A DNA stretch of 62,266 bases from an uncultured Alphaproteobacteria bacterium (lineage in GTDB: Bacteria > Pseudomonadota > Alphaproteobacteria > Micavibrionales > UBA9664): positions 1 through 62,266 of the forward strand of contig CAXGMH010000003.1 in assembly GCA_964010795.1 (NCBI GenBank), written 5' to 3'. Position numbers and translations under genes: made by a program. Numbering within the stretch: position 1 is the stretch's first letter; the number at the start of each line of letters is the position of its first letter. Of the stretch, positions 1 through 62,266 are shown one piece after another. The notes below the pieces were generated by a model. It made no database searches. It worked only from the letters and a program-made list of their open reading frames with translations, and was not told the DNA's origin.

Positions 1-100
1 CCACGACACCGCCGCCCGTGCTTTGTGTGACGGCGTAAGCCAGGGCAGCGAACATGGCCACAGCAATCAAAATAAGAAATAGAACGTTACCGCGCAGCAT
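1..100 (-). CDS. Pilin-like protein, 5' part only (runs off window)
   Basis: Reverse strand from ATG at 100 reads MLRGNVLFLILIAVAMFAALAYAVTQSTGGGVV; same G|NVLFLIL...YAVTQS N-terminus as 43616-45011. Confidence 0.75.
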   Translation of the reverse strand, partial: MLRGNVLFLILIAVAMFAALAYAVTQSTGGGVV

Positions 101-167
101 AATATTAATATAGCATATGCTTGGTTAAAGGCCATATAGGACTTGATAAAAACTAAACCTTCACAGC

Positions 168-198
168 AAAAAAAAATCCCGGCACGAGCCGGGATTTT
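168..198 (-). terminator. Intrinsic terminator
   Basis: Stem aaaatcccggc / gccgggatttt with 4-nt loop; A-run 168-176 gives a U-tract on the minus strand. Confidence 0.8.
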
Positions 199-258
199 GA
201 GTGTGCAAGCTGTTTTTGTTTTTATTGTCGCTTGCTTGGGTCTTTAGGTTTTTTGGGT

Positions 259-432
259 TTATAGGGTATTGGTTCTGCTTACATTGAAAGCCAGACTTAC
301 GGCTTTGGAGGGTTGTTCGTCCCACATCTCATACGATTGAGACAGGCAACGCTTAAAAATCATGTCCGAGTAGCTGATGCCAATAAAAAAGGATGCTGCA
401 CTAATAGCGAAAATTATAAATAAAAAGATCAT
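259..432 (-). CDS. Small membrane protein (57 aa), hypothetical
   Basis: ATG at 432 with GGGGAG RBS and TTGACA at 477-472; hydrophobic N-terminus MIFLFIIFAISAASFFIGI; terminator downstream. Confidence 0.55.
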   Translation of the reverse strand: MIFLFIIFAISAASFFIGISYSDMIFKRCLSQSYEMWDEQPSKAVSLAFNVSRTNTL

Positions 433-675
433 TATTGTCTCCCCACAGTGATGATCGTTATATTTATAATATGTCAAATAATGCTATTGGATGCAAGAAA
501 AAATTGAAAAAAAGTATTTAAAAACAATAACTTATTCTTATTTAATATTATTATTATACATAATAAATAATGGGGCGGTGTAGTTGAGGGGATCGGTCAG
601 TAAAGTGAACACCCTTTCAGATTGGGCTGAGGTCGGTAATAAAGAGTTTAGGACGCACGATAGTGTCCTTAATTA

Positions 676-2148
676 TTATAGGGGTGTGTCTTGAGACGGC
701 GTATCGCCCGCAGAGGGTGCGTTTTGTGACGGTGCGCTTTGCATTAATGCGCCTAAAAGCATACCGATAGCGATTTGAATGTTCTTATCGTTAACGCTCA
801 TCTCTCCTTCTTTTGTGACGCGGAAGTTAAAGACATGAGCGGTTGAGCCATCATTTAATTGTCGCGTTTCAGAAAGCTGTATGAGGGCGGCCTTCACTGG
901 TGCGGGGACAGTGTTGGGAATTGGCATACCCTCAGGGACGCCCTGAAGCTTCGTATCTGTGGGAAGTTTGACGCTATCAAGCCAGCTCTCAAGTCCTTTG
1001 ACAGTTAAGACTGTTGTGCCATACATCCCCAGTTTATGTTCATTGTCTCCGATGACATCGGTTTCAACTTTCAGTGTGCGGTCTTGTCGGTCGGCAAGGA
1101 AGAACTGATAGGCGAAATTCGCGCCTGCTTTTTGTGCCGCTTCGATAAAGCGATCAAATGTCGCATTAAAGGCCTCGTTAATAGCTTCTTTTTCTGTTTC
1201 GCTGATGCTATCAGGATTTGTGATCTTGTCCTTATGTTCTTTTAACAGGGCTTTATTTTCTTCGATCAACTCACGATATAAATCGCGAGAGAGGCCTTTT
1301 AGCATTGTCTGAAAGCGTAGCTCGGCAGGTACAGGGAAGTCGATCGCTTTCCCATTCTTGGTTGCTGTCAGGTCTTTGACGGAAAACAGAGCTAGATAAT
1401 CAATCTCGCCATTTTGTGTCGCGTGAGCAAGGTCTATATTCAGTGTCGCAGCCTTTGCGATCAGTGTGTCTTGCTGCGTTGCTTTTGCGCTCAGACTTTT
1501 GCTTTTAAGCAGCTGGTCGATATAAAATGTCGTATTACTAAGTGAAAGATTGATGTCTCCGGTTCCAGCATAGAAAAAATCACCGAGATTACGGTCTTTT
1601 TCTAGTGCGCCAGTGTCAATATCGGACATTGTTTTGCTCATGCGCACTTCTTCGATTTGGGCGTGTGTGCGACCCTGCGTGTCACGTAAAATGATGTCCT
1701 TGATACTGATCTTATTGCTTGTGAAGATGTCGAACTTTTTGTCGATCGTCACAATATTGTCTTGTGCGCCCAGATGGAGCTCTCTGCTGTCGTTACCATC
1801 GGGTGAGGTGATGACAATCGGTGTGGCATAGGCCACGCGACCGATCCATTGCTCGGTTTGTTGATTGGGAACAATATTAAAGGAGAGGTTGCCTAACTTT
1901 ACAATCAGCCCCATATCAACGGTTACAGCCGGAGTTGTGATGGAGTAATAACCTTGTGCCGGTTCAACCAGAAGGGGGCCTTCATAAGAGATGTTAATGC
2001 CATTCGGCTCTGCCTGCTCTTTAATTTGTTTAAGCTGGTTTTCAAAAAATGAACGGATTTCCAGACGTTCATCCGCTTTGGCGGGTAGCGTCACAAGAGC
2101 ACATAATGCGCAAAGAAAAGACAGGATTAATTTCATAAAATTGAGCAT
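676..2148 (-). CDS. Exported hypothetical protein
   Basis: Long ORF with signal peptide MKLILSFLCALCALVTLPAKA; start 2148 or 2136. Confidence 0.7.
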   Translation of the reverse strand: MLNFMKLILSFLCALCALVTLPAKADERLEIRSFFENQLKQIKEQAEPNGINISYEGPLLVEPAQGYYSITTPAVTVDMGLIVKLGNLSFNIVPNQQTEQWIGRVAYATPIVITSPDGNDSRELHLGAQDNIVTIDKKFDIFTSNKISIKDIILRDTQGRTHAQIEEVRMSKTMSDIDTGALEKDRNLGDFFYAGTGDINLSLSNTTFYIDQLLKSKSLSAKATQQDTLIAKAATLNIDLAHATQNGEIDYLALFSVKDLTATKNGKAIDFPVPAELRFQTMLKGLSRDLYRELIEENKALLKEHKDKITNPDSISETEKEAINEAFNATFDRFIEAAQKAGANFAYQFFLADRQDRTLKVETDVIGDNEHKLGMYGTTVLTVKGLESWLDSVKLPTDTKLQGVPEGMPIPNTVPAPVKAALIQLSETRQLNDGSTAHVFNFRVTKEGEMSVNDKNIQIAIGMLLGALMQSAPSQNAPSAGDTPSQDTPL

Positions 2149-2219
2149 AACACAGCTCCCGTTGAATACAAGCATTGGACGCCTTGTCTTGGCGCTCTAT
2201 ACTCTGTTTTATTATGCCG

Positions 2220-4982
2220 ATGGCTAAATACACCAAAACACCCCCTTCGCCTCGTATGGAGGCTTTGCTCGGTCCGACCAATACGGGTAAGACCCATTAC
2301 GCAATAGAGCGTATGCTGTCATATAAGACGGGCTGTATTGGATTCCCCTTGCGATTGCTGGCTCGTGAAAACTACGAACGTCTTGTGCGTGAGAAGGGGC
2401 GCCTGCAAGTGGCTTTGATTACGGGGGAAGAAAAAATCATTCCTCAAGGGGCCAAATATTTCCTTTGTACGGTTGAGTCTATGCCGATAACTCAAGGGTT
2501 CGAGTTTATAGCTATTGACGAGGTGCAACTTTGTGCGGACCCGGAACGCGGCCATGTGTTCACAGATCGCCTTTTGCGCTGTCGCGGTAGTGAAGAAACG
2601 CTTTTTTTGGGCGCCGAGACAATCCGTCCCGTAATTGCCGGCCTCTTGCCTGAGACAAAATTTTCTACAAGAGAGCGCTTGTCTTTGCTTGAATATACAG
2701 GGTTTCGTAAGATCACGAGACTGCCCAAGCGCTCGGCAATTGTCGGCTTTTCTGTTGATGAGGTTTATGCAACGGCTGATTTGATGCGCAGGCAAAAGGG
2801 TGGTGCAGCCGTGGTTATGGGAGCGCTGTCGCCGCGCACCCGTAATAAACAGGTCGAGATGTATCAATCCGGCGAAGTGGATTACCTGATCGCGACGGAT
2901 GCGATCGGTATGGGATTAAATATGGATATTCATCATGTCGCCTTGGCCGGATTGCGCAAATATGATGGAGCGAGGATGCGCCGCCTGTATGTCAGTGAAA
3001 TGGCCCAGATTGCAGGGCGTGCGGGGCGCTATAGGCGAAACGGGACATTTGGTGTGACGGGCTTTGCTGAAAATCTGGCGCCCGAAGAATACGAAGCTAT
3101 TCAGAAAAACGAATTTCCGAGCCTTAGTGAGATATATTGGCGTAATCCTAATTTAGACTTTGCATCTCCCAAAGCGCTTCTGCGCTCGCTTAATAATGCG
3201 TCTGGGCACGCCATGTTGGTGCGCGGGCGCGTATCAGATGACCAGCGCACTCTGGAATCCTTAAGCGAATACGAGGAGGTGATGGCTCGTGCCAGCAATC
3301 CGGAGGCCATGCATCTGCTTTGGGATGTTTGCCAGATTCCTGATTTCAGGAAAACACTTCAGGAAAAACATGACGAGCTTGTGGCGGGTCTTTATCTTGA
3401 CCTGATTGAGCACGGAACTATTCCGGCTGAGCGCGTAGATGTAGCTCTTGCACGGTTGGATAATATCGAAGGCGATGTTGATGCGCTTATGAACCGTCTT
3501 TCGCATATCCGAACTTGGAGCTATGTTGCTCACCGCAAAGACTGGCATGACGGACCCGAAGCCATACAACAGAAGGCTCGCCAGATCGAAGACCGCCTTT
3601 CGGATGCATTGCATGACGCCTTGATTAAGCGCTTTGTTGATAAGCGTTCTGCGGTTTTGATGCGCTCCTTGGAGGAGGGGCGCACGCTTTTGGCGGGAAT
3701 TAGAAGCAATGGTGAGGTGATTGTCGAAGGGCATAAGGTCGGAGATTTACGCGGCTTTTGTTTCGAAGCTGATGGCACGCCTGACCGCTCGGATTATAAA
3801 GCTGTTGTAAAGGCAGCCCGAAATGCATTAAAACCAGAAATAAAGAAAAGACTGGACGCTATGACGAAATTTGAAAACAACCAATTCCAACTTCTGCCAT
3901 CAGGTGAAATCACATGGCAGCCCAAGGCCAATAACCCAACGCCGGGCGATGCTGTTGCGCGTTTGGAAAAAGGAAATGATCCGCTAAAGCCGGGTGTTGT
4001 CTTGATTGAGAACGGTTTGCTTGAAGGGGAAGACAAAGCCTTGGCTAAGATGCGTATTCAAAGCTGGCTTGATAAGCATATGGGAGATGTTCTGGAGCCG
4101 CTTATGGCCTTGGATGACCAGAATCTGACGGGACCTGCTCGTGGTATTGCCTTTCAAGTTAAAGAAGGAATGGGAGTTCTGCCTCGTGCCGAGATCGAAG
4201 ACTTGATCGCAGAGCTTGATGAAACAGGCCGCGCTCAGTTGCGTTCAAAGCGTGTGCGCCTTGGCCCGCTTCTGGCCTTTGTTCCGCCACTAAATAAGCC
4301 TGCAGCAGTACGTTTGCGCGGTATGCTTTGGTGTTTATGGAATGGCCGGGATTTACCTGCTCCAGTCCCTGCAGATGGTGTGGTCTCTGTGGCTCTGGAT
4401 GATGACCAGCGCAAGCAAACGGCTTTTTACCAAGCTGTGGGCTATCCTGTAATGGGGCCTCGTGCTGTGCGTATCGATATGCTCGACCGCGTCATTGTCG
4501 ATATTTATGACAGCTCTAAAGATTGGAAGTTTCAGGCCAAACATAGCTATTCCGAATGGATGGGAGCCACAACAGAAGATACGCTCGCTATTTTAACGGC
4601 AATGGGGCACAAACAAATCCAGGAAGAAAATGCGCCACAAGAAGCGGCTCAGTCAGAAGAAAAGCCCCAACCGGAGGCTAAGGATACTTCTGAAGCTCCC
4701 GAAGAGAAAAAGGACAAAGACCTACCTTGGTTTGAGCTTCGCCGCGGAAAAATGGCCGGCCCTGCGCGTGCAAAATCAAAACAGCCACACAAGCCAAAGT
4801 CGGAACAAAAACCCGGTCAAAAAACAGATCAGAAGTCGTCGCATAAGAAAAAGCCGCCTCAGAAAAGGAAAGCAAAGCCGCAAGGCCCAAAGACGTATAA
4901 TTTTGAGATCAAGGGCGATGAAAAGGCGGATGCGGATAATCCTTTTGCTGTGTTAAAACAGCTTCAAGAAAAGGGTAAGTAA
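2220..4982 (+). CDS. SUV3/MgpS-like superfamily II helicase
   Basis: GPTNTGKT Walker A, IDEVQ, ATDAIGMGLN, QIAGRAGR; basic low-complexity tail ending DNPFAVL. Confidence 0.9.
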   Translation: MAKYTKTPPSPRMEALLGPTNTGKTHYAIERMLSYKTGCIGFPLRLLARENYERLVREKGRLQVALITGEEKIIPQGAKYFLCTVESMPITQGFEFIAIDEVQLCADPERGHVFTDRLLRCRGSEETLFLGAETIRPVIAGLLPETKFSTRERLSLLEYTGFRKITRLPKRSAIVGFSVDEVYATADLMRRQKGGAAVVMGALSPRTRNKQVEMYQSGEVDYLIATDAIGMGLNMDIHHVALAGLRKYDGARMRRLYVSEMAQIAGRAGRYRRNGTFGVTGFAENLAPEEYEAIQKNEFPSLSEIYWRNPNLDFASPKALLRSLNNASGHAMLVRGRVSDDQRTLESLSEYEEVMARASNPEAMHLLWDVCQIPDFRKTLQEKHDELVAGLYLDLIEHGTIPAERVDVALARLDNIEGDVDALMNRLSHIRTWSYVAHRKDWHDGPEAIQQKARQIEDRLSDALHDALIKRFVDKRSAVLMRSLEEGRTLLAGIRSNGEVIVEGHKVGDLRGFCFEADGTPDRSDYKAVVKAARNALKPEIKKRLDAMTKFENNQFQLLPSGEITWQPKANNPTPGDAVARLEKGNDPLKPGVVLIENGLLEGEDKALAKMRIQSWLDKHMGDVLEPLMALDDQNLTGPARGIAFQVKEGMGVLPRAEIEDLIAELDETGRAQLRSKRVRLGPLLAFVPPLNKPAAVRLRGMLWCLWNGRDLPAPVPADGVVSVALDDDQRKQTAFYQAVGYPVMGPRAVRIDMLDRVIVDIYDSSKDWKFQAKHSYSEWMGATTEDTLAILTAMGHKQIQEENAPQEAAQSEEKPQPEAKDTSEAPEEKKDKDLPWFELRRGKMAGPARAKSKQPHKPKSEQKPGQKTDQKSSHKKKPPQKRKAKPQGPKTYNFEIKGDEKADADNPFAVLKQLQEKGK

Positions 4983-4985
4983 GGC

Positions 4986-5264
4986 CTAGACGTCATCTCT
5001 GAACAGAAATGCTGCCTCGATGCGATCGAGCTTGCTTTGTGTTTTTGCCAAGTCTTTTTCCGTGTGCGTCATGCGAGTTTCAAGTACGAAAAGTTTCATA
5101 AGCTGTGTGTGGAGTTGTTCGAGCCGTTTTTCCAGTTTTTCTACCTCTTCCTTCATTGTGTGAAGGGCAAAGCGTGTCACGGCTGCATTAACTACGATCA
5201 TGATTATAAAGGTCAGTAGCGTCGGCAGCGGTAACGCTCCGAGCGAGAAAAAGAAATCAGACAT
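4986..5264 (-). CDS. Small TM + coiled-coil protein (phage holin/XhlA-like architecture)
   Basis: N-terminal hydrophobic helix followed by heptad-rich tail; has its own sigma70-like promoter. Confidence 0.6.
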   Translation of the reverse strand: MSDFFFSLGALPLPTLLTFIIMIVVNAAVTRFALHTMKEEVEKLEKRLEQLHTQLMKLFVLETRMTHTEKDLAKTQSKLDRIEAAFLFRDDV

Positions 5265-5311
5265 ATAGTGAGAACCTGTGTTTGAGCGAGAGGGCGCATT
5301 TTGCCCGTTTG

Positions 5312-5350
5312 TAGGATTTTAATCCTATCCATGTTTAACGGTATTGTCAA
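5312..5350 (-). promoter_or_regulatory. sigma70-like promoter with overlapping 16-bp palindromic operator
   Basis: TTGACA (5350-5345), 17-bp spacer, TAGGAT (5327-5322); palindrome TAGGATTTTAATCCTA at 5312-5327. Confidence 0.65.
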
Positions 5351-5421
5351 TTTATTTTTGAACCATAGGCTGACAGTAGCGTAGGTATGCTAGGAAAAAG
5401 TTAAAAAAAATCTTGCAAATA

Positions 5422-5436
5422 TTAACAAAGTGTTAA
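5422..5436. promoter_or_regulatory. CtrA-type box
   Basis: TTAA-CAAAGTG-TTAA matches TTAA-N7-TTAA, intergenic. Confidence 0.5.
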
Positions 5437-5589
5437 TTTTTATTGCGGTGATTCGTTTTTTGTGCATATATGGTGCCTATGGATATTATTGGACATTACT
5501 ACGCACAACCTTTGATTTCTAAGAAAAACAGGGTTCGTAGCAAAGACAAAACAGAGAATACAAAGAACACATCCTGGGGTGAACAGGAT

Positions 5590-5805
5590 ATGGCCGATGA
5601 TGCTTTGTCTGCTATGGAGGCGCGTCTTAATGAAATCCGGATGCGTAAGCTGGCGGATCGTCGCAACACACCTGTTTTTCGTGCTAAACAAGCTGATATC
5701 AGCAGCTGGATCGGTACAGTCGCCACAGAGCAGGATAGAGGTTCACGTTCCGACCGCGCATTCCAGACCTATAGCCGTATGTCCAAATTGCCGCAAGGCG
5801 AATAG
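5590..5805 (+). CDS. Hypothetical protein
   Basis: ORF; likely start MADDAL at 5590 with AGGA upstream. Confidence 0.5.
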   Translation: MADDALSAMEARLNEIRMRKLADRRNTPVFRAKQADISSWIGTVATEQDRGSRSDRAFQTYSRMSKLPQGE

Positions 5806-5838
5806 ACCAGCAAATATTCAGGGTGTGGGAGCCTTATT

Positions 5839-6177
5839 TTGGTACAGTCAGACGATCCGACAATTTCGATTTTAGTCGCACAAAAAGAGACGGATAAAAA
5901 GAAAAGCCGTAAGCAGCAAGATGATGCAGCCCTTCATGCAGCACGACTTAATCGTTTGCTGAATCAGCAAAATGCACTGACTGTTTTGATGTGCCAATCC
6001 TCTTCTGTTGGTGGTGGAAAAAGCGCCTTTTCAGGTGATGAGATGCGCAGACCGCCTTTTGATGCAAAATATTTTCGCGAAATTCTGGCTGTGAATGGCA
6101 CATTACCAACACCAGAGTCTATGCTTCGGAGGCGCCGTATGAGCCAAGACGGCAACTCGCCTAAGGCCGCAGCATAA
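5839..6177 (+). CDS. Hypothetical protein
   Basis: 112-aa ORF filling the gap before a convergent gene. Confidence 0.5.
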   Translation: MVQSDDPTISILVAQKETDKKKSRKQQDDAALHAARLNRLLNQQNALTVLMCQSSSVGGGKSAFSGDEMRRPPFDAKYFREILAVNGTLPTPESMLRRRRMSQDGNSPKAAA

Positions 6178-6186
6178 TATAGATAC

Positions 6187-7905
6187 CTATTGTTTCCACC
6201 AGGTCTCAATAACAGGGCCGTAAACCGGTGTGTTTTCAGGTATTGCGATAGAGGGGCGCGTCGCAATAAGGTCTTTGCCGGCATAAAATAAAGGAATGAT
6301 GCGGTAATCTTCGAGGACTTTGCGGTCGAGTTTCCGGGCTGCATCAATTAACTCTGCGCGTGATACCGCGTTCACAAGCGCGTGAATGGCATCGTCTACT
6401 TCTTGGTCTTTTACGCGTGCATAGTTTCGTGTCCCGAATTGGTCTGCTGCGGCCGTGCCCCAATAGATAGCTTGTTCGTTCCCGGGAGAGAGTGAATTGA
6501 TCCAGCGGTAAAAGACCATGTCGTAATCAAATTCATTCAGGCGACCTAAAAATTGTGCAGAATCGACCGCACGTACTGAAGCGTCTATGCCAAGACGAGA
6601 AAGATTGCGCTTATAAGTCAGGGCAATTTTCTCGTCCTCTGGGTTGTTGAGCAGAATTTCAAAAGTAAAAATCTGACCGTCCTTTTGTAAAATACCGTCT
6701 TTGACGCGCCATCCTGCCTTTTGCAGCAATTGATTGGCCTGTCTCAATCTTGTGCGTTGTGGCTGGTTGAGCTGACTTTTTAAAAATGCGTTATCCGCAG
6801 CAAGCTCGGAATTGGGAAACAGGCTGGTGATTGGCTCATAAGCATCATGATACAGGTTCTTATTTACCCATTCATACGGGAAGGCCAGCCAGAGTGCTTG
6901 TCTCACACTCTTTTCCTCGAAGAGAGGTTTTGCGCCATTGGGGATGAGCGCTTTCAGCCATTCGGGACGGCCATGTTTAAAGGCGTTTTGAGAGATGTCT
7001 TTTGTGCTGTTATAACCTGTGATCCAGCGTGCGATATCTTGCTCGCGCCATATATCAATAGCGCCTGCCTTTAAGGCTTGAAAGGCAACAGTGTTGTCGC
7101 GAAAGTAGTCATAGACAAGGCGGTCGTAATTATAATGTCCTTTATTTACGGGTAAATCTGCGGCCCAGTAATCTTGAACGCGCTCATATGTAATCTGTCG
7201 TCCGGGATCTAGGCTTGATACCTTGTATGGGCCATTGCCCAAAGGTGGTTCTAGCGTTGTCGCGGCAAAATCTTTGTCGTGCCAGTACGACTTTGGCACG
7301 ATGCGCATGATGGATAGGATCATGGCTGTCTCGGCGTCATAGCCCTCGCCAAAAACAAAGCGAATGCGGCGGGGGCTTTGGATATCTACTTCTTTGACAA
7401 GGCCATAGACTTGGCGTGTAACAGGTTTGCCATGTGTTTTATGCATCTCAAAGCTGAAGGCGACATCTTCTGATGTGATCTGTGAGCCGTCGTGAAAGCG
7501 GGCATCGGGGTTGAGGGTATAGGTAATCTCTGAGCGATCGGGCGCAATCTCGACAGACTCGGCGATCAGGCCATAAAGGCCGAATGGCTCATCCCAGACA
7601 CGTCGCATAAGCGGATCATATAGATAGGTGAGGCCTGATGCCTTCACCCCTTTGATGTTGTATGGGTTGAGTGTGTCAAAGCTTCCACTGGCAGATTGCG
7701 TAAGCGTCCCGCCTTTTGGCGCATCCGGATTGGCATAATCCAAATGAAGGAAGTCTTCCTGATATTTGGGCTGCCCATGCATTGTGATGGCGTGTTGGGG
7801 CAGGCGCTTCGCGTCATTGTTACTGGCGCTAGAATTGGCGCAAAGGGCAATTGGCCATATGAGGCTAATGATAAGGGTAAGGCTTGCTAAAGCTTTGCGT
7901 ATCAT
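6187..7905 (-). CDS. yejA: ABC transporter substrate-binding protein, YejA-like
   Basis: HAITMHGQPKY, YANPDAPKGG, FDTLNPY, GNGPY motifs; start MIRKAL overlaps the upstream stop (ATGA). Confidence 0.85.
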   Translation of the reverse strand: MIRKALASLTLIISLIWPIALCANSSASNNDAKRLPQHAITMHGQPKYQEDFLHLDYANPDAPKGGTLTQSASGSFDTLNPYNIKGVKASGLTYLYDPLMRRVWDEPFGLYGLIAESVEIAPDRSEITYTLNPDARFHDGSQITSEDVAFSFEMHKTHGKPVTRQVYGLVKEVDIQSPRRIRFVFGEGYDAETAMILSIMRIVPKSYWHDKDFAATTLEPPLGNGPYKVSSLDPGRQITYERVQDYWAADLPVNKGHYNYDRLVYDYFRDNTVAFQALKAGAIDIWREQDIARWITGYNSTKDISQNAFKHGRPEWLKALIPNGAKPLFEEKSVRQALWLAFPYEWVNKNLYHDAYEPITSLFPNSELAADNAFLKSQLNQPQRTRLRQANQLLQKAGWRVKDGILQKDGQIFTFEILLNNPEDEKIALTYKRNLSRLGIDASVRAVDSAQFLGRLNEFDYDMVFYRWINSLSPGNEQAIYWGTAAADQFGTRNYARVKDQEVDDAIHALVNAVSRAELIDAARKLDRKVLEDYRIIPLFYAGKDLIATRPSIAIPENTPVYGPVIETWWKQ

Positions 7906-8912
7906 GCCAACAAGGCTGTGTAGCTTGTTTGTGGGCGCGGACCGAAATGCGAGATAACCTCGGCGGCGGCCTTGCATCCCAAAGCGCCGCATTCTTCGAG
8001 TGTCATGCCGCGGCTCAGGCCAAACAGGAATCCCGCGGCGAATTGGTCGCCGGCACCGGTTGTATCGATGATAGTGTCAACAGGATGAGCAGGCACATTA
8101 TAGCGTTTCCCGTGAGACAGGATAACCGCGCCTTTTTCAGAGCGTGTGATAACGACGATACGGCATTTTCCTTCGACTCTGGATATCGCCTCTTCCAGAG
8201 TTTGTGCCTGATAAAGGGATTTGATTTCGGCTTCGTTTGAAAAAAGGATATCAACATCACTAGATACCAGCTCTTCAAACTCTGCGCGGTGACGATCAAC
8301 GCAGAATGTGTCTGATAGTGTGAGTGCAACCTCAACGCCGTGTTTACGCGCGATCTCGGATGCTTTCTTATAAGCGGCCTTGGCCTTTGGTTTGTCGTAG
8401 AGATAGCCTTCGAGATAGAGAATGCGGCCCTGCGCGATGACTGTTTCATCAAGGTCCGTCTCTTCAAACTCTGTTGAGGCGCCGAGGAAGGTGTTCATCG
8501 AGCGTTCGGCATCAGGTGTGACAAAAATATGGCAGCTGGCTGTCGCTGGGCCGTCAATCAGTGGCTGGTTATTAAATGCGATTCCTTGTTCGTTCATGCC
8601 TTGATTAAACGCTTCGCCAAGGCTGTCTTTGGCGACCTTGCCGATGAAAGCGCCTTTGCCCCCGAAAGAACCAAATCCAGCCATTGTATTAGCAGCGGAT
8701 CCGCCTGAGCTTGTGACCGCGTTATTCATCTTTGAAAACAGCTCTGCAGCGCGGGCTTCGTCGATGAGCGTCATTGCGCCTTTTTCAATGTTCTCAGCTT
8801 TTAAGAAATCGTCATTGGCATGAGCCAGAATATCCACGATTGCATTACCAACGGCTACGACATCGTATGCCTTGGTAAGTTCTTGCTGTTTTTTATCTTG
8901 TGAAGAAGGCAT
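7902..8912 (-). CDS. PfkB-family sugar/adenosine kinase
   Basis: GNAIVD, GGSAANT, DTTGAGDQFAAGF. Confidence 0.9.
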   Translation of the reverse strand: MPSSQDKKQQELTKAYDVVAVGNAIVDILAHANDDFLKAENIEKGAMTLIDEARAAELFSKMNNAVTSSGGSAANTMAGFGSFGGKGAFIGKVAKDSLGEAFNQGMNEQGIAFNNQPLIDGPATASCHIFVTPDAERSMNTFLGASTEFEETDLDETVIAQGRILYLEGYLYDKPKAKAAYKKASEIARKHGVEVALTLSDTFCVDRHRAEFEELVSSDVDILFSNEAEIKSLYQAQTLEEAISRVEGKCRIVVITRSEKGAVILSHGKRYNVPAHPVDTIIDTTGAGDQFAAGFLFGLSRGMTLEECGALGCKAAAEVISHFGPRPQTSYTALLA

Positions 8913-8983
8913 TGCACGCGCTCTCTTTCTTTTCTATCAATATAGTCTAAGTTTTATGAATAGATACATTTAAATGAGGTCTC

Positions 8984-9568
8984 GTGATGACGCAAGTCGA
9001 TAAGCCGAAAAAAGCACATCCATCCGATTGGATTATACAAGCAGCCTTTGATGCGGCGAAAACGATGCCTTGGGCTCAGTTGACATTAAGTGATATTGCC
9101 GAGGCTGCTGGACGGTCAATGGTAGAGCTGCGCGATGTCGTGGACGATAAGACGGATATCCTTGTTCTTTATGGCCGTAAACTGGATCGCAATGTTTTGC
9201 AAAACTGCGCAAAGCCTGATTATAGTGAAAGTGAGAAAGACCGTTTATTCGAGGTTTTGATGGAACGTTTCGATATTCTCAATCAAGACCGTGAGGCGGT
9301 ATTGTCCATTCTCGATAGCCTAAAATCTGATCCAAAGGCGTTGGTGATTTCGTTCCCGCACCTTAAGCACTCAATGGCATGGATGATGGAGGCGGCGGGG
9401 GTGTCGTCTTCGGGGTGGCGCGGTCTGGCGAAGCTGGCGCTACTGACGGGGCTTTACCTCAATGTCGTCAGGCACTGGAAAAATGATGACAGTCCCGATC
9501 TGGCCAAAACGATGGCCGGTCTCGACAGGGCGCTTGAGCGCTTCACAAAATGCGGGAATGTGATTTAG
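8984..9568 (+). CDS. TetR-like regulator
   Basis: N-terminal HTH (LTLSDIAEAAG), DRLFEVLMERFD, DDSPDLAKTMAGLD. Confidence 0.75.
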   Translation: MMTQVDKPKKAHPSDWIIQAAFDAAKTMPWAQLTLSDIAEAAGRSMVELRDVVDDKTDILVLYGRKLDRNVLQNCAKPDYSESEKDRLFEVLMERFDILNQDREAVLSILDSLKSDPKALVISFPHLKHSMAWMMEAAGVSSSGWRGLAKLALLTGLYLNVVRHWKNDDSPDLAKTMAGLDRALERFTKCGNVI

Positions 9569-9580
9569 TGAGTATAAAGC

Positions 9581-9919
9581 TTAGGCTGCTTCGTTAAAGG
9601 CAACGCCTTTATCTTTAAGAAGGGTTTGCAGCTCGCCTGTCTCATACATTTCGCGGATAATGTCGCAACCTCCGACAAACTCTCCTTTGACAAAAAGTTG
9701 AGGAATTGTCGGCCAGTTATTAAAGTCTTTGATGCCTTGGCGAATATCGTTATCAGCCAGAACATCAATAGAGTGGAACTCGACACCAAGCACAGACAGG
9801 ATCTGTACGACAGCTGCTGAGAAGCCGCATTGAGGAAACACGGCTGTGCCTTTCATGTATAAAGTCACATCATTGTTGTTGATATCTTGTTTGATGCGGT
9901 CAAAAACGACGTTTTGCAT
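9581..9919 (-). CDS. grxD: Monothiol glutaredoxin
   Basis: PQCGFS, WPTIPQ, GGCD. Confidence 0.95.
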   Translation of the reverse strand: MQNVVFDRIKQDINNNDVTLYMKGTAVFPQCGFSAAVVQILSVLGVEFHSIDVLADNDIRQGIKDFNNWPTIPQLFVKGEFVGGCDIIREMYETGELQTLLKDKGVAFNEAA

Positions 9920-9984
9920 AGGCCACCCTTTCTAATTATATTTCTTGTTATTCTTATTCAATTCTCAATTATTATAGCAATGTA

Positions 9985-10218
9985 TCATTCAGGTGCTTTG
10001 GTATGCAACATTAAAGCATGGAGTTCTCCACCCATCTTATCACCCAAAGCGCGGTACACCATTTGGTGCTGTTGTACGCGAGGTTTTCCTGTGAAAGAAG
10101 GAGAGGTAACATAGGCAGCATAGTGATCGCCGTCACCGCGTAAATCCTCTATTCGGACATCCGCATCGGGCAATCCTTGCTTAATCAGGTTTTCGATTTC
10201 ATTAGCATTCATAGGCAT
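9985..10218 (-). CDS. bolA: BolA family protein
   Basis: GDGDHY, RVQQHQMVY, LHAL; adjacent to grxD. Confidence 0.9.
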   Translation of the reverse strand: MPMNANEIENLIKQGLPDADVRIEDLRGDGDHYAAYVTSPSFTGKPRVQQHQMVYRALGDKMGGELHALMLHTKAPE

Positions 10219-10338
10219 ATTAATAGAGGTAACGCGTTCGCACTTAAAAATCCAGTGTGATTTTTGTTGACATAATTAAATATTATGTGTATTTTTATTA
10301 TGCGATTTGATTCAAAGGGTTTTAAAAAGGTGTGAAAT

Positions 10339-10536
10339 ATGAGTTCTAATAAGATTACGGCAAAAACAGATTTTGATAATGCTCGTTCAGGATCGGGGAT
10401 GAGGGCTATATCCCAATTTTTATCTAATTTGACTGTGGGGGTAGTGCCTGCAGAGGTTGTGCAAGGCGCGCTGGGCAGGCTACGAATGTCGGGGACTGCT
10501 AATCCGGCTAGAAAGAATGCTTTTTCTAAGTTTTAG
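10339..10536 (+). CDS. Small hypothetical protein
   Basis: 65-aa ORF after TTGACA (10267) and AAGGTG RBS. Confidence 0.5.
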   Translation: MSSNKITAKTDFDNARSGSGMRAISQFLSNLTVGVVPAEVVQGALGRLRMSGTANPARKNAFSKF

Positions 10537-12740
10537 AGCATTAGCTCTTTAAGCCAGTTTTCATTTAAAGATTTGAGGGTCGCAATGGCAATGCTGTAGC
10601 GGCCTATCTTTATATCCGTGCCACGTGTTTTTCCAAGGATAATGCCTTCGATCTGATCCGGTGTTGTGGTCGTAACGATGTAGCGCGATTGATCTTCTCC
10701 GTAAAGGCGGGCGGCATCAGTTTCGATATCTAAGTCAGCCCCGATATTGCTTGAGATTGCCATTTCCGCAATTGCGACCAAAATACCGCCATCCGAGATA
10801 TCATGGCAAGCTGTGATTTTGCCCTCGTCAATTAAAGAGCGGATATAAAGCCCGGTTTCCTTTTCCGCCTCCAGATCAATATGCGGAGCGGGGCCGATCT
10901 CTGCTCCATGGATTTCACGTAGATATAGGGATTGGCCGAGATGTCCAGCTCCCTCCGGGCCGACCAGCATGATGGTTTCTTCTTCGCCTTGGAAGGCAAG
11001 GGGGCAGGCCTTTGACCAGTCAGCAATCATACCTACTCCGCCGATCACGGGGGTGGGATTGATCGCGCGCCCAGCTGTCTCGTTATAAAGCGAGACATTG
11101 CCCGAGACTACAGGGTAGTCGAGTTCGCGGCAGGCCTGAGCCATTCCTTCGATGCAACCTACAAACTGGCCCATAATTTCAGGCCGTTCGGGTGAGCCAA
11201 AATTGAGGTTGTTGGTCACCGCCAAGGGGGTCGCACCTGTAGCACAAAGATTGCGGTAGCTTTCGGCGACGGCTTGCTTGCCGCCCTCATAAGGGTCGGC
11301 CTTGCAGTATCTGGGCGTGCAATCAGAGCTTGTTGCAAGTGCCTTCTCGGACTCTGGAATGCGAACGATCGCGGCATCTGACTGGCCTGAGGTGAAGACG
11401 GTTTCACCGCGCACCAGTCTGTCATATTGCTCCCAAATCCAGCTTTTATTCGCAAGGTGTGGGCTGGACATGAGAGTTCTGAGCGCCTCAAACGGATCGC
11501 CACTCGGGAGAGGATAATCACTTGGATTGATATTGGATTGTGGCTGTGTCTTTGTGTGCGGGCGGTCATATTTCGGTGCATCATCCACCAAAGGCGGGAC
11601 GGGGATATCGCACCAGCGCTTACCGTACATATCAAGGGTCAGACGTTTACTGTCATTGGTCTGGCCGATGACAGCAAAATCGAGATCCCATTTCTCAAAA
11701 ATGGCACGGGCTGTGTCCTCTGCGCCGGGTTTTAAGATCATGAGCATACGCTCCTGACTTTCGGAGAGCATGATCTCATAGGGAAGCATATGGTTTTCGC
11801 GTTGGGGTACGTGATCGAGGTCAAGCGCAACGCCGATGCCACCCTTATCGGCGATCTCAACAGAAGAAGACGTCAGGCCGGCCGCGCCCATATCCTGAAT
11901 AGCGACAATGGCATCTTCTTGCATCAATTCAAGACAGGCCTCGAGCAGGAGTTTTTCGGTGAAGGGGTCGCCGACTTGAACTGTCGGGCGGTTGTCGGCC
12001 TCTTCCTCGCCGAATTCAGCTGAGGCCATGGTCGCACCATGGATGCCGTCGCGTCCTGTTTTTGAGCCAACATAAACAACGGGTTGTCCGGGCTGCGCGC
12101 CGCGGGAATAAAATATCTTGTCCTGATCGGCAAGGCCGATACACATTGCATTAACGAGAATATTCCCGTTATAGCTCTCATGAAATTCCGTCTCACCTGC
12201 GACAGTCGGCACGCCCATGCAATTGCCGTAATGGGAAATGCCGCTGACCACACCGGAGAGGAGGTGTTTTGTCTTCGGGTGATCGGCTGCGCCAAAGCGC
12301 AGAGCGTTCAAATTGGCAATAGGGCGTGCGCCCATTGTAAAGACATCACGCATAATCCCGCCCACACCTGTGGCCGCACCTTGGAAGGGTTCAATGAAAG
12401 ATGGATGGTTATGGCTTTCCATCTTAAAAATTAGCGCCTGATTGTCGCCGATATCGATAACGCCTGCATTCTCCCCCGGGCCTTGGATCACCCAAGGCGC
12501 TTGTGTAGGCAGTTTAGCCAGATGAATGCGTGAGGATTTATAAGAGCAATGCTCCGACCACATCACAGAAAAAATTCCAAGCTCGGTGTAACTCGGCTGG
12601 CGGCCGAGAATGTCGTGAATGTGGTCGAATTCACTTTGGCTTAAGCCGTATTCCGCAGCCAATTCGGCGGAAATTTCAGGTTCTTTGAGTGTGTTAATAA
12701 AATTTTGTGTATTGTGATCGAGAGCTGCTTTCATGCTCAT
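10533..12740 (-). CDS. purL: FGAM synthase large subunit
   Basis: MWSEHCSYKS, ESHNHPS, GAATGVGG, QDMGAAG, SGNVSLYN, HDISDGG. Confidence 0.97.
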   Translation of the reverse strand: MSMKAALDHNTQNFINTLKEPEISAELAAEYGLSQSEFDHIHDILGRQPSYTELGIFSVMWSEHCSYKSSRIHLAKLPTQAPWVIQGPGENAGVIDIGDNQALIFKMESHNHPSFIEPFQGAATGVGGIMRDVFTMGARPIANLNALRFGAADHPKTKHLLSGVVSGISHYGNCMGVPTVAGETEFHESYNGNILVNAMCIGLADQDKIFYSRGAQPGQPVVYVGSKTGRDGIHGATMASAEFGEEEADNRPTVQVGDPFTEKLLLEACLELMQEDAIVAIQDMGAAGLTSSSVEIADKGGIGVALDLDHVPQRENHMLPYEIMLSESQERMLMILKPGAEDTARAIFEKWDLDFAVIGQTNDSKRLTLDMYGKRWCDIPVPPLVDDAPKYDRPHTKTQPQSNINPSDYPLPSGDPFEALRTLMSSPHLANKSWIWEQYDRLVRGETVFTSGQSDAAIVRIPESEKALATSSDCTPRYCKADPYEGGKQAVAESYRNLCATGATPLAVTNNLNFGSPERPEIMGQFVGCIEGMAQACRELDYPVVSGNVSLYNETAGRAINPTPVIGGVGMIADWSKACPLAFQGEEETIMLVGPEGAGHLGQSLYLREIHGAEIGPAPHIDLEAEKETGLYIRSLIDEGKITACHDISDGGILVAIAEMAISSNIGADLDIETDAARLYGEDQSRYIVTTTTPDQIEGIILGKTRGTDIKIGRYSIAIATLKSLNENWLKELML

Positions 12741-12871
12741 TGTTTTAAAGAAAATATGAATGTAGCACAAGCGCAAACACGTCATGAGGTGGGAGAAGAC
12801 CATCTAGAAGATTATTTTATTGACATAATAAATTTAACTGTGATAGGGTGGACAAAATTAAGGAGAAAAAG

Positions 12872-13156
12872 ATGTCAAAGAATACAATAAATGATGCTTA
12901 TGAAGATGATGATGCAAAATGTTTAAGACGTGCTTTTAATATTACTGGCTTGGGGATGATAGCTGCAGGTGTCAGTATAGCAGTATTTACGACTGGCACT
13001 CCACTCTTGGCAGTGGGTGTTATGTGTGCGGCAGGTGGTATTGCGTTTATGGGCATAGCAAAAATTTTCGAAGCAATAGACAAGGGAAACTTGCAGGCTG
13101 GTCCGGACCTTGAAGAACTGGCTAAAAAAGGATACACGTCAACCTTCAGTTTATAA
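12872..13156 (+). CDS. Small two-TM membrane protein
   Basis: AAGGAG RBS, TTGACA at 12820, Gly/Ala-rich hydrophobic hairpin. Confidence 0.6.
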   Translation: MSKNTINDAYEDDDAKCLRRAFNITGLGMIAAGVSIAVFTTGTPLLAVGVMCAAGGIAFMGIAKIFEAIDKGNLQAGPDLEELAKKGYTSTFSL

Positions 13157-13157
13157 G

Positions 13158-13361
13158 CTATTGGCAAAATCCGACGGGCAGGCCGTCGACCTCGGCGGTC
13201 AGGCAAAAGCTTGGGCCTGTGCCGTCAAAAACAGTTTTCTGGATATCGGCCTCAGTTGCTGTCACCTCATCAAGAAGTTTTTCGTATTCAGCCAGTTCGC
13301 GAATAAAATTCAGGATTGTCTGGCTATCGTCTTTGGTGGCTACTCTGTAATTGATCTCCAT
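13158..13361 (-). pseudogene. Truncated GNAT acetyltransferase (spermidine/diamine acetyltransferase-like)
   Basis: IRELAEYEK...AEVDGLPVGF then a stop at 67 aa; acetyl-CoA motif A absent. Confidence 0.7.
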
Positions 13362-14026
13362 TATGCCAGTGTTTTAAAGATCGCCTCAAATAGCTTGCGG
13401 CCGCCTTGCCCTTGATGCGAGCCGACGAGCGCGTTTTCAGGATGAGGCATCATGCCGAGGATTGTTTTACCCTTATTGGTGATGCCGGCGATATCGGCGA
13501 CAGAGCCATTAGGGTTGTCTTTATAGCGGAAAGCGATCTGGTCATTATCCTCAAGACTTTTCAAGCCGTTTTCATCATTGAAATAACAGCCCTCGCCATG
13601 AGCAACGGGAATAGCCGGCAAGATTTCGCCTTTGTCAAACGTCGACAAAAAGCGGTTATCATTGCTGCTTACTTCGAGGTCGACGTGCTTACATACAAAC
13701 TTCAAGGAGCGGTTGCGCATTAAGGCGCCCGGTAGCAAGCCTGTTTCCATGAGCATTTGAAAGCCATTGCAAACTCCGAAAACAGGTGTGCCGCCTTCGG
13801 CTTTTTTAATGACTTCGCGCATGATTGGCGAATGTGCCGCCATAGCGCCACAGCGCAGATAGTCGCCATAGCTGAACCCTCCGGGCAAGATGATAAGATC
13901 AGGATTGCCAAGGTTGGTTTCTTTGTGCCAGACCATTTTTGCGGCTTTGCCCGAAATGTGTTTGACGGCATCGGCCATGTCTTTTTCGCGATTGGTGCCG
14001 GGGAAATGTATAATTGTGATATCCAT
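13361..14026 (-). CDS. purQ: FGAM synthase glutaminase subunit
   Basis: FPGTN, PGGFSYGDYLR, GVCNGFQ, MMPHPE. Confidence 0.97.
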   Translation of the reverse strand: MDITIIHFPGTNREKDMADAVKHISGKAAKMVWHKETNLGNPDLIILPGGFSYGDYLRCGAMAAHSPIMREVIKKAEGGTPVFGVCNGFQMLMETGLLPGALMRNRSLKFVCKHVDLEVSSNDNRFLSTFDKGEILPAIPVAHGEGCYFNDENGLKSLEDNDQIAFRYKDNPNGSVADIAGITNKGKTILGMMPHPENALVGSHQGQGGRKLFEAIFKTLA

Positions 14027-14109
14027 AGCTCTTTTATAGCCTGCTCTGATATGTAGGTCACGCCTAAAATTCATTGCCACCACGTCTTTCCGTTGATATA
14101 AAATGAGAT

Positions 14110-14967
14110 ATGAACAAATCCAGACGCACCAAATTATACGAAGGTAAGGCTAAAATCATTTATGAAGGGCCGGAGCCGGGAACAGTTATTCAATATTTCA
14201 AGGATGATGCGACCGCATTTAATGCGAAGAAGCATGACGTGATAGCTGGAAAAGGTGTACTCAATAACCGCATTTCTGCGCATCTGATGACAAAGCTCGA
14301 GGGTGTCGGTATTCCGACGCATTTCTTAAAATCGCTTAATATGCGTGAACAGCTTATCCGCCAATGCGAGATCATTCCAATTGAGGTCGTTGTGCGCACA
14401 CTGGCCGCAGGATCGCTGTCCAAGCGTTTGGGGTTGGCTGAAGGCACGGTTCTTCCGCGTCCGATTATCGAGTTTTATTACAAAGACGATAAGCTCGGTG
14501 ACCCAATGGTCAATGAGGATCACATCACGGCCTTTGGCTGGGCGGATCCGTTTGAGCTGGAGGAAATGATTGCGATGGCCTATCGCGCCAATGATTACCT
14601 TTCCGGTCTGTTTACAGGAATCGGCCTGACGCTTGTTGATTTTAAGCTCGAATTCGGTCGTATTTTCGGTGAGCATGGAGAGCTCTATCTGGTTCTTGCC
14701 GATGAGGTTTCTCCTGATAATTGCCGCCTTTGGGACTCCAATACAGGTGAGAAGATGGACAAGGATCGTTTCCGTCAGGATTTGGGTGGCTTGCTCGAGT
14801 CTTATCAAGAGGTTGCTACCCGCCTTGGTATTGTCCCTCGCGAAGGTATTGTCCAAGAGGGCGGTTTCAACGAAAAACTCGCCGAGTCTCTGGATGAGAT
14901 TGAAAACGAGCTTGCCAAACGCCGCAAGTTGCGCGCTCTTCAAAAAACCAAGCCGAGCAAGCTATAA
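14110..14967 (+). CDS. purC: SAICAR synthase
   Basis: [37 protein letters not shown]. Confidence 0.97.
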
Positions 14968-15003
14968 AATCTTTCCTATCAACGTCAAAACAGAAATTGA
15001 ATC

Positions 15004-15237
15004 ATGAAAGCAATTGTGACTATCAGACTGAAGAACGGAGTTCTTGATCCACAAGGCAAGGCCATTTCCCATGCGTTGGGCGATCTTGGCTTTGAAGGCG
15101 TGCATGGCGCCAGACAGGGTAAAATAATCGAGCTTGATTTGGCTGATGGCGTGTCAGAGGCAGATATCAAACAAATGTGCGAGAAGCTTCTGGCTAACCC
15201 TGTGATCGAGGATTACGAGATACAATGTTTGGCTTAA
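15004..15237 (+). CDS. purS: FGAM synthase subunit
   Basis: GVLDPQG, RQGK, LLANPVIE. Confidence 0.95.
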   Translation: MKAIVTIRLKNGVLDPQGKAISHALGDLGFEGVHGARQGKIIELDLADGVSEADIKQMCEKLLANPVIEDYEIQCLA

Positions 15238-16286
15238 ACCTTTTTAAACGAGGCTCTAATAAGTGGGAAGAGCGCGCGCAAAAAGTTCATGAAAACGGCA
15301 AACGTCTCGCCGGTTTTTATCATGAGAACTATCTGTACAGGTCCAAAGATAACGAGAAATTTCTCTTTCGTTTTCCGATAAAGGGCGCGCCTAATATGGA
15401 TCCGCATTTATTTAAAGAGGCGGATGTTTTACCTTTTGTAGAAAAGCACGGCTTGTCTGCGCCAAAGCTGTTATATCGGGCAAAGGACGATAGCTTTATC
15501 GTGGAAGAGTTTGTCGAGGGAATTTTGGTGGAAACCTCACATCCGGTGGGGCAAGATATGCCTGCCCATGTCTTGGATCAGATTGTCGAATTTTATGCTC
15601 AGACAGCGACGATGACGGACTTTCAGGAGCTGTTTGATAAAAGGCTTGTCAAGGACTGGCCCTCATCCGGTCCTATGGGTGATTTCTTTAAGGCAATTTC
15701 CGATGTATCTCGGGGTGTTTATCAGCAAAATAAAATGCTGAGGGGCAAAGAGCTTGATTATATCGGCATTCCTGAGACGCCGTATCTTCAGATGCAAGAG
15801 ATGGCAAGCTCTCTTTCCAATCGTCCTTGGGTGTTTATTCATTCGGATATGCACCGCGCCAATATGATCGTTGATGGGGATGCTAGGCTTCGTCCGATTG
15901 ACTGGGAGCAGGCTTTGGTCGGAGATTTGGTGTATTGTTTCGCAGTGCATTTGCATATTTCCAGGCATGACGAGCAAATCAAAGCCGATCTGATTAGGCG
16001 TGTTAAAAAAGCGTTACCGAAAAAGTTTCTCGTTGGTTTTGATAAAGACCTTGAGTTCTACCTGACTTATGAAGCTTTGAAATCAATCATCACCGACACA
16101 GTGCGTTTCCCGCAGGCTCTGCGTGAAGAGATGTTCTCGCCCAAGAAAGAGGCTGAGCTTTGTTTATATTATAGTGATAACCTTAAAAAGATTGCGCCAT
16201 TATTCGGCAACAAAACTCCTGATGCCGGAGAAGTTCTCAGGCTTTTCCAGCAATGGGGGGGAAACGCTTTGATTTTATTTGCATAA
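15225..16286 (+). CDS. APH/choline-kinase-fold phosphotransferase
   Basis: HSDMHRAN catalytic loop and IDWE motif. Confidence 0.75.
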   Translation: MFGLNLFKRGSNKWEERAQKVHENGKRLAGFYHENYLYRSKDNEKFLFRFPIKGAPNMDPHLFKEADVLPFVEKHGLSAPKLLYRAKDDSFIVEEFVEGILVETSHPVGQDMPAHVLDQIVEFYAQTATMTDFQELFDKRLVKDWPSSGPMGDFFKAISDVSRGVYQQNKMLRGKELDYIGIPETPYLQMQEMASSLSNRPWVFIHSDMHRANMIVDGDARLRPIDWEQALVGDLVYCFAVHLHISRHDEQIKADLIRRVKKALPKKFLVGFDKDLEFYLTYEALKSIITDTVRFPQALREEMFSPKKEAELCLYYSDNLKKIAPLFGNKTPDAGEVLRLFQQWGGNALILFA

Positions 16287-16330
16287 CGCTATCTTTTCGT
16301 GTTTTATACCCAACAAAGAAGAGGTGATTT

Positions 16331-16558
16331 ATGTTCGAAGAATTTAACGGCTGGATGGATATTAAGCGTAAAGGGAAGTCAAAAGGGAAGCAGATTTTAG
16401 TGGCAGAATTTACCTTAAGTTCGGGAGAGATCAAGCGTTATGGCTCCAATGCGTTGGATAACCTTCTTAAATGCCCACCTCAAAATTTCACTAATGCAGA
16501 CCGCGAATTGGTTGATTTTGCCCAAAGGAGCAAAACCGGAGTGACTCTTAGTCGGTAA
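16331..16558 (+). CDS. Small hypothetical protein
   Basis: GAGGTG RBS directly upstream of a 75-aa ORF. Confidence 0.55.
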   Translation: MFEEFNGWMDIKRKGKSKGKQILVAEFTLSSGEIKRYGSNALDNLLKCPPQNFTNADRELVDFAQRSKTGVTLSR

Positions 16559-17330
16559 ATTGTTCTTTTAAGATGCGCTCTTCCAGAGAATGTCCCGGAT
16601 CAAATAAGAGGGCGCGTTCTTTGGATTTATTCAACGATATTTCAACGCTTTTGACATCTCGTATTTCTGTGTAATCCGCTACAGCCGAAACAGGTCGCTT
16701 TTCCGCTTCGAGGATGTCAAAACGAATATGCGCATCAGAGGGTAGGAGGGCGCCGCGCCAACGTCTCGGGCGAAACGCGCTGATCGGGGTGAGCGCCAGA
16801 ACATCAGATCGTAAAGGAATAATCGGACCGTGTGCTGAGAGGTTATAGGCTGTTGATCCGGCAGGGGTGGAGACTAGAGCTCCGTCACAGATCAATTCTT
16901 CCATTCGCACAACGTTATCGACAGCAATCTGAAGCTTTGCGGCTTGTCGTGATTCCCGCAGCATAGAAACTTCGTTATAAGCGCGAGCTGTATGTTTTTC
17001 GCCCATCGTGGTCTCAACAACCATTTCCAGTGGGAAAAGAGAGACCTTGCGTGCTTTGTCCAGTCGTTCGGGCAGGTCATGCCCATCACGAGGATTAAGA
17101 AGAAATCCGACAGAGCCATAGTTGACACCATAAAAGGGGATGTCTAGAGCTTCGTATTTATGCAAGGATTCAAGCAGGAATCCATCTCCGCCCATCACAA
17201 TGACGGCATCAGCGTCCTCAGGCTTGTGCTCACCGAAACGATTTTTGAGCGCAATCACATCATGGAATGCTTGCTCATCATCTGCGGCAAGGAAGCTCAG
17301 TTTTTCGAAGTTGTGTGAAGATTGTCCCAT
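16548..17330 (-). CDS. nadK: NAD kinase
   Basis: GGDG, G-GFL, NE, DGxxxSTPAGSTAYNLSAHGP. Confidence 0.95.
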   Translation of the reverse strand: MGQSSHNFEKLSFLAADDEQAFHDVIALKNRFGEHKPEDADAVIVMGGDGFLLESLHKYEALDIPFYGVNYGSVGFLLNPRDGHDLPERLDKARKVSLFPLEMVVETTMGEKHTARAYNEVSMLRESRQAAKLQIAVDNVVRMEELICDGALVSTPAGSTAYNLSAHGPIIPLRSDVLALTPISAFRPRRWRGALLPSDAHIRFDILEAEKRPVSAVADYTEIRDVKSVEISLNKSKERALLFDPGHSLEERILKEQFTD

Positions 17331-17337
17331 AAAAATG

Positions 17338-18042
17338 TTACGAGGCTGATTGTTCTTCGGATTTACCGCCATGGTCGATCGACCACTGAACCGGATTTTT
17401 CAAAAAGCTCTCGACGGCCTCCAATGTTTGCGGCTCGAAATAGGATAGAGATGAGGCAACATCCAGAACGTTCCACCATGTCGTCAAAGCGTGAAGCTTT
17501 ACCCCCATCTCGGCCATGTTCTTCTCGCTTTGTTCGAAAATACCGTAATGAAATAAGACAAAAGAATGTTCTACTATTGCGCCCGCTTTGCGCATGGCAT
17601 CAATAAATACTTTTTTTGATCCGCCATCGGTCTGAAGGTCTTCGATCAGGACAACATTTTGGCCTTCCTCGAAATGTCCTTCGATCTGTGCCATGCGGCC
17701 AAAGCCTTTTGGCTTCTTACGCACGTAAAGCATAGGGAGGTCAAGGCGGTCTGATAGAAGTGCCGCGTAGGGAATACCGGCAGTTTCACCGCCTGCAAGT
17801 GCGTCCATCGTCTCATATCCAATATTGCGGCAAAGGGTTGCTGCGGCGAAATCCATGAGTGCGGCTCTGGCGCGCGGGAAGGAAATAAGACGGCGGCAGT
17901 CAATATACACAGGGCCGACGCGACCTGATGTATATGTGAACGGTTCTTCTGCGTTAAAGAGGATGGATTTTGTTTCTAGTAAAATCTTGGCTGTCTCAAC
18001 GGAAATTGCGCCCTGATCGAGAAATGAGGTTTGTAAGGCCAT
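17338..18042 (-). CDS. pyrE: Orotate phosphoribosyltransferase
   Basis: SGRVGPVYIDCR, YVRKKPKGFG, VLIEDLQTDGGS. Confidence 0.92.
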   Translation of the reverse strand: MALQTSFLDQGAISVETAKILLETKSILFNAEEPFTYTSGRVGPVYIDCRRLISFPRARAALMDFAAATLCRNIGYETMDALAGGETAGIPYAALLSDRLDLPMLYVRKKPKGFGRMAQIEGHFEEGQNVVLIEDLQTDGGSKKVFIDAMRKAGAIVEHSFVLFHYGIFEQSEKNMAEMGVKLHALTTWWNVLDVASSLSYFEPQTLEAVESFLKNPVQWSIDHGGKSEEQSAS

Positions 18043-18123
18043 GTAAGAACTCTCCTATGGGATCTGGTTTACCCTTTATCGAAAAACCCATTGCATGAGT
18101 CAAGGGATAAAGGGGGAAGGCAG

Positions 18124-18798
18124 TTATTGTGTGACCCAGACAATGCGGGCAATAAGGCAATCGGGTCCGGGGTGAAGTAATTCCTGTTTATCAGTCTCAT
18201 GCGGAAGGCAAGATGTAACGAGTACGTGTTGTCCGTCACGCCTTATAACCTGACGAATAGAGCTTGCGCGTCCTTCTCTCGTGGGGCGGTTGACAATGAT
18301 ACGGTCGCCGGGCTGATAGGTTGCTTTGGGCGAAATGATGAGGCGGTCGCCGCTGCGATAGATTGGCTCCAGAACATCGGAGTCCATTTCAATCGCAAAC
18401 AAATGCGGGTCGCCAATGTCGCGTGCTGAATGGAAGACCATCCGCGTCCAATTTTGATCTGGCTGGGGGCGGCCGTTATCTTTGAACCAGTTCGGTTCGA
18501 TTCTCTTGCGGATTAAGCTGAGGCTGATTACGGGGATATCGGTTCTGGCCTGCGTGGCCTCGACGTCCTCTTCGTTATTGAGAGAGAGTAAATCAACCAG
18601 CGTCATGTTTGTGACAGCAAGAATTTTGGCGATACTTTCGGTTGAGGGCCAGCGCGGTTTGCCATCAGGGCTTAAACGTTTGCTTTTGTTAAAAGCGGTG
18701 GGGTCGAGGCCGGCTTGTTTAGCAAGGCCGGATGTTGAATACCCGCATTTACGTGCGAGCGAGTCTATGGCTGTCCATATTTCCTCATGTGTGAACAT
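18124..18798 (-). CDS. HTH + degenerate S24-peptidase repressor (alphaproteobacterial COG2932 type, possibly RogA-like)
   Basis: THEEIWTAIDSLA...SGLAKQAGLDPTAFNKSKR...RWPSTESIAKIL; C-terminal YRSGDRLII...IARIVW; start 18798 or 18810. Confidence 0.8.
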   Translation of the reverse strand: MFTHEEIWTAIDSLARKCGYSTSGLAKQAGLDPTAFNKSKRLSPDGKPRWPSTESIAKILAVTNMTLVDLLSLNNEEDVEATQARTDIPVISLSLIRKRIEPNWFKDNGRPQPDQNWTRMVFHSARDIGDPHLFAIEMDSDVLEPIYRSGDRLIISPKATYQPGDRIIVNRPTREGRASSIRQVIRRDGQHVLVTSCLPHETDKQELLHPGPDCLIARIVWVTQ

Positions 18799-18828
18799 TA
18801 AACTGCTCATCCTTCCCGTTTTTTGTTC

Positions 18829-18969
18829 TGAGATTATATTCCCACGATTCATCTGAAACTGCAAATAAAAGGGTTACAGAGGGATCAACTAATAAATAGG
18901 AATATAGTCTTAAAAAAGGGCTTGACAATGAGAACAAAATAGAACATTATGTAGAACATAAACAGAACA
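18829..18969. promoter_or_regulatory. Divergent control region: two palindromic operators, sigma70 promoter, LexA-type box
   Basis: TGAGATTATATTCCCA 18829-18844; TAGGAATATAGTCTTA 18897-18912; TTGACA 18922-18927 with CATTAT 18945-18950; four AGAACA units including GAAC-N7-GAAC at 18954-18968. Confidence 0.65.
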
Positions 18970-19010
18970 AAACCGTTTAAACCATAATTAAAGACATGAA
19001 AGGACGCGCA

Positions 19011-19520
19011 ATGTCAGAGCGGCATCACGGCCCCTATGAAGACGACCATATCGGCGAAGCTTTTGAAACTGTTGAGGCTTTGTGGTTTTGGTTTATGGCT
19101 GCCAATGAGGCGATGCGTTCCGGGGCACGATATTCTGCTGGCCGCGGAGATAAAGTGCGTCCATGTGAGCCGGTTGACGTGATCCGCATAGTGGAGCGTC
19201 TTTATCGGTCCCGTATGCTTAAGATCGACCATTTGCGTGTGATGAGGCATTACGGATTACGCAAAAGCGCACCGGATCCGTATGTCGCTCGTGAGGCAAG
19301 AGCCGCAAAAATCTGGGATGAGGCAATGGATAAGCTTTACCCCGTATTGCTCCGTAAAAAATTGGTGGAGCCGCGCCCGTCAACACTTGCAGAATGGCCT
19401 CAGGCACTCAAAGAACAGGCGCTGGCTCGGGCAGAGGAAATCGGGCGCTGGGCAAAGTCGGGCACACAAAGCAATCAAGATAATTTTTCGCTAAAATCAA
19501 TTGAAGGAGGATTAGCATGA
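19011..19520 (+). CDS. Hypothetical protein, first gene of the phage-like operon
   Basis: AAAGGA RBS; WFWF and RPCEP motifs; helical C-terminus. Confidence 0.75.
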   Translation: MSERHHGPYEDDHIGEAFETVEALWFWFMAANEAMRSGARYSAGRGDKVRPCEPVDVIRIVERLYRSRMLKIDHLRVMRHYGLRKSAPDPYVAREARAAKIWDEAMDKLYPVLLRKKLVEPRPSTLAEWPQALKEQALARAEEIGRWAKSGTQSNQDNFSLKSIEGGLA

Positions 19521-20041
19521 CACAGGAAAATGTGAACCAAAATAATACAGAGTTAAAAGCATGGGTTGTTTTTCGTGACAAAACCGAACTTGGCATTTTA
19601 AAGCCGCTCAAACGAGGTTTTCGCCACTGCTTTGTGATTTTAAATGATGGCAAGCGCTGGATTTCGGTGGACCCGCTGTCCAATCATATGGATGTGCTTG
19701 TTCATGACCTTGATCCTGATTTTGATTTGCCGGGCTGGATGGCTGAGCGTGATTGCACGGTATTAGCCGCGCCGATCGCACGTGATAAAATGTGTATGGC
19801 ACCGATCTTGCCGTTCAGCTGTGTCGAGGCCGTTAAACGGGTTTTGGGTATTCATGCATGGCATATCCTGACCCCTTATCAACTCTATTCTTACCTGCAG
19901 CGGCGCCAGTTTGTATTCGCTGCACCTTCAACTACACAAAAATTAAAGGAGATATTTTATGGGTGGCGTTATATCCGCAGCATCAAAAATTCCGTCCGTC
20001 AGGACAGCGCAAACGCATATCAACACGGCGCGTATAGCTGA
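19517..20041 (+). CDS. Phage-associated hypothetical protein with His/Cys motifs
   Basis: GGAGG RBS, overlaps upstream stop; FRHCFV, SCVEAVKRVLGI, TPYQLY. Confidence 0.75.
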   Translation: MTQENVNQNNTELKAWVVFRDKTELGILKPLKRGFRHCFVILNDGKRWISVDPLSNHMDVLVHDLDPDFDLPGWMAERDCTVLAAPIARDKMCMAPILPFSCVEAVKRVLGIHAWHILTPYQLYSYLQRRQFVFAAPSTTQKLKEIFYGWRYIRSIKNSVRQDSANAYQHGAYS

Positions 20042-20243
20042 TCCGGCAACTACATCAGCTGAAACACAAGACGAAGATAATGAAGTGGTGGGTCAGGGCA
20101 ATAACGCACAGGACAATGATGAGCGCAATCTTTTGACATTCACGCCAAGGCGCGGGCGCAGCTCTACTATTCGTACGTCTTTGCGCGGATTACTTGAACG
20201 CTCAGACGCCATACCACAAAGAAAATCTCTTTTAGGAGAATAA
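19959..20243 (+). CDS. Small pre-portal virion protein
   Basis: AAGGAG RBS; MGG start and RKSLLG end resemble small genes preceding podoviral portals. Confidence 0.65.
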   Translation: MGGVISAASKIPSVRTAQTHINTARIADPATTSAETQDEDNEVVGQGNNAQDNDERNLLTFTPRRGRSSTIRTSLRGLLERSDAIPQRKSLLGE

Positions 20244-20247
20244 TTCC

Positions 20248-21774
20248 ATGACAGTAAAAACTCTTATCGCACCCGCCTCATCCGAGGACGGGGCGATGAT
20301 CCATGCCTTGCATAAAGCGCAACAACAGGCGCGCAGCAAACGCGACCGATGGGTGGGCTTGTGGCAGGAATGCTATGATTACGCCTTGCCGCAACGTGAT
20401 AGCTTTTATGGGTTTGACCATGCCGGACAAAAGCGCAGTGACCATCTTTATGACGGCACGGCAATGGATAGTGTCGATCAGCTAGCCGCAAGTCTTTTGG
20501 CTGAACTGACACCGCCTTGGAGCCAATGGTTCGGTTTCAAGCCCGGCTTTGCGCTCAGTAAAGATGAAGCGGAAACGATTGCACCTAAGTTGGAGAATAC
20601 TGCACAAATCATGCAAACACATTTTGACCGATCGAATTTTGCAACCGAGATACATCAATGTTTTCTTGATCTTGTTACCGCAGGGACGGCCTGTCTGTAT
20701 TTTGATCGTGCCGCTACGGGCGCTATGACGGCTTTTCGTTTTGAGGCAGTGCCTCTTTCACAAGTGGCGATAGAGCAAAGCGAGAATGGCAGCATGGATA
20801 TCACTTATCGATACCGCAAGATCAGTGCCGGCCAGATTCAAAATGATTTTGTGCAGGCGGAATTGCCGCAAGAACTGGTCGCTAAAGCTCTTAAATCCCC
20901 GGATACAGTATTCGAGGTGATTGAAGTTGTGCAGCCGGAGGGGCTGGCTTACCGCAAAATATGTTACTTGCCACAGTTTGTCGATAAGGGCGGTGAGGCT
21001 GCAATATTGTGCTCGCAATTGTTGCAATCAAGTCCCTATATTCATTTTCGCTGGCAGAAAAGCCCGGGTGAGATTTATGGACGTTCTCCGGTGATGAAGG
21101 CTTTGCCGGATATTAAAACAGCGAATAAAGTTGTTGAGCTTGTTTTGAAAAACGCATCGATTTCGGTGACGGGAATTTGGCAGGCCGATGATGATGGTAT
21201 CTTAAATCCTGCCAACATTGACCTGAGGCCCGGAACAATTATTCCAAAGGCAGTCGGGTCGCAAGGGCTGACACCATTGGAAATGCCTGCGCGTTTTGAT
21301 GTGTCCGAGCTTGTTTTGTCGGATTTACGGGCGCGTATCCGCAAAAGCCTTATGGTGGATCGCCTTGCTCAAATCGAAGAGCGGCAAATGACAGCGACAG
21401 AAGTTTTAGAGCGTGCTCGTGAGATTGTGCGGCTTCTGGGCGCAACATATGGGCGTTTGCAATCCGAGCTCTTAACCCCGCTTATCAGGCGCGGATATGA
21501 TTTGTTGCGCGCCAGAGGGGAGATTGCCGATCTTGCGCTTGACGGTCGTTATGTTGCGCTTGATTATCGTTCACCCATGGCGCGTGCGCAACAGCAATTA
21601 TCGGTTCAAAATACATTGAACTGGCTGAGGTCTGCGACCGAGCTTGGCGCAAAAGCCAGTGAGGCGATAGATGTGCCCGAGGCCGTCCGGCATATGGGTG
21701 AAGCCTTGGGTGTGCCGTCACATCTGATCCGCCGCGAGCTTCTTGATAAAGGAGGCGAGAATGCAACGTCCTAA
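20248..21774 (+). CDS. Portal / head-to-tail connector (T7 gp8-like)
   Basis: YDGTA, LAASL..LTPP, RWQKSPGEIYGRSP, ALPDIK, MTATEV, GRLQSE. Confidence 0.92.
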   Translation: MTVKTLIAPASSEDGAMIHALHKAQQQARSKRDRWVGLWQECYDYALPQRDSFYGFDHAGQKRSDHLYDGTAMDSVDQLAASLLAELTPPWSQWFGFKPGFALSKDEAETIAPKLENTAQIMQTHFDRSNFATEIHQCFLDLVTAGTACLYFDRAATGAMTAFRFEAVPLSQVAIEQSENGSMDITYRYRKISAGQIQNDFVQAELPQELVAKALKSPDTVFEVIEVVQPEGLAYRKICYLPQFVDKGGEAAILCSQLLQSSPYIHFRWQKSPGEIYGRSPVMKALPDIKTANKVVELVLKNASISVTGIWQADDDGILNPANIDLRPGTIIPKAVGSQGLTPLEMPARFDVSELVLSDLRARIRKSLMVDRLAQIEERQMTATEVLERAREIVRLLGATYGRLQSELLTPLIRRGYDLLRARGEIADLALDGRYVALDYRSPMARAQQQLSVQNTLNWLRSATELGAKASEAIDVPEAVRHMGEALGVPSHLIRRELLDKGGENATS

Positions 21775-22012
21775 GTTTTTTGATTTTTTGACGCAGATAC
21801 CATTCGGCCAAAAGCCAGCAGAGATAGAGCGATGTTTTGCCAAAGTTTTTCTGTCTACGGATGGGCGACAGGTTTTGCGCTATTTGCATCAAACCATAAC
21901 AGCCAGAGCTTTGCCTGCTGATTGTTCGACGGAAATGCTGCGCCATCAAGAAGGACAACGTGCTTTGCTTCAAATGATATTGCGCATGACTGAACGTGGT
22001 AGCGCAGAGTAA
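21761..22012 (+). CDS. Small post-portal protein (Bbp19-like)
   Basis: FLSTDGRQVL...LRHQEGQR; AAGGAGG RBS. Confidence 0.7.
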   Translation: MQRPKFFDFLTQIPFGQKPAEIERCFAKVFLSTDGRQVLRYLHQTITARALPADCSTEMLRHQEGQRALLQMILRMTERGSAE

Positions 22013-22051
22013 TACTTTAAACCTCATCTAAACAAAAGGAGATACCCCCTC

Positions 22052-22744
22052 ATGAGAGATGAAACCTTATCCAATGAAACTCAAAGTCAGGAACAGATGC
22101 TCAAAGTGCCTGAGAAATTTATTGATCCTGAAAGTGGTGAAATTCGCCTTGACGCACTGGTGAAATCCTATCGGGCATTAGAGACGAAGCTTTCACAAGC
22201 GCCGAGTGCTTCGGCAAAGCCAGAAACGGCGGAAGAATATAAGGCCAAAGTCAATCCCGGTTTGCTTGAGTTTGATGATGAGCTCAATGCTAAGCTTTTT
22301 GAGCGAGAGTTCACTGCTGAACAAGTGCAAACAATTTATGATCTGGCTGGCGAATACCTCATCCCGATGTTTGCGAAGATGCGCGCCGAGTTTGAGGCTG
22401 ATCGTGATCTGGAGCGCCTTATCGAGCATTTCGGCGGGGCTGAGAAATGGCAAGAAGTTTCTCGTCAATTATTCAATTTTGGACAAAAGACATTGCCGCA
22501 ATCCGTTTTTGAAAATCTGGCTAGCTCGTATGACGGTGTCATGGCGCTTTATAAAATGATGGGGCAAGAGGGTACGCAAAATGTATCTCCACAAATGGCG
22601 GAGCCGACGACGGAAAATGATTCTCAAGGGCTTCAGTCTATGATGCGTGACCCTAAATACTGGAAGGAACGCGATCCGGCCTTTATTGCCAAAGTCACAC
22701 GTGGTTTTGAACGTCTTTATGGAGACAGTGCGAAGGCGGAGTAG
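22052..22744 (+). CDS. Capsid scaffolding/assembly protein
   Basis: VPEKF, KSYRALE, acidic helical body, C-terminal DPKYW..DPAF..KV; position between portal and capsid. Confidence 0.8.
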   Translation: MRDETLSNETQSQEQMLKVPEKFIDPESGEIRLDALVKSYRALETKLSQAPSASAKPETAEEYKAKVNPGLLEFDDELNAKLFEREFTAEQVQTIYDLAGEYLIPMFAKMRAEFEADRDLERLIEHFGGAEKWQEVSRQLFNFGQKTLPQSVFENLASSYDGVMALYKMMGQEGTQNVSPQMAEPTTENDSQGLQSMMRDPKYWKERDPAFIAKVTRGFERLYGDSAKAE

Positions 22745-22773
22745 GGGTGAAAACTCTTACTTATCGGATTTGT

Positions 22774-23151
22774 TTAGCCGAATTGTTGGTTGGTGGCGTC
22801 TGTGACGACATCGCGAAAGGCTGTTTCAGCCTCTCCGGGAAGTGCGTCAAATTGTAGGGCAATACGTGATTTTGTTGTGCGCAAAATCTTGGCAGAGTGG
22901 GACACATCAAGAACACGGTTGCTGAGGCGGAACTTGATTGTGAAATCAACGGCTTCACCGGTTTGGAATTGTCGGCCTTGTGCTTCGATCTGGGCGCCAC
23001 CCATTGACCAGTCAACAACCGGATATTGTGTTCCATCAACGACAATGACGCAGGTGTCCTGAGATCGACGCTCACTTTGGCGGCGTGCAGATGGACCGTC
23101 ATCATTCGATACGGTTTTCATGAATTGATCCCAAGATTTTTTGAAGTGCAT
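22774..23151 (-). CDS. Single-domain PilZ protein
   Basis: RRQSERR (RxxxR) and DWSMGG (DxSxxG) motifs; GAGGA RBS. Confidence 0.85.
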   Translation of the reverse strand: MHFKKSWDQFMKTVSNDDGPSARRQSERRSQDTCVIVVDGTQYPVVDWSMGGAQIEAQGRQFQTGEAVDFTIKFRLSNRVLDVSHSAKILRTTKSRIALQFDALPGEAETAFRDVVTDATNQQFG

Positions 23152-23225
23152 TTCAGTCCTCGCTCAATTGAATATGGTAACTGTACTAAATTTTTCGAAA
23201 AATCACAAATTTAATAATTATTTTC

Positions 23226-23255
23226 TTGACAATATAGGATTTTATTCCCAATAAT
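23226..23255 (+). promoter_or_regulatory. Capsid promoter with operator in the spacer
   Basis: TTGACA 23226-23231; TAGGATTTTATTCCCA 23235-23250; AATAAT 23250-23255. Confidence 0.65.
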
Positions 23256-23263
23256 GGTCGAGC

Positions 23264-23293
23264 AAAGGCCGGGAGTGTATCTCGGCCTTTTTT
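23264..23293 (+). terminator. Intrinsic terminator in the capsid leader
   Basis: ggccggga-gtgta-tctcggcc hairpin followed by tttttt. Confidence 0.7.
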
Positions 23294-23436
23294 CATTTTG
23301 CGGAAAACAGCAAGATTTAAAGCTGCCCGCACACAACGTTTTGAGTAAAAGCTTTGGCCCTTAATTTTACAGGACAACCGCGCTTTTCTTTCCCCTCATT
23401 TGAAAAAACTTTTAACCCAGAAAGGAAAGACGAAGG

Positions 23437-24969
23437 ATGTCTTCACTCTCTAATGCTTTTGTAAAGCAATTCGAACGCGAGGTGCATGAAGCCTATCAAA
23501 GACAAGGCTCCAAGCTTCGCGGTTCGGTCCGTATCGCAAGCGATGTACAAGGCTCAACAGCCGTATTCCAGAAAATCGGCAAAGGCACAGCCTCGACGAA
23601 ATCAACGCATGGCATGGTGCCTGTGATGAATCTTGACCACACAGCCGTTGAGGTTGATCTGGAAGATTACTATGCCGGTGACTGGGTGGATCAGCTTGAT
23701 ACACTTAAGGTCAATCATGATGAGCGTGCTGTGATCGCGAATGCGGGTGCTTATGCGCTTGGACGTAAAACGGATGAGCTTATCATCAACGCAATGGCGG
23801 CGGGTGCAACGTTATCTGTCGATGATGACACGACTGGTTTGACACTGGCCAAAGTTCTGGAAGCCTTTGAAATGCTCGGTGAGAACTACGTTCCCGATGA
23901 CGGCAATATAACAGGCAGCCGTGCCGATATTGTTATTTGCGATGATGTCGAAGTTCCGCGCACCAGCGACACTGCCGGCAAGCGTGAAGATTTGCGCTCA
24001 AAACTTGATGAGGCGAGCTATGTGTTGACCCCGCAAGGGACACAGATTTATGTCGGCACACCGCACCATTATTACTCAATCTATGCTGATGAGCCACGGC
24101 AAGAACTGGGTGAAGACAAAAGCTACCTTACGGGATATCAGTGCCTTGTGTTGCCGATTTTGACTGAGGCCGGCAAGTCTCAATGGCCGGAGCGTTTCTC
24201 GCGAGAAGCGATCAATCAGCTCAAACAAAATACGGGGCCAATGAAGTTCCGGTCCCAGATGATGCTAGAGCCGGTCAATATCGCCGAAAGCCGACTTGAT
24301 CCGAAGCTTCTTCATTTTTATGAGGCGGATTTGAACGTTGATTATAGTGCGACACGCAAACGACTGTTTATCGAAAGCGATGAAATTTTGAGTATGAGTA
24401 GCTATTGGGATCCAGCCTTTGGTCATTCTGCCTCGGCGAAGCAGAAACGAGATGGCTCTGTCTTCGCTCTTGTGTTGCTCGGGCAAAGCGGGAGGCGGTA
24501 TTTGCATGATTTACGCTATTTGAAGGTTGAAGTCGGGCAAGGCGATGAAGCCAGTCAGCAAGTGAGGCAGATTTTTAAACTCTGCACACATTACGGCTTG
24601 CGGCGTGTTGCTATTGAAATTAATGGGATTGGCCGTTTTCTACCCGGTATCTTAAGACAGACGATAAAGGTTGAAGGTTTGCGTTGCTCGGTCGAAGAGG
24701 TGGTATCAAAAACAGCGAAAGATATCCGAATTTTAGAAGGCTTTGATGCTCTATTGGCTGCCCGTGCGCTTTATGTGCATCGCTGTGTGACCAAAACACC
24801 GTTTGTCACGGAAATGCAGGAGTGGGCGCCGCATGGTGCAAGCAAAGCCCATGATGACGGGCTAGACGCGGTGGCTGGCGCTTTGGCGAGGCTACCGCAG
24901 CAAGGTGTACGGTTGTCGCGTAAGGAGCAGGCGCTTCGCCTGCGTGAAACGGATTTTAGTGTTTTTTAA
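23437..24969 (+). CDS. In-frame chimera: major capsid N-terminus (aa 1-156) + terminase large subunit C-terminus
   Basis: Capsid motifs FVKQF..EVH.AYQ..GSKLR and ALGRKTD up to VPDDG; then terminase motifs NITGSRADIVICDDVE, YVGTP, YWDPAFG, HDDGLDA. Confidence 0.85.
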   Translation: MSSLSNAFVKQFEREVHEAYQRQGSKLRGSVRIASDVQGSTAVFQKIGKGTASTKSTHGMVPVMNLDHTAVEVDLEDYYAGDWVDQLDTLKVNHDERAVIANAGAYALGRKTDELIINAMAAGATLSVDDDTTGLTLAKVLEAFEMLGENYVPDDGNITGSRADIVICDDVEVPRTSDTAGKREDLRSKLDEASYVLTPQGTQIYVGTPHHYYSIYADEPRQELGEDKSYLTGYQCLVLPILTEAGKSQWPERFSREAINQLKQNTGPMKFRSQMMLEPVNIAESRLDPKLLHFYEADLNVDYSATRKRLFIESDEILSMSSYWDPAFGHSASAKQKRDGSVFALVLLGQSGRRYLHDLRYLKVEVGQGDEASQQVRQIFKLCTHYGLRRVAIEINGIGRFLPGILRQTIKVEGLRCSVEEVVSKTAKDIRILEGFDALLAARALYVHRCVTKTPFVTEMQEWAPHGASKAHDDGLDAVAGALARLPQQGVRLSRKEQALRLRETDFSVF

Positions 24970-24974
24970 AACTT

Positions 24975-25153
24975 AAGGGCATGACCGTGCCCCGCCGATA
25001 GTGCGGTGAAAGGCTTTATGTGATGCGTTCAGTCGCCACGCAGGCTTTTCACGAAACCGTTCGCGGCCGACGGTCGTCGGCTTGACCCGAGACCAAGGGC
25101 GCGACTGCGCCCCGCCGACAGTTCGGCGAAAGGCTTAGCGCCGTTTGAGCGTA
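24975..25153. repeat. Structured palindromic repeat: one partial and one near-full copy
   Basis: 25025-25153 aligns with 42945-43073; 24975-25016 duplicates its 3' hairpins. Confidence 0.85.
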
Positions 25154-25173
25154 TAATTTAAAGGAGAATAGAA

Positions 25174-25689
25174 ATGCCATATCAAGGATTTAGACCGACA
25201 TTAACGCCGAAAGTCCTCCCTTTGGTCCCGCGTCAAAAAGACGCACTGCAAGATCGTAGCCCTCTGACTGCTCTTGAGGTTGATATACTTGCCCGTACGA
25301 TCTGGGGGGAAGCTCGAGGTGAGGGGAAGACAGGCATGGAGGCCGTAGCCTGTGTCATTCTTAATCGTCATAAGCGCGCAAAAGAGGTAGGTGGATATTG
25401 GTGGGGTAACACAGTGATCGAGATTTGCCAGAAGCCTTATCAGTTTTCTTGCTGGAATAAAAGTGATCCCAATCGCGGAAAGCTTCTATCCGTGTCTGAA
25501 GATAACCCCTATTTTGCAACGGCTCTTCGTATAGCGAGACGTGCTTTGCTTGGCGTGCTTAGCGATATAACCAAAGGAGCGACACACTATCATACGCAAA
25601 GTGTTAAGCCTTATTGGATGCGTTATATGGACGTGATGGCACATATCAATAATCATATTTTTTACAAAGAAAAGAGCGGTGCGGCATGA
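25174..25689 (+). CDS. SleB/Hydrolase_2 cell-wall hydrolase (endolysin)
   Basis: LARTIWGEARGE, AVACVILNR, QFSCWN, DITKGATHYH, HIFY. Confidence 0.92.
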   Translation: MPYQGFRPTLTPKVLPLVPRQKDALQDRSPLTALEVDILARTIWGEARGEGKTGMEAVACVILNRHKRAKEVGGYWWGNTVIEICQKPYQFSCWNKSDPNRGKLLSVSEDNPYFATALRIARRALLGVLSDITKGATHYHTQSVKPYWMRYMDVMAHINNHIFYKEKSGAA

Positions 25690-26186
25690 TCTCGTCTCTT
25701 TTGACCCAGATTAGTTTTCCGGCTATTTTAGATATTATTGCGAAAATACTGGACCGTGTTGGTGATGAGCGTGCCGCTAAAGCGTCTGAAACGGTTAAAG
25801 AGGTTGAGCATATCTTGCGCCGAGAAGATGTTCCGGAACATAAAAGACAGACACTGGATGCCGAATTTACAGCCTTGATTAAGGAAAGACTGGATCATGA
25901 TGCACGGCGTCTTGAGACGGTGAATGCGTCTTTGCGTGCGGAGGTCGCGTCACAGGATATCTATGTGCGGCGAATGCGTCCGACTTTTGGTTATCTGATG
26001 GCTGTGACATGGACGGCGCAAATGCTGGCTATTGCTTATCTCTTGGTTTTTCAAACAGATAAGGCCGCGCTGGCTATTGAATCCGTTGAGAGTTTAGGCA
26101 CGATTTGGGCTGTCGCGTTATCTGTTTTGGGGATTTATGTGTATAAACGCTCGGAGGATAAAAAAAGGGCTCCTTATCTGAGATAG
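25686..26186 (+). CDS. 3TM holin (GTA_holin_3TM-like)
   Basis: RRMRPTFGY, two C-terminal TM helices, LGIY..KRS.DK; overlaps the endolysin stop. Confidence 0.8.
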   Translation: MISSLLTQISFPAILDIIAKILDRVGDERAAKASETVKEVEHILRREDVPEHKRQTLDAEFTALIKERLDHDARRLETVNASLRAEVASQDIYVRRMRPTFGYLMAVTWTAQMLAIAYLLVFQTDKAALAIESVESLGTIWAVALSVLGIYVYKRSEDKKRAPYLR

Positions 26187-26193
26187 TCTAGAC

Positions 26194-27525
26194 ATGATTC
26201 CTGCTTTGCTTCATACTTTCACAAATGATTTTCAACAAAAGGAAATTTGTCGCGTGAATAAACCAATCCGAAAGATTTTTTCCCAAACTGGAAATATGGT
26301 TGATGTTGCCAAAGGGTTTTTCAAGCTCGAGGCTGCGGGCGGAATTGTACTGGTCATAGCAGCGATTGTTGCGATGCTTATCGCCAATACAAGTCTTTAT
26401 GGTATTTATAATTACTTCCTCAATGAAATCGACTTTACGATCGGTTTTTCTGATAAGGCTGACCTCAACCTTTACATCGGAAAGCCGATTTTACTCTGGA
26501 TTAATGACGGCTTGATGGCCGTATTCTTTTTCCTTGTCGGTCTTGAGATAAAACGTGAATTTCTGGAGGGCGAATTATCGAGTAAGGATCGGGCTTTGCT
26601 GCCTGCTATTGTCGCGGTTGGTGGGATGGCTGCACCGGCGGCGATCTTTTATTTTATTAATCAGCATACGCCTCAATATATGCCTGGCTGGGCTATTCCT
26701 GCCGCGACGGATATTGCATTTGCGCTTGGGATTATGGCGCTTTTGGGGTCGCGTGTTCCTCTGGCCGCTAAAGTGCTTTTAACTGCGATTGCAATTATTG
26801 ATGATCTTGGTGCTATTTTGATTATCGCTTTGTTTTATACCGCAGATGTAAAAGTCATGGCACTGGTCGTGGCATTTGTAGCACTTTTGATGCTCGGCGC
26901 ACTCAACCGTTCAAAAGTATGCAATATCACACCTTATATTTTAATCGGGACAATCATGTGGATTGCGGTCTTGAAGTCAGGCGTTCACGCAACGCTTGCC
27001 GGTGTTGTCACGGCCTTGTTCATCCCTATGCGTAGCGACACAAGAGAAGGCTTTTCTCCTGTTAAACATTTGGAGCATACGTTGCATCCATGGGTGGCTT
27101 TTATGATTTTGCCGATCTTTGGTTTTGCCAATGCTGGAATTTCTTTTGCCGGCATGACGCCCGAGGAAATGTTTACGCCGCTTAGCCTCGGGATAGCTGC
27201 TGGTCTTTTCTTTGGAAAACAGATCGGTATTTTTGTGCCGCTTGTCCTTCTTATTAAGTCGGGCATATTTAAAATGCCAAAGCGCTGTAACTGGTGGCAT
27301 TTATACGGTGTTGCGTTACTTTGTGGTGTTGGCTTTACCATGTCACTTTTTATTGGCGGTCTGGCTTTTGACACACAAGACAACGCGGCTGCTGTGCGGA
27401 TCGGTGTTATTATGGGGTCTGTGTGCTCGGGAATTATCGGTTTTCTGGTTTTACGATTTGCGCCCTCAAAGATGTCAAAAGATGCGCGTAAAGTAGAAGT
27501 GAAAGCTAAGAACGTATCTGTTTAA
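26194..27525 (+). CDS. nhaA: Na+/H+ antiporter
   Basis: WINDGLMAVFF, GWAIPAATDIAF, AIIDD, SGVHATLAG, GVGFTMSLFI; true start may be downstream. Confidence 0.95.
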   Translation: MIPALLHTFTNDFQQKEICRVNKPIRKIFSQTGNMVDVAKGFFKLEAAGGIVLVIAAIVAMLIANTSLYGIYNYFLNEIDFTIGFSDKADLNLYIGKPILLWINDGLMAVFFFLVGLEIKREFLEGELSSKDRALLPAIVAVGGMAAPAAIFYFINQHTPQYMPGWAIPAATDIAFALGIMALLGSRVPLAAKVLLTAIAIIDDLGAILIIALFYTADVKVMALVVAFVALLMLGALNRSKVCNITPYILIGTIMWIAVLKSGVHATLAGVVTALFIPMRSDTREGFSPVKHLEHTLHPWVAFMILPIFGFANAGISFAGMTPEEMFTPLSLGIAAGLFFGKQIGIFVPLVLLIKSGIFKMPKRCNWWHLYGVALLCGVGFTMSLFIGGLAFDTQDNAAAVRIGVIMGSVCSGIIGFLVLRFAPSKMSKDARKVEVKAKNVSV

Positions 27526-27554
27526 ACGATTGATTTAGAGGAAGGAAGTAAATC

Positions 27555-29000
27555 ATGTCTAAAACACCTATTACAGTGGCAAAAGGGGACGGTATTGGCC
27601 CTGAGATTATGAACGCAACGCTTAAAATTTTAGAGGCAGCCGGCGCTCAGCTTGATATTCGTGAGATTACGATCGGTGAGAAAATGTACGAGACTGGCCA
27701 GATGACAGGTATCGAGGCGAGCTCATGGGATATATTGCGTGAGACAGGCGTTTTCTTAAAGGCACCGATTACAACACCGCGCGGTGGTGGTTTTAAAAGT
27801 CTGAACGTCACAGTGCGCAAGTCCATGGGGCTATATGCAAATGTGCGTCCCTGCGTGTCTTATCACCCATATGTCCAAACAATGCACCCGAAGATGGATT
27901 TGGTTGTTGTGCGTGAGAATGAAGAGGATCTTTATGCAGGGGTTGAGCACCGCCAGACACAAGATGTTGTTCAAAGCCTGAAGCTTATTACACGCGAAGG
28001 CTCTGAGCGTATAATCCGCTTTGCGTTTGAATATGCCCGTGCGTATGGCCGTAAAAAAGTAACCTGTATGGTCAAAGACAATATCATGAAAATGGCGGAT
28101 GGAATGTTTATTCGTATCTTCCGTGAATTGGCCGAAGAATACCCCGATATTCAGACAGATGACTATATCATTGATATCGGCGCGGCGCGTATCGCGTCTC
28201 GCCCGTCTGATTTCGACGTGATTGTAACTGAGAACCTCTATGGCGATATTATCTCTGATATTGCCGCAGAAGTGACTGGCTCTGTGGGGCTTGGGGGCTC
28301 ATCTAATATCGGTGATAAATTTGCAATGTTCGAAGCCGTTCATGGCTCTGCACCTGATATTTCCGGTAAAGGGATTGCCAACCCATCGGGGCTGTTGCTG
28401 GGTGCGGTTATGATGCTCGTTCATATCGGTCAGTCAAAGGTTGCAGAAGATGTGCATAATGCATGGCTCAAGACATTAGAAGACGGCGTTCACACAGGTG
28501 ATATTTTCCGCGAAGGTGTAAGTAAAGAAAAGCTTGGTACGGATGATTTTGCCGATGCGGTGATTGCACGCCTTGGGCAAAAGCCACAAGAGTTTGAGGC
28601 TGTTTCTTATGCTGGCGGCGGCAAAGGCATGGATCTTAAACCACCGCGCCCGCGTATCGCACAAAAGAAAGAGCTTGTCGGCGTTGATGTGGTTGTTGAC
28701 TGGGAAGGTGGCACAGCCGATGATTTTGGCGATGCGATTTCAAAGACAGCTGTTGACGGTCTTGGTTTGCGACTTATATCTGCGCGCGGCGTGAAGGTCT
28801 GGCCTGATGGTATGCCAGAGACCAAAACCTGCGATCATTGGTGCTGTCGTTTTGTGGCGGCTGACGGGAAAACAATCACTCATGGTCATGTCATCAATCA
28901 GCTTAACGCACTAAAAGATGCCGGCTATGACTTCGTTAAGACAGAGTTATTGTATAACTTTGACGGTCAGTCCGGATTTACTAAGGCGCAAGGCGAGTAG
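27555..29000 (+). CDS. icd: NADP-isocitrate dehydrogenase
   Basis: GDGIGPEI, KAPITTP, RENEEDLYAG, NLYGDIISD, EAVHGSAPDI. Confidence 0.95.
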   Translation: MSKTPITVAKGDGIGPEIMNATLKILEAAGAQLDIREITIGEKMYETGQMTGIEASSWDILRETGVFLKAPITTPRGGGFKSLNVTVRKSMGLYANVRPCVSYHPYVQTMHPKMDLVVVRENEEDLYAGVEHRQTQDVVQSLKLITREGSERIIRFAFEYARAYGRKKVTCMVKDNIMKMADGMFIRIFRELAEEYPDIQTDDYIIDIGAARIASRPSDFDVIVTENLYGDIISDIAAEVTGSVGLGGSSNIGDKFAMFEAVHGSAPDISGKGIANPSGLLLGAVMMLVHIGQSKVAEDVHNAWLKTLEDGVHTGDIFREGVSKEKLGTDDFADAVIARLGQKPQEFEAVSYAGGGKGMDLKPPRPRIAQKKELVGVDVVVDWEGGTADDFGDAISKTAVDGLGLRLISARGVKVWPDGMPETKTCDHWCCRFVAADGKTITHGHVINQLNALKDAGYDFVKTELLYNFDGQSGFTKAQGE

Positions 29001-29898
29001 CTAAGTCGCGCCATGTTTTTACCCTTGAAGTATCGGGTTGAGGCTGAGGCTTGGGCGGCAATATGAGGTCATCGACAGCACTGGTGAAATGCGTCTCAAA
29101 AATATAGGCTGTTTGCTCTGCGGGTAACAGCCGTATGATATCAAGATCATTTTTTAAGCCTGCTGAATTAATACGGTCAGTATAGCGCGCGGCAATACGC
29201 TGCGCGCATCCATATGTGGGATGCTCGTTGTGGATTTTTTGCCTGCTTAGTATGTGTTCCAACTCATATTCGAAAATATGTATGCCTTCATGGAATAGTG
29301 TAGAAAGCATATCATACGGTCGGTGGCTTAATCTTTCGAAATTTAAAGACACGTTATAATTACACGTATTGCCAGTGGAATAATAACCATCATAAAAAGC
29401 CTGGCCTAATGTGAGAGGGTCGTCTTTTAATTTGCTAAAGCTTGGGGGTTTATAGTCCGGATTAAGCCGAGCTATATCAAAAGCACTGCGCAGACAGTCA
29501 AGTTGTAGGTTTAGGAGCTTCTTTAATATATAGATGTCTGCTTTGGAACCCGAGATTGTGTCTTTTGAGAATAGCCCCTGAACCTCTGATAAGAGGGAGG
29601 TATCATTCCCGAGTCTTTTACGCATCATAGTGCAGGCTTGCGTCATTTTCTCATCATAGATTTCAGGCATTTTCAGCTTTTCCAGAAAGACACGCAGGGA
29701 CGGGCCCAAGACAGCTTTCGCTATGCTTTTGCCTTTCTCATTTTGATAAAATGATATGTATTCGCGTATCATGTGGCTGCTGAGCAGCGCTGCGTTTACG
29801 AAGATGTGTGTGGGCAAAGGGGTTGGTTGTTCCATGATGGGCGAAACGGCCGTTTTCCATTCTTTTGCCAGTTCTATGGTTTCGTATATAATGCTCAT
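28981..29898 (-). CDS. Hypothetical protein with HExxH motif
   Basis: STLFHEGIHIFE, downstream EQTA. Confidence 0.65.
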   Translation of the reverse strand: MSIIYETIELAKEWKTAVSPIMEQPTPLPTHIFVNAALLSSHMIREYISFYQNEKGKSIAKAVLGPSLRVFLEKLKMPEIYDEKMTQACTMMRKRLGNDTSLLSEVQGLFSKDTISGSKADIYILKKLLNLQLDCLRSAFDIARLNPDYKPPSFSKLKDDPLTLGQAFYDGYYSTGNTCNYNVSLNFERLSHRPYDMLSTLFHEGIHIFEYELEHILSRQKIHNEHPTYGCAQRIAARYTDRINSAGLKNDLDIIRLLPAEQTAYIFETHFTSAVDDLILPPKPQPQPDTSRVKTWRDLATRLAP

Positions 29899-30001
29899 GA
29901 GAAAGGCTTAGCATATCCATAATAATATAATCAACAAAGTTGACATATTGCTTTGCGCGTTGTATTGCTGAGATGGTAAAGCATAAATAAAGGAGCGCGT
30001 A

Positions 30002-30457
30002 ATGGCGAAATTTGGAATGGCATTGGCGACGACAGCAGTAGCAGCTTTTGGTTTGGTTGCTTGTATGCCTGCAGAGAGTGAATATTCAGAGCCTGTGCAA
30101 GCAGATTACAGAGTGTTTCCTGTACATAGTGGTGATATTGAGGCGCGTGTTGTTGAGAGTTTATATCAAGACTGTGATTTGACGGCTCCTGTAAGTGTTA
30201 TTTTTGCCGATGCAGGATATTCTTCTACTGCATTTTCGCGTGAAGGCTTGACTGTGCAACACGCACTTAACCTTGCTTTGGTCGGGCGGAGTGTTACGGC
30301 ATATGATGAGAGTATGCAGCGTCTGGCTTACTTCGAGGTGGCTTACGTTTCAGCTCGCATGAATGAGAGCGGTGAAAGAATTAGGATTGTACCTATCCAT
30401 AACTATTCATGCGCCGGCGCCGCTGAAAGGTCGTCTGTTCCGTCTTTGGGGCATTAA
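30002..30457 (+). CDS. Orphan lipoprotein
   Basis: Lipobox LVAC, AAGGAG RBS. Confidence 0.7.
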   Translation: MAKFGMALATTAVAAFGLVACMPAESEYSEPVQADYRVFPVHSGDIEARVVESLYQDCDLTAPVSVIFADAGYSSTAFSREGLTVQHALNLALVGRSVTAYDESMQRLAYFEVAYVSARMNESGERIRIVPIHNYSCAGAAERSSVPSLGH

Positions 30458-30485
30458 ATTAATACGTTTATATGAATAAAATCCG

Positions 30486-30530
30486 GTTCTCTGAATTATA
30501 TTTTCTACAGATAAATATAATTCAGAGAAC
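30486..30530. repeat. Perfect 18-bp inverted repeat
   Basis: gttctctgaattatattt / aaatataattcagagaac with 9-nt spacer. Confidence 0.85.
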
Positions 30531-30643
30531 ATTGTTTCTTTTCTTAAAGAGTAAACTTAAATTTTTTTTCCATAAAATTATTGACAGATGCAATCTTAAT
30601 AGGTTAATTTTCTTAAATTAAAGGGTTAATCAAGGAGGTTGTT

Positions 30644-31027
30644 ATGAATACAAAGATGATTATTAGCGGTGTTGTTGCTTTGGGTGGCGCGTTTGCCTTG
30701 GTGGCATGTAGTGATAATGGAGAGGAGATGAGCCCTTATGCTCAGATGCTCAATGAAATTCCTGAGGCAGATTGGTCACGCCCTGTCGACCATGCCATTA
30801 TTTCCGGTGATCCTTACGTAATTGATCTGAATGGTTTGACGCTAAGAGATTGTTATAATCTTGGTAGACACTGGTCTACAGCTAATACCGTACGGTGTAT
30901 GGGAGGCGAAGATGGAAGTGAAGACAAAATAGCTCACTTTTATTTCGCTGGGTTCCCGCACAGGGAAGAAGGGCTTCAAGGGTATAGTTATACGCCTATG
31001 GATGCTCCATCTCGGTCTGTACCCTAA
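30644..31027 (+). CDS. Orphan lipoprotein
   Basis: Lipobox LVAC, AAGGAGG RBS. Confidence 0.7.
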   Translation: MNTKMIISGVVALGGAFALVACSDNGEEMSPYAQMLNEIPEADWSRPVDHAIISGDPYVIDLNGLTLRDCYNLGRHWSTANTVRCMGGEDGSEDKIAHFYFAGFPHREEGLQGYSYTPMDAPSRSVP

Positions 31028-31050
31028 GCGCTTCTCAAGTATAGCGGTTT

Positions 31051-32922
31051 TTAAGAGGCCATCACTTTATTGAGGCGTTTTGTAAAGGCTGTCGGATCCT
31101 TCGGGAGTTCGCCTTGCAGAATGCGCGCCTGATCGTAAAGCATCCAGATCGCGTCCTCTTCGACCGCATCTCCTCGTTCGGCGAGAGATTTTATCAATGG
31201 GTGCTTGGGATTGAGCTCTAGGATGCGTTTGCTTTGCGGGTCATAGTTTTGGTGAATTTTCATGATGTTTTCCGCGTGCATATCTGTCTGTCCATCGGGC
31301 ACGACAAAACAAACGGGGCTGTCTTCAAGACGTTTGGATAGCCGCACATTATGCACATCATTGATGAGAAGCTGTTGAGCCTTCTCGATCAATGTTGAGA
31401 ATATACTTTCTTCTGGCGTGTCGCTTTTGCTTTCGTCTGAGGGCTCTTCGCTTTTGTCATCGAATTTGTCCAGCTCACCGCTGCCTTGTGTGATGGATTG
31501 GAAAGATAGGCCATCATACTGGAAACCTTGCTGTAGCCAGAAGGGGTCGATCTTGTCGGTCATATATAAAACCGGTACGCCACGCTTTTTGAAGCCTTCC
31601 ATTTGTGGCGCTTGTGCGACCTGTTCGGCTGTCTCTCCGGTGATGTAATAAATTTTATCCTGACCATCTTTCATCGCTTTGCGGTAATCTTCGAGAGATT
31701 GCCATCCTTCGGCAAATGATCCTTTAAAGCGGCATAGTTTTAAGATAGCGTCGCGGTGCTCGGCTGCGTCATACAGACCTTCTTTGACGACTGCGCCGAA
31801 GCTGTCCCAAAAAGTTGAGAAATCATCGGGCTTTTTCTCAGCCAGTTTAGCCAGCTCGGCAAGTATCTTTTTTGTCAATCCCGAGCGGATTTTGTTAACC
31901 ACAGGATTGGTTTGCAGCATCTCTCGGCTGATATTGAGAGGCAGGTCTTGGGAATCGACAACGCCGCGTACAAAGCGTAGCCAAGGATAGATCAGCCCTT
32001 CACAATTGTCTGTGATAAGCACACGCTTAACATAGAGTTTAACGTTGTGCGCCTTGGCCGGATCATATAGGTCAAAAGGACGCATCGTTGGTAAATAGAG
32101 CAAAGCGCTATATTCAATCACACCTTCTGCGCGCCAATGCAATGTCAGGAGCGGACTGTCAAAGGCAGCACCAAAGCTTTGGTAGAAATTTTGGTGCTGC
32201 TCTTCGGTGACGTCTGACTTCGGACGTTGCCATAAGGCATTGGCCTGATTAAGCGGGTTTTCACCCTCATTTAAGTAAACGGGGAGGTCAATATGGTCAG
32301 AATAGCGAGAGACGATATAGTGAATTCTGCTTTCCTCGAGGTAATCAACGTGATCGTCGCTCAGATGCAAGACAATCACTGTGCCTTGCTCGGCCGTAAG
32401 AAGGGATGCTTGGTCTTTGTTCGCACTATCGAGGCTATAGCCGTCTTTGCCTTCTGATTGCCAGTGCCAGATATCAGCCTCGCCAGCTTTGCGCGAGATG
32501 ACTTCGACTTTGTTTGCAACCATAAAGCTTGCGTAGAACCCGACTCCGAATTGACCGATCAGAGAGAGTTTCTCTTCTTCTGATTTCGCAGCCCTCTGGC
32601 TTTCTAAAGCCTCCATAATTCTCGCTGTGCCCGAGCGCGCAATCGTGCCGATATTGTCGATCAGATCCTGTTTGTTCATACCGATACCGTTATCGATAAT
32701 CGTCAGGGTTTTTGCCGCTCTGTCGGTTTTGATGTCGATGCGAAGTTCGGCAGGGGCATTGATATTTTTTTGTGTGAGTGCTTCATAGCGTAGTCGAGAG
32801 CAAGCGTCAGAAGCGTTTGAGACAAGCTCGCGCAGGAAGACTTCTGTATTTGAATAAAGTGCATGGGTTACGATATCGAGGATTTTGGAAATGTCGGTTT
32901 CAAAATGATGTTGTTCTGCCAT
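31051..32922 (-). CDS. htpG: Hsp90 chaperone
   Basis: FLRELVSNASDA, DNGIGM, IGQFGVGFY, LPLNISRE, LELNPKHP. Confidence 0.97.
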   Translation of the reverse strand: MAEQHHFETDISKILDIVTHALYSNTEVFLRELVSNASDACSRLRYEALTQKNINAPAELRIDIKTDRAAKTLTIIDNGIGMNKQDLIDNIGTIARSGTARIMEALESQRAAKSEEEKLSLIGQFGVGFYASFMVANKVEVISRKAGEADIWHWQSEGKDGYSLDSANKDQASLLTAEQGTVIVLHLSDDHVDYLEESRIHYIVSRYSDHIDLPVYLNEGENPLNQANALWQRPKSDVTEEQHQNFYQSFGAAFDSPLLTLHWRAEGVIEYSALLYLPTMRPFDLYDPAKAHNVKLYVKRVLITDNCEGLIYPWLRFVRGVVDSQDLPLNISREMLQTNPVVNKIRSGLTKKILAELAKLAEKKPDDFSTFWDSFGAVVKEGLYDAAEHRDAILKLCRFKGSFAEGWQSLEDYRKAMKDGQDKIYYITGETAEQVAQAPQMEGFKKRGVPVLYMTDKIDPFWLQQGFQYDGLSFQSITQGSGELDKFDDKSEEPSDESKSDTPEESIFSTLIEKAQQLLINDVHNVRLSKRLEDSPVCFVVPDGQTDMHAENIMKIHQNYDPQSKRILELNPKHPLIKSLAERGDAVEEDAIWMLYDQARILQGELPKDPTAFTKRLNKVMAS

Positions 32923-32983
32923 GCTCTAAACTCCTTCTTCACCATAAACTATGAGGCTCAAAATAGTCATTCGGTCTGAGAAA

Positions 32984-33595
32984 TCAAGGGTAAAGGCGCT
33001 GTGTGTCCCAGCCTGTTTTGCTGCCTTGGCCGGGAAGGAAGATGAAGCGGTTGTGGCGGCGATATTCAAATTCTTCCCAAAATTCAAAACGGGTGGGTTT
33101 TAAGCGAAAACCTGACCAGAAAGGCGGCTTTGGAATAATATTTTGTCCTTGGAACTTTTCTTCGAATGTTTTGATCTCGGCTTCAAATGTCTCGCGGCTT
33201 TGCAGAGGTCGGGATTGTCTGGATGCCCATGCGCTTATACGGCTTCCTCTTGGTCGGCCATTGTAATAGTTTTGCGCTTGCTTCTCTGTGACTTGCTCAA
33301 TATCGCCTTCGATGCGGATTTGCCGCTTGAGAGATTTCCAGTGAAAACAAAGGGCTGCTTGGGGCTCGGCTTTTAATTCTTCACCTTTGCGGCTTTCGAG
33401 ATTGGTGTAGAAGACAAAACCTGTTTCGTCATATTCCTTGAGTAAGACGATGCGCACAGAGGGGCGGGGCTTGCCGCTCTCATCGTAGCCGACAGTGGCA
33501 AGCGACATCGCATTGGGATCGGATGGCTCGAGCGGTATGACGTCTTCGTACCAATTATGGAACAAATCAAATGGTGAAATGTTGGTGTCAATCAT
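32984..33595 (-). CDS. pdxH: Pyridoxamine 5'-phosphate oxidase
   Basis: PNAMSLAT, RIVLLK, FYTN..SRK, WASRQS, EFW. Confidence 0.95.
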   Translation of the reverse strand: MIDTNISPFDLFHNWYEDVIPLEPSDPNAMSLATVGYDESGKPRPSVRIVLLKEYDETGFVFYTNLESRKGEELKAEPQAALCFHWKSLKRQIRIEGDIEQVTEKQAQNYYNGRPRGSRISAWASRQSRPLQSRETFEAEIKTFEEKFQGQNIIPKPPFWSGFRLKPTRFEFWEEFEYRRHNRFIFLPGQGSKTGWDTQRLYP

Positions 33596-33662
33596 GTAAT
33601 CAACCCTTACTATTTTAAAAATAAGCTATATATTTGATGGAATAAAACAATAGGAGAAAGTT

Positions 33663-34139
33663 ATGAAGGCTTTTAAATTCTTTACAGTTGCGGCATTGGT
33701 ATTTGCCCTCGGTGCGTGCCAGACATTGCAAAATAGCGGGACAAAAGAAACCGTCGGTGGCGCTACAGGTGCGGTTATCGGCGGGGTGCTTGGTTCAAAT
33801 GTCGGTGGCGGTTCAGGCCAGCTTTGGGCGACGGGTGCCGGTGCCTTGATTGGTGCATTGGTCGGCTCTGAGGTGGGGCGTTCTCTTGACCGTGCAGACC
33901 GTGCGGCTTTGTCACAGGCGAATGACCGTGCGTTGAAGGCGCCAATCGGCGAAACGATTACATGGAATAACCCTGATAGCGGTAATTATGGAACAGTGAC
34001 GCCTGTGCGTGACGGAACAGCCGCAAGCGGCGCATATTGCCGTGAATATCAACAGGAAATCATCGTCGGTGGAACTCGTGAGGTCGGTTATGGTACGGCC
34101 TGTCGTCAAGAAGATGGTAGCTGGAAAATCGTTGACTAA
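33663..34139 (+). CDS. 17-kDa surface-antigen-like glycine-zipper lipoprotein
   Basis: LGAC lipobox, glycine zipper, WNNPDSG, CREYQQ, ACRQEDGSW. Confidence 0.9.
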   Translation: MKAFKFFTVAALVFALGACQTLQNSGTKETVGGATGAVIGGVLGSNVGGGSGQLWATGAGALIGALVGSEVGRSLDRADRAALSQANDRALKAPIGETITWNNPDSGNYGTVTPVRDGTAASGAYCREYQQEIIVGGTREVGYGTACRQEDGSWKIVD

Positions 34140-34169
34140 TCTTCACGTATAGCGTGACCACATAAATCT

Positions 34170-35765
34170 TTAGGAGCCTGACCCTTCATCTTTATCCTCG
34201 CGGATGACTTTGAGGTCGGGTTTTTTATGTCTGCTGCCAGAGGTGCTGTTGCCAAATCCCGGTGTAGAAGGAGCACTAATCTTTGGCGTTACAGCCATAT
34301 CTTGTTTTTTCTCAATGCTCATATCGGGGCCGGCAGGTGCGAAATCAGTTTTAAGCGCTGTTGGCATAGACTGCATGGACGGCTCATTGGCAATTTCAAG
34401 CTTGGCCAGATAGCCGGGATCTTGAATTGTCAGCAGAATTGAATCCAGAATAAAACCGAAATCAGGGCGGGTTTTGGCCAGCTCTTCGGCATCTTCTAGG
34501 GTAATAATTCCTTTTCTGCGGCCTGTCTTTACAAGCGTTTCGCTGAATTCTGATAAAGAGCTCCATAGACGGTCTTGCTGGTTCTCCATAAATTCAGAGC
34601 GCACAATATCCATTACTTCCATGCCTTTGGAACGGGCTTTGTCAAAGGCTTGCCCCGCAGCTTGTAATGCGTTCGCGCACCAGCCGATAACGCGGCCGCG
34701 TGTTAAATCCAGATTTTGTTCATTGGCCATGTCATATAAAGGTCGTGCGGTGTCTTCGTTCAAGGCTTTGCGTAATACATCATCAAACAGGCCGTCTATC
34801 GCCTTCTTATGGGCTTTAAAATTTTGCTCTTGTCCGGCAAAAGCATTGAATTCGAGCAAGTCGGATATATCGCGTTTTGGCGATATATGCAGCAGGTCGG
34901 ACATCATCATCCCCAATGCGCGCACATGGGGGTCGTCACTTGTGTTAATGGCACAGCTCAGGATCTGGTCGGCTTTTGAGCCGCGCCATGCCATGTCTTG
35001 TGCCGGACGGGCAAAGCTCCACCACTGATGGATTTGCGAAACTTCGAATGTTTTGATAACGCGATTGACGATCTGTCTCGCTGTAACCATGGGTTGCGTA
35101 TTGGTCGGGCGTGACATTTGATCTTCATAGGCAAATTGCAACGCTTCCATAGCCATAATATAAGGGTATTCTTCAGGCAGAAATTTTGTTTTCGGCGCGA
35201 GAGCCCCTTGACCGCGTATCTCGGCAAGTTGTTCTAACGCCCTTTCATTGCCCTGAAGCGCTTGTACCAATGCAGCGAACATATCTGCTTTGAGGCTGGC
35301 GTGAGATCTTGCAAGAGCTTTATGTGCGGATAAAAGCGGAATCGCTCGTTCGCTTTTTTGGTCTAGCTTTTTGCTGTAACGATCGGCCATGTCCAGCCCC
35401 GCGCTGATTGCGCGTAGCAGTGCTAAGCGAAAAGAGCTGCCTTTGCTTGTCTCGCGCAAATTGATAGCGATAATAAAACTATGATGATTGCTGTGTTTTA
35501 GGCCGAATAGGCCTGCTTTTGTCTGTGCAGTAATGCCGAGCAGGTGATGATGCGGGCGCAAAGGTGATTTGCGGCAAATATAGCGCATGGCTTTATGGTT
35601 GTCTGCGTTTGTGCTTTCATGTTCTAGCACAAAGTTTTCCAGCGCCTCGCGTTCCAGCGTGCCGTTAAAGGGATATAAGATGACCTTAATCCCTTTAAAC
35701 TGTTTCTCAGCCGATTGGATGATCGGTTCGGCCTGCTTTAACGCTTGTTCTTTCGATAATTGCAT
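34170..35765 (-). CDS. Hypothetical protein
   Basis: 531-aa ORF, no recognised motif. Confidence 0.7.
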   Translation of the reverse strand: MQLSKEQALKQAEPIIQSAEKQFKGIKVILYPFNGTLEREALENFVLEHESTNADNHKAMRYICRKSPLRPHHHLLGITAQTKAGLFGLKHSNHHSFIIAINLRETSKGSSFRLALLRAISAGLDMADRYSKKLDQKSERAIPLLSAHKALARSHASLKADMFAALVQALQGNERALEQLAEIRGQGALAPKTKFLPEEYPYIMAMEALQFAYEDQMSRPTNTQPMVTARQIVNRVIKTFEVSQIHQWWSFARPAQDMAWRGSKADQILSCAINTSDDPHVRALGMMMSDLLHISPKRDISDLLEFNAFAGQEQNFKAHKKAIDGLFDDVLRKALNEDTARPLYDMANEQNLDLTRGRVIGWCANALQAAGQAFDKARSKGMEVMDIVRSEFMENQQDRLWSSLSEFSETLVKTGRRKGIITLEDAEELAKTRPDFGFILDSILLTIQDPGYLAKLEIANEPSMQSMPTALKTDFAPAGPDMSIEKKQDMAVTPKISAPSTPGFGNSTSGSRHKKPDLKVIREDKDEGSGS

Positions 35766-35931
35766 CTTATTTTCCTACACACTCAAGCCCCACTATAAGT
35801 TGAGATGGTTAATATCTGGTAAGGAAAGACTAAAATTCGATCTTTTTTGTTGGCAAGCTCTCTAAAGGCTGGACGGATCAAGAATTATCAGTAGGATATG
35901 GGGAGTTTAATATGAAGACAGGATTATCGAT

Positions 35932-36786
35932 ATGAGTGATATGGGAACATTAATGAAGGGCAAAAAAGGGCTGGTTATGGGCGTGGCCAATGACCGTTCA
36001 ATCGCGTGGGGAATTGCCAAGGCTGCGGCAGATCAGGGCGCGGAACTTGCTTTTTCTTATCAGGGTGAAGCACTGGAGCGCCGTGTGAAGCCTTTGGCGG
36101 AAAGTGTCGGGTCTGACTTTCTGTTATCTTGTGATGTAACTGATGAGGCGAGTATCGAACGCACATTCGAAGAAGTTAAAGAGCGTTGGGGCGGTCTTGA
36201 CTTTGTTGTTCATGCGATCGCCTTTTCCGATAAGCGCGAACTTGATGGCCGTTACGTTGATACAACACGCAGCAACTTCCTGAGAACGATGGATATCTCT
36301 GTTTATTCCTTTACAGCAGTTGCTCAAAAGGCTTTGCCTTTGATGAATGAGGGCGGCTCACTTGTGACGCTGACTTATTATGGCGCTGAACGCGTGATGC
36401 CACACTACAATGTTATGGGTGTTGCCAAGGCTGCTTTGGAGGCATCTGTTCGTTATCTTGCAACGGATCTTGGCGCAGAAGGCATCCGCGTTAATGCGAT
36501 CTCTGCCGGTCCAATCAAGACCTTGGCTGCAAGCGGCATTGGTGATTTCCGCTATATTTTGAAATGGAACGAATTGAATGCGCCGCTACAACGCAATGTC
36601 ACAATTGAAGATGTCGGGCGTTCCGGCCTTTACCTTCTCTCTGACCTTGGTTCTGGTGTCACTGGCGAAGTTCTGCACGTTGATGCAGGGTATCACACAG
36701 TCGGTATGGTTGCCGTTGATAATGCGCAAGCAACATCCGAGCTATTGAGTGCGATGAATCCCAAAAAAGGCGATGAAGCCGCCTAA
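35932..36786 (+). CDS. fabI: Enoyl-ACP reductase
   Basis: GVANDRSIAWGIA, YNVMGVAKAALE, ISAGPIKTLA. Confidence 0.97.
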   Translation: MSDMGTLMKGKKGLVMGVANDRSIAWGIAKAAADQGAELAFSYQGEALERRVKPLAESVGSDFLLSCDVTDEASIERTFEEVKERWGGLDFVVHAIAFSDKRELDGRYVDTTRSNFLRTMDISVYSFTAVAQKALPLMNEGGSLVTLTYYGAERVMPHYNVMGVAKAALEASVRYLATDLGAEGIRVNAISAGPIKTLAASGIGDFRYILKWNELNAPLQRNVTIEDVGRSGLYLLSDLGSGVTGEVLHVDAGYHTVGMVAVDNAQATSELLSAMNPKKGDEAA

Positions 36787-36794
36787 GGAACCAG

Positions 36795-38693
36795 ATGCGC
36801 CGCACTATTCGCAAAAAGCCGTTTCAAGAAACACCGCTTAACATTACGGTTCAAAGCAGTACGAAAGGCTGGAGAGAGAAAGCATTGGGGCTTGTTACCC
36901 GCTTTTTCACTGGCTTGGGCGTTTTGTTCTTTATTATGATTTTGGGCTACGGGACGTTGCTGCTGTATCTTTTCCAGTCGCAAACCCCGAGTGTGCCGGA
37001 CTCATTCGTTTTGACGATGGAGTTCAGCGGGAGTCTGCCCGAGACTGATCGTGTCGCAGGTTTAGGTTTTGGTCCTGTGCAGCCGTCACTGCAAACGATG
37101 CTTGAAACGCTTGAGACAGCGCGTCGTGATGCCGCTGTTAAGGGAATCGTTGCGCGCATTAGCGCCAATCAATATTCGATGGCACAGCTTTATGATTTGA
37201 TGGGGGCGATTAGGCGTTTCCGCGAGAGCGGGAAGTTTACCTATGTCATAAGTGACAGCTATGGTGAAGACGGCAGCGGTATGAGTGAATATCTGCTCGC
37301 ATCTGCGTTCGAGAATATATGGCTGCAACCTGTCGGCACGGTTGATATTAGCGGTTTTAATTTACGCTCTCCTTATATCAACGCCTTGTTAGAACGCTTT
37401 AATATAACGCCGTCTTTCTTTAAGCGCGAAGGCTATAAAAGTATGGCCGAAACATTCCAGCGTGAAGGGATGAGCCCTGAAAATAAAGAACAAATGCAAG
37501 CGCTTTTGGATGTGTTTGTTGATGAATTTGCGCAGACTGTGGTTGTGAACCGCGGAATGAATGCGCAAACAGTTAAAGACGCGATTAAGCAAGCGCCGCT
37601 TCTGGATAAAACGGCACAGCGTTTGGGCTTTGTTGACCAAGTAGGTTATATCGATCAATTGTTTACCGAAGTTAAGACCTTCCACGATTTCGATAATACG
37701 CAAGAAGGCGACTATATCGGTGTCGGTCATTACCGAGCAGCACGCGAAATACATGGGCGGGCACAGATGGATATTTTGCCAACCAGGAAAAAGGATGCCG
37801 CTAAGGCGGGCGAGCGTGCCCGGGTCGCAAGAATTGTAATGGAAGGTGCGATCATGTCCGGTCGGTCTTCGGATCAGGGCGGACCGTTATCAGATGCACA
37901 GATGACGTTTTCGCGTGATTATGTCAGTGCGATTATGAAAGCTGCTCAGGATGAAGATATCAAGGCATTATTCGTAAGAATAAACAGCCCCGGCGGCTCT
38001 CCTGTCGCATCGGAAAGCATTCGAAGAGCTTTGCAATATGCCTCCGATGTTGCCGGCAAGCCTGTGATTGTCTCTATGGGTTCTGTCGCAGCATCTGGTG
38101 GTTATTGGGTGGCGACCGCCGCCGATCAAATTCTGGTTGCTCCGACAACGGTCACGGGCTCTATTGGTGTTGTTGCCGGAAAGTTTGTCGTTGACGATTT
38201 GCTTGATGAATATGGCGTTGCTTTTGAGGGTGTGCAATATGGGCCGCAATCCGATCTTTACTCACCGCTAACACCGTTTGACGAAGGCGATGTCGAGGTC
38301 ATGAACCGCTATCTTGACGATATTTATGGTGCGTTCCTGGAGCGTGTTTCTATGGGACGAGACATGACCGTGGAAGAGGCTCGAGAGCTGGCTCAGGGGC
38401 GTGTATGGGCAGGCAAGACTGCAGTGGAGAATGGCTTGGCCGATCAGATCGGTGGCTTGTATGAGGCCAAAATTGCGATTGCGCAAGCACTGGACATACC
38501 GGCCGACCAGATTGTTATGCGTGACTATCCTGAAACCAAGTCACCCTTTGAGCAGATATTGGGACTTTTTTCCGGTGAGTGGACGATCCAAATGCCGTTA
38601 TCACGTATTTTGTCGCATTTGGCGACACAGATCGCTCTGGCGGAACAACCGCAAGCCCGCACCCTTTTGATGGATCAAACGGTTGCACCTTAA
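36795..38693 (+). CDS. sppA: Signal peptide peptidase, 67K type
   Basis: Two S49 domains; INSPGGS, AASGGY, TGSIGV, QGRVW. Confidence 0.92.
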   Translation: MRRTIRKKPFQETPLNITVQSSTKGWREKALGLVTRFFTGLGVLFFIMILGYGTLLLYLFQSQTPSVPDSFVLTMEFSGSLPETDRVAGLGFGPVQPSLQTMLETLETARRDAAVKGIVARISANQYSMAQLYDLMGAIRRFRESGKFTYVISDSYGEDGSGMSEYLLASAFENIWLQPVGTVDISGFNLRSPYINALLERFNITPSFFKREGYKSMAETFQREGMSPENKEQMQALLDVFVDEFAQTVVVNRGMNAQTVKDAIKQAPLLDKTAQRLGFVDQVGYIDQLFTEVKTFHDFDNTQEGDYIGVGHYRAAREIHGRAQMDILPTRKKDAAKAGERARVARIVMEGAIMSGRSSDQGGPLSDAQMTFSRDYVSAIMKAAQDEDIKALFVRINSPGGSPVASESIRRALQYASDVAGKPVIVSMGSVAASGGYWVATAADQILVAPTTVTGSIGVVAGKFVVDDLLDEYGVAFEGVQYGPQSDLYSPLTPFDEGDVEVMNRYLDDIYGAFLERVSMGRDMTVEEARELAQGRVWAGKTAVENGLADQIGGLYEAKIAIAQALDIPADQIVMRDYPETKSPFEQILGLFSGEWTIQMPLSRILSHLATQIALAEQPQARTLLMDQTVAP

Positions 38694-38741
38694 TTGATTT
38701 GAGCAGATTTGTGGAGCTGGTCTAACTTGGCTTAGCTGTTG

Positions 38742-40514
38742 CTAAGCCATAATATTGACACGTAGATGGCCTGTTCTCGGATCGACAAAAACTTCGGTCA
38801 TTTGTGTCTCGACAAGGTCGCCTGATCCTGCATTTTCAGTCATGCCTGAATTATTCTGGCTGCTTCGATTGCCGCCATTGTCATTGCCGTTATTCGCGCT
38901 GTCTTGTGATGCAAGGTCAAAGCTCAGATTATCGCCCGAAGCATCAAGCCCCATTTCGCCAAGTGCTTTGGTTAAGACCTGCTGGTCACGTTGTAACATC
39001 AGCAATGCTTCAGGTTTTTCTGCAACAATTTTTGCGTGCATCTCTTTGTTTTTGCCCATTGTCAGCTCGACCGAGACTTTACCCAGCTGTGGCGGATCCA
39101 TAGCAATGGTGAATTTACTATCACCCTGGCTGTTGGCTGCGTGACGCTGGATTTGAACGGCCATATGTTCGCTGGACGGATGTGGCCGCCCTGCGGCTTG
39201 TGGGTGTGCTGTCGTCGGATTCGCAAGAGCCTGAGCCGAAAGTCCGCCTGCATTCAAGCCGTTATTGTTCAACGTTTGTCCGCCATTCATTTGTGCGCCT
39301 GCATCATCGGGCAGTCCGGTTGCACTTGCACCTTGAGGAAGGTTGAAGAAGTTATCCGTACTAAATGGATCGGCTGCACTTGGAATAGGGGGCAGAGGGT
39401 TTGTGTTTGTGGGTGCGCTTTGTAAGGACGCCGTTTCATTCGGCATGGAGGCGTTTGCCTGTGACTGCCCCTGTGCGCCTGCTGCACCGGCTAACAGGCC
39501 GGCCTGCATTCCATTTCCTTCGCCGTTAACGGCTGATCCGTTGCGGCCATTTGCCGCGCGCCCGCCTGCATTGGCGGCATTACCTGCGGCATTTTGAAGT
39601 GCAGCCTCAGAAGGTTGGAATAGGGGGGCATCTTTACCGCTAAAGCCAATGATGAGGCCGCCATTTGTGGCTTGTGCTAATTCCTGATCTGCCAGCTGTG
39701 TGAGTTGGCTCATTTCTTCCAAAGTCACTCCGGAGGTCAGTAATAGCGCTTGTTTTAGTGTTTCTCCCTGATTGGAGTTAATAAGACTTTGCGCATCAGC
39801 ACTAAGTGTGCCTTGCTGTTGTGCGCCATTTTCAGCACCAAGCGCGTCCAGAGTCTGAAGTGCTTTACTAATGGCCTCGGTAAGCGTGCCGGGGGTCAGG
39901 CGTGCGCTGAGTAGGTCTTCTTGCGCGTGGAACTGTCCCGCGTTATCAACGGCACGTGCATTGGCGAAGGCTTGCTCGATGGCAATACGGGATACGGTTT
40001 GATTCAAATCATCACGACTGGCGCCCATTTGTTGCAACAGTGAGTCGATGCGGTCCATGCCACGCCCTGAGGCTGCAGTGTTGACTGCGCCGTTAAGTGA
40101 TGCAGTACTCCCTGCAGTGCTGGTTGTTGCGGAAGAGTTCGTCGTGGTCGGGTTTGATTGATTTTCAAGTAGGCCAGATAGAAACGCACGCAGCTTTAGC
40201 GCGGCTTCGTTGAGTGTTGTCTGGTTGTTGCTGATATTGGCTGTTTTGGCGCTTAAGCCTGTTTCGTTCCGACTTAGTAAGGCCTGCATATGCTCGCTGA
40301 GCTGGTTTGATAAATGGCCAGCTAATTGCCCTGTTTGTGTCAGGGCGCCACTGGATTGAGCGCTGTTTACCTGAGATAACAACAAAGTTAAAAAATGCGT
40401 TTGTCCTTCCAGCCCGATATTATGCATACCATTTGCGGCCATGGCAGAGCTTGCCGCAGCCTGACTCTGGCCTGCGGAGTTTTGCGTCACTATCATGAGA
40501 GGAGAGGTCGACAT
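38742..40514 (-). CDS. fliK: Flagellar hook-length control protein
   Basis: Low-complexity N-terminus; C-terminal MDPPQLGKV...LQRD..L domain. Confidence 0.8.
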   Translation of the reverse strand: MSTSPLMIVTQNSAGQSQAAASSAMAANGMHNIGLEGQTHFLTLLLSQVNSAQSSGALTQTGQLAGHLSNQLSEHMQALLSRNETGLSAKTANISNNQTTLNEAALKLRAFLSGLLENQSNPTTTNSSATTSTAGSTASLNGAVNTAASGRGMDRIDSLLQQMGASRDDLNQTVSRIAIEQAFANARAVDNAGQFHAQEDLLSARLTPGTLTEAISKALQTLDALGAENGAQQQGTLSADAQSLINSNQGETLKQALLLTSGVTLEEMSQLTQLADQELAQATNGGLIIGFSGKDAPLFQPSEAALQNAAGNAANAGGRAANGRNGSAVNGEGNGMQAGLLAGAAGAQGQSQANASMPNETASLQSAPTNTNPLPPIPSAADPFSTDNFFNLPQGASATGLPDDAGAQMNGGQTLNNNGLNAGGLSAQALANPTTAHPQAAGRPHPSSEHMAVQIQRHAANSQGDSKFTIAMDPPQLGKVSVELTMGKNKEMHAKIVAEKPEALLMLQRDQQVLTKALGEMGLDASGDNLSFDLASQDSANNGNDNGGNRSSQNNSGMTENAGSGDLVETQMTEVFVDPRTGHLRVNIMA

Positions 40515-40578
40515 TTCTTTTATCCTTTGTTCATCTTTTCCTTTTATTCACCCGGTGTTTTACAGCCGTTTACGGGGA

Positions 40579-41094
40579 TTAATAGGCGCCATCCGTAACG
40601 CCTGCGGGGATCGTTGTTTTTCGCCCGCCGATTTGTCCTCTGGCGTTATAAGTGCCGGCCTCTTGTTCAATATCTTTGAGGGCGGCCTTTGCTATGCGCT
40701 CGGAAACGCGCTTGGCAGAAATCTGTGCGGATTTGAGAGCGAACAGGTTTTTCTTTAATACGTGCTGGAAAGTATCAGTAGCAGCTTTTAGGCGTTCTTT
40801 AAGTGAAGAGCTCGATATTTGTTTGAAGTCGGCTTGCTTGTCTGTCATTGAGCGCAAAAGACGCTCATATTCTTTGGCGACTTCCATTTTTTGCTCTTGA
40901 AGTTCAGCTACATCGGAAAGCTTGCCTTCGGATAAAAGGCTGGTTTCGTTGCGCAGCAATTCATCAAAATTATCGATCATCTCAAGCAGTTGTTCCGCCA
41001 TGATATCGATTTCTGTTTGTGGCGCTTTACTATGTGCCTCTTCGGACACGTCTGCGACTTGCGATGGTGTCTTTGTATGTGTTTTATCTAACAT
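40579..41094 (-). CDS. FlgN-like flagellar export chaperone
   Basis: Helical protein after flgJ, TYNARG motif. Confidence 0.6.
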   Translation of the reverse strand: MLDKTHTKTPSQVADVSEEAHSKAPQTEIDIMAEQLLEMIDNFDELLRNETSLLSEGKLSDVAELQEQKMEVAKEYERLLRSMTDKQADFKQISSSSLKERLKAATDTFQHVLKKNLFALKSAQISAKRVSERIAKAALKDIEQEAGTYNARGQIGGRKTTIPAGVTDGAY

Positions 41095-41174
41095 ATCAGT
41101 ATCCTTCCTGTTTGTTTATCGCCGCTTTCATTCCCGAAATTGGCGTCTTGTTTTGTGTTTAGCCTAAAGTCTCC

Positions 41175-41594
41175 TTATTTATCGCCCTCGCTTTGCTGGT
41201 AAGTCTGTGCAGCAGATTGCGGTGGCACAGCCTTTTGGCGGGTTTGCAAATCGATAAGCTGATCCTTTAGGTGGTCAGCCAGACCAATACCGCCTTGGGA
41301 TGCAAGAACTTTGCCGTATTCCTGAACGAGATGGCTTTTATAAACATCTTGCGCGGAGCTTTTATCGCCGTTCATCGGATCAAAACTGACATCCTTGAAC
41401 ATATGATTGAGCATCTCCGAGAGAAACACTGCCTCATAGTCTTGAGACGCTTTCTCAATTTGATGCATCTGCTCGGGCGTCAGATTTTCTGCCTTGGCAG
41501 CTGCCTCCAGTCTTTTGCGTTCAAATCCTGCCATCGCGTCACGCGATTGCATAAGCGACTGGCTAATCATGTTTTGCATTCCAATTCCGTCCAT
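41175..41594 (-). CDS. flgJ: Rod-binding protein (FlgJ N-terminal domain)
   Basis: DYEAVFLSEML, GGIGLAD. Confidence 0.8.
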   Translation of the reverse strand: MDGIGMQNMISQSLMQSRDAMAGFERKRLEAAAKAENLTPEQMHQIEKASQDYEAVFLSEMLNHMFKDVSFDPMNGDKSSAQDVYKSHLVQEYGKVLASQGGIGLADHLKDQLIDLQTRQKAVPPQSAAQTYQQSEGDK

Positions 41595-41599
41595 AGCGA

Positions 41600-42841
41600 C
41601 TACATCACCTCAATCTCGGCCTGCAAAGCGCCTGCAGATTTAATGGCTTGCAGGATCGTGATAATGTCGCGCGGTCCTACGCCAAGGGCATTCAGACCAG
41701 TGACCAGGTCTTGCAGGGTTAGTGTTTCGTTCAAAATTCCGAGTTGTGTATTGTCCTCTTCGATTTGTATATTCGTTCTGGGCACTGTAACTGTCTCACC
41801 AGCTTGGGCAAAGGCACCGGGTTGAGAGACTTGCGGGCTTTCTGTGACGCGGATTGTCAGGTTGCCTTGTGCAATCGCAACAGTGTTAATTTTAACTTCT
41901 GAGCCCATCACGATAATGCCGGAGCTTTCATCAATAACCACACGGGCAATCTGATCCGGCTCGACGGTGAGTTGCTCAATATCGGCGATCAAATCAATAA
42001 CATTACGCTTTTGCTCGATGACTTCTTCAATATTGTCTTCGACATCCTGATCGAAAGGTAGGTTCACGCGTACGGAGGCCGAGCTTTCGACATGGGCGAG
42101 GTCTTCTTCGAGGAATGCGTTAATGCGTTCCGCTATGCGACGTGCCGTCGTAAAGTCGGGGTTGCGCAGAGCAAGCGAAAGAGAGCGCATCTCTGCAAGG
42201 TCGTAGTCGACTTCTTTTTCAATGATGGCACCATTGGGGATACGGCCTGAGGTTGGGACGTTCTGGGTAACTGTTTCGGCATCACCGCCAGCTGAGAAGC
42301 CTGCAATAGCCACAGGGCCTTGTGCAACGGCATAGACGTTACCATCCGCACCCATAAGAGGCGTTACAAGAAGTGTTCCTCCGCGCAAAGATTGTGCATC
42401 ACCCATTGCCGAGATTGATACGTCAATACGCGAGCCGAGTCCCGCGAATGGAGGAAGAGTTGCCGTAACCATCACGGCTGCAACGTTTCCTGTATTGAGG
42501 TTCTGGCCGCGAACATTCACGCCAAGACGGTCTAACATTCCGATCAGGGATTGCTGTGTAAATGGTGCGTTATTCAGGCTGTCACCCGTGCCGTTCAATC
42601 CGACGACAAGACCGTAACCGATTAAAAGGTTGTCACGAACACCTTCGAAATTCACGATATCTTTAATACGCACAAGTGCGGCATTTGCCGATTTTATCGG
42701 GGCTGCCATCAAAAACAGGATAAGGAACGGGATCAAAAGTGCCCAGATCATTTTGTACATTATACGTGCGCGCCGATTGGTGAAGTCACGAATGAGCGGT
42801 GCGAAAAACTCTTTAAATGTAATGTCTTTGCGGTCGGCCAT
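41600..42841 (-). CDS. flgI: Flagellar P-ring protein
   Basis: RIKDI, GYGLVVGLNGTGD, NVAAVMVTA, SLRGGTL; start placed downstream of the sigma54 promoter. Confidence 0.95.
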   Translation of the reverse strand: MADRKDITFKEFFAPLIRDFTNRRARIMYKMIWALLIPFLILFLMAAPIKSANAALVRIKDIVNFEGVRDNLLIGYGLVVGLNGTGDSLNNAPFTQQSLIGMLDRLGVNVRGQNLNTGNVAAVMVTATLPPFAGLGSRIDVSISAMGDAQSLRGGTLLVTPLMGADGNVYAVAQGPVAIAGFSAGGDAETVTQNVPTSGRIPNGAIIEKEVDYDLAEMRSLSLALRNPDFTTARRIAERINAFLEEDLAHVESSASVRVNLPFDQDVEDNIEEVIEQKRNVIDLIADIEQLTVEPDQIARVVIDESSGIIVMGSEVKINTVAIAQGNLTIRVTESPQVSQPGAFAQAGETVTVPRTNIQIEEDNTQLGILNETLTLQDLVTGLNALGVGPRDIITILQAIKSAGALQAEIEVM

Positions 42842-42894
42842 GGTTTTACCTGCCCTTATTCTTGTTATAAAGTTCTTACGTTGCCCTTTATATA

Positions 42895-42910
42895 TGCGAG
42901 AACCATGCCA
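42895..42910 (-). promoter_or_regulatory. sigma54 promoter for flgI operon
   Basis: TGGCAT-GGTTC-TCGCA. Confidence 0.7.
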
Positions 42911-42918
42911 TTTTGTTA

Positions 42919-43073
42919 TACGCTCAAGTGGCACTTCACGTAAGGCGTTCAGACGTCACGCAGGCTTTTCGCGAAACCGTTCGCGGCAGACAGTCGTCTG
43001 CTTGAGCAGAGACCAAGGGCGCGATCGCGTCCCGCCGACAGTTCGGCGAAAAGCTTGACGCCACTTGAGCGTA
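42919..43073. mobile_element. MITE-like structured element, full copy
   Basis: 14-bp terminal inverted repeats tacgctcaagtggc / gccacttgagcgta with TA ends; internal hairpins; second copy at 25 kb. Confidence 0.7.
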
Positions 43074-43149
43074 ATAAGCCGCTCGGCAATTCTTTCCTAT
43101 TGGAAGGCCTATGCGTTTTTTGCTATACTGAATATAGAAGGTGATAGCT

Positions 43150-43611
43150 ATGAAAGTATCCGGTCCCAAAGGCCCTAATAAGACACAAAATACGAAAAAA
43201 TCTGGTAAAAAGGGTGATTCATCCGGCCTATCCGGTTTTTCTGCGTTGATAAGTACGGCTGCCGGAGATGCCGAGGCAGCAACAGCAAGCAAAAGCATCG
43301 CCTCGGTGAATAGTCTTTTGTCCGTTCAGGAGACGGATGATCCGGCCAAGCGCGCTGCGAAACAACGTATGGCCAAGCGCGGGCATGATATTTTGGATGC
43401 GCTGGAGCAAATTAAAATGGCTCTTATTAACGGTAACTTGCGTTATTCCCATTTGGAAAATATTGGGGATATGGTCGCACGCAACCGTGAACGCATAGAT
43501 GACCCTGAAATGGCGGCTTTGCTTGATGAGATCGATCTGCGCGCGCAGGTTGAAATAGCTAAGCTCGAGGTTGCTAAAGAGGCCGCTTTACGCCAGATGA
43601 ATATGGGATGA
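43150..43611 (+). CDS. fliX: Flagellar regulator FliX
   Basis: RGHDILDALE, LDEIDLRAQVEIAK; divergent from flgI. Confidence 0.85.
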   Translation: MKVSGPKGPNKTQNTKKSGKKGDSSGLSGFSALISTAAGDAEAATASKSIASVNSLLSVQETDDPAKRAAKQRMAKRGHDILDALEQIKMALINGNLRYSHLENIGDMVARNRERIDDPEMAALLDEIDLRAQVEIAKLEVAKEAALRQMNMG

Positions 43612-43615
43612 TTTT

Positions 43616-44371
43616 CTATCGCGCAATAAGCACGTGGTAAAATTGAAATAAGCCTCGATTGCCACCGACATCATTGCGTTCTAGGCATCCTGATGATTTG
43701 CCGCTCGGGAACGTATCATTGCCAATGGAGGCTGTTACACCTTGTAGGCTGTATGTCCCTCTAAAAAAGTCTTGGTTGCTATATCCATACCATGCGACTT
43801 GTTCACTAATTGAGCTATTATCGATGCCTAGTTGATTGTTAATGGCAAAACAGACTTCCTTCTTGAGCAGGCCTAATTTTATAAGAAGTTCTGAAGACTC
43901 GGCGCCGCCAGGGTTCAGGCCAATATCTGTGATAGGTAATTCGCCTGTGAAGACGTAATAGCCTAGATGTGTTTCATAGGTAGTGTTGATAAAGGATGTA
44001 AGCAGCCAGCTAGCTTTGGGTGCAATTTTTTGTAGCGCTCCACCCGCTGAATGGAAGACATGGCAAGAGAAATCACTTGGGGCGTTTGGGTTGTGGTAAT
44101 CGTCATCAGCATCATACCAATTTCCGTCGCCATCCGAGTCTGCGGCAAAGCTGATCTGTGTGTCGCGGCAGCCATTGCTAAGGCGAAGACGTGTGACTGT
44201 TTGCTCAACAAGTGTAGCGTATTGCGTGATTTGTGCGGCATCGGTGATGGCGTTTTCTGCTGCTGCGTCTCTCCCACTTGAACGTGAAGATTGTGTTACG
44301 GCATAGCTAAGCGCGGCAAACAATGCGATGGCTAATAGGATCAGGAATAGGACATTTCCTTTGTTTGACAT
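43616..44371 (-). CDS. Pilin-like protein
   Basis: MSNKG|NVLFLILLAIALFAALSYAVTQS; Cys pairs; ends FYHVLIAR. Confidence 0.8.
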   Translation of the reverse strand: MSNKGNVLFLILLAIALFAALSYAVTQSSRSSGRDAAAENAITDAAQITQYATLVEQTVTRLRLSNGCRDTQISFAADSDGDGNWYDADDDYHNPNAPSDFSCHVFHSAGGALQKIAPKASWLLTSFINTTYETHLGYYVFTGELPITDIGLNPGGAESSELLIKLGLLKKEVCFAINNQLGIDNSSISEQVAWYGYSNQDFFRGTYSLQGVTASIGNDTFPSGKSSGCLERNDVGGNRGLFQFYHVLIAR

Positions 44372-44999
44372 CTTAACGCTCTTCCAGCACATAGTAGAAA
44401 TGTCTGGGTTGCGAGCCGTCATCCCAGCAGCCAATTGGTTTTCCGGCGAGTTCAGGTGCTTGGTCACCAATCATACCTGTTACTGAAAAGGTTCCTATAA
44501 ACGCTGCGGCACTTCCGACCGTGTCATTTCCGGTGTAACGCGAAAAACTATAAAGTTTTTCAAACAGGTGTTGGCAGATCTCTGGCGTTATAGAGTGCAC
44601 AAGCATTGTTAGCTCAGGAGCTGATGTGCCGATGCCTTCTATTCTTATCGCTCCTGTAAAAAAAGGATGTTCTTCTTGGTAAGAGAGCTCGATGCCTCTG
44701 TATCTGATACCACCACCATCAGTATGAAAGACCTTGCATTTATTCTCTGCTGGCGGGGTGTGCGTGTAAGGATTGGATGCCGCGCCTTCGAAAGAGATAT
44801 CACTGGCTTTACAGTTGTTTGATAGTCTTAACCTTTGGATAATCGTGGATATGTTGGCTGCGTATTGCATGATTTGTGCGGCATCGGTGATGGCGTTTTC
44901 TGCTGCTGCGTCTCTCCCACTTGAACGTGAAGATTGTGTTACGGCATAGCTAAGCACGGCAAACAATGCGATGGCTAATAGGATCAGGAATAGGACATT
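44227..44999. repeat. 130-bp direct repeat (44227-44356 and 44870-44999)
   Basis: One mismatch between copies; encodes the pilin N-terminal helix. Confidence 0.9.
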
Positions 45000-45011
45000 G
45001 CCTCGTTTCAT
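44373..45011 (-). CDS. Pilin-like protein
   Basis: MKRG|NVLFLILLAIALFAVLSYAVTQS; ends FYYVLEER. Confidence 0.8.
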   Translation of the reverse strand: MKRGNVLFLILLAIALFAVLSYAVTQSSRSSGRDAAAENAITDAAQIMQYAANISTIIQRLRLSNNCKASDISFEGAASNPYTHTPPAENKCKVFHTDGGGIRYRGIELSYQEEHPFFTGAIRIEGIGTSAPELTMLVHSITPEICQHLFEKLYSFSRYTGNDTVGSAAAFIGTFSVTGMIGDQAPELAGKPIGCWDDGSQPRHFYYVLEER

Positions 45012-45178
45012 GACTATGATTTTACGCTGTGTTTATAGAAAAACAACAAAAAGCAGAGATAATTATGATAATCTGCACAAAAGATAATCGCTAAAACATC
45101 TTTTTTTCTTGCTATTTTAGCCATTGTTTTTATAGTCCTTTGGCATTGCTAAAGAACATATATGTGAAGAGGATAACG

Positions 45179-45616
45179 ATGTCTGATTTGGACTCCATCA
45201 CCATTCCCCATGATTATGATCCTCGCCAGGATAAGGGCGAGTTCATGAATTCCGTTATGCAGGCTTATTTTCGCCGTGAGTTACTGAACTGGCGTGCTGA
45301 GCTTTTGAAAGAATCAAGCGATACAATCGCAAATACGTTGCAGGGTACTGAACTGCAAAAGCCTGATTTGACAGACCGTGCTTCGGAAGAGACAGATCAC
45401 GCGCTTGAGCTTCGCACACGCGACCGCGAGCGCAAGTTGATTAATAAAATCAACAAAGCTCTGGCTCGTCTTGAAGATGATGATTACGGTTATTGTGAAG
45501 AGACAGGCGAACCAATCAATGTTGCTCGCCTTATGGCTCGTCCAATCGCAACGTTGAGCATTGAAGCGCAAGAGCGTCATGAACGCAAAGAGCGCACTAT
45601 GCGTGATGAGGAATAG
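45179..45616 (+). CDS. dksA: RNA polymerase-binding protein DksA
   Basis: DLTDRA, RTRDRERKLI, YGYCEETGEPI, ARPIATL. Confidence 0.95.
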   Translation: MSDLDSITIPHDYDPRQDKGEFMNSVMQAYFRRELLNWRAELLKESSDTIANTLQGTELQKPDLTDRASEETDHALELRTRDRERKLINKINKALARLEDDDYGYCEETGEPINVARLMARPIATLSIEAQERHERKERTMRDEE

Positions 45617-45621
45617 AAATC

Positions 45622-45936
45622 ATGCATAAGGTTCTTGTTTTAGCTTTATGTTGCTTTGTTTCAGCCTGCGCTACTAAGCGATATGATCGACTTCAACCTG
45701 TCTCGGATACAGAAAAAAGATTTTATAGCTGCAGAGATATTGAAATCGAGCTTTCTAAAGTAGACGAAGCTAGAAGACAACTTGTCGAAGGTTCTGAGAT
45801 CAACGCAGCCTCAGTTGCAGGTTTTTTGGGAGACTTCGGTATTGGTAATGCGATGGAAAAAAACGAGGCAGAGAAATCTATTTTACAGCGAGAGCTAGCT
45901 CTTAAAGAACTTCGCGCAAACAAAGAGTGCCACTAG
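45622..45936 (+). CDS. Small lipoprotein
   Basis: VSAC lipobox; GDFGIGN; Cys pair. Confidence 0.7.
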   Translation: MHKVLVLALCCFVSACATKRYDRLQPVSDTEKRFYSCRDIEIELSKVDEARRQLVEGSEINAASVAGFLGDFGIGNAMEKNEAEKSILQRELALKELRANKECH

Positions 45937-46049
45937 CTCTCTATTTTGTCCGTTAACTTATCCGAAACACATTCCTTAAAGTAAATTTTTGCACCACCGC
46001 AGGCTTTTCGGACTTACGCTGGCGCCTGATAATATGCTTATACCCAAAT

Positions 46050-46160
46050 AAGAAAAACCGGCGCTGGGAAGGCCATGCGCCGGTTATAGGTAAAGGTAAG
46101 GTAGGTAAAGTAGGTAAAGGTAGTCTGCTTGCCAAAGCCTATAGCACGTAGCCTTTGGCG
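46050..46160 (-). ncRNA. Candidate 3'-UTR small RNA: hairpin, CU-rich repeats, terminator
   Basis: Hairpin 46131-46159; minus-strand CUACCUUUACCU repeats 46123-46087; stem aaccggcgc/gcgccggtt (46056-46085) followed by a U-tract. Confidence 0.5.
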
Positions 46161-46209
46161 AATTCGTTATTTTGTCTTACGTCTTTATGAGAGCCTTTCT
46201 GAACTCAAG

Positions 46210-46992
46210 TTAGAATGGGAAAATGATGTCGTAAAGCTGTTGGCCATAGCGAGGCTGCTGGACGTCAGTAATCTGTCCTTCTCCGCCATAGACGAAGCGC
46301 GCTTGTGCGATTTGGTCATAGCTGATTGTATTGCCGACCGAGATGTCTTCGGGGCGGATCACGCCATCGACTTGCAAAATACGCTTTTCGAAATTCACCA
46401 AAAGCTCTTGCTTGCCATGGATGATGAGATTGCCGTTTGGCAATGTCTGTGTGACCATGGCCGCCATACGCATTGTGATTTCTTCTTCGCGTTCGATCTC
46501 GCCACCGCCGGAATAATTTGAGGTTTGGCCGAAATTCACAAGATCCGCAGCATCAATGCCTTCGGCAAAGATCTCGTCAAGGAAGGCTTCATAGCCCATG
46601 AAGGAAGGTGCTTGCGCATCTTCGGAGCTCGAACGTCTGCGTGAAGATTCATTCTCAATCGCAGCTTCTTCGTTGATTTCAATAATGACGGTTAAGATGT
46701 CGCCAATTTCATTTGCACGCTGATCTTCAAAGAAGGTTGTGCGACTGGTCTGCCAGATCGAGTTCGGATTACGCTCTTGTACAATTTCTCTGGGCATAGG
46801 CAGGCGAACCGGTTTTTGTGATAGGCGCAAATCCGCATCATCTATGCTCGACATATCGGGTGCCGTGCCGATATTGGCGATGCGGCTGGCTGCGCCACAG
46901 GCAGTAAGGGATAGAGCTGTGGCGCCGATCAGTACGCTTTTCATTGCGGCCTTCCACAGGGCCTTGTGTGTTTTTTCATTTTTGCTTGTCAT
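46210..46992 (-). CDS. flgH: Flagellar L-ring protein
   Basis: LTAC lipobox, DQRA..GDILTV, LPNGNL, RPEDI, QQPRYGQ. Confidence 0.95.
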   Translation of the reverse strand: MTSKNEKTHKALWKAAMKSVLIGATALSLTACGAASRIANIGTAPDMSSIDDADLRLSQKPVRLPMPREIVQERNPNSIWQTSRTTFFEDQRANEIGDILTVIIEINEEAAIENESSRRRSSSEDAQAPSFMGYEAFLDEIFAEGIDAADLVNFGQTSNYSGGGEIEREEEITMRMAAMVTQTLPNGNLIIHGKQELLVNFEKRILQVDGVIRPEDISVGNTISYDQIAQARFVYGGEGQITDVQQPRYGQQLYDIIFPF

Positions 46993-47029
46993 CTGTCTTC
47001 TCCTTTACCTGAAGAGTGGTCATTTTCTT

Positions 47030-48013
47030 TTAATGGCTGACCTTGACCGTATTTTCTGCTGTGACAAAGGCGTCTACTGTGCGGTTGCTTTTTAAGTTAA
47101 CGACACGGATATTGTCACCTTCTGCACCGTTTTGCAGGGCTTTTCCGACTGTTGTCAGGTTCAAGACACCGGCGGAATATTGCATAGTGACACGATCTCC
47201 ACGTTTTACGATATGCGGGCGGACGATGTCGGCTGCTTGTATCGCTTGTCCTTCGATCAGGATGCGGCGCGGTGTCATGCCAATCAGGTCTGCTTCGTCC
47301 AGAACCATATCGGCGCTTACTTGATATTCGGCCAGTTCGATCATCTTGATATCGGCCGGTTCGATCACCTCATTGCGACGGATGCGACGGTTCACGACTG
47401 GGACTTCAACCAGATATTCAAGCTTGCCTGTAATGTCGAGGCGCTTGACGGGCGCCCCGCTGGCAGGGGCTACAACTGTTGCGTGAAAACGGCTTGTATT
47501 GCGGTCCAGTGCGATGTTTTCAACGCGTACCGTGTCCATATAATGGCCGGGCAAAACGAGATCTTGACGCACGGGGTCGATAGAAAAGCGGTGCTCACCA
47601 TGGATCGCTTGGTCGCGCAATGCTGCTTTGACGGCATCTTCGATGCGCTCTGCTTCGATAATCGTGGCTGCACGAGAAATCACAACCTGTTCGTAATTGT
47701 TGCGAGACTGCCAATCCAGACCGAATGTGCGGGCAAGTTTGCGCAAAGTCGGTGCGTTCAAGACAACGTTGCGTCCGATCTCAGGTGCAGGGCCAAGGAT
47801 GTAGTTTGCGGCCTGTGTTCCCTCGATACCGGAAAAGACATGGCCAAGGCGGATATGCTCTTCCGATATCTCTACATTAGGGTTCAAGATCGCTGCATTT
47901 GCAATGGATGAGATATAGAGCAACATGGCGCCGATCATCACACCGCTCATCACCAACACCTTGAAGGCGATGCGCAAATGGCTCAGTGTTTTTTTCAATA
48001 GGCTCGGTTTCAT
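47030..48013 (-). CDS. flgA: P-ring formation chaperone
   Basis: SAF domain, VKRGDRV, GKALQNG..GD.IRV.N. Confidence 0.9.
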   Translation of the reverse strand: MKPSLLKKTLSHLRIAFKVLVMSGVMIGAMLLYISSIANAAILNPNVEISEEHIRLGHVFSGIEGTQAANYILGPAPEIGRNVVLNAPTLRKLARTFGLDWQSRNNYEQVVISRAATIIEAERIEDAVKAALRDQAIHGEHRFSIDPVRQDLVLPGHYMDTVRVENIALDRNTSRFHATVVAPASGAPVKRLDITGKLEYLVEVPVVNRRIRRNEVIEPADIKMIELAEYQVSADMVLDEADLIGMTPRRILIEGQAIQAADIVRPHIVKRGDRVTMQYSAGVLNLTTVGKALQNGAEGDNIRVVNLKSNRTVDAFVTAENTVKVSH

Positions 48014-48071
48014 GATGCTTTCTCCATTTACCTTTCTTTATGCGTTACAACCTTTGGGCTATATCACCTGA

Positions 48072-48857
48072 TTATCTCAGATTGGATGTTGTCTCCAGAA
48101 TACGGTCAGAAACTTGTACGACCTGAGAGTTCATTTCATAGGCACGTTGTGCCGAGATCATCTTGGTGATTTCCTCAACAGGATTGACGTTCGATGATTC
48201 CAGCAAACCTTGATCGATACGGCCAAAACCTTCTGAGTCGGGGCTACCTGTTACTGCGCCGCCGGAGGCTTCTGTTTCAAGGAAGAGGTTCTGACCGATG
48301 GCTTCAAGGCCGGCTTTGTTCGGGAACAAAGCTGTCTGAATTTGCCCCAGATTGGCCATATTGACCTGTCCGGGGAGTTTGGCGAGAACTTCACCGCTGG
48401 CGTTAATAACGATCTCCTGTGCGTCTTGAGGAACGGTTACGGCCGGCTCCAGAGGGTAGCCGCTGCTGGTGACCAGCTCACCGTCCTGGTTGATCTGTAA
48501 GGATCCGTCACGTGTATAAGCCGTTTCACCGCTTGGCATTTGCACTTGGAAATATCCTTCGCCGGCAATCGCCAAATCTAGCGGATTGCCTGTTTGTTCA
48601 AGCGAGCCTTGCAGATGGAGGCGGTGAACGGATGCTGTTTTCACACCAAGACCGAGCTGGATACCTGATGGGATAATTGTCCCGACATCAGAAGAGCTGG
48701 CGCCCGGACGCACAATGTTTTGATACAGCAAGTCCTGAAACTGTGCGCGTTGGCGTTTGTAACCATTTGTGTTCATGTTGGCGATGTTGTTTGAGATAAC
48801 ATCTACGTTGGTTTGCTGAGAGAGCATTCCTGTTGCGCCGATATTGAGTGATAGCAT
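48072..48857 (-). CDS. flgG: Distal rod protein
   Basis: ISNNIANMNT, FQDLLYQ, YTRDG, LESSNVN, AQRAYEMNS. Confidence 0.97.
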   Translation of the reverse strand: MLSLNIGATGMLSQQTNVDVISNNIANMNTNGYKRQRAQFQDLLYQNIVRPGASSSDVGTIIPSGIQLGLGVKTASVHRLHLQGSLEQTGNPLDLAIAGEGYFQVQMPSGETAYTRDGSLQINQDGELVTSSGYPLEPAVTVPQDAQEIVINASGEVLAKLPGQVNMANLGQIQTALFPNKAGLEAIGQNLFLETEASGGAVTGSPDSEGFGRIDQGLLESSNVNPVEEITKMISAQRAYEMNSQVVQVSDRILETTSNLR

Positions 48858-48904
48858 GGTTTCTTCCTTTCCTTCTTGTTTTAAGCGGCTATTCTTGCCG
48901 TTGC

Positions 48905-49636
48905 TTATGATTGTGTGTCGCCGAGTGAGCGGATGGCTGTTCGCATCCTTTCATGCTCGTCTTTTACGATTTGTGAACTGCGTTGATGATCTTGTGAAAT
49001 CTTAAGCATCCGCGTCATTTCAATGATTGGTTGCACGTTTGATTTCTCGACCATTCCTTGTTGTATAAAGCTGTTTTCCGCTGCCTGAGGTTGCGCATTT
49101 TTTGCCGCATAAAGGTTGTTACCTATCTGTGCGACTTCTTGAATATTATCAAATTCCCATACGCCGATTTGTCCGACTTGTGCGCCATCGGCCATAACTT
49201 CACCTGTTTTGGTGATTTTGATTTCATTGGTGCCGGCCGGAATTTGGATTGTGTTATCGCGTGTGTCCAGAACAGGATAGCCTTGTGATGTTACGATTTC
49301 GCCTGCGGCATTGAGCTGGAACTCACCGGCTCGGGTGTAGCGGGCTTCTGCAGCGGCGGTTTTGACTGAGAAATAGCCTTCACCTTCAATTGCCAGATCA
49401 AGGGGGGTGCCTGTTGTTTCGAAGGCACCTTGTGCCGTGTTCATGAACTGGCCGTAATCAGAGACCATTTCATAGGAATTGTTGCTGCCGCCCATTTTCT
49501 GAAGATATTCTTCAAACATTAAATGCTGGCTTTTGAAGCCTGTTGTATTGGCGTTGGCGATATTGTTGGCAATCAGATCGAGATTGCGTCTGACGCTTAG
49601 CTGTTTCGACAGCACAATGAGGCTGGTATTTTCCAT
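48905..49636 (-). CDS. flgF: Proximal rod protein
   Basis: IANNIANANTTGFK, YTRAG, EKSNV. Confidence 0.92.
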   Translation of the reverse strand: MENTSLIVLSKQLSVRRNLDLIANNIANANTTGFKSQHLMFEEYLQKMGGSNNSYEMVSDYGQFMNTAQGAFETTGTPLDLAIEGEGYFSVKTAAAEARYTRAGEFQLNAAGEIVTSQGYPVLDTRDNTIQIPAGTNEIKITKTGEVMADGAQVGQIGVWEFDNIQEVAQIGNNLYAAKNAQPQAAENSFIQQGMVEKSNVQPIIEMTRMLKISQDHQRSSQIVKDEHERMRTAIRSLGDTQS

Positions 49637-49721
49637 GCTTTTCGTCCTTTACCTTTTAAACCTTTGCCACCCTTTATTATCATTTGTGTTATGCGGGGCG
49701 GCTTTACCTGGTAAAAGACAT

Positions 49722-49769
49722 TGCGAGAAGCGTGCCAGTTTTTATATTTTCTTTTGTATCAATGGTTTA
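49722..49769 (-). promoter_or_regulatory. sigma54 promoter and IHF site for flgFGAH
   Basis: TGGCAC-GCTTC-TCGCA (49737-49722); TATCAA-TGGT-TTA (49757-49769) fits WATCAA-N4-TTR. Confidence 0.7.
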
Positions 49770-49831
49770 TGTATTTTTTGACGTTGTCGGAGATAATTCC
49801 CATATAGCCGCCAAAGGAAAAGAGGCTGGAA

Positions 49832-51451
49832 TTACCGGTCAGTTTTTTCCGTGTTTAGGAAAGAGGCTGCCAATAGGCGCTTTGTGTAAGCTTCTTGCGG
49901 TCTTTCAAAAACGTCTTCGGCGGAGCCCCTCTCAACCACTTTGCCGTCTTTCATGACAATAATGTTATGAGACATGGCTTTGACCACGCGTAAATCATGG
50001 CTGATGAAAAGATAGCTTAGTCGGCGCTCTTTTTGAATACGTCGCAAAAGGTCAAGCACACCGATTTGAACGGACATATCAAGTGCCGAGGTCGGCTCGT
50101 CCAAGGCAATGAGCTTTGGCTTTAGGATCAATGCGCGGGCAATGGCGATCCTCTGGCGTTGCCCGCCTGAGAATTCATGCGGGTAGCGGTCGGCCATAGA
50201 CGGAGAAAGCTCGACTTCCTCCAATGCCTGTTTGACACGTGTGTCGCGGTCGGATTTTTCCATGCCTTTATGGTGGACCAGTAACCCTTCTGCCAAAATA
50301 TCACCGACTGACATACGCGGGGATAGCGCGCCAAACGGATCTTGAAAGACAATTTGTATGTCTGCGCGTAGTGCTTTGAGCGCTTTACCGTTTAGGTCGT
50401 GGATGTTTTGGCCTTCAAACGTAATGGTTCCCGCGCTCGGGTTTATAAGTTTGAGTAAAGCGAATGCTAGGGTTGATTTACCTGAGCCGGACTCACCGAC
50501 TATGCCGAGCGTTTCACCTTCCCGAAGTTCGAGTGAAATGTTGTCGACAGCACGCACGACTTGTTTTGCCTGTCCAAAAAAGCTTTTAGTCTTTGGAAAA
50601 TGTACGGCAACATTATCTGCCTTTAAGATTGTTTTCGCATCCTGTGCCATCGCTGCGGGTTGGCCGCTGGGCAGAGCCGCCATTAGTTTCTGGGTATAGG
50701 GGTGCTCAGGCGTGTCAAAGATAGATGTGACGCTCCCATGCTCGACAATCTCGCCATCCTTCATGACGCATACCCGTGTACAGTGATGTTTGACCAGATT
50801 GAGGTCGTGACTGATAAGTAAGAGTGCCATGCCGAGTTCTTGTTGTAGACGTTTGAGCAAGGCAAGTATCTCAGCCTGTACAGTGACATCGAGTGCCGTG
50901 GTTGGTTCGTCGGCAATCAGAAGGTCCGGCTTATTGGCAAGAGCCATTGCAATCATGACACGCTGGCGCTGGCCACCTGAGAGCTCATGCGGATAGGCAT
51001 CAAGACGATCTTGTAAAATGTCCAGCTGAACCAGTTTTAATAATTCTCTTGTTTCTTTAAGAGCCGCGTCTTTGCTCATGCCTTGATGTAGACGCAAAGT
51101 TTCGCCGATTTGTTTGCCAATTGTATGCAGCGGGTTGAGCGCTGTCATCGGCTCCTGAAAGATCATGCCGATTCTTCGTCCGCGAATTTGATTAAGGGTC
51201 TGCTCTTTGGCTGCTACAAGTTCTTGGCCGTCATATGTGATCTGGCCGTTTGGGTTAGAGGCGCTCGGGTAGGGGAGCAGCTGTAATATAGAAAGAGCAG
51301 TTACAGATTTGCCCGAGCCGGACTCGCCGATAAGAGCTACGCTTTCTCCTTTTTGGATGTTAAAGCTGATATTGCGGGCTGCACTGACCAGACGGTCTTT
51401 GCTGCGAAAATCAATGCTGAGATTATCTACTTTTAATAAGGGCATACTCAT
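49832..51451 (-). CDS. yejF: ABC transporter ATPase with two ATPase domains
   Basis: Two GESGSGKS; LSGGQ and FSGGQ; DEPT. Confidence 0.88.
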
Positions 51452-51504
51452 ATAACGCAGGATATATGGTGCGCTTATTGAAGTCTATACGAGATGTGAG
51501 GTTT

Positions 51505-51609
51505 TTAGCCTCGGGATTTGGTCTTGACGCGGGATGCTGCTTTGTTGCGTGAAAGCAGATAAGTCATAGTCAAAGTGCCAATAAACGAAGCGATAAATAA
51601 AACAGTCAC
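51505..51609 (-). CDS. Small membrane protein (34 aa)
   Basis: GTG start with AAGGAAAGGA RBS; MTVLFIASFIGTLTMTYLLSRNKAASRVKTKSRG. Confidence 0.5.
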   Translation of the reverse strand: MTVLFIASFIGTLTMTYLLSRNKAASRVKTKSRG

Positions 51610-51696
51610 GAAACAGATCCTTTCCTTATCTTTCTAATATATACCAGAAGCTCTTAAGGAAAAGCAAACATATTATGAAAAATATGAGGGGTTACG

Positions 51697-52752
51697 TTAT
51701 AAGCTTGTTTTTCTGGGATCAAAGGCATCACGTACAGCCTCGCCGATAAATGTCAGCAAAGTAAGCACGGTCGCGAGAGAGACAAAGGCGGTTAAGCCAA
51801 GCCACGGCGCTTGTAGGTTGTTTTTCCCCTGTGCTAGCATTTCTCCGATTGAAGGAGATCCGGGCGGGAGGCCGAGACCAAGAAAGTCCAGTGAGGTCAG
51901 TGCTGTGATAGAACCCGTTAGGATAAAGGGCATAAAGGTCAATGTTGCGACCATGGCATTGGGCAGGACATGGCGTTTCATGATGACAAGGTCGTGAACG
52001 CCCAAGGCGCGTGCTGCTCGTACATAGTCAAAATTACGGGCGCGCAAGAACTCGGCGCGCACGACATCGACAAGTCTTGTCCATGAGAATAAGAGGAGAA
52101 TCAGCAGCAGGCTCAAAAAGCTTGGCTCAATCAGGCTTGCCATGATGATGAGGATGAACAGCTCGGGCAGGCCGGACCATATCTCGATAAAACGTTGAAA
52201 CAGCAGGTCGACAGTCCCACCGTAAAACCCTTGTACAGCACCTGCGATCACGCCAATAATGGTGCTTAATACTGTGAGGGCGAGTCCGAATAGAACAGAC
52301 AGCCGCATCCCGTGGATAAGGCGGGCAAGGACGTCTCGTCCCTGATCGTCTGTACCAAGCCAGTTTTCTGTTGATGGCGGCGAAGGGGCGGGGACGGTCA
52401 AATTGTAATTAATGGTGTCATAGCTGAAGGGGATAGGGGGCCATATCATCCATCCCTTTTCGTGAATAAGATCGGTTACAAAAGGGTCACGGTAATCGGC
52501 TTCGGTCTCGAAGTCACCGCCGAATTCGGTTTCCGCGTAGCTGATAATCATGGGAAAATAGAGTTGATCTTCAAATTTAATAAGCAGTGGTTTGTCATTT
52601 GCGACTATGTCTGCAAATAGCATAAAGAGGAATAAAAACAGGAAAATCCACAAAGACCAGAAGCCGCGCTTATTGGCGCAAAACTGTTCGAGCCTACGTT
52701 TAGCGATAGGGGAAAGCCTGTCTTTCCAAGATGTTGCTGGTGCTTGATCCAT
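51697..52752 (-). CDS. yejE: ABC transporter permease
   Basis: ANKRGFWSL, ANDKPL, LGTDDQGRDVLAR, DAFDPR. Confidence 0.9.
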   Translation of the reverse strand: MDQAPATSWKDRLSPIAKRRLEQFCANKRGFWSLWIFLFLFLFMLFADIVANDKPLLIKFEDQLYFPMIISYAETEFGGDFETEADYRDPFVTDLIHEKGWMIWPPIPFSYDTINYNLTVPAPSPPSTENWLGTDDQGRDVLARLIHGMRLSVLFGLALTVLSTIIGVIAGAVQGFYGGTVDLLFQRFIEIWSGLPELFILIIMASLIEPSFLSLLLILLLFSWTRLVDVVRAEFLRARNFDYVRAARALGVHDLVIMKRHVLPNAMVATLTFMPFILTGSITALTSLDFLGLGLPPGSPSIGEMLAQGKNNLQAPWLGLTAFVSLATVLTLLTFIGEAVRDAFDPRKTSL

Positions 52753-52769
52753 AAAAAATTATCTATATC

Positions 52770-52795
52770 TTAACAAATCTTAATACAATCCTAAC
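52770..52795. promoter_or_regulatory. Near-consensus CtrA box upstream of fliF
   Basis: TTAA-TACAATC-CTAAC at 52780-52795 plus a further TTAAC half-site. Confidence 0.4.
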
Positions 52796-52941
52796 CGCTG
52801 CTGCGGTATAATCTGATTTGGTATGAGCTTATCCTTTTTGCTGTGTAAATTCAATTCGTTGCGCAGTCGAGAAAACTCATATATATTAATAAGCATCGGC
52901 AGTAGGCTAGACAATACACATTCAGTGAGTTCGCACAAAGT

Positions 52942-54639
52942 ATGGCACAAAATAATTTTATAGATACATTAAAAGGCCTTGGTCCGGCACGTCTCGGCGT
53001 GATGGGTATCGTGATATTCATGTTACTTATCTTTTTCGTGTTTGTGTCCTTCCGTGTGTCAGAGCCGAGCCTGTCTATGCTGTATTCTGATTTGACCTCA
53101 ACCGACAGTGCGGCTGTTGCTGCCGAGCTTGAGGGGAATAGTATCCGCTATCAGGTTTCTGCGGATGGGACAAAGGTATTTGTACCTGAAAGCGAGATCG
53201 GACGTGCACGGATGCTTCTTGCCGAGGCGGGACTGCCGAATGGCGGCTCTCTTGGGTATGAGGTGTTTGACAAGCAATCAGGCTTCGGCAGCACGACCTT
53301 TATGCAGAATTTAAATAAAAAGCGGGCTCTTGAAGGTGAGTTGTCGCGCACGATTATGGCTCTCGATCAAGTGGTCGGTGCAAAGGTGCATATTGTGTTG
53401 CCAACTCGCGAGTTGTTCGCGCGTGAGGCGCGTGAGGCGACGGCCAGCGTTACGCTTAAGCTTAATCCTGCGGCAAGACTCAACCAAAAACAGATTTATG
53501 CGATCCAGAATCTGGTTGCCAATGCCGTACCCGAGCTGCGTGCTCGTGCAGTGACAATTTTGGATAATGAGGCGAATTTGCTCGCGGGTGGTGATCGTGA
53601 CGATGATGGGACTGCTATGGGCGGTGTCGGTTCTCGCGCAGATGAAATGCGTCGTAGTTTCGAAGCGCGCATGACGCGCTCTATTGAGGATTTGGTCGGC
53701 CGCGTGGTCGGTATTAATCAGGTTCGCGCAACTGTGACTGCCGATCTTGATTTTGACCGTGTTTCAACCAATGCTGAGATCTATGATCCGGAAGGGCAGG
53801 TTACCCGTTCTACTCAGGTGATTGAGGAAAGTGAGCGTGAAACGCAGGCCGGAAATCAGGCTGTGACCGTGGATAATAACCTGCCGGGGTTGGAGGGGCT
53901 TGATGGCGGCGGCTCTGCCGGCCCCGCTTCCGAGACTTCTCGTATTGAAGAATTGACCAATTTTGAAATTTCTAAAACGATTCAAAGCACTGTGCGCGAA
54001 AGTGGTGAGGTTCAACGTTTGTCGGTTGCTGTAATCGTTGACGGGACATACACAACAGACGCTGAGGGTAACCGTGTTTATGAGCCGCGCTCGGAACAGG
54101 AAATGAATCAGATCAGAACGCTTGTCCGCTCGGCTGTGGGCTTTGACCAAAGTCGTGGCGACTCACTTGAAGTCGTGAATTTGCGCTTTGCCGAGATGGA
54201 TTTCGAAGATCCAGAGGCCGAGAATATGATTTTCGGGTTTAGGCGGAGTGAGCTGTTGGAGACGGTTCAGATGCTCACGCTTGGTATTATGCTTCTGCTG
54301 GTTATCTTGCTTGTTGTGAAGCCGATCCTGACCCAGCTTTTCCGCTCTATGCAGGAAGTGGTCGAGGAAGATGACGATAGAGTTGATCCGCTTCTTGAGG
54401 CGCAAAGCAAGGCGGCGCTTGCGCCACCATCTCAAGGCGGCGGTGATGGCGAGCATTATGGCGACTCGGAGTTGAATTTCGAAGGCGCTGGCGGGCAGTC
54501 GCAAGATGGCATCTCTATCGATATGGCCGCCGTGCAAGGTAAGGTTAAAGCATCGACTGTTAAGAAGGTTGGTGAAATTGTGAACTCACATCCGAATGAA
54601 ACCGTGTCTGTTATCAGGCAGTGGATGAGTTCGGATTAA
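52942..54639 (+). CDS. fliF: Flagellar MS-ring protein
   Basis: GYEVFD, RALEGELSRTI, RLSVAVIVDG, AVGFD..RGD. Confidence 0.96.
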   Translation: MAQNNFIDTLKGLGPARLGVMGIVIFMLLIFFVFVSFRVSEPSLSMLYSDLTSTDSAAVAAELEGNSIRYQVSADGTKVFVPESEIGRARMLLAEAGLPNGGSLGYEVFDKQSGFGSTTFMQNLNKKRALEGELSRTIMALDQVVGAKVHIVLPTRELFAREAREATASVTLKLNPAARLNQKQIYAIQNLVANAVPELRARAVTILDNEANLLAGGDRDDDGTAMGGVGSRADEMRRSFEARMTRSIEDLVGRVVGINQVRATVTADLDFDRVSTNAEIYDPEGQVTRSTQVIEESERETQAGNQAVTVDNNLPGLEGLDGGGSAGPASETSRIEELTNFEISKTIQSTVRESGEVQRLSVAVIVDGTYTTDAEGNRVYEPRSEQEMNQIRTLVRSAVGFDQSRGDSLEVVNLRFAEMDFEDPEAENMIFGFRRSELLETVQMLTLGIMLLLVILLVVKPILTQLFRSMQEVVEEDDDRVDPLLEAQSKAALAPPSQGGGDGEHYGDSELNFEGAGGQSQDGISIDMAAVQGKVKASTVKKVGEIVNSHPNETVSVIRQWMSSD

Positions 54640-54674
54640 ACCGAACGAAATAAGAAAAGAGTAGTAAAGAGGCT

Positions 54675-55700
54675 ATGGCAGGATTACGCGTAAGAGAGGA
54701 CTATAGAACGCTATCAGGTGCTGAAAAGGCAGCTATTTTTATGCTGGCCTTGGGAGAAGATCATGCCAAACGTCTTTTCGAATATATGGATGACGAAGAG
54801 ATCTTAGAGGTTTCTCAAGTGATGTCGAGCCTCGGTAAGGTTAATGCCTCTATCGTTGAGCGCTTGTTTGTTGATTTTGCCGAGCAGATGTCGGGTACAT
54901 CGTCTTTGGTAGGTTCTCTTGATACAACAGAGCGCCTGTTGAGCCGTGTTCTTGGGAAGGACAAGGTCGGCGATATCATGGAGGAAATTCGTGGTCCCGC
55001 CGGGCGAACTATGTGGGAAAAGCTTGGTAATGTGAATGAAGATGTGCTTGCCAGTTTTTTGCAGAAAGAATACCCGCAAACTGTTGCCGTGGTTTTATCT
55101 AAAATTGCGACAGACCATGCGGCAAAGGTTTTGGCGCTGATGCCCGAGAATTTTGCTGTTGAGGTTATGCAGCGTATGCTGAAGATGGAGGCTGTGACGA
55201 AGGAAGTTATCGAGGATGTCGAGAAAACCTTGCGCACAGAGTTTATGTCGAATTTGGCGCGTACAAGCCGTCGTGACTCGCATGAAATGATGGCTGAGAT
55301 TTTCAACAATATGGAGCGTGCCGCCGAGTCGAAGTTTATGGAAGCTCTTGAGTCGCAAATGCCTGATGCAGCCGAGAAAATTCGTTCTTTGATGTTTACA
55401 TTTGACGATCTTGAGGGGCTGGATCCTGCGTCGATGCAAACGCTCATCCGTGCGGTGGACAAGGAGAAGCTTCCTATGGCTTTGAAGGGGGCATCGGATA
55501 CTGTGAAAGATTTGTTCTTCTCGAATATGTCAGAGCGTGCTGCGAAGATTATGCGCGAGGATATGGAGGCAATGGGGCCTGTGAAGCTTAAGGATGTGGA
55601 AGAGTCCCAAACCTACGTTGTTAATATCGCCAAAGACCTTGAGGCTAGGGGCGAGATCACAATCGCTTCTGATGCCGCAGAAGACCAGATGATATATTAA
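54675..55700 (+). CDS. fliG: Flagellar motor switch protein
   Basis: [28 protein letters not shown]. Confidence 0.96.
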
Positions 55701-55759
55701 TGCTCTTTGCCGCTTCGTGGCGATAAGAGGTATTTCAAATAAGCGCAAACAGGATAATC

Positions 55760-56578
55760 GTGGAAAAGTTTTTCTTTGATGAAAATAAATTTGATGAGCC
55801 GCAAAAGCCAAAAGAGCCGGAGGCTCCGCCACCGCCGACCTTTTCTGAGGAAGAGCTGGCTGCGGCAAGGCAAGAGGCGTATGATCGCGGTCTCGAAGAT
55901 GGTGTACGTCAGGGCAAGGATGAAGCTTTTCAGTCGATAGATCAGGAAATATCTCAAAAGATCAGTGCTTTATCCGTTCAAATTCAGGCACTGAATGAGG
56001 CTGAAGAGGCGCGCCGCCGTTTGTTCGAGCGTGAAGCTGTCGCTTTGACCTTATCTGTCTGTGAGAAGCTGCTGCCTGACTTTAAAAAAATAAGTCAGGG
56101 TAGGGACTTAGAGGGCTTTGTTTTGTCAAAAATTGCACAAGAGGATGAGCCTGAAAAACTGTCTATTCGCATTCACCCCGATCAGGCTAAGCGCCTCGAG
56201 GAAATTATCAATGAGAAACTTCCCGGCGTAGATCTTACTGTGCGGTCTGACCCGTCTATGGATATAGAGGATGTCGTTATCAGTTGGGGTGACGGCGGTG
56301 TGCAGCGTAAGGTCGCTCAGGTTCAGGCGCAAATCATGCAGGTTCTGGAGGATGAGCTTGCTCGATTTGACGCCGCTTATGGCGTGGGGATGAGTGAGAC
56401 AGGTGGGGAACTTGCTTCTGATATGGGTGAAACGCCCGTTGATGCAGAGGCTGAGGGCGTTGTTTTGGAAGAGGACGCTGAGCTCAAACGGAGCTCCGAG
56501 GAAGACGTTTCTGAGTTAGACCCTATGGAGCCGGATGTGGATAAGCTGGATGAAACTGAGGCGGATGAGAAATCTTAG
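55760..56578 (+). CDS. fliH: Flagellar assembly protein
   Basis: KFFFD..FD, GxxxG repeat, IHP, WGDGG; between fliG and fliN. Confidence 0.75.
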   Translation: MEKFFFDENKFDEPQKPKEPEAPPPPTFSEEELAAARQEAYDRGLEDGVRQGKDEAFQSIDQEISQKISALSVQIQALNEAEEARRRLFEREAVALTLSVCEKLLPDFKKISQGRDLEGFVLSKIAQEDEPEKLSIRIHPDQAKRLEEIINEKLPGVDLTVRSDPSMDIEDVVISWGDGGVQRKVAQVQAQIMQVLEDELARFDAAYGVGMSETGGELASDMGETPVDAEAEGVVLEEDAELKRSSEEDVSELDPMEPDVDKLDETEADEKS

Positions 56579-56653
56579 GCTTGAGGCGAAGCGGCAAACA
56601 TCTTAAACTCTTTTTAATGATGTCGTATTAATACTGTTTTAAGGAATGCAAAC

Positions 56654-57064
56654 ATGGCTGACGACGAAAACAACAACAATGAAGACACGGCGCAGGCTGA
56701 GAATGCAGGTGCTGATGAGGCTGCGACGATAAAGGATGCGATGTCTCTGGAAGAGATGCGCGACCCGAGTGATAACCATGATGAAGCCGAGAATTTTGAG
56801 TTCGGTGAGCCGATGGTTCAGGATGTCGAGGCAATTTATGATGTGCCGGTTCAGATATCTGCGGTTCTGGGGCGTTCTACAATGCAGGTTTCTCAGTTGC
56901 TGAAACTTGGTCGTGGAGCCGTCGTTGAGCTTGACCGCAAAGTCGGTGAGGCGATTGATATCTATGTGAATAACCGCCTGGTTGCGCGTGGTGAAGTTGT
57001 CGTCGTCGAAGATAAGCTTGGCGTTACAATGACTGAGATTATTAAATCCGACAGGTCGAGCTAA
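56654..57064 (+). CDS. fliN: Flagellar motor switch protein
   Basis: DVPVQISAVLG, VELDRKVGE, ARGEVVVV. Confidence 0.95.
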   Translation: MADDENNNNEDTAQAENAGADEAATIKDAMSLEEMRDPSDNHDEAENFEFGEPMVQDVEAIYDVPVQISAVLGRSTMQVSQLLKLGRGAVVELDRKVGEAIDIYVNNRLVARGEVVVVEDKLGVTMTEIIKSDRSS

Positions 57065-57099
57065 ATAACGCCGACCGGTCGAAACATTAAGGGCAAGAA

Positions 57100-57969
57100 A
57101 TGGCCGAAACAGACACACAATCAGCACCGGAAAAAAATGCAGGTGCGGCTGCCGCAAAGGGGCCGTCCAGTATCCGTATTCACCCTCCCGGTCAGCAGGT
57201 TGATTATATCACGATTGGTGGGCTGTTTATTGCTCTGGGTCTTATTGCCTCGGCGCTGGTCGTCGGCGGGTCTCCGCAAGCATTCTTAAACCCTGCGGCA
57301 TTGATGATCGTTCTTGGCGGTACTTTGGCTGTAACGGCCGTGTCCTATGCGAAATCCGATCTTGCGAAATTGGGGCGTATTATCTTTTCTACGCTTATCC
57401 ATCCGTCTCGGGCGCCAAGGCAAATGGCTATGCAGCTTATGGATCTGGCGGTGGTTGCTCGTCAGCGCGGTGTTCTGGCGCTTGGCGATCATATGGATGA
57501 AATGAAAAAAGATCCAGATTTGCACAAGGCATTTGAATATGTGATTGACGGTTTTGAGACAGATAAAATTTACATGATTTTACAACAAGAGCTCGATTCT
57601 GCGACCGAGATATCCCGCAAATCATCGGGGATATTGCGCCGAGCAGCTGAGGTGGCGCCTGCGATGGGGTTAATCGGAACTCTGGTGGGGCTTGTTCAGA
57701 TGCTTTCTGTGTTGAAAGAGCCGGATAACATCGGGCCGGCCATGGCGATCGCGCTTTTGACAACATTTTACGGCGCTTTGCTTGGGACTGTTGTTATTTC
57801 TCCTTTGGCTGCAAAGGTGGAGCGCAACAGCAACCAGGATGCTTTGATTAAATCAATGATCCTGACGACTGTGCTTTCTATTTCCCATCAGGAAAATCCG
57901 CGCCAGTTAGAGTTGCAACTCAATGCCTTGCTCCCACCCGATGAACGCATTATATATTTTAGTACATAA
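57100..57969 (+). CDS. motA: Flagellar stator protein MotA/PomA
   Basis: IVLGGT, APAMGLIGTLVGLV, ALLTTFYG, ENPR. Confidence 0.9.
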   Translation: MAETDTQSAPEKNAGAAAAKGPSSIRIHPPGQQVDYITIGGLFIALGLIASALVVGGSPQAFLNPAALMIVLGGTLAVTAVSYAKSDLAKLGRIIFSTLIHPSRAPRQMAMQLMDLAVVARQRGVLALGDHMDEMKKDPDLHKAFEYVIDGFETDKIYMILQQELDSATEISRKSSGILRRAAEVAPAMGLIGTLVGLVQMLSVLKEPDNIGPAMAIALLTTFYGALLGTVVISPLAAKVERNSNQDALIKSMILTTVLSISHQENPRQLELQLNALLPPDERIIYFST

Positions 57970-58006
57970 AACGAACGTTATATGAATGATATGAGGGGTA
58001 ATCTCT

Positions 58007-59446
58007 ATGGCCATGCGCCTAATGATCGTCGGACAGCTTGAAAGCAAAATTTCCGAAGCGGGTAAGATCGCGCTTAAGCGCGGCGCAAAACTCCTTCACT
58101 GTGAGGATATTGAGTCCGCCTTAGGCGCTTTGCGTTCGGGCAAAGGTGCTGATGCCGTTATGGTGGATGTAAAACAGGATATTCGAAAGTTTGTCTCGGC
58201 GCTTGATGCAGAACGTATTTATTTGCCGGTTATCGCTTGCGGTATTCAATCCGATGCAAGGGCAGCGGTTGAAGCGATTAAGGCCGGTGCCAAAGAATAT
58301 ATACCGCTTCCCCCAGACGAAGAGATGATCGCGGCTGTTTTTGAGGCGATTACCGAAGAAGAAACAGATATGATTGCTGGTGACGAGGCGATGCAAAAGG
58401 TCGTCAAGCTTGCTGACCAGATCGCGCCGAGCGAGGCGACAGTCCTGATTACGGGTGAGTCTGGTACGGGTAAAGAGGTGATGTCACGTTATATTCACCG
58501 CAAGTCCAAACGCAAAGACGGCCCTTTTATTGCGCTGAACTGTGCGGCTATTCCTGAGAATCTTCTCGAATCCGAGCTTTTCGGACATGAAAAGGGAGCG
58601 TTCACAGGGGCGGTGTCACGACGTCTGGGTAAATTCGAAGAGGCAAATGGCGGAACCCTTCTGCTGGATGAGGTCTCTGAGATGCATCCAACGCTTCAGG
58701 CTAAGTTATTGCGCGCTATTCAAGAGCGGGTGATTGACCGTGTCGGCGGTAAAGAACCTGTGAAAGTAGATGTGCGTATCCTTGCCACGTCGAACCGTAA
58801 TCTTGAAAGCAGCGTGAAAAAAGGTGAGTTTCGTGAAGACCTTTATTTCCGCCTTAATGTTGTGAATGTTAAATTGCCCGCACTGAGAGAGCGGCCCTCT
58901 GATATCCCGGTTTTAGCGCAGTTCTTTCTTGATAAATATGCCGAGGCAAATGGCGTGGCGAAGAAAAAAATATCTGCCGAGGCTGCCGAGAAAGTTCGGG
59001 GGCATCGTTGGAAAGGTAATATCCGAGAGCTTGAGAATGCAATGCACCGTGCCATCCTGATTTCAATAGAAGACGAAGTCGAGGCCGATGCGATCCATAT
59101 CAATATGGAGATGGATGATGTCGCAACCGGTACGGGTGCTGCCGATCAGACGCCATCACTTGCGCCGCAGGACGAAGGGGTTGAGACACCGGTGAAACCT
59201 GTGGGTTCATCGGATGATGCGGTATCTTCGCAGCGGCAAAAAGGCGATGAGGCGGCGGATACGTCATCGTTTGTCGGTCGCTCTGTCGCTGATGTCGAGC
59301 GTGATCTGATTTTGAATACCTTGGATCACTGTCTTGGTAATCGAACCCATGCCGCAAAAATTCTGGGTATTTCTATACGGACATTACGTAATAAGCTTAA
59401 TCAGTATCAGGATGAAGGCGTTTCAGTGCCTGCGGCCAAGGGATAA
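58007..59446 (+). CDS. flbD: sigma54 enhancer-binding flagellar regulator
   Basis: Receiver-like N-terminus, GESGTGKE, GAFTGA, HTH GNRTHAA..LGISIRTLRNKL. Confidence 0.9.
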   Translation: MAMRLMIVGQLESKISEAGKIALKRGAKLLHCEDIESALGALRSGKGADAVMVDVKQDIRKFVSALDAERIYLPVIACGIQSDARAAVEAIKAGAKEYIPLPPDEEMIAAVFEAITEEETDMIAGDEAMQKVVKLADQIAPSEATVLITGESGTGKEVMSRYIHRKSKRKDGPFIALNCAAIPENLLESELFGHEKGAFTGAVSRRLGKFEEANGGTLLLDEVSEMHPTLQAKLLRAIQERVIDRVGGKEPVKVDVRILATSNRNLESSVKKGEFREDLYFRLNVVNVKLPALRERPSDIPVLAQFFLDKYAEANGVAKKKISAEAAEKVRGHRWKGNIRELENAMHRAILISIEDEVEADAIHINMEMDDVATGTGAADQTPSLAPQDEGVETPVKPVGSSDDAVSSQRQKGDEAADTSSFVGRSVADVERDLILNTLDHCLGNRTHAAKILGISIRTLRNKLNQYQDEGVSVPAAKG

Positions 59447-59479
59447 GACGTAATCGTTTTCTTTCCTTTTCCCTTGCCC

Positions 59480-59815
59480 TTAAAAAGGTGTGTTTTCGGG
59501 AAAGTATCTTGCTTTATCTTCTTCTGACATAATGCGTACATTTGCAGCATGATGATTGCCAAATGTTCTTTCACTTGTTTTATCAATGTTAAAAAACACG
59601 GCTGTGCCGTCTTGCAGGTTTTGGAAATCAATGCCTTTAAAAGAAGCGGCGCTTGCGAAGTGGTCTCGGTATTTCCAATTCCCTTCCGCATCTTTGCCTA
59701 CTCTTACGCTTAAGACAGCATAGCCTTTTTCTTTGTTCTGGAATTTAACGTGGGCTGCAACATTGAATTCTCTTTTTGCATTGATTCTGTAATCTTCAAG
59801 GATAGCTACGCTCAT
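59480..59815 (-). CDS. Divergent cold-shock-domain protein
   Basis: VKFQNKEKGYA...DHF...LQDG..V.F...AANV resembles a CSD. Confidence 0.55.
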   Translation of the reverse strand: MSVAILEDYRINAKREFNVAAHVKFQNKEKGYAVLSVRVGKDAEGNWKYRDHFASAASFKGIDFQNLQDGTAVFFNIDKTSERTFGNHHAANVRIMSEEDKARYFPENTPF

Positions 59816-59969
59816 ACTTGCCTCTTTTTTATGTATAATATATGTATCTTTTTAGGTTAAAATATCTGTTCTGTCAAGTTTATTCTAAAATTTTTTTCTT
59901 ACTCGGCTTTCAATTGTCTCTCTGGGGCTTTTGCGCTATGATGGACATTACAACAGTACAAAGAGTTTC

Positions 59970-62075
59970 ATGGCCGAAAACGCATCAGCAACAGGACCGA
60001 ATTTTTCAATGAAGGGCTTGCAGGATTCTATCCTGAGCGGGCGCTTTTATCTTGCGCTTGGTATTGTCGCAATTATTGTTTCATTTATCTTTCCGATGCC
60101 GGCTATGTTGCTGGATATATTGCTGGTTTTTTCAATCAGCTTTGCTGTTCTGGTTTTGATGATGGCGCTTTTTATTGAGCGCTCTCTTGATTTTTCTACG
60201 TTCCCGACGGTGCTTTTGATCGCGACGATGCTGAGACTGGCGTTGAATCTGGCATCTACACGCTTGATTCTGGCCAATGGGCATACGGGACAAGACGCCG
60301 CCGGAGACGTGATCGAGGCTTTTGGTAATTTTATCATTCAGGATAGCTATATCATCGGGGCTATTGTCTTTTCTATTCTTGTGATCGTCAACTTTGTTGT
60401 GATTACAAAGGGATCTGGGCGTATTGCCGAAGTTGCTGCGCGTTTCTCTCTTGATGCAATGCCCGGAAAACAAATGGCCATTGATAGTGACCTTTCCTCG
60501 GGCCTTATTACCGAGGCCGAAGCTAAGCAAAAGCGGCAGGATCTGGAGCAAGAAAGTAACTTTTTCGGGTCTATGGACGGTGCGGCAAAGTTTGTGCGCG
60601 GTGATGCGATCGCAGGGCTTTTGATTACGTTCATCAATATTATTGGCGGTATTATCTATGGAACGATTTCGCAAGGTTTGAACCTCTCCGAGGCTGCGGA
60701 AACATATACTATCCTTACTATTGGTGACGGTCTGGTCAGTCAAATTCCGGCGCTTGTGATTTCAATTGCTGCGGGTATTCTTGTCTCTAAGGCGGGGATT
60801 GCGCAAACAACGCAGGACGCTCTGTTTGGACAGTTTAAGAAGTATCCGGGGGCGTTCGGGATGAGCTCGGGGCTTATGTTTATGCTCGGGCTTTTGCCTG
60901 GTATCCCGTTTGTGCCGTTTTTCGCGTTGGGTGCTGGCTCGGCCGCGATTGCTTATTTTACATGGAAGTCATCTGAGATAGAAAAAGAAGAGCAGGCGCA
61001 GCAAGCCTTGCTTGAGGCAACAAAAACAGAGCACGTAGAAAAACCGATTTCTCATTCCTTGACGATGGATACGATTCGTATCGAGCTTGGCTATGGCCTG
61101 TTATCGATGGTGAATGCGCAGGCGGGTGATAAAAAGCTCACGGATCAGATCAAGGGAGTAAGGCGCCAGCTGGCCGAGGATATGGGGTTTGTCCTTCCGT
61201 CTGTTCGCGTGCAGGATAATTTACAGCTCCCTGCTAACTCTTATGTTGTGCGCATCAAGGAGATTGAGTCTGGCAGGGGCGAAATCCGCCCGAATATGCT
61301 GCTTTGTATGGATCCGACAGGGGCGGAGATCGATCTCCCCGGTGAAAGCACTGTTGAGCCGACATTCGGTCTTCCAGCCATGTGGGTCGACCAGAAATAT
61401 AAGGAAGAAGCCCATTTCAAGGGCTACACAGTCGTTGATGCCTCAACGGTTGTAACGACCCATCTGACAGAGATTATCAAGGACAACATGACTGACCTTA
61501 TCTCTTATGCTGAAACGCAAAAGCTGCTTGATGAGTTGCCGGATGAAAATCAGAAGCTGGTGAGTGATGTCGTGCCAAGCCAGATTACAGTGACAGGTTT
61601 GCAGCGTATATTGCAATCACTTGTATCAGAACGTATCTCAATCAGAGACTTGCCGGCTATTCTTGAAGGGATTTCTGAGGCGACAGCTTATACCAAAAGC
61701 AGTGGCTTGATTACCGAGCACGTTCGTATGCGCTTGTCGCGCCAGATATGTAATCAGTTCGCCGATATGAACGGGGTATTGAAACTGGTCACGTTATCTC
61801 CGCAGTGGGAACAAAATTATCTTGAGAGTTTGATCGGCGAAGGTGAGGAGCGTCAACTCGCTATGGCGCCTACGATGCTGCAAGAGTTTATTGGTGCGGT
61901 GAGAGAGAGGTATGATGAGCTTATTCAGCAGGGAGAAACGCCTGTTTTGTTAAGCTCTGGTGCTATCCGCCCTTACGTGCGTTCTGTGATTGAGCGTTTT
62001 CGGCCTGATATCGTTGTGATGTCACAAAATGAAGTGCATCCGAAGGCCCGCATAAAAACGCTTGGCTCGGTCTAA
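59970..62075 (+). CDS. flhA: Flagellar export protein
   Basis: LRLALN, RIAEVAARFSLDAMPGKQMAID, MDGAAKFVRGDAIAG, IGDGLV. Confidence 0.97.
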   Translation: MAENASATGPNFSMKGLQDSILSGRFYLALGIVAIIVSFIFPMPAMLLDILLVFSISFAVLVLMMALFIERSLDFSTFPTVLLIATMLRLALNLASTRLILANGHTGQDAAGDVIEAFGNFIIQDSYIIGAIVFSILVIVNFVVITKGSGRIAEVAARFSLDAMPGKQMAIDSDLSSGLITEAEAKQKRQDLEQESNFFGSMDGAAKFVRGDAIAGLLITFINIIGGIIYGTISQGLNLSEAAETYTILTIGDGLVSQIPALVISIAAGILVSKAGIAQTTQDALFGQFKKYPGAFGMSSGLMFMLGLLPGIPFVPFFALGAGSAAIAYFTWKSSEIEKEEQAQQALLEATKTEHVEKPISHSLTMDTIRIELGYGLLSMVNAQAGDKKLTDQIKGVRRQLAEDMGFVLPSVRVQDNLQLPANSYVVRIKEIESGRGEIRPNMLLCMDPTGAEIDLPGESTVEPTFGLPAMWVDQKYKEEAHFKGYTVVDASTVVTTHLTEIIKDNMTDLISYAETQKLLDELPDENQKLVSDVVPSQITVTGLQRILQSLVSERISIRDLPAILEGISEATAYTKSSGLITEHVRMRLSRQICNQFADMNGVLKLVTLSPQWEQNYLESLIGEGEERQLAMAPTMLQEFIGAVRERYDELIQQGETPVLLSSGAIRPYVRSVIERFRPDIVVMSQNEVHPKARIKTLGSV

Positions 62076-62118
62076 ATAGCCTTGACATATTGGATGCCTT
62101 GCCTGCACATTGTGGCGC

Positions 62119-62266
62119 ATGGGTAAAGTTGTACAAAAGGCAAAGAAACACATTATTGCTGTCGGTCGTGCGACCCGAGAGCAAAGCGAGGCGATACTTG
62201 CTGCTTATGCGGATAAAGCGCATATCCTCTTTTTGGATACAACACCATTCCCCGATAATGAGGCGA
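62119..62266 (+). CDS. Partial hypothetical ORF (runs off window)
   Basis: Open frame MGKVVQKAKKHIIAVG... downstream of TTGACA at 62082. Confidence 0.4.
   Translation, partial: MGKVVQKAKKHIIAVGRATREQSEAILAAYADKAHILFLDTTPFPDNEA

Follow-up and report, generated by a model that had tools for sequence, protein, structure and literature searches.

The window analysed here is a 62,266 nt stretch of the genome of an uncultured alphaproteobacterium of the order Micavibrionales. On its minus strand, at 18124–18810, lies a gene for a repressor with a Cro/cI-type helix–turn–helix (HTH) and a degenerate S24 domain, whose matches are to the transcriptional repressor family phrog_4 (1.3e-8), to Pfam Peptidase_S24 (7.4e-5, just under the cut-off) and to HTH_26 (0.018). 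The start codon in relatives corresponds to Met5 of this gene (18798), and the homologous proteins are 213–217 amino acids long and carry PF00717. A consensus promoter scan places the repressor promoter at 18901–18928 on the minus strand (TTGTCA-16-TATATT), with its −35 element back to back with that of an early promoter on the plus strand (18922–18950, TTGACA-17-CATTAT), at the position of which the sequence CTTGAC is conserved in relatives. The early promoter serves orfA (18996–19520), orfB (19517–20041), orfC, and T7-type genes for the portal (20248–21774; Head-tail_con, 7.1e-130) and the scaffold, or capsid assembly, protein (22052–22744; 3.8e-11), all on the plus strand.

A late promoter for the capsid gene follows on the same strand at 23226–23255 (TTGACA-18-AATAAT, 11 of 12 consensus matches), and an intrinsic terminator, consisting of a hairpin and a T-run, is located in its leader at 23264–23290, about 150 bases ahead of the capsid start codon. 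The next reading frame (23437–24969, plus strand) joins capsid residues 1–157 (4e-44) in frame to the C-terminal 350 or so residues of a T7-type large terminase (termin_lrg_T7, 3.7e-74), of which the N-terminal part is missing. One public contig spans the junction. This fusion is the scar of a deletion of approximately 7–8 kb, and the locus therefore cannot make a particle. Genes for an endolysin (cell-wall hydrolase) and a GTA-type holin with three transmembrane segments complete the cluster at 25174–26186 (plus strand). An intact relative adds a full capsid gene, tail proteins (phrog_394 and phrog_376) and a pectate-lyase-like tailspike. The structural module is thus that of a T7-like podovirus, in T7 order and incomplete within the window, and the cluster occupies the same chromosomal site across several families. 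Neither PF05065 nor PF13547, markers of RcGTA-type elements, was matched in this genome, which is 100% complete by marker genes, whereas both were matched in a Caulobacter control. An HK97-type capsid with a GTA_TIM head–tail cluster, as expected of an RcGTA/CcGTA-type gene transfer agent, was not found.

Four 16 bp palindromes reported by the first-pass annotation at 5312, 18829, 18897 and 23235 are present exactly at these positions. Their consensus is TAGGAWWWWWWTCCTA, in which TTCCTA is the best-kept half-site and the final bases also begin a −10 hexamer. Copy 1 (TAGGATTTTAATCCTA, 5312–5327; 22.3 bits, the highest score in the genome) spans the −10/+1 region of a minus-strand promoter. Copy 2, the proximal copy (TGAGATTATATTCCCA, 18829–18844; 17.2 bits), lies in the 5′ leader of the repressor gene, 18 bases upstream of the first ATG, and copy 3, the distal copy (TAGGAATATAGTCTTA, 18897–18912; 21.1 bits), overlaps the −10 element of the repressor promoter. 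Copy 4 (TAGGATTTTATTCCCA, 23235–23250; 20.7 bits) fills the spacer of the late promoter. The proposal that each copy touches a promoter was upheld by the consensus scan, with the correction that the copy at 18897, previously assigned to the operon promoter, lies outside it, 9 bases upstream of the orfA promoter −35, and overlaps the repressor −10 instead.

To place these copies in the context of the whole genome, we used a symmetric 16-column matrix trained only on the repressor–orfA spacers of 18 relatives, with the window left out, and scanned all 1,953,751 bases (1.95 Mb). The window's four sites ranked 1, 2, 3 and 8. The eight best matches, in order, are at 5312, 18897 and 23235 of the window's contig (C3), at C24:13678, C47:16359, C27:4243 and C12:6201, each scoring about 20 bits, and at C3:18829, so that the original count of four copies must be raised to at least eight strong ones.

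The sites are also conserved in position among relatives. In the repressor–orfA spacer, 17 of 18 relatives have at least two sites of at least 13 bits, mostly exactly 36 bp apart, although these spacers are the training set and the matrix was seeded from a consensus like that of the first-pass annotation and then refined on them, which makes such within-spacer counts partly circular. The equivalent of the proximal site overlaps the repressor start codon in most relatives. Outside the training set, 14 of 16 relatives keep the operator at the consensus sigma-70 promoter some 200 bases ahead of the capsid gene; in 13 of these 14 it is arranged as TTGACA or TTGACT, three bases and an operator overlapping the −10 element, and in 10 of the 14 a comparable leader hairpin and T-run are found. 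Among public loci of other species, 62 of 80 carry a site of at least 15 bits, nearly always no more than about 150 bases away from the repressor start. The repressor family is present in Hyphomicrobiales and Rhodospirillales as well, where, in the 260 bases that precede the repressor gene, ATTCCTA occurs in seven of nine loci and TTCCTA in an eighth (L128); this retention of the half-site beyond the order parallels the near-invariant HTH region of the protein. Within the order, every repressor gene examined has sites at its own promoter. It is therefore probable that the HTH/S24-like repressor of 18124–18810 uses the 16 bp palindrome as its operator, an assignment founded on adjacency and co-occurrence among genomes that are kin rather than independent.

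Alignment of the repressor with the genome's own LexA and 21 homologues revealed that the catalytic Ser column of the S24 domain holds Val, the Lys column Arg, and that SLIR stands in place of the AQAG cleavage motif. In most other members of the family Ala-Gly, Ser and Lys are all retained; judging from these sequences, a dead S24 domain is a trait of this genome's lineage and not of the repressor family.

The genes facing the repressor gene are less easily classified. Both orfA and orfB encode proteins of 174 amino acids, neither matched any Pfam or NCBIfam family, and the 120 best of 1494 matches included no homologue with a name. The orfB product has a papain-like (TseH/YiiX-like) fold with invariant His37, Cys38 and Cys102. 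The orfA product is helical and a candidate late-gene regulator with weak resemblance to Q21, AlpA and sigma region 4. Among 48,161 chains compared with its model, the two best were Q21 in the Q-engaged complex (6jnx_P; Z of 6.1, rmsd of 4.1 over 90 aligned residues) and AlpA (7xyb_G; Z of 5.4), followed by sigma region 4 domains, and these Z values are below the level that the tool considers reliable, in a range that may reflect chance for helical proteins. Foldseek returned no match for orfA at an E value of 0.001 or better. Neither protein is recognisable as GafY or GafZ and their folds point elsewhere, although a relation too distant to detect may exist; we did not retain gafYZ or gafA as the identity of the genes facing the repressor.

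The structural matches of orfA raise the alternative that the palindrome is the loading site of this protein, acting as a Q/AlpA-like antiterminator or a Cro-like factor, rather than of the S24 repressor. The lambda Q-binding element lies between the −35 and −10 elements of the late promoter, before a terminator, and the palindrome would play the same part at the capsid promoter, where the site fills the spacer and the terminator comes next. We judge both the general proposal and this particular role unlikely, since two genomes that are 99% complete and lack an orfA homologue (G034 and G005) nevertheless have sites of 17.7–22 bits beside the repressor gene, and G034 also retains the site at a capsid remnant. 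Furthermore, the half-site is kept upstream of Hyphomicrobiales repressor genes that have no orfA within 4 kb, the two copies over the repressor's promoter and start codon form a classic autoregulation layout, and the Z values that favour orfA fall in the range noted above.

The repressor is also a better candidate than a host regulator for the sites found elsewhere. One such site belongs to a gene for a small membrane protein of 92 amino acids (4986–5264, minus strand), with an N-terminal hydrophobic stretch and a coiled coil as read from the sequence and a weak match to phrog_736. Its sigma-70-like promoter (5322–5350, minus strand, TTGACA-17-TAGGAT) has 10 of 12 consensus matches and carries copy 1. 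Homologues occur in G000 and two other genomes of family f1 and in none of the 38 other genomes searched, and those in two same-family genomes have a site of 21.7–22.4 bits at the equivalent place, which makes the gene a family-specific member of the predicted regulon. Two of the four strong sites outside the window precede dnaK (C47:16359) and clpB (C27:4243), a 16.8-bit site (C8:36532) is located upstream of hsp20, and two operator-plus-terminator units are found elsewhere in the genome. The dnaK, clpB and C24 sites abut the −35 element with their centres near −41.5, a position that fits activation as well as repression.

The chaperone sites, of which those of dnaK and clpB are conserved across two families, could signify that the motif belongs to an unrelated host stress or chaperone regulator that also binds the phage-derived cluster, and that the S24 protein recognises something else. 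This explanation is unlikely in view of the distribution of the repressor: the dnaK site is present in 8 of 18 repressor-bearing genomes and in none of 12 that lack the repressor, and the clpB site in 9 of 20 against none of 10. In three families (f3, f4 and f6) the repressor and the cluster operators occur without any chaperone site, which marks the cluster sites as the older, core set; moreover, sites accompany the promoter of every repressor gene examined in the order, and no other candidate regulator was identified. The conserved operators before dnaK and clpB suggest that chaperone supply is tied to the same switch as the particle genes, a connection between chaperones and a gene transfer agent switch for which a literature search found no paper.

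It is highly improbable that the copies resemble one another by chance, as AT-rich promoter spacers and −10-like sequences might. The loose core GGAW-N4-WTCC occurs 135 times in the genome and is uninformative alone, the motif runs into the −10 hexamer, and 3 of 100 shuffles reach the three matches obtained with copy 1 at up to three mismatches. The full motif, however, is informative: the genome has 8 matches of at least 17 bits, and three genomes simulated with a third-order Markov model have 2, 0 and 0. About 181 kb of crudely defined intergenic DNA (42% GC) contains 6 such matches, whereas 40 second-order Markov simulations of this DNA yield 0.1 on average and never more than 1. The position of the motif is also conserved at sites outside the training set. 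These counts cover the genome-wide scan recommended by the first-pass annotation and show that the motif is not common in AT-rich spacers, a condition under which that annotation would have given up its proposal. A strict palindrome pattern compared with its reversed control showed a modest excess in three of five relatives (3 versus 2, 5 versus 4 and 8 versus 7).

The early promoter appears to be subject to a different control. Four GAAC repeats (18932–18968, plus strand) include, just past its −10 element, a canonical alphaproteobacterial LexA-type box, GAACATAAACAGAAC, at 18954–18968, whose counterpart at the promoter of the genome's own lexA gene is GAACTTATGTAGAAC. A box of this type (GAAC-N7-GAAC) is present in 13 of 19 spacers and in 55 of 65 public loci. 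Because the distal operator is upstream of the early −35 and outside the core promoter, repression of the early operon by the S24 repressor is not evident.

We propose that a dimer of the repressor would bind the distal and proximal operators and so limit its own synthesis, and that on the late promoter it would block RNA polymerase. The early operon (orfA, orfB, portal and scaffold) would be shut independently by LexA. Upon DNA damage LexA would be removed, and in most relatives, where Ala-Gly, Ser and Lys are intact, the repressor would probably be removed too; in the present lineage, with Val for Ser, Arg for Lys and no Ala-Gly in a dead S24 domain, release of the repressor must use another route. 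An early product, for which orfA is the candidate, would then allow polymerase to pass the leader terminator and transcribe the genes for capsid, tail, terminase and lysis. The other conserved targets, namely the small membrane protein gene, dnaK, clpB and the two operator-plus-terminator units, may be the reason that the circuit persists.

The closest characterised parallel is the RogA/gafYZ system of Caulobacter crescentus (Gozzi et al., 2022, PMC9632790; Tran et al., 2024, PMC11150451). PMC9632790 describes RogA as a protein of 213 amino acids with an HTH and an S24-like domain without the key catalytic residues, reports two inverted repeats GGAA-N4-TTCC in the gafYZ promoter, and names homologues in Hyphomicrobiales and Rhodospirillales; the description of RogA in the first-pass annotation agrees with this text. 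The local repressor likewise combines an HTH with an S24 domain, is chromosomal and has lost the autocleavage residues, and its predicted sites have GGA(W)-N4-(W)TCC cores located in core promoters. It may be called RogA-type by architecture and motif alone, in that GGAW-N4-WTCC resembles GGAA-N4-TTCC. The 80 best of over 563 public loci with the repressor family included no Caulobacter record, and no PDB entry was found for RogA (CCNA_00080).

The local and Caulobacter systems share inverted repeats with a GGAA...TTCC core and a four-base centre inside a core promoter, silencing (here predicted) of a vertically inherited phage-derived particle system, and late-gene expression that involves a terminator needing readthrough. 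By contrast, the particle genes here are of T7/podovirus type rather than HK97/RcGTA type, the operators are on the repressor's and capsid promoters rather than on that of an activator gene, a LexA-type box additionally covers the early promoter, and the late promoter has a consensus −35, whereas that of PgtaT is degenerate and needs GafY. The early proteins lack a recognisable relation to GafY or GafZ, and most members of the local repressor family, unlike RogA, keep Ala-Gly, Ser and Lys. Thus, the earlier suggestion that a RogA-type switch controls a structurally unrelated podoviral particle holds for the repressor architecture, the dead S24 domain, the operators on a T7-like capsid promoter in many relatives and the absence of RcGTA-type markers from the genome; it fails in that the wiring and the downstream regulators are not those of Caulobacter and the particle cluster is broken at this locus.

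The characterisation of RogA covers one organism and one kind of gene transfer agent. Here, a repressor and operators of the same type accompany a vertically inherited T7-like cluster of unrelated structure, and three features are added: a LexA box, a late promoter whose leader contains a terminator, and two early proteins that are uncharacterised. Together, the operators, promoters and terminator give a concrete, testable map of regulation in what may be a new class of domesticated phage particle, carried by predatory Micavibrio-like bacteria and by Rhodospirillales. Tentatively, these bacteria might carry a third kind of alphaproteobacterial GTA-like element, of podovirus type, held by two repressors (LexA for early and a RogA-like protein for late genes) and released by a Q-like antiterminator, with the RogA-like protein co-opted in two families on dnaK and clpB promoters and its host role outliving the particle genes here. 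Such a history, if true, would explain why a catalytically dead repressor and its operators have been kept beside a broken cluster.

Phage lambda pairs cI with OR/PRM and Q with PR′–tR′. Like cI, the repressor described here has HTH and S24 domains, autoregulatory operators over its own promoter and a divergent early promoter, and like PR′–tR′ the strong late promoter is followed closely by a terminator, implying an antiterminator from the early operon. In contrast to lambda, integrase, replication and immunity-region genes are absent, host LexA itself would gate the early promoter, the repressor is predicted to act on the late promoter as well, and the element is found at a single chromosomal position in several families. 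Alphaproteobacterial SOS boxes have the form GTTC-N7-GTTC or GAAC-N7-GAAC, and the box at the early promoter conforms to this pattern as a direct repeat with seven-base spacing over the −10/+1 region, as at lexA, but differs from the usual boxes in being embedded in four GAAC repeats and paired with a second, unrelated repressor system.

The loose core GGAW-N4-WTCC has 135 matches in the genome and is too common to be informative alone. The four 16-bp palindromes that the first-pass annotation had claimed in the window are all present exactly as written there. Because sites should not be judged by a pattern derived from themselves, a symmetric 16-column matrix was built from relatives, refined solely on the spacers between the repressor gene and its divergent neighbour in 18 related genomes, and was used to scan the complete 1,953,751-base assembly that contains the window. 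The eight best matches include all four window sites, at 5312 (22.3 bits), 18897 (21.1), 23235 (20.7) and 18829 (17.2); the remaining four lie on other contigs and score approximately 20 bits each. The genome has 8 matches of 17 bits or more, against 2, 0 and 0 in three third-order Markov genomes. A crudely delimited intergenic set of about 181 kb (42% GC) has 6 matches of at least 17 bits, where 40 simulations of it gave a mean of 0.1 and a maximum of 1. By these counts the motif is not common in AT-rich intergenic DNA, the case that the first-pass annotation had named as refuting it. A strict-palindrome scan of five relatives showed modest enrichment over a reversed control and is left out as support.

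Genes were identified with Pfam, NCBIfam and PHROGs, and promoters were placed by a consensus promoter scan. The repressor gene (18124-18810, minus strand) encodes a protein with a Cro/cI-type HTH and an S24-like domain, and its predicted minus-strand promoter, TTGTCA-16-TATATT, stands with its −35 hexamer back to back with that of the predicted early promoter, TTGACA-17-CATTAT, which reads on the plus strand into the orfA operon. The operator at 18897-18912 overlaps the −10 of the repressor promoter and lies 9 bases upstream of the −35 of the early promoter, while that at 18829-18844 is in the repressor leader, 18 bases before the first ATG. The operator at 23235-23250 fills the spacer of the capsid promoter, TTGACA-18-AATAAT, and is followed at 23264-23290 on the plus strand by a leader terminator (an 11-pair hairpin and T-run) some 150 bases before the start codon at 23437. 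The fourth, at 5312-5327, covers the −10/start region of a minus-strand promoter, TTGACA-17-TAGGAT, upstream of a 92-codon gene (4986-5264, minus strand). The earlier assignment of the four copies to a repressor leader, an operon promoter, a capsid promoter spacer and a satellite gene therefore fits throughout, except that the copy at 18897 lies upstream of the operon −35 and not inside the promoter. Barring one tRNA, no Rfam family for a leader or small transcript was found in window positions 1-30000 or in six additional loci.

At least two sites of at least 13 bits occur in the repressor-orfA spacer of 17 of 18 relatives, a count that is not independent because the same spacers trained the matrix. 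The regions upstream of the capsid gene provide an independent test, because they lie outside the training set, and within these 300 bases 14 of 16 relatives carry a site of 17.5-22 bits. In 13 relatives TTGACA or TTGACT is followed by three bases and then the operator, whose last TA begins the −10 hexamer, and a stable hairpin with a T-run starts 5-25 bases past the operator in 10 of 14 relatives as well as in the window. Most relatives have the two spacer sites exactly 36 bases apart, the proximal one overlapping the start codon (TCCTATG); the distance in the window's own family (f1) is 59-68 bases. One relative (G018, locus L031) has the distal operator twice in this spacer, as an identical 16-mer at 1258 and 1796, 538 bases apart, which suggests a local duplication. 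A site of at least 15 bits is found in 62 of the best 80 of more than 563 public loci from other species, in nearly all of them a short way upstream of the repressor gene; in 65 of the 80, orfA is beside the repressor. Public records of Micavibrio aeruginosavorus (L090 and L101) have this locus too.

The four strong sites on other contigs of the same genome, and a fifth of 16.8 bits, also fall at promoters. Overlaps of two bases with the −35 are seen upstream of dnaK (C47:16359; TTGACA-17-TATTAT), upstream of clpB (C27:4243; TTTACA) and at C24:13678 (TTGACT), where the promoter leads into a short terminator-bearing leader and a 112-codon frame. With centres near −41.5, these three sites could serve either in repression or in cI-like activation. 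The site at C12:6201 fills a TTGACA-17-TAATAT spacer and is followed by a leader terminator and a 220-codon frame, and the 16.8-bit site at C8:36532 overlaps the −10 upstream of hsp20. Homologues of the 92-codon gene occur only in two other f1 genomes, both with a 21.7-22.4-bit site at −10/+1 of a similar promoter.

Because operators front chaperone genes, an unrelated host regulator has to be counted as a rival for binding of the palindrome. The sites at dnaK, clpB and hsp20 prompt this reading, but chaperone sites are confined to repressor-bearing genomes: the dnaK site (at least 14 bits) is present in 8 of 18 relatives with the repressor (all f1 and f5, another family) versus 0 of 12 without it, and the clpB site (at least 16 bits) in 9 of 20 (f1 2/3, f5 7/7) versus 0 of 10. 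These counts, like those for the 92-codon gene, describe lineages and not independent events, because the genomes are kin. The more obvious rival, that orfA binds the palindrome instead of the repressor, is made less likely by two relatives, G034 and G005 (both 99% complete), which have no orfA homologue and yet carry 17.7-22-bit sites beside the repressor gene. A reading of TTCCTATTT as a sigma-32 −10 element, prompted by the chaperone genes, was dropped because the motif is a two-armed palindrome that also fills sigma-70 spacers at non-chaperone promoters, and because dnaK in f5 has a separate TTGAC-N17-CCTAnAT promoter downstream of the motif. As to the repressor itself as the binding protein, members of its family in Hyphomicrobiales and Rhodospirillales have the full palindrome below threshold, and the half-site ATTCCTA lies within 260 bases upstream of the repressor in 7 of 9 such loci, an eighth (L128) having it as TTCCTA. 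This persistence in other orders is matched in the protein, whose HTH region is almost invariant.

The repressor family has 4522 members at E ≤ 1e-5, typically of 213-217 aa. In an alignment of the repressor with 21 homologues and the LexA of the same genome, most family members keep AQAG, GDSM and the Lys, and from these residues they look able to self-cleave. The window repressor has SLIR, MDSDV (with Val in the Ser column) and an Arg in the Lys column. A metagenomic relative of 88% identity has the same SLIR and Arg, the Ser motif being compared over its first three residues (MDS), and two Micavibrio-type sequences show degeneration of a different kind. In addition to LexA and the repressor, the genome has a third S24-family gene, on contig 4 (L056:1348-1881), whose UmuD-like product of 177 aa has GDSM and Lys intact.

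In PMC9632790 RogA, the Caulobacter GTA repressor (CCNA_00080), is a 213-aa protein with an HTH and an S24-like domain in which key cleavage residues are missing, and the gafYZ core promoter has two GGAA-N4-TTCC repeats. The description of RogA given in the first-pass annotation (HTH/S24, GGAA-N4-TTCC) agrees with that paper, the window repressor resembles RogA in its domains and in lacking key cleavage residues, and its family occurs in orders named there for RogA homologues. No wording on RogA binding or its operator was found in PMC13236601. By sequence the repressor has no match in the PDB, an Atlas search returned generic S24 clusters only, and there is no Caulobacter record among the best 80 of more than 563 public loci. 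Orthology to RogA is unproven, and the likeness appears to be one of architecture and motif.

A second kind of box is found on the early promoter, which has four GAAC repeats, among them GAACATAAACAGAAC at 18954; the genome's own lexA promoter carries GAACTTATGTAGAAC. Between repressor and orfA, 13 of 19 spacers and 55 of 65 public loci (among the best 80 listed) have a GTTC-N7-GTTC box, which is also present in Rhodovibrio and a Rhodospirillaceae genome. The box is about 40 bases from the −35 and just downstream of the −10, starting 3 bases after the −10 in the window. Judged from the agreement of these boxes with the lexA promoter, the early operon is most likely controlled by host LexA.

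The orfA family comprises 1494 proteins, the best 120 of which have no Pfam domain and are 'hypothetical' where named. Neither orfA nor orfB has a sequence match in the PDB or a Foldseek hit at E ≤ 0.001. In an exhaustive structural alignment of the orfA model (mean pLDDT 81), the two top rows were Q21, taken from a Q-engaged complex (Z 6.1 and rmsd 4.1 over 90 residues), and AlpA (Z 5.4 and rmsd 3.5 over 82 residues); many sigma region 4 domains came next. These Z values are below the level considered safe for the aligner; such Q21/AlpA-like rows would be in keeping with a late promoter directly followed by a terminator. The best matches of the orfB model (mean pLDDT 80) are all papain-like hydrolases, namely TseH (Z 7.0), YiiX (Z 6.2) and a cysteine peptidase (Z 5.4), and His37, Cys38 and Cys102 are invariant. 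Sequence and structure comparisons gave no sign that orfA or orfB is GafY or GafZ. In PMC11150451, GafZ is said to resemble no known antiterminator.

The operon facing the repressor encodes orfA and orfB (unnamed, 174 residues each), the small orfC, a T7-type portal (7.1e-130) and a T7-type scaffold. The cluster ends with a cell-wall hydrolase and a GTA-type 3-TM holin, and is flanked by housekeeping genes, phosphoribosyltransferase (PRT) and NAD kinase on one side and nhaA and icd on the other. A repressor homologue is present in 27 of 41 same-order genomes, the window's own counted. Approximately 19 kb around the repressor in 19 genomes, with a 3.5-kb contig end of a twentieth, were queried with the window proteins. 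Several families share one order in the same chromosomal place: PRT, repressor, orfA, orfB, orfC, portal, scaffold, PilZ, capsid, 7-9 kb of further genes, terminase, hydrolase, holin, nhaA and icd. This synteny across families agrees with vertical inheritance. RcGTA-type markers were not found in the window's genome.

In the window, capsid and terminase form an in-frame fusion of 510 codons (23437-24969, plus strand), of which the first 157 residues are a phage capsid N-terminus and the remainder matches positions 128-500 of a 500-position T7 large-terminase model, so that about 127 N-terminal profile positions are missing. The same interval in an intact relative holds a complete 277-residue capsid, a pectate-lyase-like tailspike, two tail proteins (phrog_394 and phrog_376/nozzle-like) and small genes with no assigned function. 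Genes for integrase, polymerase or replication were not seen. The fusion is a deletion scar, because the intervening genes are absent from the whole assembly, except for a partial tailspike-like paralogue on contig 29, and the particle cluster here is a remnant. Among assembled contigs of public sequencing runs, one of 962 bases bridges the junction with zero differences in run X1, possibly the sample of origin. Two contigs of run X2 meet exactly at the junction (23896-23911), a break that might reflect a mixture of intact and deleted forms in that population. Other decay patterns are present in relatives G012, G034, G028, G005 and G003.

The best-supported reading of the palindrome system is a two-repressor, two-stage switch. 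LexA would occupy the early promoter, the RogA-like protein would occupy its own promoter and the late (capsid) promoter, and an early product would then permit read-through of the late leader terminator. The likeness to RogA-GafYZ is one of outline, with a chromosomal cI-like repressor silencing a domesticated particle system in both, and with antitermination in the late operon, here proposed. The likeness to lambda extends to detail, in the divergent promoters under autoregulation and in the terminator that comes after a strong late promoter, both here predicted. The earlier proposal of a RogA-type switch on a podoviral particle was thus right in kind, but the wiring is unlike that of Caulobacter, differing in particle kind, operator placement, LexA box and early proteins, and the particle cluster in this genome is a remnant. 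A literature search covering non-subscription journals found no paper on a podovirus-type GTA or on a RogA-type operator outside Caulobacter.

Several further features were observed at these loci. The 220-codon frame on contig 12 matches a tail fibre (phrog_28473, 1.5e-6) and has no homologue in 40 relatives; the gene is lineage-specific, and its operator-terminator-gene locus (about 6194-7001; L052:3343-4005) lies away from the main cluster and resembles an accessory locus for the particle system. The contig 29 paralogue (17095-18645) corresponds to the C-terminal ~500 residues of the relatives' tailspike at 39-43% identity, with no strong operator nearby. Within the cluster, orfC (19959-20243) overlaps the 3′ end of orfB in another frame, and relatives conserve only its last ~30 residues, directly upstream of the portal gene. 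The PilZ-domain gene (22774-23151, minus strand) is kept between scaffold and capsid in most relatives, and its position inside a phage-derived cluster hints that c-di-GMP may act as an input. A perfect TTAA-N7-TTAA box, TTAACAAAGTGTTAA (5422-5436), which we take to be CtrA-type, lies between the 92-codon gene and a 111-codon frame (5470-5805); the two same-family genomes also have a TTAA-N7-TTAA box in the corresponding position. Finally, GA(C/T/G)AAC(C/G) words, such as ggacaacc, gataacgg and gcgacaacc, are repeated in the stretch from the leader terminator to the capsid start codon (23290-23436) and in the capsid leaders of many relatives.

What the first reader, a model, noticed from the sequence alone, without database searches (positions are those of the whole stretch)
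18124..26186. Candidate gene transfer agent built from T7/BPP-1-like podovirus parts
Seen: repressor, two hypotheticals, pre-portal gene, T7-type portal, Bbp19-like gene, scaffold, capsid/terminase, SleB-type endolysin and 3TM holin. No integrase, polymerase/primase/helicase, att repeat or tRNA is visible. The cluster abuts pyrE and nhaA (7 bp from the holin stop to the nhaA ORF), contains a host-type PilZ gene, and uses host-style promoters. Known: the RcGTA/CcGTA family has HK97-type siphoviral heads, and the 3TM holin family is GTA-associated. Inference: a vertically inherited, domesticated podoviral particle system that I do not recognise as characterised.
Basis: partly seen in the sequence, partly recalled or inferred. 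Interest (0 to 1): 0.9.

Follow-up and report, generated by a model that had tools for sequence, protein, structure and literature searches.

The report
Broken copy of domesticated podovirus cluster
This is a deletion-damaged copy of a short-tailed-phage gene cluster that a large group of alphaproteobacteria has inherited vertically and kept under selection, so the intact relatives, not this copy, are good candidates for a new kind of gene transfer agent.

Summary
The listed genes are all present. However, the "capsid/terminase" is one 510-aa chimera: the N-terminal half of the capsid protein is fused in frame, at 23904|23905, to the large terminase from residue 136. The rest of the capsid gene, all tail genes and the terminase Walker A region are absent from the whole genome. 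The repressor has also lost its LexA-type cleavage motifs. This copy therefore cannot make particles.

The element family does look domesticated:
- The portal is found in 234 of 320 genomes of the order, almost always once.
- It sits at the same pyrE | cluster | nhaA/icd site in 14 of 18 relatives.
- Intact relatives carry a full T7-like head, tail, packaging and lysis set but no integrase or replication genes.
- Element genes have dN/dS of 0.01-0.3 and the same dS as the flanking host genes.
- Element and host trees share 10 of 19 splits; label permutations share at most 3.
- In several genomes the cluster is split into distant loci that keep the same operator.

Related clusters occur in Magnetospirillum and its allies. 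Gene transfer itself is untested. My searches found no description of this element.

The parts
18124..18864 (-). Repressor (Rep): N-terminal DNA-binding part plus a degenerate LexA/CI-type S24 domain
   Evidence: phrog_4 transcriptional repressor E 4.5e-9; PF00717 at 22.6 bits, below the 23.3 cut-off. In an alignment of 66 family members the QAG, G.SM.P and K motifs are at least 90% conserved. The window's protein has LIRKR, DSDVLEP and R at those places.
18865..18995 (.). Divergent control region between rep and hyp1, with operator-like palindrome at 18896-18913 and promoter-like sites on both strands
   Evidence: Match to TAGGAAT-NN-ATTCCTA at 18896-18913. Promoter-like sites: + 18922-18950 (TTGACA-17-CATTAT) and - 18928-18901. 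The palindrome is in the same position in 16 of 18 relatives at up to 2 mismatches.
18996..19520 (+). hyp1: element-specific helical protein, possible transcription factor (a lead only)
   Evidence: No Pfam, PHROG or NCBIfam family. Conserved in all relatives (A2). AF2 pLDDT 84.5. No significant PDB fold match. Atlas structural neighbours at TM 0.56-0.61 are sigma-70 region-4-like HTH proteins.
19517..20041 (+). hyp2: element-specific alpha/beta protein with invariant R-H-C and a second invariant C
   Evidence: No family. Alignment A1 has R36, H37, C38 and C102 invariant in 31 sequences. AF2 pLDDT 80.6. No significant PDB match; best is vasohibin at E 0.24.
19959..20243 (+). Small pre-portal ORF (94 aa)
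   Evidence: The C-terminal ~30 residues are recovered by tblastn just upstream of the portal in many relatives. No family.
20248..21774 (+). T7-type portal (head-tail connector), intact
   Evidence: PF12236 E 7.1e-130; phrog_332 E 1.3e-105.
21743..22012 (+). Bbp19-like small protein
   Evidence: PF25181 E 3.1e-11.
22052..22744 (+). T7-type scaffold (capsid assembly) protein
   Evidence: PF05396 E 3.8e-11.
22774..23151 (-). PilZ-domain protein on the opposite strand, resident in the cluster
   Evidence: PF07238 E 1.9e-9. The same position and strand are seen in families f1, f5 and f6. The translation contains RRQSERR and DWSMGG, which fit the c-di-GMP-binding motifs RxxxR and DxSxxG as I recall them.
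23226..23255 (+). Promoter of the capsid-tail-packaging-lysis operon, with the operator palindrome (23234-23251) between the -35 and -10 hexamers
   Evidence: TTGACA-18-AATAAT, 11 of 12. Palindrome at 23234-23251. Conserved block in alignment A3. Palindrome at up to 3 mismatches in 31 of 38 Micavibrionales loci, 29 of them with a -35-like hexamer just upstream.
23264..23290 (+). Leader hairpin followed by a T-run (intrinsic-terminator-like) between the promoter and the capsid gene
   Evidence: 11-pair stem plus T-run. A hairpin with a different stem sequence stands in the same place in relatives. Found by a strict script in 17 of the 31 loci that have the palindrome. No Rfam family reaches threshold.
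23437..23904 (+). N-terminal 156 residues of the major capsid protein (truncated)
   Evidence: PF19821 positions 2-174 of 293. 82% identical to residues 3-157 of the 277-aa capsid protein of relative G001.
23905..24969 (+). Large terminase from residue 136 to the end, fused in frame to the capsid stub; the Walker A region is missing
   Evidence: phrog_38 positions 396-716 of 760, plus Terminase_6C. 53% identical to residues 136-470 of the 502-aa G001 TerL. The G001 sequence FRSCGKST at about residues 47-54 lies in the missing part. A 962-nt Logan contig of run X1 spans 23421-24382 without a difference.
24975..25136 (.). Two 42-nt hairpin-forming direct repeats between the terminase stop and the endolysin
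   Evidence: Family D1, 83% identity, 120 nt apart. Public contigs diverge here: a 48-nt skip from 25065 to 25114 and loose ends at 25152/25153.
25174..25689 (+). SleB-type cell-wall hydrolase (endolysin)
   Evidence: PF07486 E 6.7e-20; phrog_938 endolysin E 3e-24.
25686..26186 (+). Holin of the GTA_holin_3TM family
   Evidence: PF11351 E 2.4e-10.

Best explanation
The window holds a defective copy of a conserved chromosomal element of about 15-17 kb. In intact relatives the element encodes:
- a LexA/CI-like repressor;
- a left operon: hyp1, hyp2, a small ORF, T7-type portal, Bbp19-like protein and scaffold;
- a PilZ gene on the opposite strand;
- a right operon: major capsid protein, an ~80-aa protein, tail tubular proteins A and B, one to three small proteins, a tailspike with a T7 gp17-like N-terminus and a pectate-lyase-like body, a ~120-aa protein, large terminase, endolysin and holin.

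The element has no integrase, excisionase or replication genes. It is inherited vertically with the host chromosome and is under purifying selection. Both of these are shown.

Inferred mechanism in intact carriers:
1. The repressor binds a 16-bp palindrome in both promoters.
2. When it is inactivated (autocleavage, in the lineages that keep the LexA-type motifs), the left operon is expressed.
3. A product of the left operon, with hyp1 as the candidate, lets RNA polymerase read through a leader terminator into the capsid-tail-terminase-lysis operon.
4. Short-tailed particles are filled by the terminase from the unexcised chromosome and released by holin-endolysin lysis.
That would make it a GTA-like or PBSX-like particle system.

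In this genome a deletion of roughly 7 kb fused capsid residue 156 to terminase residue 136. The tail genes are gone and the repressor has lost its cleavage motifs. This copy can make neither capsids nor tails, and it cannot package DNA.
For: Chimera and loss:
- Domain matches.
- Exact junction against G001's capsid and TerL.
- tubA, tubB and the 84-, 167- and 124-aa proteins have no hit anywhere in the 1.95-Mb genome, which is rated 100% complete, and there is only one capsid/TerL match.
- A public contig bridges the junction.

Intact anatomy. By tblastn, 11 of 18 Micavibrionales composites have the full set in one piece.

Prevalence:
- Portal at E <= 1e-80 in 234 of 320 genomes of the order: f6 210/237, f5 13/15, f3 7/10, f1 2/2, f4 1/3, f7 0/9, f8 0/42, f2 0/1.
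- All but a few genomes show a single match.

Fixed site:
- pyrE abuts rep in 14 of 18 composites.
- nhaA and/or icd follow the holin in 12 of 18.
- The same left flank is seen in 20 of 80 named loci.

Co-divergence:
- In the pair L058/L124, dS is 0.65 (portal) and 0.55 (scaffold), against 0.47 (pyrE), 0.47 (purC) and 1.00 (nadK).
- 10 of 19 splits are shared between host and element trees of 22 taxa, against a mean of 0.26 and a maximum of 3 in 2000 permutations.
- The portal tree separates host orders and families.

Selection: dN/dS 0.01-0.3 for all element genes, like the flanking genes.

No mobility genes: flanks are host genes in Micavibrionales and in 6 genomes of the Rhodospirillales in the broad sense (s.l.).

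Split but intact clusters that keep the operator: G016, G330 and G018.

Operator and leader terminator.

No close cultured phage: the best portal identity is 35.5%.
Against: - No experiment or expression data exist, and no RNA run holds the sequence, so particle production and DNA packaging are inferred from gene content only.
- Most genomes are MAGs, and gene presence was mostly scored by tblastn with two query sets.
- Two well-supported splits in the host tree and one in the element tree conflict, so some exchange between relatives is possible.
- dS is near saturation in many pairs.
- hyp1, hyp2 and the small ORFs have no known function and could hide a replication or recombination activity.
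- Internal deletions are frequent: G000, G012, L062 and L136. Selection is therefore not uniform.
- In run X2 two contigs end and begin within 16 nt of the junction rather than spanning it by 31 nt or more. X1 may be the sample the genome was assembled from.
- The large internal core proteins of T7 (gp15/gp16, as I recall them) were not seen between tubular protein B and the spike. Only small ORFs are there, so the tail may work differently from T7's.
Confidence: 0.75

Rival explanations
1. Ordinary decaying prophage. The family are normal temperate podoviruses that repeatedly integrate next to pyrE, and this copy is simply one rotting remnant with no host function.
For: The structural genes are typical of phages. 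IMG/VR lists 282 matching stretches as viral or proviral. Internal deletions are common. One 5-kb fragment comes from a faecal virome.
Against: - No integrase, att site or replication genes in any copy examined.
- 233 of 267 genomes in five families carry it, usually once.
- dS equals that of the host flanks, and the trees are largely congruent.
- dN/dS is 0.01-0.3.
- Clusters split over about 75 kb or over different contigs keep both halves and the operator. A virus could not survive that.
- No cultured phage has a portal above 35.5% identity.
Confidence: 0.07
2. The family is an active but unconventional temperate phage, or a phage co-diverging with its hosts. Its replication and integration functions are hidden in hyp1, hyp2 or the small ORFs, or are borrowed from the host.
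For: Three to six conserved proteins have no assignable function. The repressor, operator and lysis architecture is prophage-like. A 16-kb element would fit into a head of T7 size; that size is recalled, not measured here.
Against: The site is fixed, dS is the same as in the flanks, and split loci are retained. These are hard to reconcile with a genome that must be excised and packaged as a unit. hyp1 looks like a small helical regulator and hyp2 like a small thiol enzyme, not like a polymerase or recombinase, but these are only leads.
Confidence: 0.08
3. The intact elements make particles whose benefit is not gene transfer. They could be PBSX-like killer particles, or a lysis/public-goods device. 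DNA packaging would be incidental.
For: Control is by a LexA-type repressor. The element has its own lysis cassette. The tailspike has a polysaccharide-lyase fold. No large ejection proteins were recognised. The PBSX comparison is recalled, not tested.
Against: Portal, scaffold, capsid and terminase are all under purifying selection. That argues DNA-filled heads matter. Nothing here distinguishes killing from transfer.
Confidence: 0.15
4. The locus in this window is itself a working GTA. Missing parts might be supplied from elsewhere, such as the second phage-like tail module on contig C29.
For: All remaining ORFs are open. Contig C29 carries a tail-tip module and a beta-helix protein 43% identical to the G001 spike body.
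Against: - There is no full capsid gene, no tail tubular A or B, and no terminase Walker A region anywhere in the genome.
- The C29 module is siphovirus-type and lacks the T7-type adaptor N-terminus.
- The repressor's cleavage motifs are lost.
Confidence: 0.02
5. The capsid-terminase fusion is an assembly artefact of a metagenome-assembled genome.
For: The genome has 105 contigs. In run X2 two contigs break within 16 nt of the joint.
Against: - A 962-nt contig from run X1 spans the joint with no difference. The two X2 contigs each carry 7-9 nt of the other side.
- The joint is in frame and falls exactly where similarity to G001's capsid protein ends and similarity to its terminase begins.
- The missing genes are nowhere in the assembly.
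- Similar deletions exist in three other genomes or contigs.
Confidence: 0.03

Closest known systems
RcGTA-type gene transfer agents of Alphaproteobacteria (Rhodogtaviriformidae; RcGTA, DsGTA, CcGTA)
   Same: - A phage-derived head, tail, packaging and lysis gene set without integration or replication genes.
- Vertical inheritance with the host and purifying selection.
- Genes can lie in several loci under common control.
- The holin belongs to the family named for the GTA holin (PF11351).
- Shakya et al. 2017 (PMC5721377; passages read) report that large RcGTA-like clusters are absent from Rhodospirillales and Micavibrio. Those are the lineages that carry this element.
   Different: - Structural genes are T7-type podoviral: portal PF12236, scaffold PF05396 and tail tubular proteins A and B. 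RcGTA's are siphoviral of the HK97 type.
- Control here is by an adjacent LexA/CI-like repressor with its own operator. RcGTA is controlled by CtrA/GafA (recalled).
- Packaging of random host DNA and transfer are demonstrated for RcGTA but not here.
FpGTA of Faecalibacterium prausnitzii
   Same: A GTA-like element judged to be podovirus-like and encoded in two loci. [quoted passage not shown]
   Different: It is in a different phylum (Bacillota). I made no sequence comparison, so relatedness is untested. FpGTA has packaging data and this element has none.
T7-like / HTVC010P-type podoviruses (closest cultured: Pelagibacter phage EXVC031P) and BPP-1-like temperate podoviruses
   Same: Same structural gene families, in the T7 order as I recall it: portal, scaffold, capsid, tail tubular A and B, fibre/spike, then terminase. 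The Bbp19-like protein is named after BPP-1.
   Different: - Portal identity to any cultured phage is at most 35.5%, against 50-64% among the bacterial copies.
- There is no RNA polymerase, DNA polymerase, primase/helicase or integrase.
- No large internal core proteins were recognised.
- The element sits at a fixed chromosomal site.
PBSX-type defective prophages of Bacillus (recalled, not tested here)
   Same: A chromosomally fixed phage-like element, controlled by a repressor, that lyses the producer and releases particles carrying host DNA.
   Different: PBSX is myovirus-like and is found in Bacillota. I made no comparison.

Membership tests
Gene transfer agent (functional definition) | Particles package mostly random host DNA and deliver it to recipient cells | not testable with these tools
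   There are no particle or packaging data, and no RNA or virome run of a carrier was available.
Gene transfer agent (genomic hallmarks) | No integrase, excision or replication genes in the element | tested here: met
   The window has only the genes listed. Host genes directly flank the cluster in 14 of 18 (left) and 12 of 18 (right) composites and in 6 Rhodospirillales-type genomes. None of 10 ORFs from inserts within the cluster matched such a family.
Gene transfer agent (genomic hallmarks) | Vertical inheritance with the host | tested here: met
   The site is conserved. dS of element genes is close to dS of the flanks. 10 of 19 splits are shared, against at most 3 in 2000 permutations. 233 of 267 genomes in five families carry it. 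Three well-supported conflicting splits remain.
Gene transfer agent (genomic hallmarks) | Purifying selection on structural genes | tested here: met
   Nei-Gojobori (NG86) dN/dS is 0.01-0.3 for portal, scaffold, capsid, tail tubular A and B, spike and TerL in up to 18 pairs.
Gene transfer agent (genomic hallmarks) | Complete head, tail and packaging gene set in the genome concerned | tested here: not met
   The window's genome lacks capsid residues 157-277, tail tubular A and B, the spike adaptor and TerL residues 1-135. The feature is met in 11 of 18 relatives in one piece and in 2 more as split loci.
Gene transfer agent (genomic hallmarks) | Head too small to hold the element's own gene set | not testable with these tools
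   Capsid size cannot be read from the sequence. The element is only about 15-17 kb.
T7-type podovirus structural module | Portal of the Head-tail_con family with a T7-type scaffold and capsid protein | tested here: met
   PF12236 E 7e-130 and PF05396 E 3.8e-11. The capsid protein (PF19821) is only half present in the window but full length in relatives.
T7-type podovirus structural module | Tail tubular proteins A and B, and a fibre/spike with a gp17-like N-terminus | tested here: not met
   Absent from the window's genome. Present in relatives: phrog_394, phrog_376 and phrog_1640.
Integrated prophage | Integrase and att repeats at the borders, often beside a tRNA | tested here: not met
   No tRNA in 62 kb. 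No border repeat. No integrase family among the ORFs scanned.
LexA/CI-type self-cleaving repressor (Peptidase S24) | Ala-Gly cleavage site, Ser nucleophile (G-x-S-M) and Lys general base | tested here: not met
   The family consensus keeps QAG, G.SM.P and K in 66 sequences. The window's protein has none of the three, and its Pfam score is below the cut-off. Several relatives (G001, G024, G019 and others) keep only the N-terminal DNA-binding part.
PilZ c-di-GMP receptor | PilZ domain with RxxxR and (D/N)xSxxG motifs | tested here: met
   PF07238 E 1.9e-9. RRQSERR and DWSMGG are in the translation. The motif definitions are recalled. Binding was not tested.

The most novel reading that the evidence does not exclude
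Micavibrionales and the Magnetospirillum / Skermanella / Defluviicoccus / Telmatospirillum / Thalassospira group of Rhodospirillales carry a second, independently domesticated GTA lineage of the Alphaproteobacteria. It is built from a T7-like podovirus and is found in the deep-branching lineages that lack large RcGTA-type clusters. It would be controlled by a LexA-like repressor with a dedicated operator, a Q-like antitermination step and, in Micavibrionales, a resident c-di-GMP receptor. It would fill its heads from the unexcised chromosome. The deletions that recur inside the capsid gene, including the one in this window, would then be non-producer ('cheater') alleles of a trait that kills its producer.
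Probability: 0.4. Interest if true: 0.85.

Novelty: new variant of a known kind. Interest (0 to 1): 0.72.

Why it matters
Few GTAs have been studied in detail. [quoted passage not shown]

This would be a T7-type particle system kept for what looks like the whole history of an order:
- It is carried by about 87% of genomes in five families.
- Relatives occur in cultivable genera such as Magnetospirillum, Paramagnetospirillum, Skermanella and Telmatospirillum.
- It occupies the alphaproteobacterial lineages reported to lack RcGTA-type clusters.

It would give a second, independent case for asking why bacteria keep a lethal DNA-packaging trait, together with natural loss-of-function alleles and split-locus variants for comparison. 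The compact repressor, operator and leader-terminator circuit is directly testable. For annotation, it shows that hundreds of 'proviruses' in IMG/VR are probably fixed chromosomal elements rather than mobile phages.

Tried and rejected
- hyp1 and hyp2 function: profile searches against PDB sequences gave nothing below E 0.2. Foldseek against the PDB gave no match at E <= 0.001. NCBIfam gave nothing for 10 proteins. The Atlas gave only leads: sigma-70 region-4-like neighbours at TM 0.56-0.61 and a Q-protein cluster at a chance-level 0.80. I therefore name no family for either protein.
- Rfam on 17900-26400 gave one sub-threshold hit (Termite-leu, 22.2 bits against a gathering score of 51, E 0.33) over the leader hairpin. 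I rejected it.
- att search: only short chance repeats, none at the borders.
- Promoter and terminator scan: the counts are not above the shuffles. I rely instead on the conserved sites.
- Correlation of pairwise identity between element and host genes was weak (Spearman 0.02-0.64) because identities are saturated. I replaced it with dS and tree comparisons.
- Expression: no RNA holder was listed.
- Stretches without contig cover (for example 25171-25321) are not interpreted.
- The third palindrome, at 5311-5328, was looked at. The neighbouring 92-aa and 111-aa ORFs gave no informative family. It is left open.
- G010 has the capsid and the 84-aa protein, then 3.5 kb without tblastn hits before the holin. 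This is not resolved.
- Supplements of papers were not opened. Supplementary tables of the GTA surveys (PMC5721377, PMC6821227) might list these loci as 'prophage-like' regions. I could not check that.
- Papers: the listings were read as listings and abstract starts only. Passages were read in PMC5721377, PMC12946183, PMC9756655 and PMC9662315.
- The statement that the element is undescribed rests only on searches of the held library. Subscription-journal papers are not covered.

Full report
WHAT IS IN THE WINDOW. Between pyrE (17338-18042, minus strand) and nhaA (from 26194) lie, in order:
- a repressor on the minus strand (18124-18864);
- two ORFs without any family (18996-19520 and 19517-20041);
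- a 94-aa ORF (19959-20243);
- a T7-type portal (20248-21774; PF12236, E 7e-130);
- a Bbp19-like gene (21743-22012);
- a T7-type scaffold (22052-22744);
- a PilZ gene on the minus strand (22774-23151);
- a 510-aa ORF (23437-24969);
- a SleB-type hydrolase (25174-25689);
- a holin of the GTA_holin_3TM family (25686-26186).

The flanks are ordinary host genes: purC, a kinase-like gene, nadK and pyrE on the left, nhaA and icd on the right. The 62-kb window has no tRNA. There is no border repeat and no compositional break.

THE 510-AA ORF IS A DELETION CHIMERA.
- Its residues 5-157 match positions 2-174 of the 293-position capsid model PF19821.
- Its residues 156-499 match positions 396-716 of the 760-position large-terminase family phrog_38.
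- Against the closest relative with an intact cluster (G001, same family), capsid residues 3-157 of 277 align to 23440-23904 at 82% identity.
- G001 terminase residues 136-470 of 502 align to 23905-24897 at 53% identity.
- The joint is in frame: ...VPDDG|NITGSRADIVICDD.
- The G001 terminase stretch FRSCGKST at about residue 50, which reads like a Walker A motif, lies in the missing part.

A tblastn of all G001 proteins encoded between capsid and terminase against the whole 1.95-Mb genome of the window (rated 100% complete, 105 contigs) found no hit for five of them. These are the 84-aa protein, tail tubular A, tail tubular B, the 167-aa protein and the 124-aa protein. The tailspike body hit only a different gene on contig C29.

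A 962-nt public contig (run X1) spans 23421-24382 without a difference. In run X2 two contigs end and begin 7-9 nt beyond the joint. X1 may be the source sample, so this supports the joint but is not independent proof.

The genome therefore has no complete capsid gene, no tail, and a terminase without the start of its ATPase domain.

THE INTACT ELEMENT IN RELATIVES. The portal was found in 24 of 41 related genomes. I fetched up to 32 kb around it in 17 of them and mapped the window's and G001's proteins by tblastn.

In G024 the cluster reads as follows:
- rep, hyp1, hyp2, small ORF, portal, Bbp19-like, scaffold, PilZ (opposite strand);
- capsid (full PF19821 match);
- an 81-aa protein (phrog_18004);
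- tail tubular A (phrog_394) and tail tubular B (phrog_376);
- three small ORFs, one with a peptidoglycan-binding domain;
- a 674-aa tailspike, whose N-terminus resembles that of T7-type fibres (phrog_1640) and whose body is pectate-lyase-like;
- a 123-aa ORF and a 499-aa large terminase;
- endolysin and holin, followed by icd.

By tblastn, 11 of the 18 composites (the window included) have this full set in one piece. None of the clusters shows an integrase, polymerase, primase or helicase. The large internal core proteins of T7 (recalled) were also not recognised.

DISTRIBUTION.
- At E <= 1e-80 the portal occurs in 234 of 320 genomes of the order. All but a few show a single match, and at least four carry a single in-frame stop.
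- By family: f6 210/237, f5 13/15, f3 7/10, f1 2/2 plus the window, f4 1/3, f7 0/9, f8 0/42, f2 0/1.
- That is 233 of 267 in the families that have it at all.
- Record titles name the carriers as 'Micavibrio sp.' or unclassified Alphaproteobacteria MAGs.
- The same scan found portals of 52-59% identity in Magnetospirillum, Paramagnetospirillum, Phaeospirillum, Skermanella, Telmatospirillum, Defluviicoccus, Terasakiella and Thalassospiraceae. Nearly all have the same rep(-)-hyp1-hyp2-portal-scaffold-capsid order.
- A portal tree of 96 rows (FastTree) puts families f1, f5 and f6 in one clade of 41 rows (support 95). The Rhodospirillales in the broad sense (s.l.) form another clade of 51 rows (support 99). 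Four f3/f4 rows sit on long branches.
- Among 50,697 phage records the best cultured phage portal is 35.5% identical (Pelagibacter phage EXVC031P). The only closer record is an unverified 5-kb faecal-virome fragment with the same gene order.

VERTICAL INHERITANCE.
- pyrE abuts rep in 14 of 18 composites. Three f3/f4 genomes have other flanks, and one contig ends there.
- nhaA and/or icd follow the holin within a few kb in 12 of 18.
- 20 of the 80 named loci show the same pyrE-nadK flank.
- Left flanks of 57 named loci fall into 16 groups. The largest has 17 Micavibrio-type loci. Another group of 12 unites Telmatospirillum, Defluviicoccus, Thalassospiraceae and Terasakiella.
- Synonymous divergence of element genes matches that of the flanking host genes in the same pair. 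For L058/L124, dS is 0.65 (portal), 0.55 (scaffold), 0.47 (pyrE), 0.47 (purC) and 1.00 (nadK). For G012/G023 it is 1.21 (portal), 1.24 (capsid), 0.87 (pyrE) and 1.03 (purC).
- I built trees of 22 taxa from pyrE+nadK+purC (807 columns) and from portal+scaffold+capsid N-part+hyp1+hyp2 (1284 columns). They share 10 of 19 splits, all well supported. In 2000 label permutations the mean was 0.26 and the maximum 3.
- Two host splits (support 98 and 99) and one element split (support 98) conflict.

SELECTION. Nei-Gojobori dN/dS is 0.01-0.3 for every element gene in all pairs where dS is not saturated. That is the same range as the flanking host genes. It holds for portal, scaffold, capsid, tail tubular A and B, spike and terminase, and also for pairs of the Rhodospirillales type.

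NO MOBILITY OR REPLICATION GENES.
- In Magnetospirillum molischianum and 'Terasakiella sp. PR1' the genes left of rep are host genes. They include a chemoreceptor, SecDF, a Na/H exchanger, FabI-like, a PLP enzyme, GTP cyclohydrolase I and TrkH.
- Downstream of the lysis genes I examined four genomes. I found FlhA/FlhF, a NUDIX protein, and dihydroorotate dehydrogenase in both Skermanella and Telmatospirillum.
- IMG/VR holds 282 stretches with the hyp2 signature. Nearly all of the 80 loci kept show the same gene order; a few are rearranged or partly deleted. Many proviral records of 15.5-19.6 kb begin at rep.
- Variable inserts between scaffold and capsid encode peptidoglycan-binding proteins, a GH108-like protein and an ODP-family protein. 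None of the 10 ORFs scanned was an integrase or replication gene.

SPLIT CLUSTERS. In several genomes nothing follows the scaffold, yet capsid and terminase exist elsewhere.
- In G016 the left half lies on a 735-kb contig. An intact capsid-to-holin half lies on a 1.3-Mb contig.
- In G330 (locus L055) the two halves lie about 75 kb apart on one 284-kb contig. The left half still sits beside pyrE and the right half still ends at nhaA.
- In G018 the halves are on different contigs.
- Five Magnetospirillum-type genomes likewise have the capsid gene, and four of them the terminase, away from the portal's immediate neighbourhood.

A virus cannot persist with its genome in two distant pieces. A host-controlled gene set can.

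REGULATION.
- A 16-bp palindrome, TAGGAAT-NN-ATTCCTA, lies in the rep/hyp1 intergenic region in 16 of 18 composites at up to 2 mismatches.
- It also lies between the -35 and -10 hexamers of a promoter 170-330 nt upstream of the capsid gene in 31 of 38 Micavibrionales loci at up to 3 mismatches, against 1 of 29 Rhodospirillales-type loci.
- The split-off capsid operons of G016, G018 and G330 keep it.
- In the window the sites are 18896-18913 and 23234-23251. There is a third at 5311-5328. That makes 3 matches against 0.22 expected.
- Directly after the capsid promoter comes a hairpin with a T-run (23264-23290). Its stem sequence differs between relatives while the structure stays. My strict script finds it in 17 of the 31 loci.
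- Promoter, then a protein-binding element within the promoter, then a leader terminator, then late genes: this is the layout of lambdoid Q-dependent late promoters (recalled). It suggests antitermination by a product of the left operon.
- hyp1 is a confident helical model (pLDDT 84.5) with only weak likenesses to sigma region 4 and to Q21. It is the candidate. This step is inference.
- The Rep family keeps the LexA-type QAG, G.SM.P and Lys motifs in 66 sequences, so the ancestral trigger is probably RecA-stimulated self-cleavage. Several lineages keep only the DNA-binding half.
- The PilZ gene sits inside the cluster in f1, f5 and f6 and carries the c-di-GMP-binding motifs as I recall them. 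c-di-GMP is known to affect RcGTA production (PMC9756655, introduction passage).

DECAY IN THIS GENOME AND ELSEWHERE. Besides the deletion, the window's Rep has lost all three cleavage motifs. Independent deletions that also start inside the capsid gene occur in:
- G012: capsid residue ~85 joined to endolysin residue ~73, followed by holin, nhaA and icd;
- L062: capsid residue ~59 followed by icd;
- IMG/VR contig L136, a close relative of G001: capsid residue 129 joined to spike residue 346.

The remaining ORFs of the window's copy are all open.

MOST LIKELY MECHANISM.
- Shown: gene content, fixed site, co-divergence, purifying selection, the shared operator, split loci, and the deletion in this copy.
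- Inferred: in intact carriers, loss of Rep de-represses both promoters. An early product allows read-through of the leader terminator. T7-like heads with a short tail and a polysaccharide-cleaving spike are assembled. The terminase fills them from the chromosome, because no excision function exists. Holin and endolysin release them.
- Open: whether the DNA is random (GTA), starts at a site in the element (lateral-transduction-like), or is irrelevant to the benefit (killer particle).
- Conclusion for the window's copy: it is non-functional for all of this.

COMPARISON WITH THE KNOWN, AND NOVELTY.
- The genomic hallmarks match those used for RcGTA-type agents, but the parts are podoviral and the control is repressor-based.
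- Shakya et al. 2017 state that Rhodospirillales and Micavibrio have only small RcGTA-like clusters.
[quoted passage not shown] A short-tailed GTA is therefore no longer unprecedented.
- Seven full-text searches returned nothing describing this element in Micavibrionales or Rhodospirillales.
- I file it as a new variant of a known kind. The window itself holds a degraded member.

CAVEATS.
- Most genomes are MAGs with coded names.
- Presence and absence rest largely on tblastn.
- dS is often near saturation.
- No expression or particle data exist.
- Three small conserved proteins remain without function.

Noticed in passing
window 24975-25016 and 25095-25136: Two 42-nt hairpin-forming direct repeats (83% identical, 120 nt apart) lie between the terminase stop and the endolysin. 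Public contigs show a 48-nt skip (25065 to 25114) and two alternative continuations at 25152/25153, so strains differ here.
   Followed up: partly
window 5311-5328: A third copy of the operator-like palindrome (GTAGGATTTTAATCCTAT) lies in the intergenic region between a 92-aa ORF (4986-5264, minus strand) and a 111-aa ORF (5470-5805). This is 13 kb from the cluster. It could be a distant member of the same regulon or a chance match.
   Followed up: partly
G000 contig C29, about 16300-23600 (locus L216 6312-13574): A second phage-like module sits at a contig end. It is a siphovirus-type tail tip: distal tail protein, tail hub, DUF6950, a J-like fibre, a 436-aa unknown protein and a 164-aa protein (phrog_3108). 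It also has a pectate-lyase-like beta-helix protein 43% identical to the body of the G001 element's tailspike. Two different particle systems in related hosts may therefore share a receptor-binding domain.
   Followed up: partly
L132 (G016), L135 (G330), L133/L134 (G018); genomes G325-G329: The cluster is split between the scaffold and PilZ/capsid into two distant loci, and both halves are intact. In G330 the halves are about 75 kb apart and keep the original pyrE and nhaA flanks.
   Followed up: yes
L030 (G012) 12418-12927; L062 about 13168-13500; L136 3756-5137: Three further independent deletions begin inside the capsid gene and end in the endolysin, in icd and in the tailspike respectively. 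Inactivation is recurrent at the same gene.
   Followed up: partly
L075 12455-15221, L050 12398-14407, L079 12569-18823, L120 16429-20296: The scaffold-capsid gap is an insertion hot spot. In L120 the insert lies instead between the small post-capsid ORF and tail tubular A. The inserts encode 450-670-aa proteins with peptidoglycan-binding domains, a GH108-like protein and an ODP-family metallo-beta-lactamase-fold protein.
   Followed up: partly
L131 (GenBank MT838907.1, 5084 bp): An 'UNVERIFIED Bacteriophage sp.' fragment from a human faecal virome carries the small ORF, portal, Bbp19-like gene, scaffold, capsid, 84-aa protein and tail tubular A and B of this element type (portal 53% identical). 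It is the only record in the phage collection closer than 36%.
   Followed up: partly
L017 3382-4293 (G024) and other f6/f1 loci: In several lineages Rep is reduced to its ~80-100-aa DNA-binding part. In G024 this part stands in one open frame with pyrE, giving a 303-aa ORF.
   Followed up: no
window 19517-20041 and alignment A1: hyp2 has the invariant residues R36-H37-C38 and C102 in 31 sequences from two orders. This looks like a catalytic or metal site. The weak top fold hits are thiol peptidases (vasohibin and a viral deubiquitinase), and none is significant.
   Followed up: partly
L025/L044 (G010) about 14900-18300 of the composite: G010 has the capsid and the 84-aa protein, then about 3.5 kb without any tblastn match to tail or terminase genes before the holin. 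The module may have been replaced or may be highly diverged.
   Followed up: no
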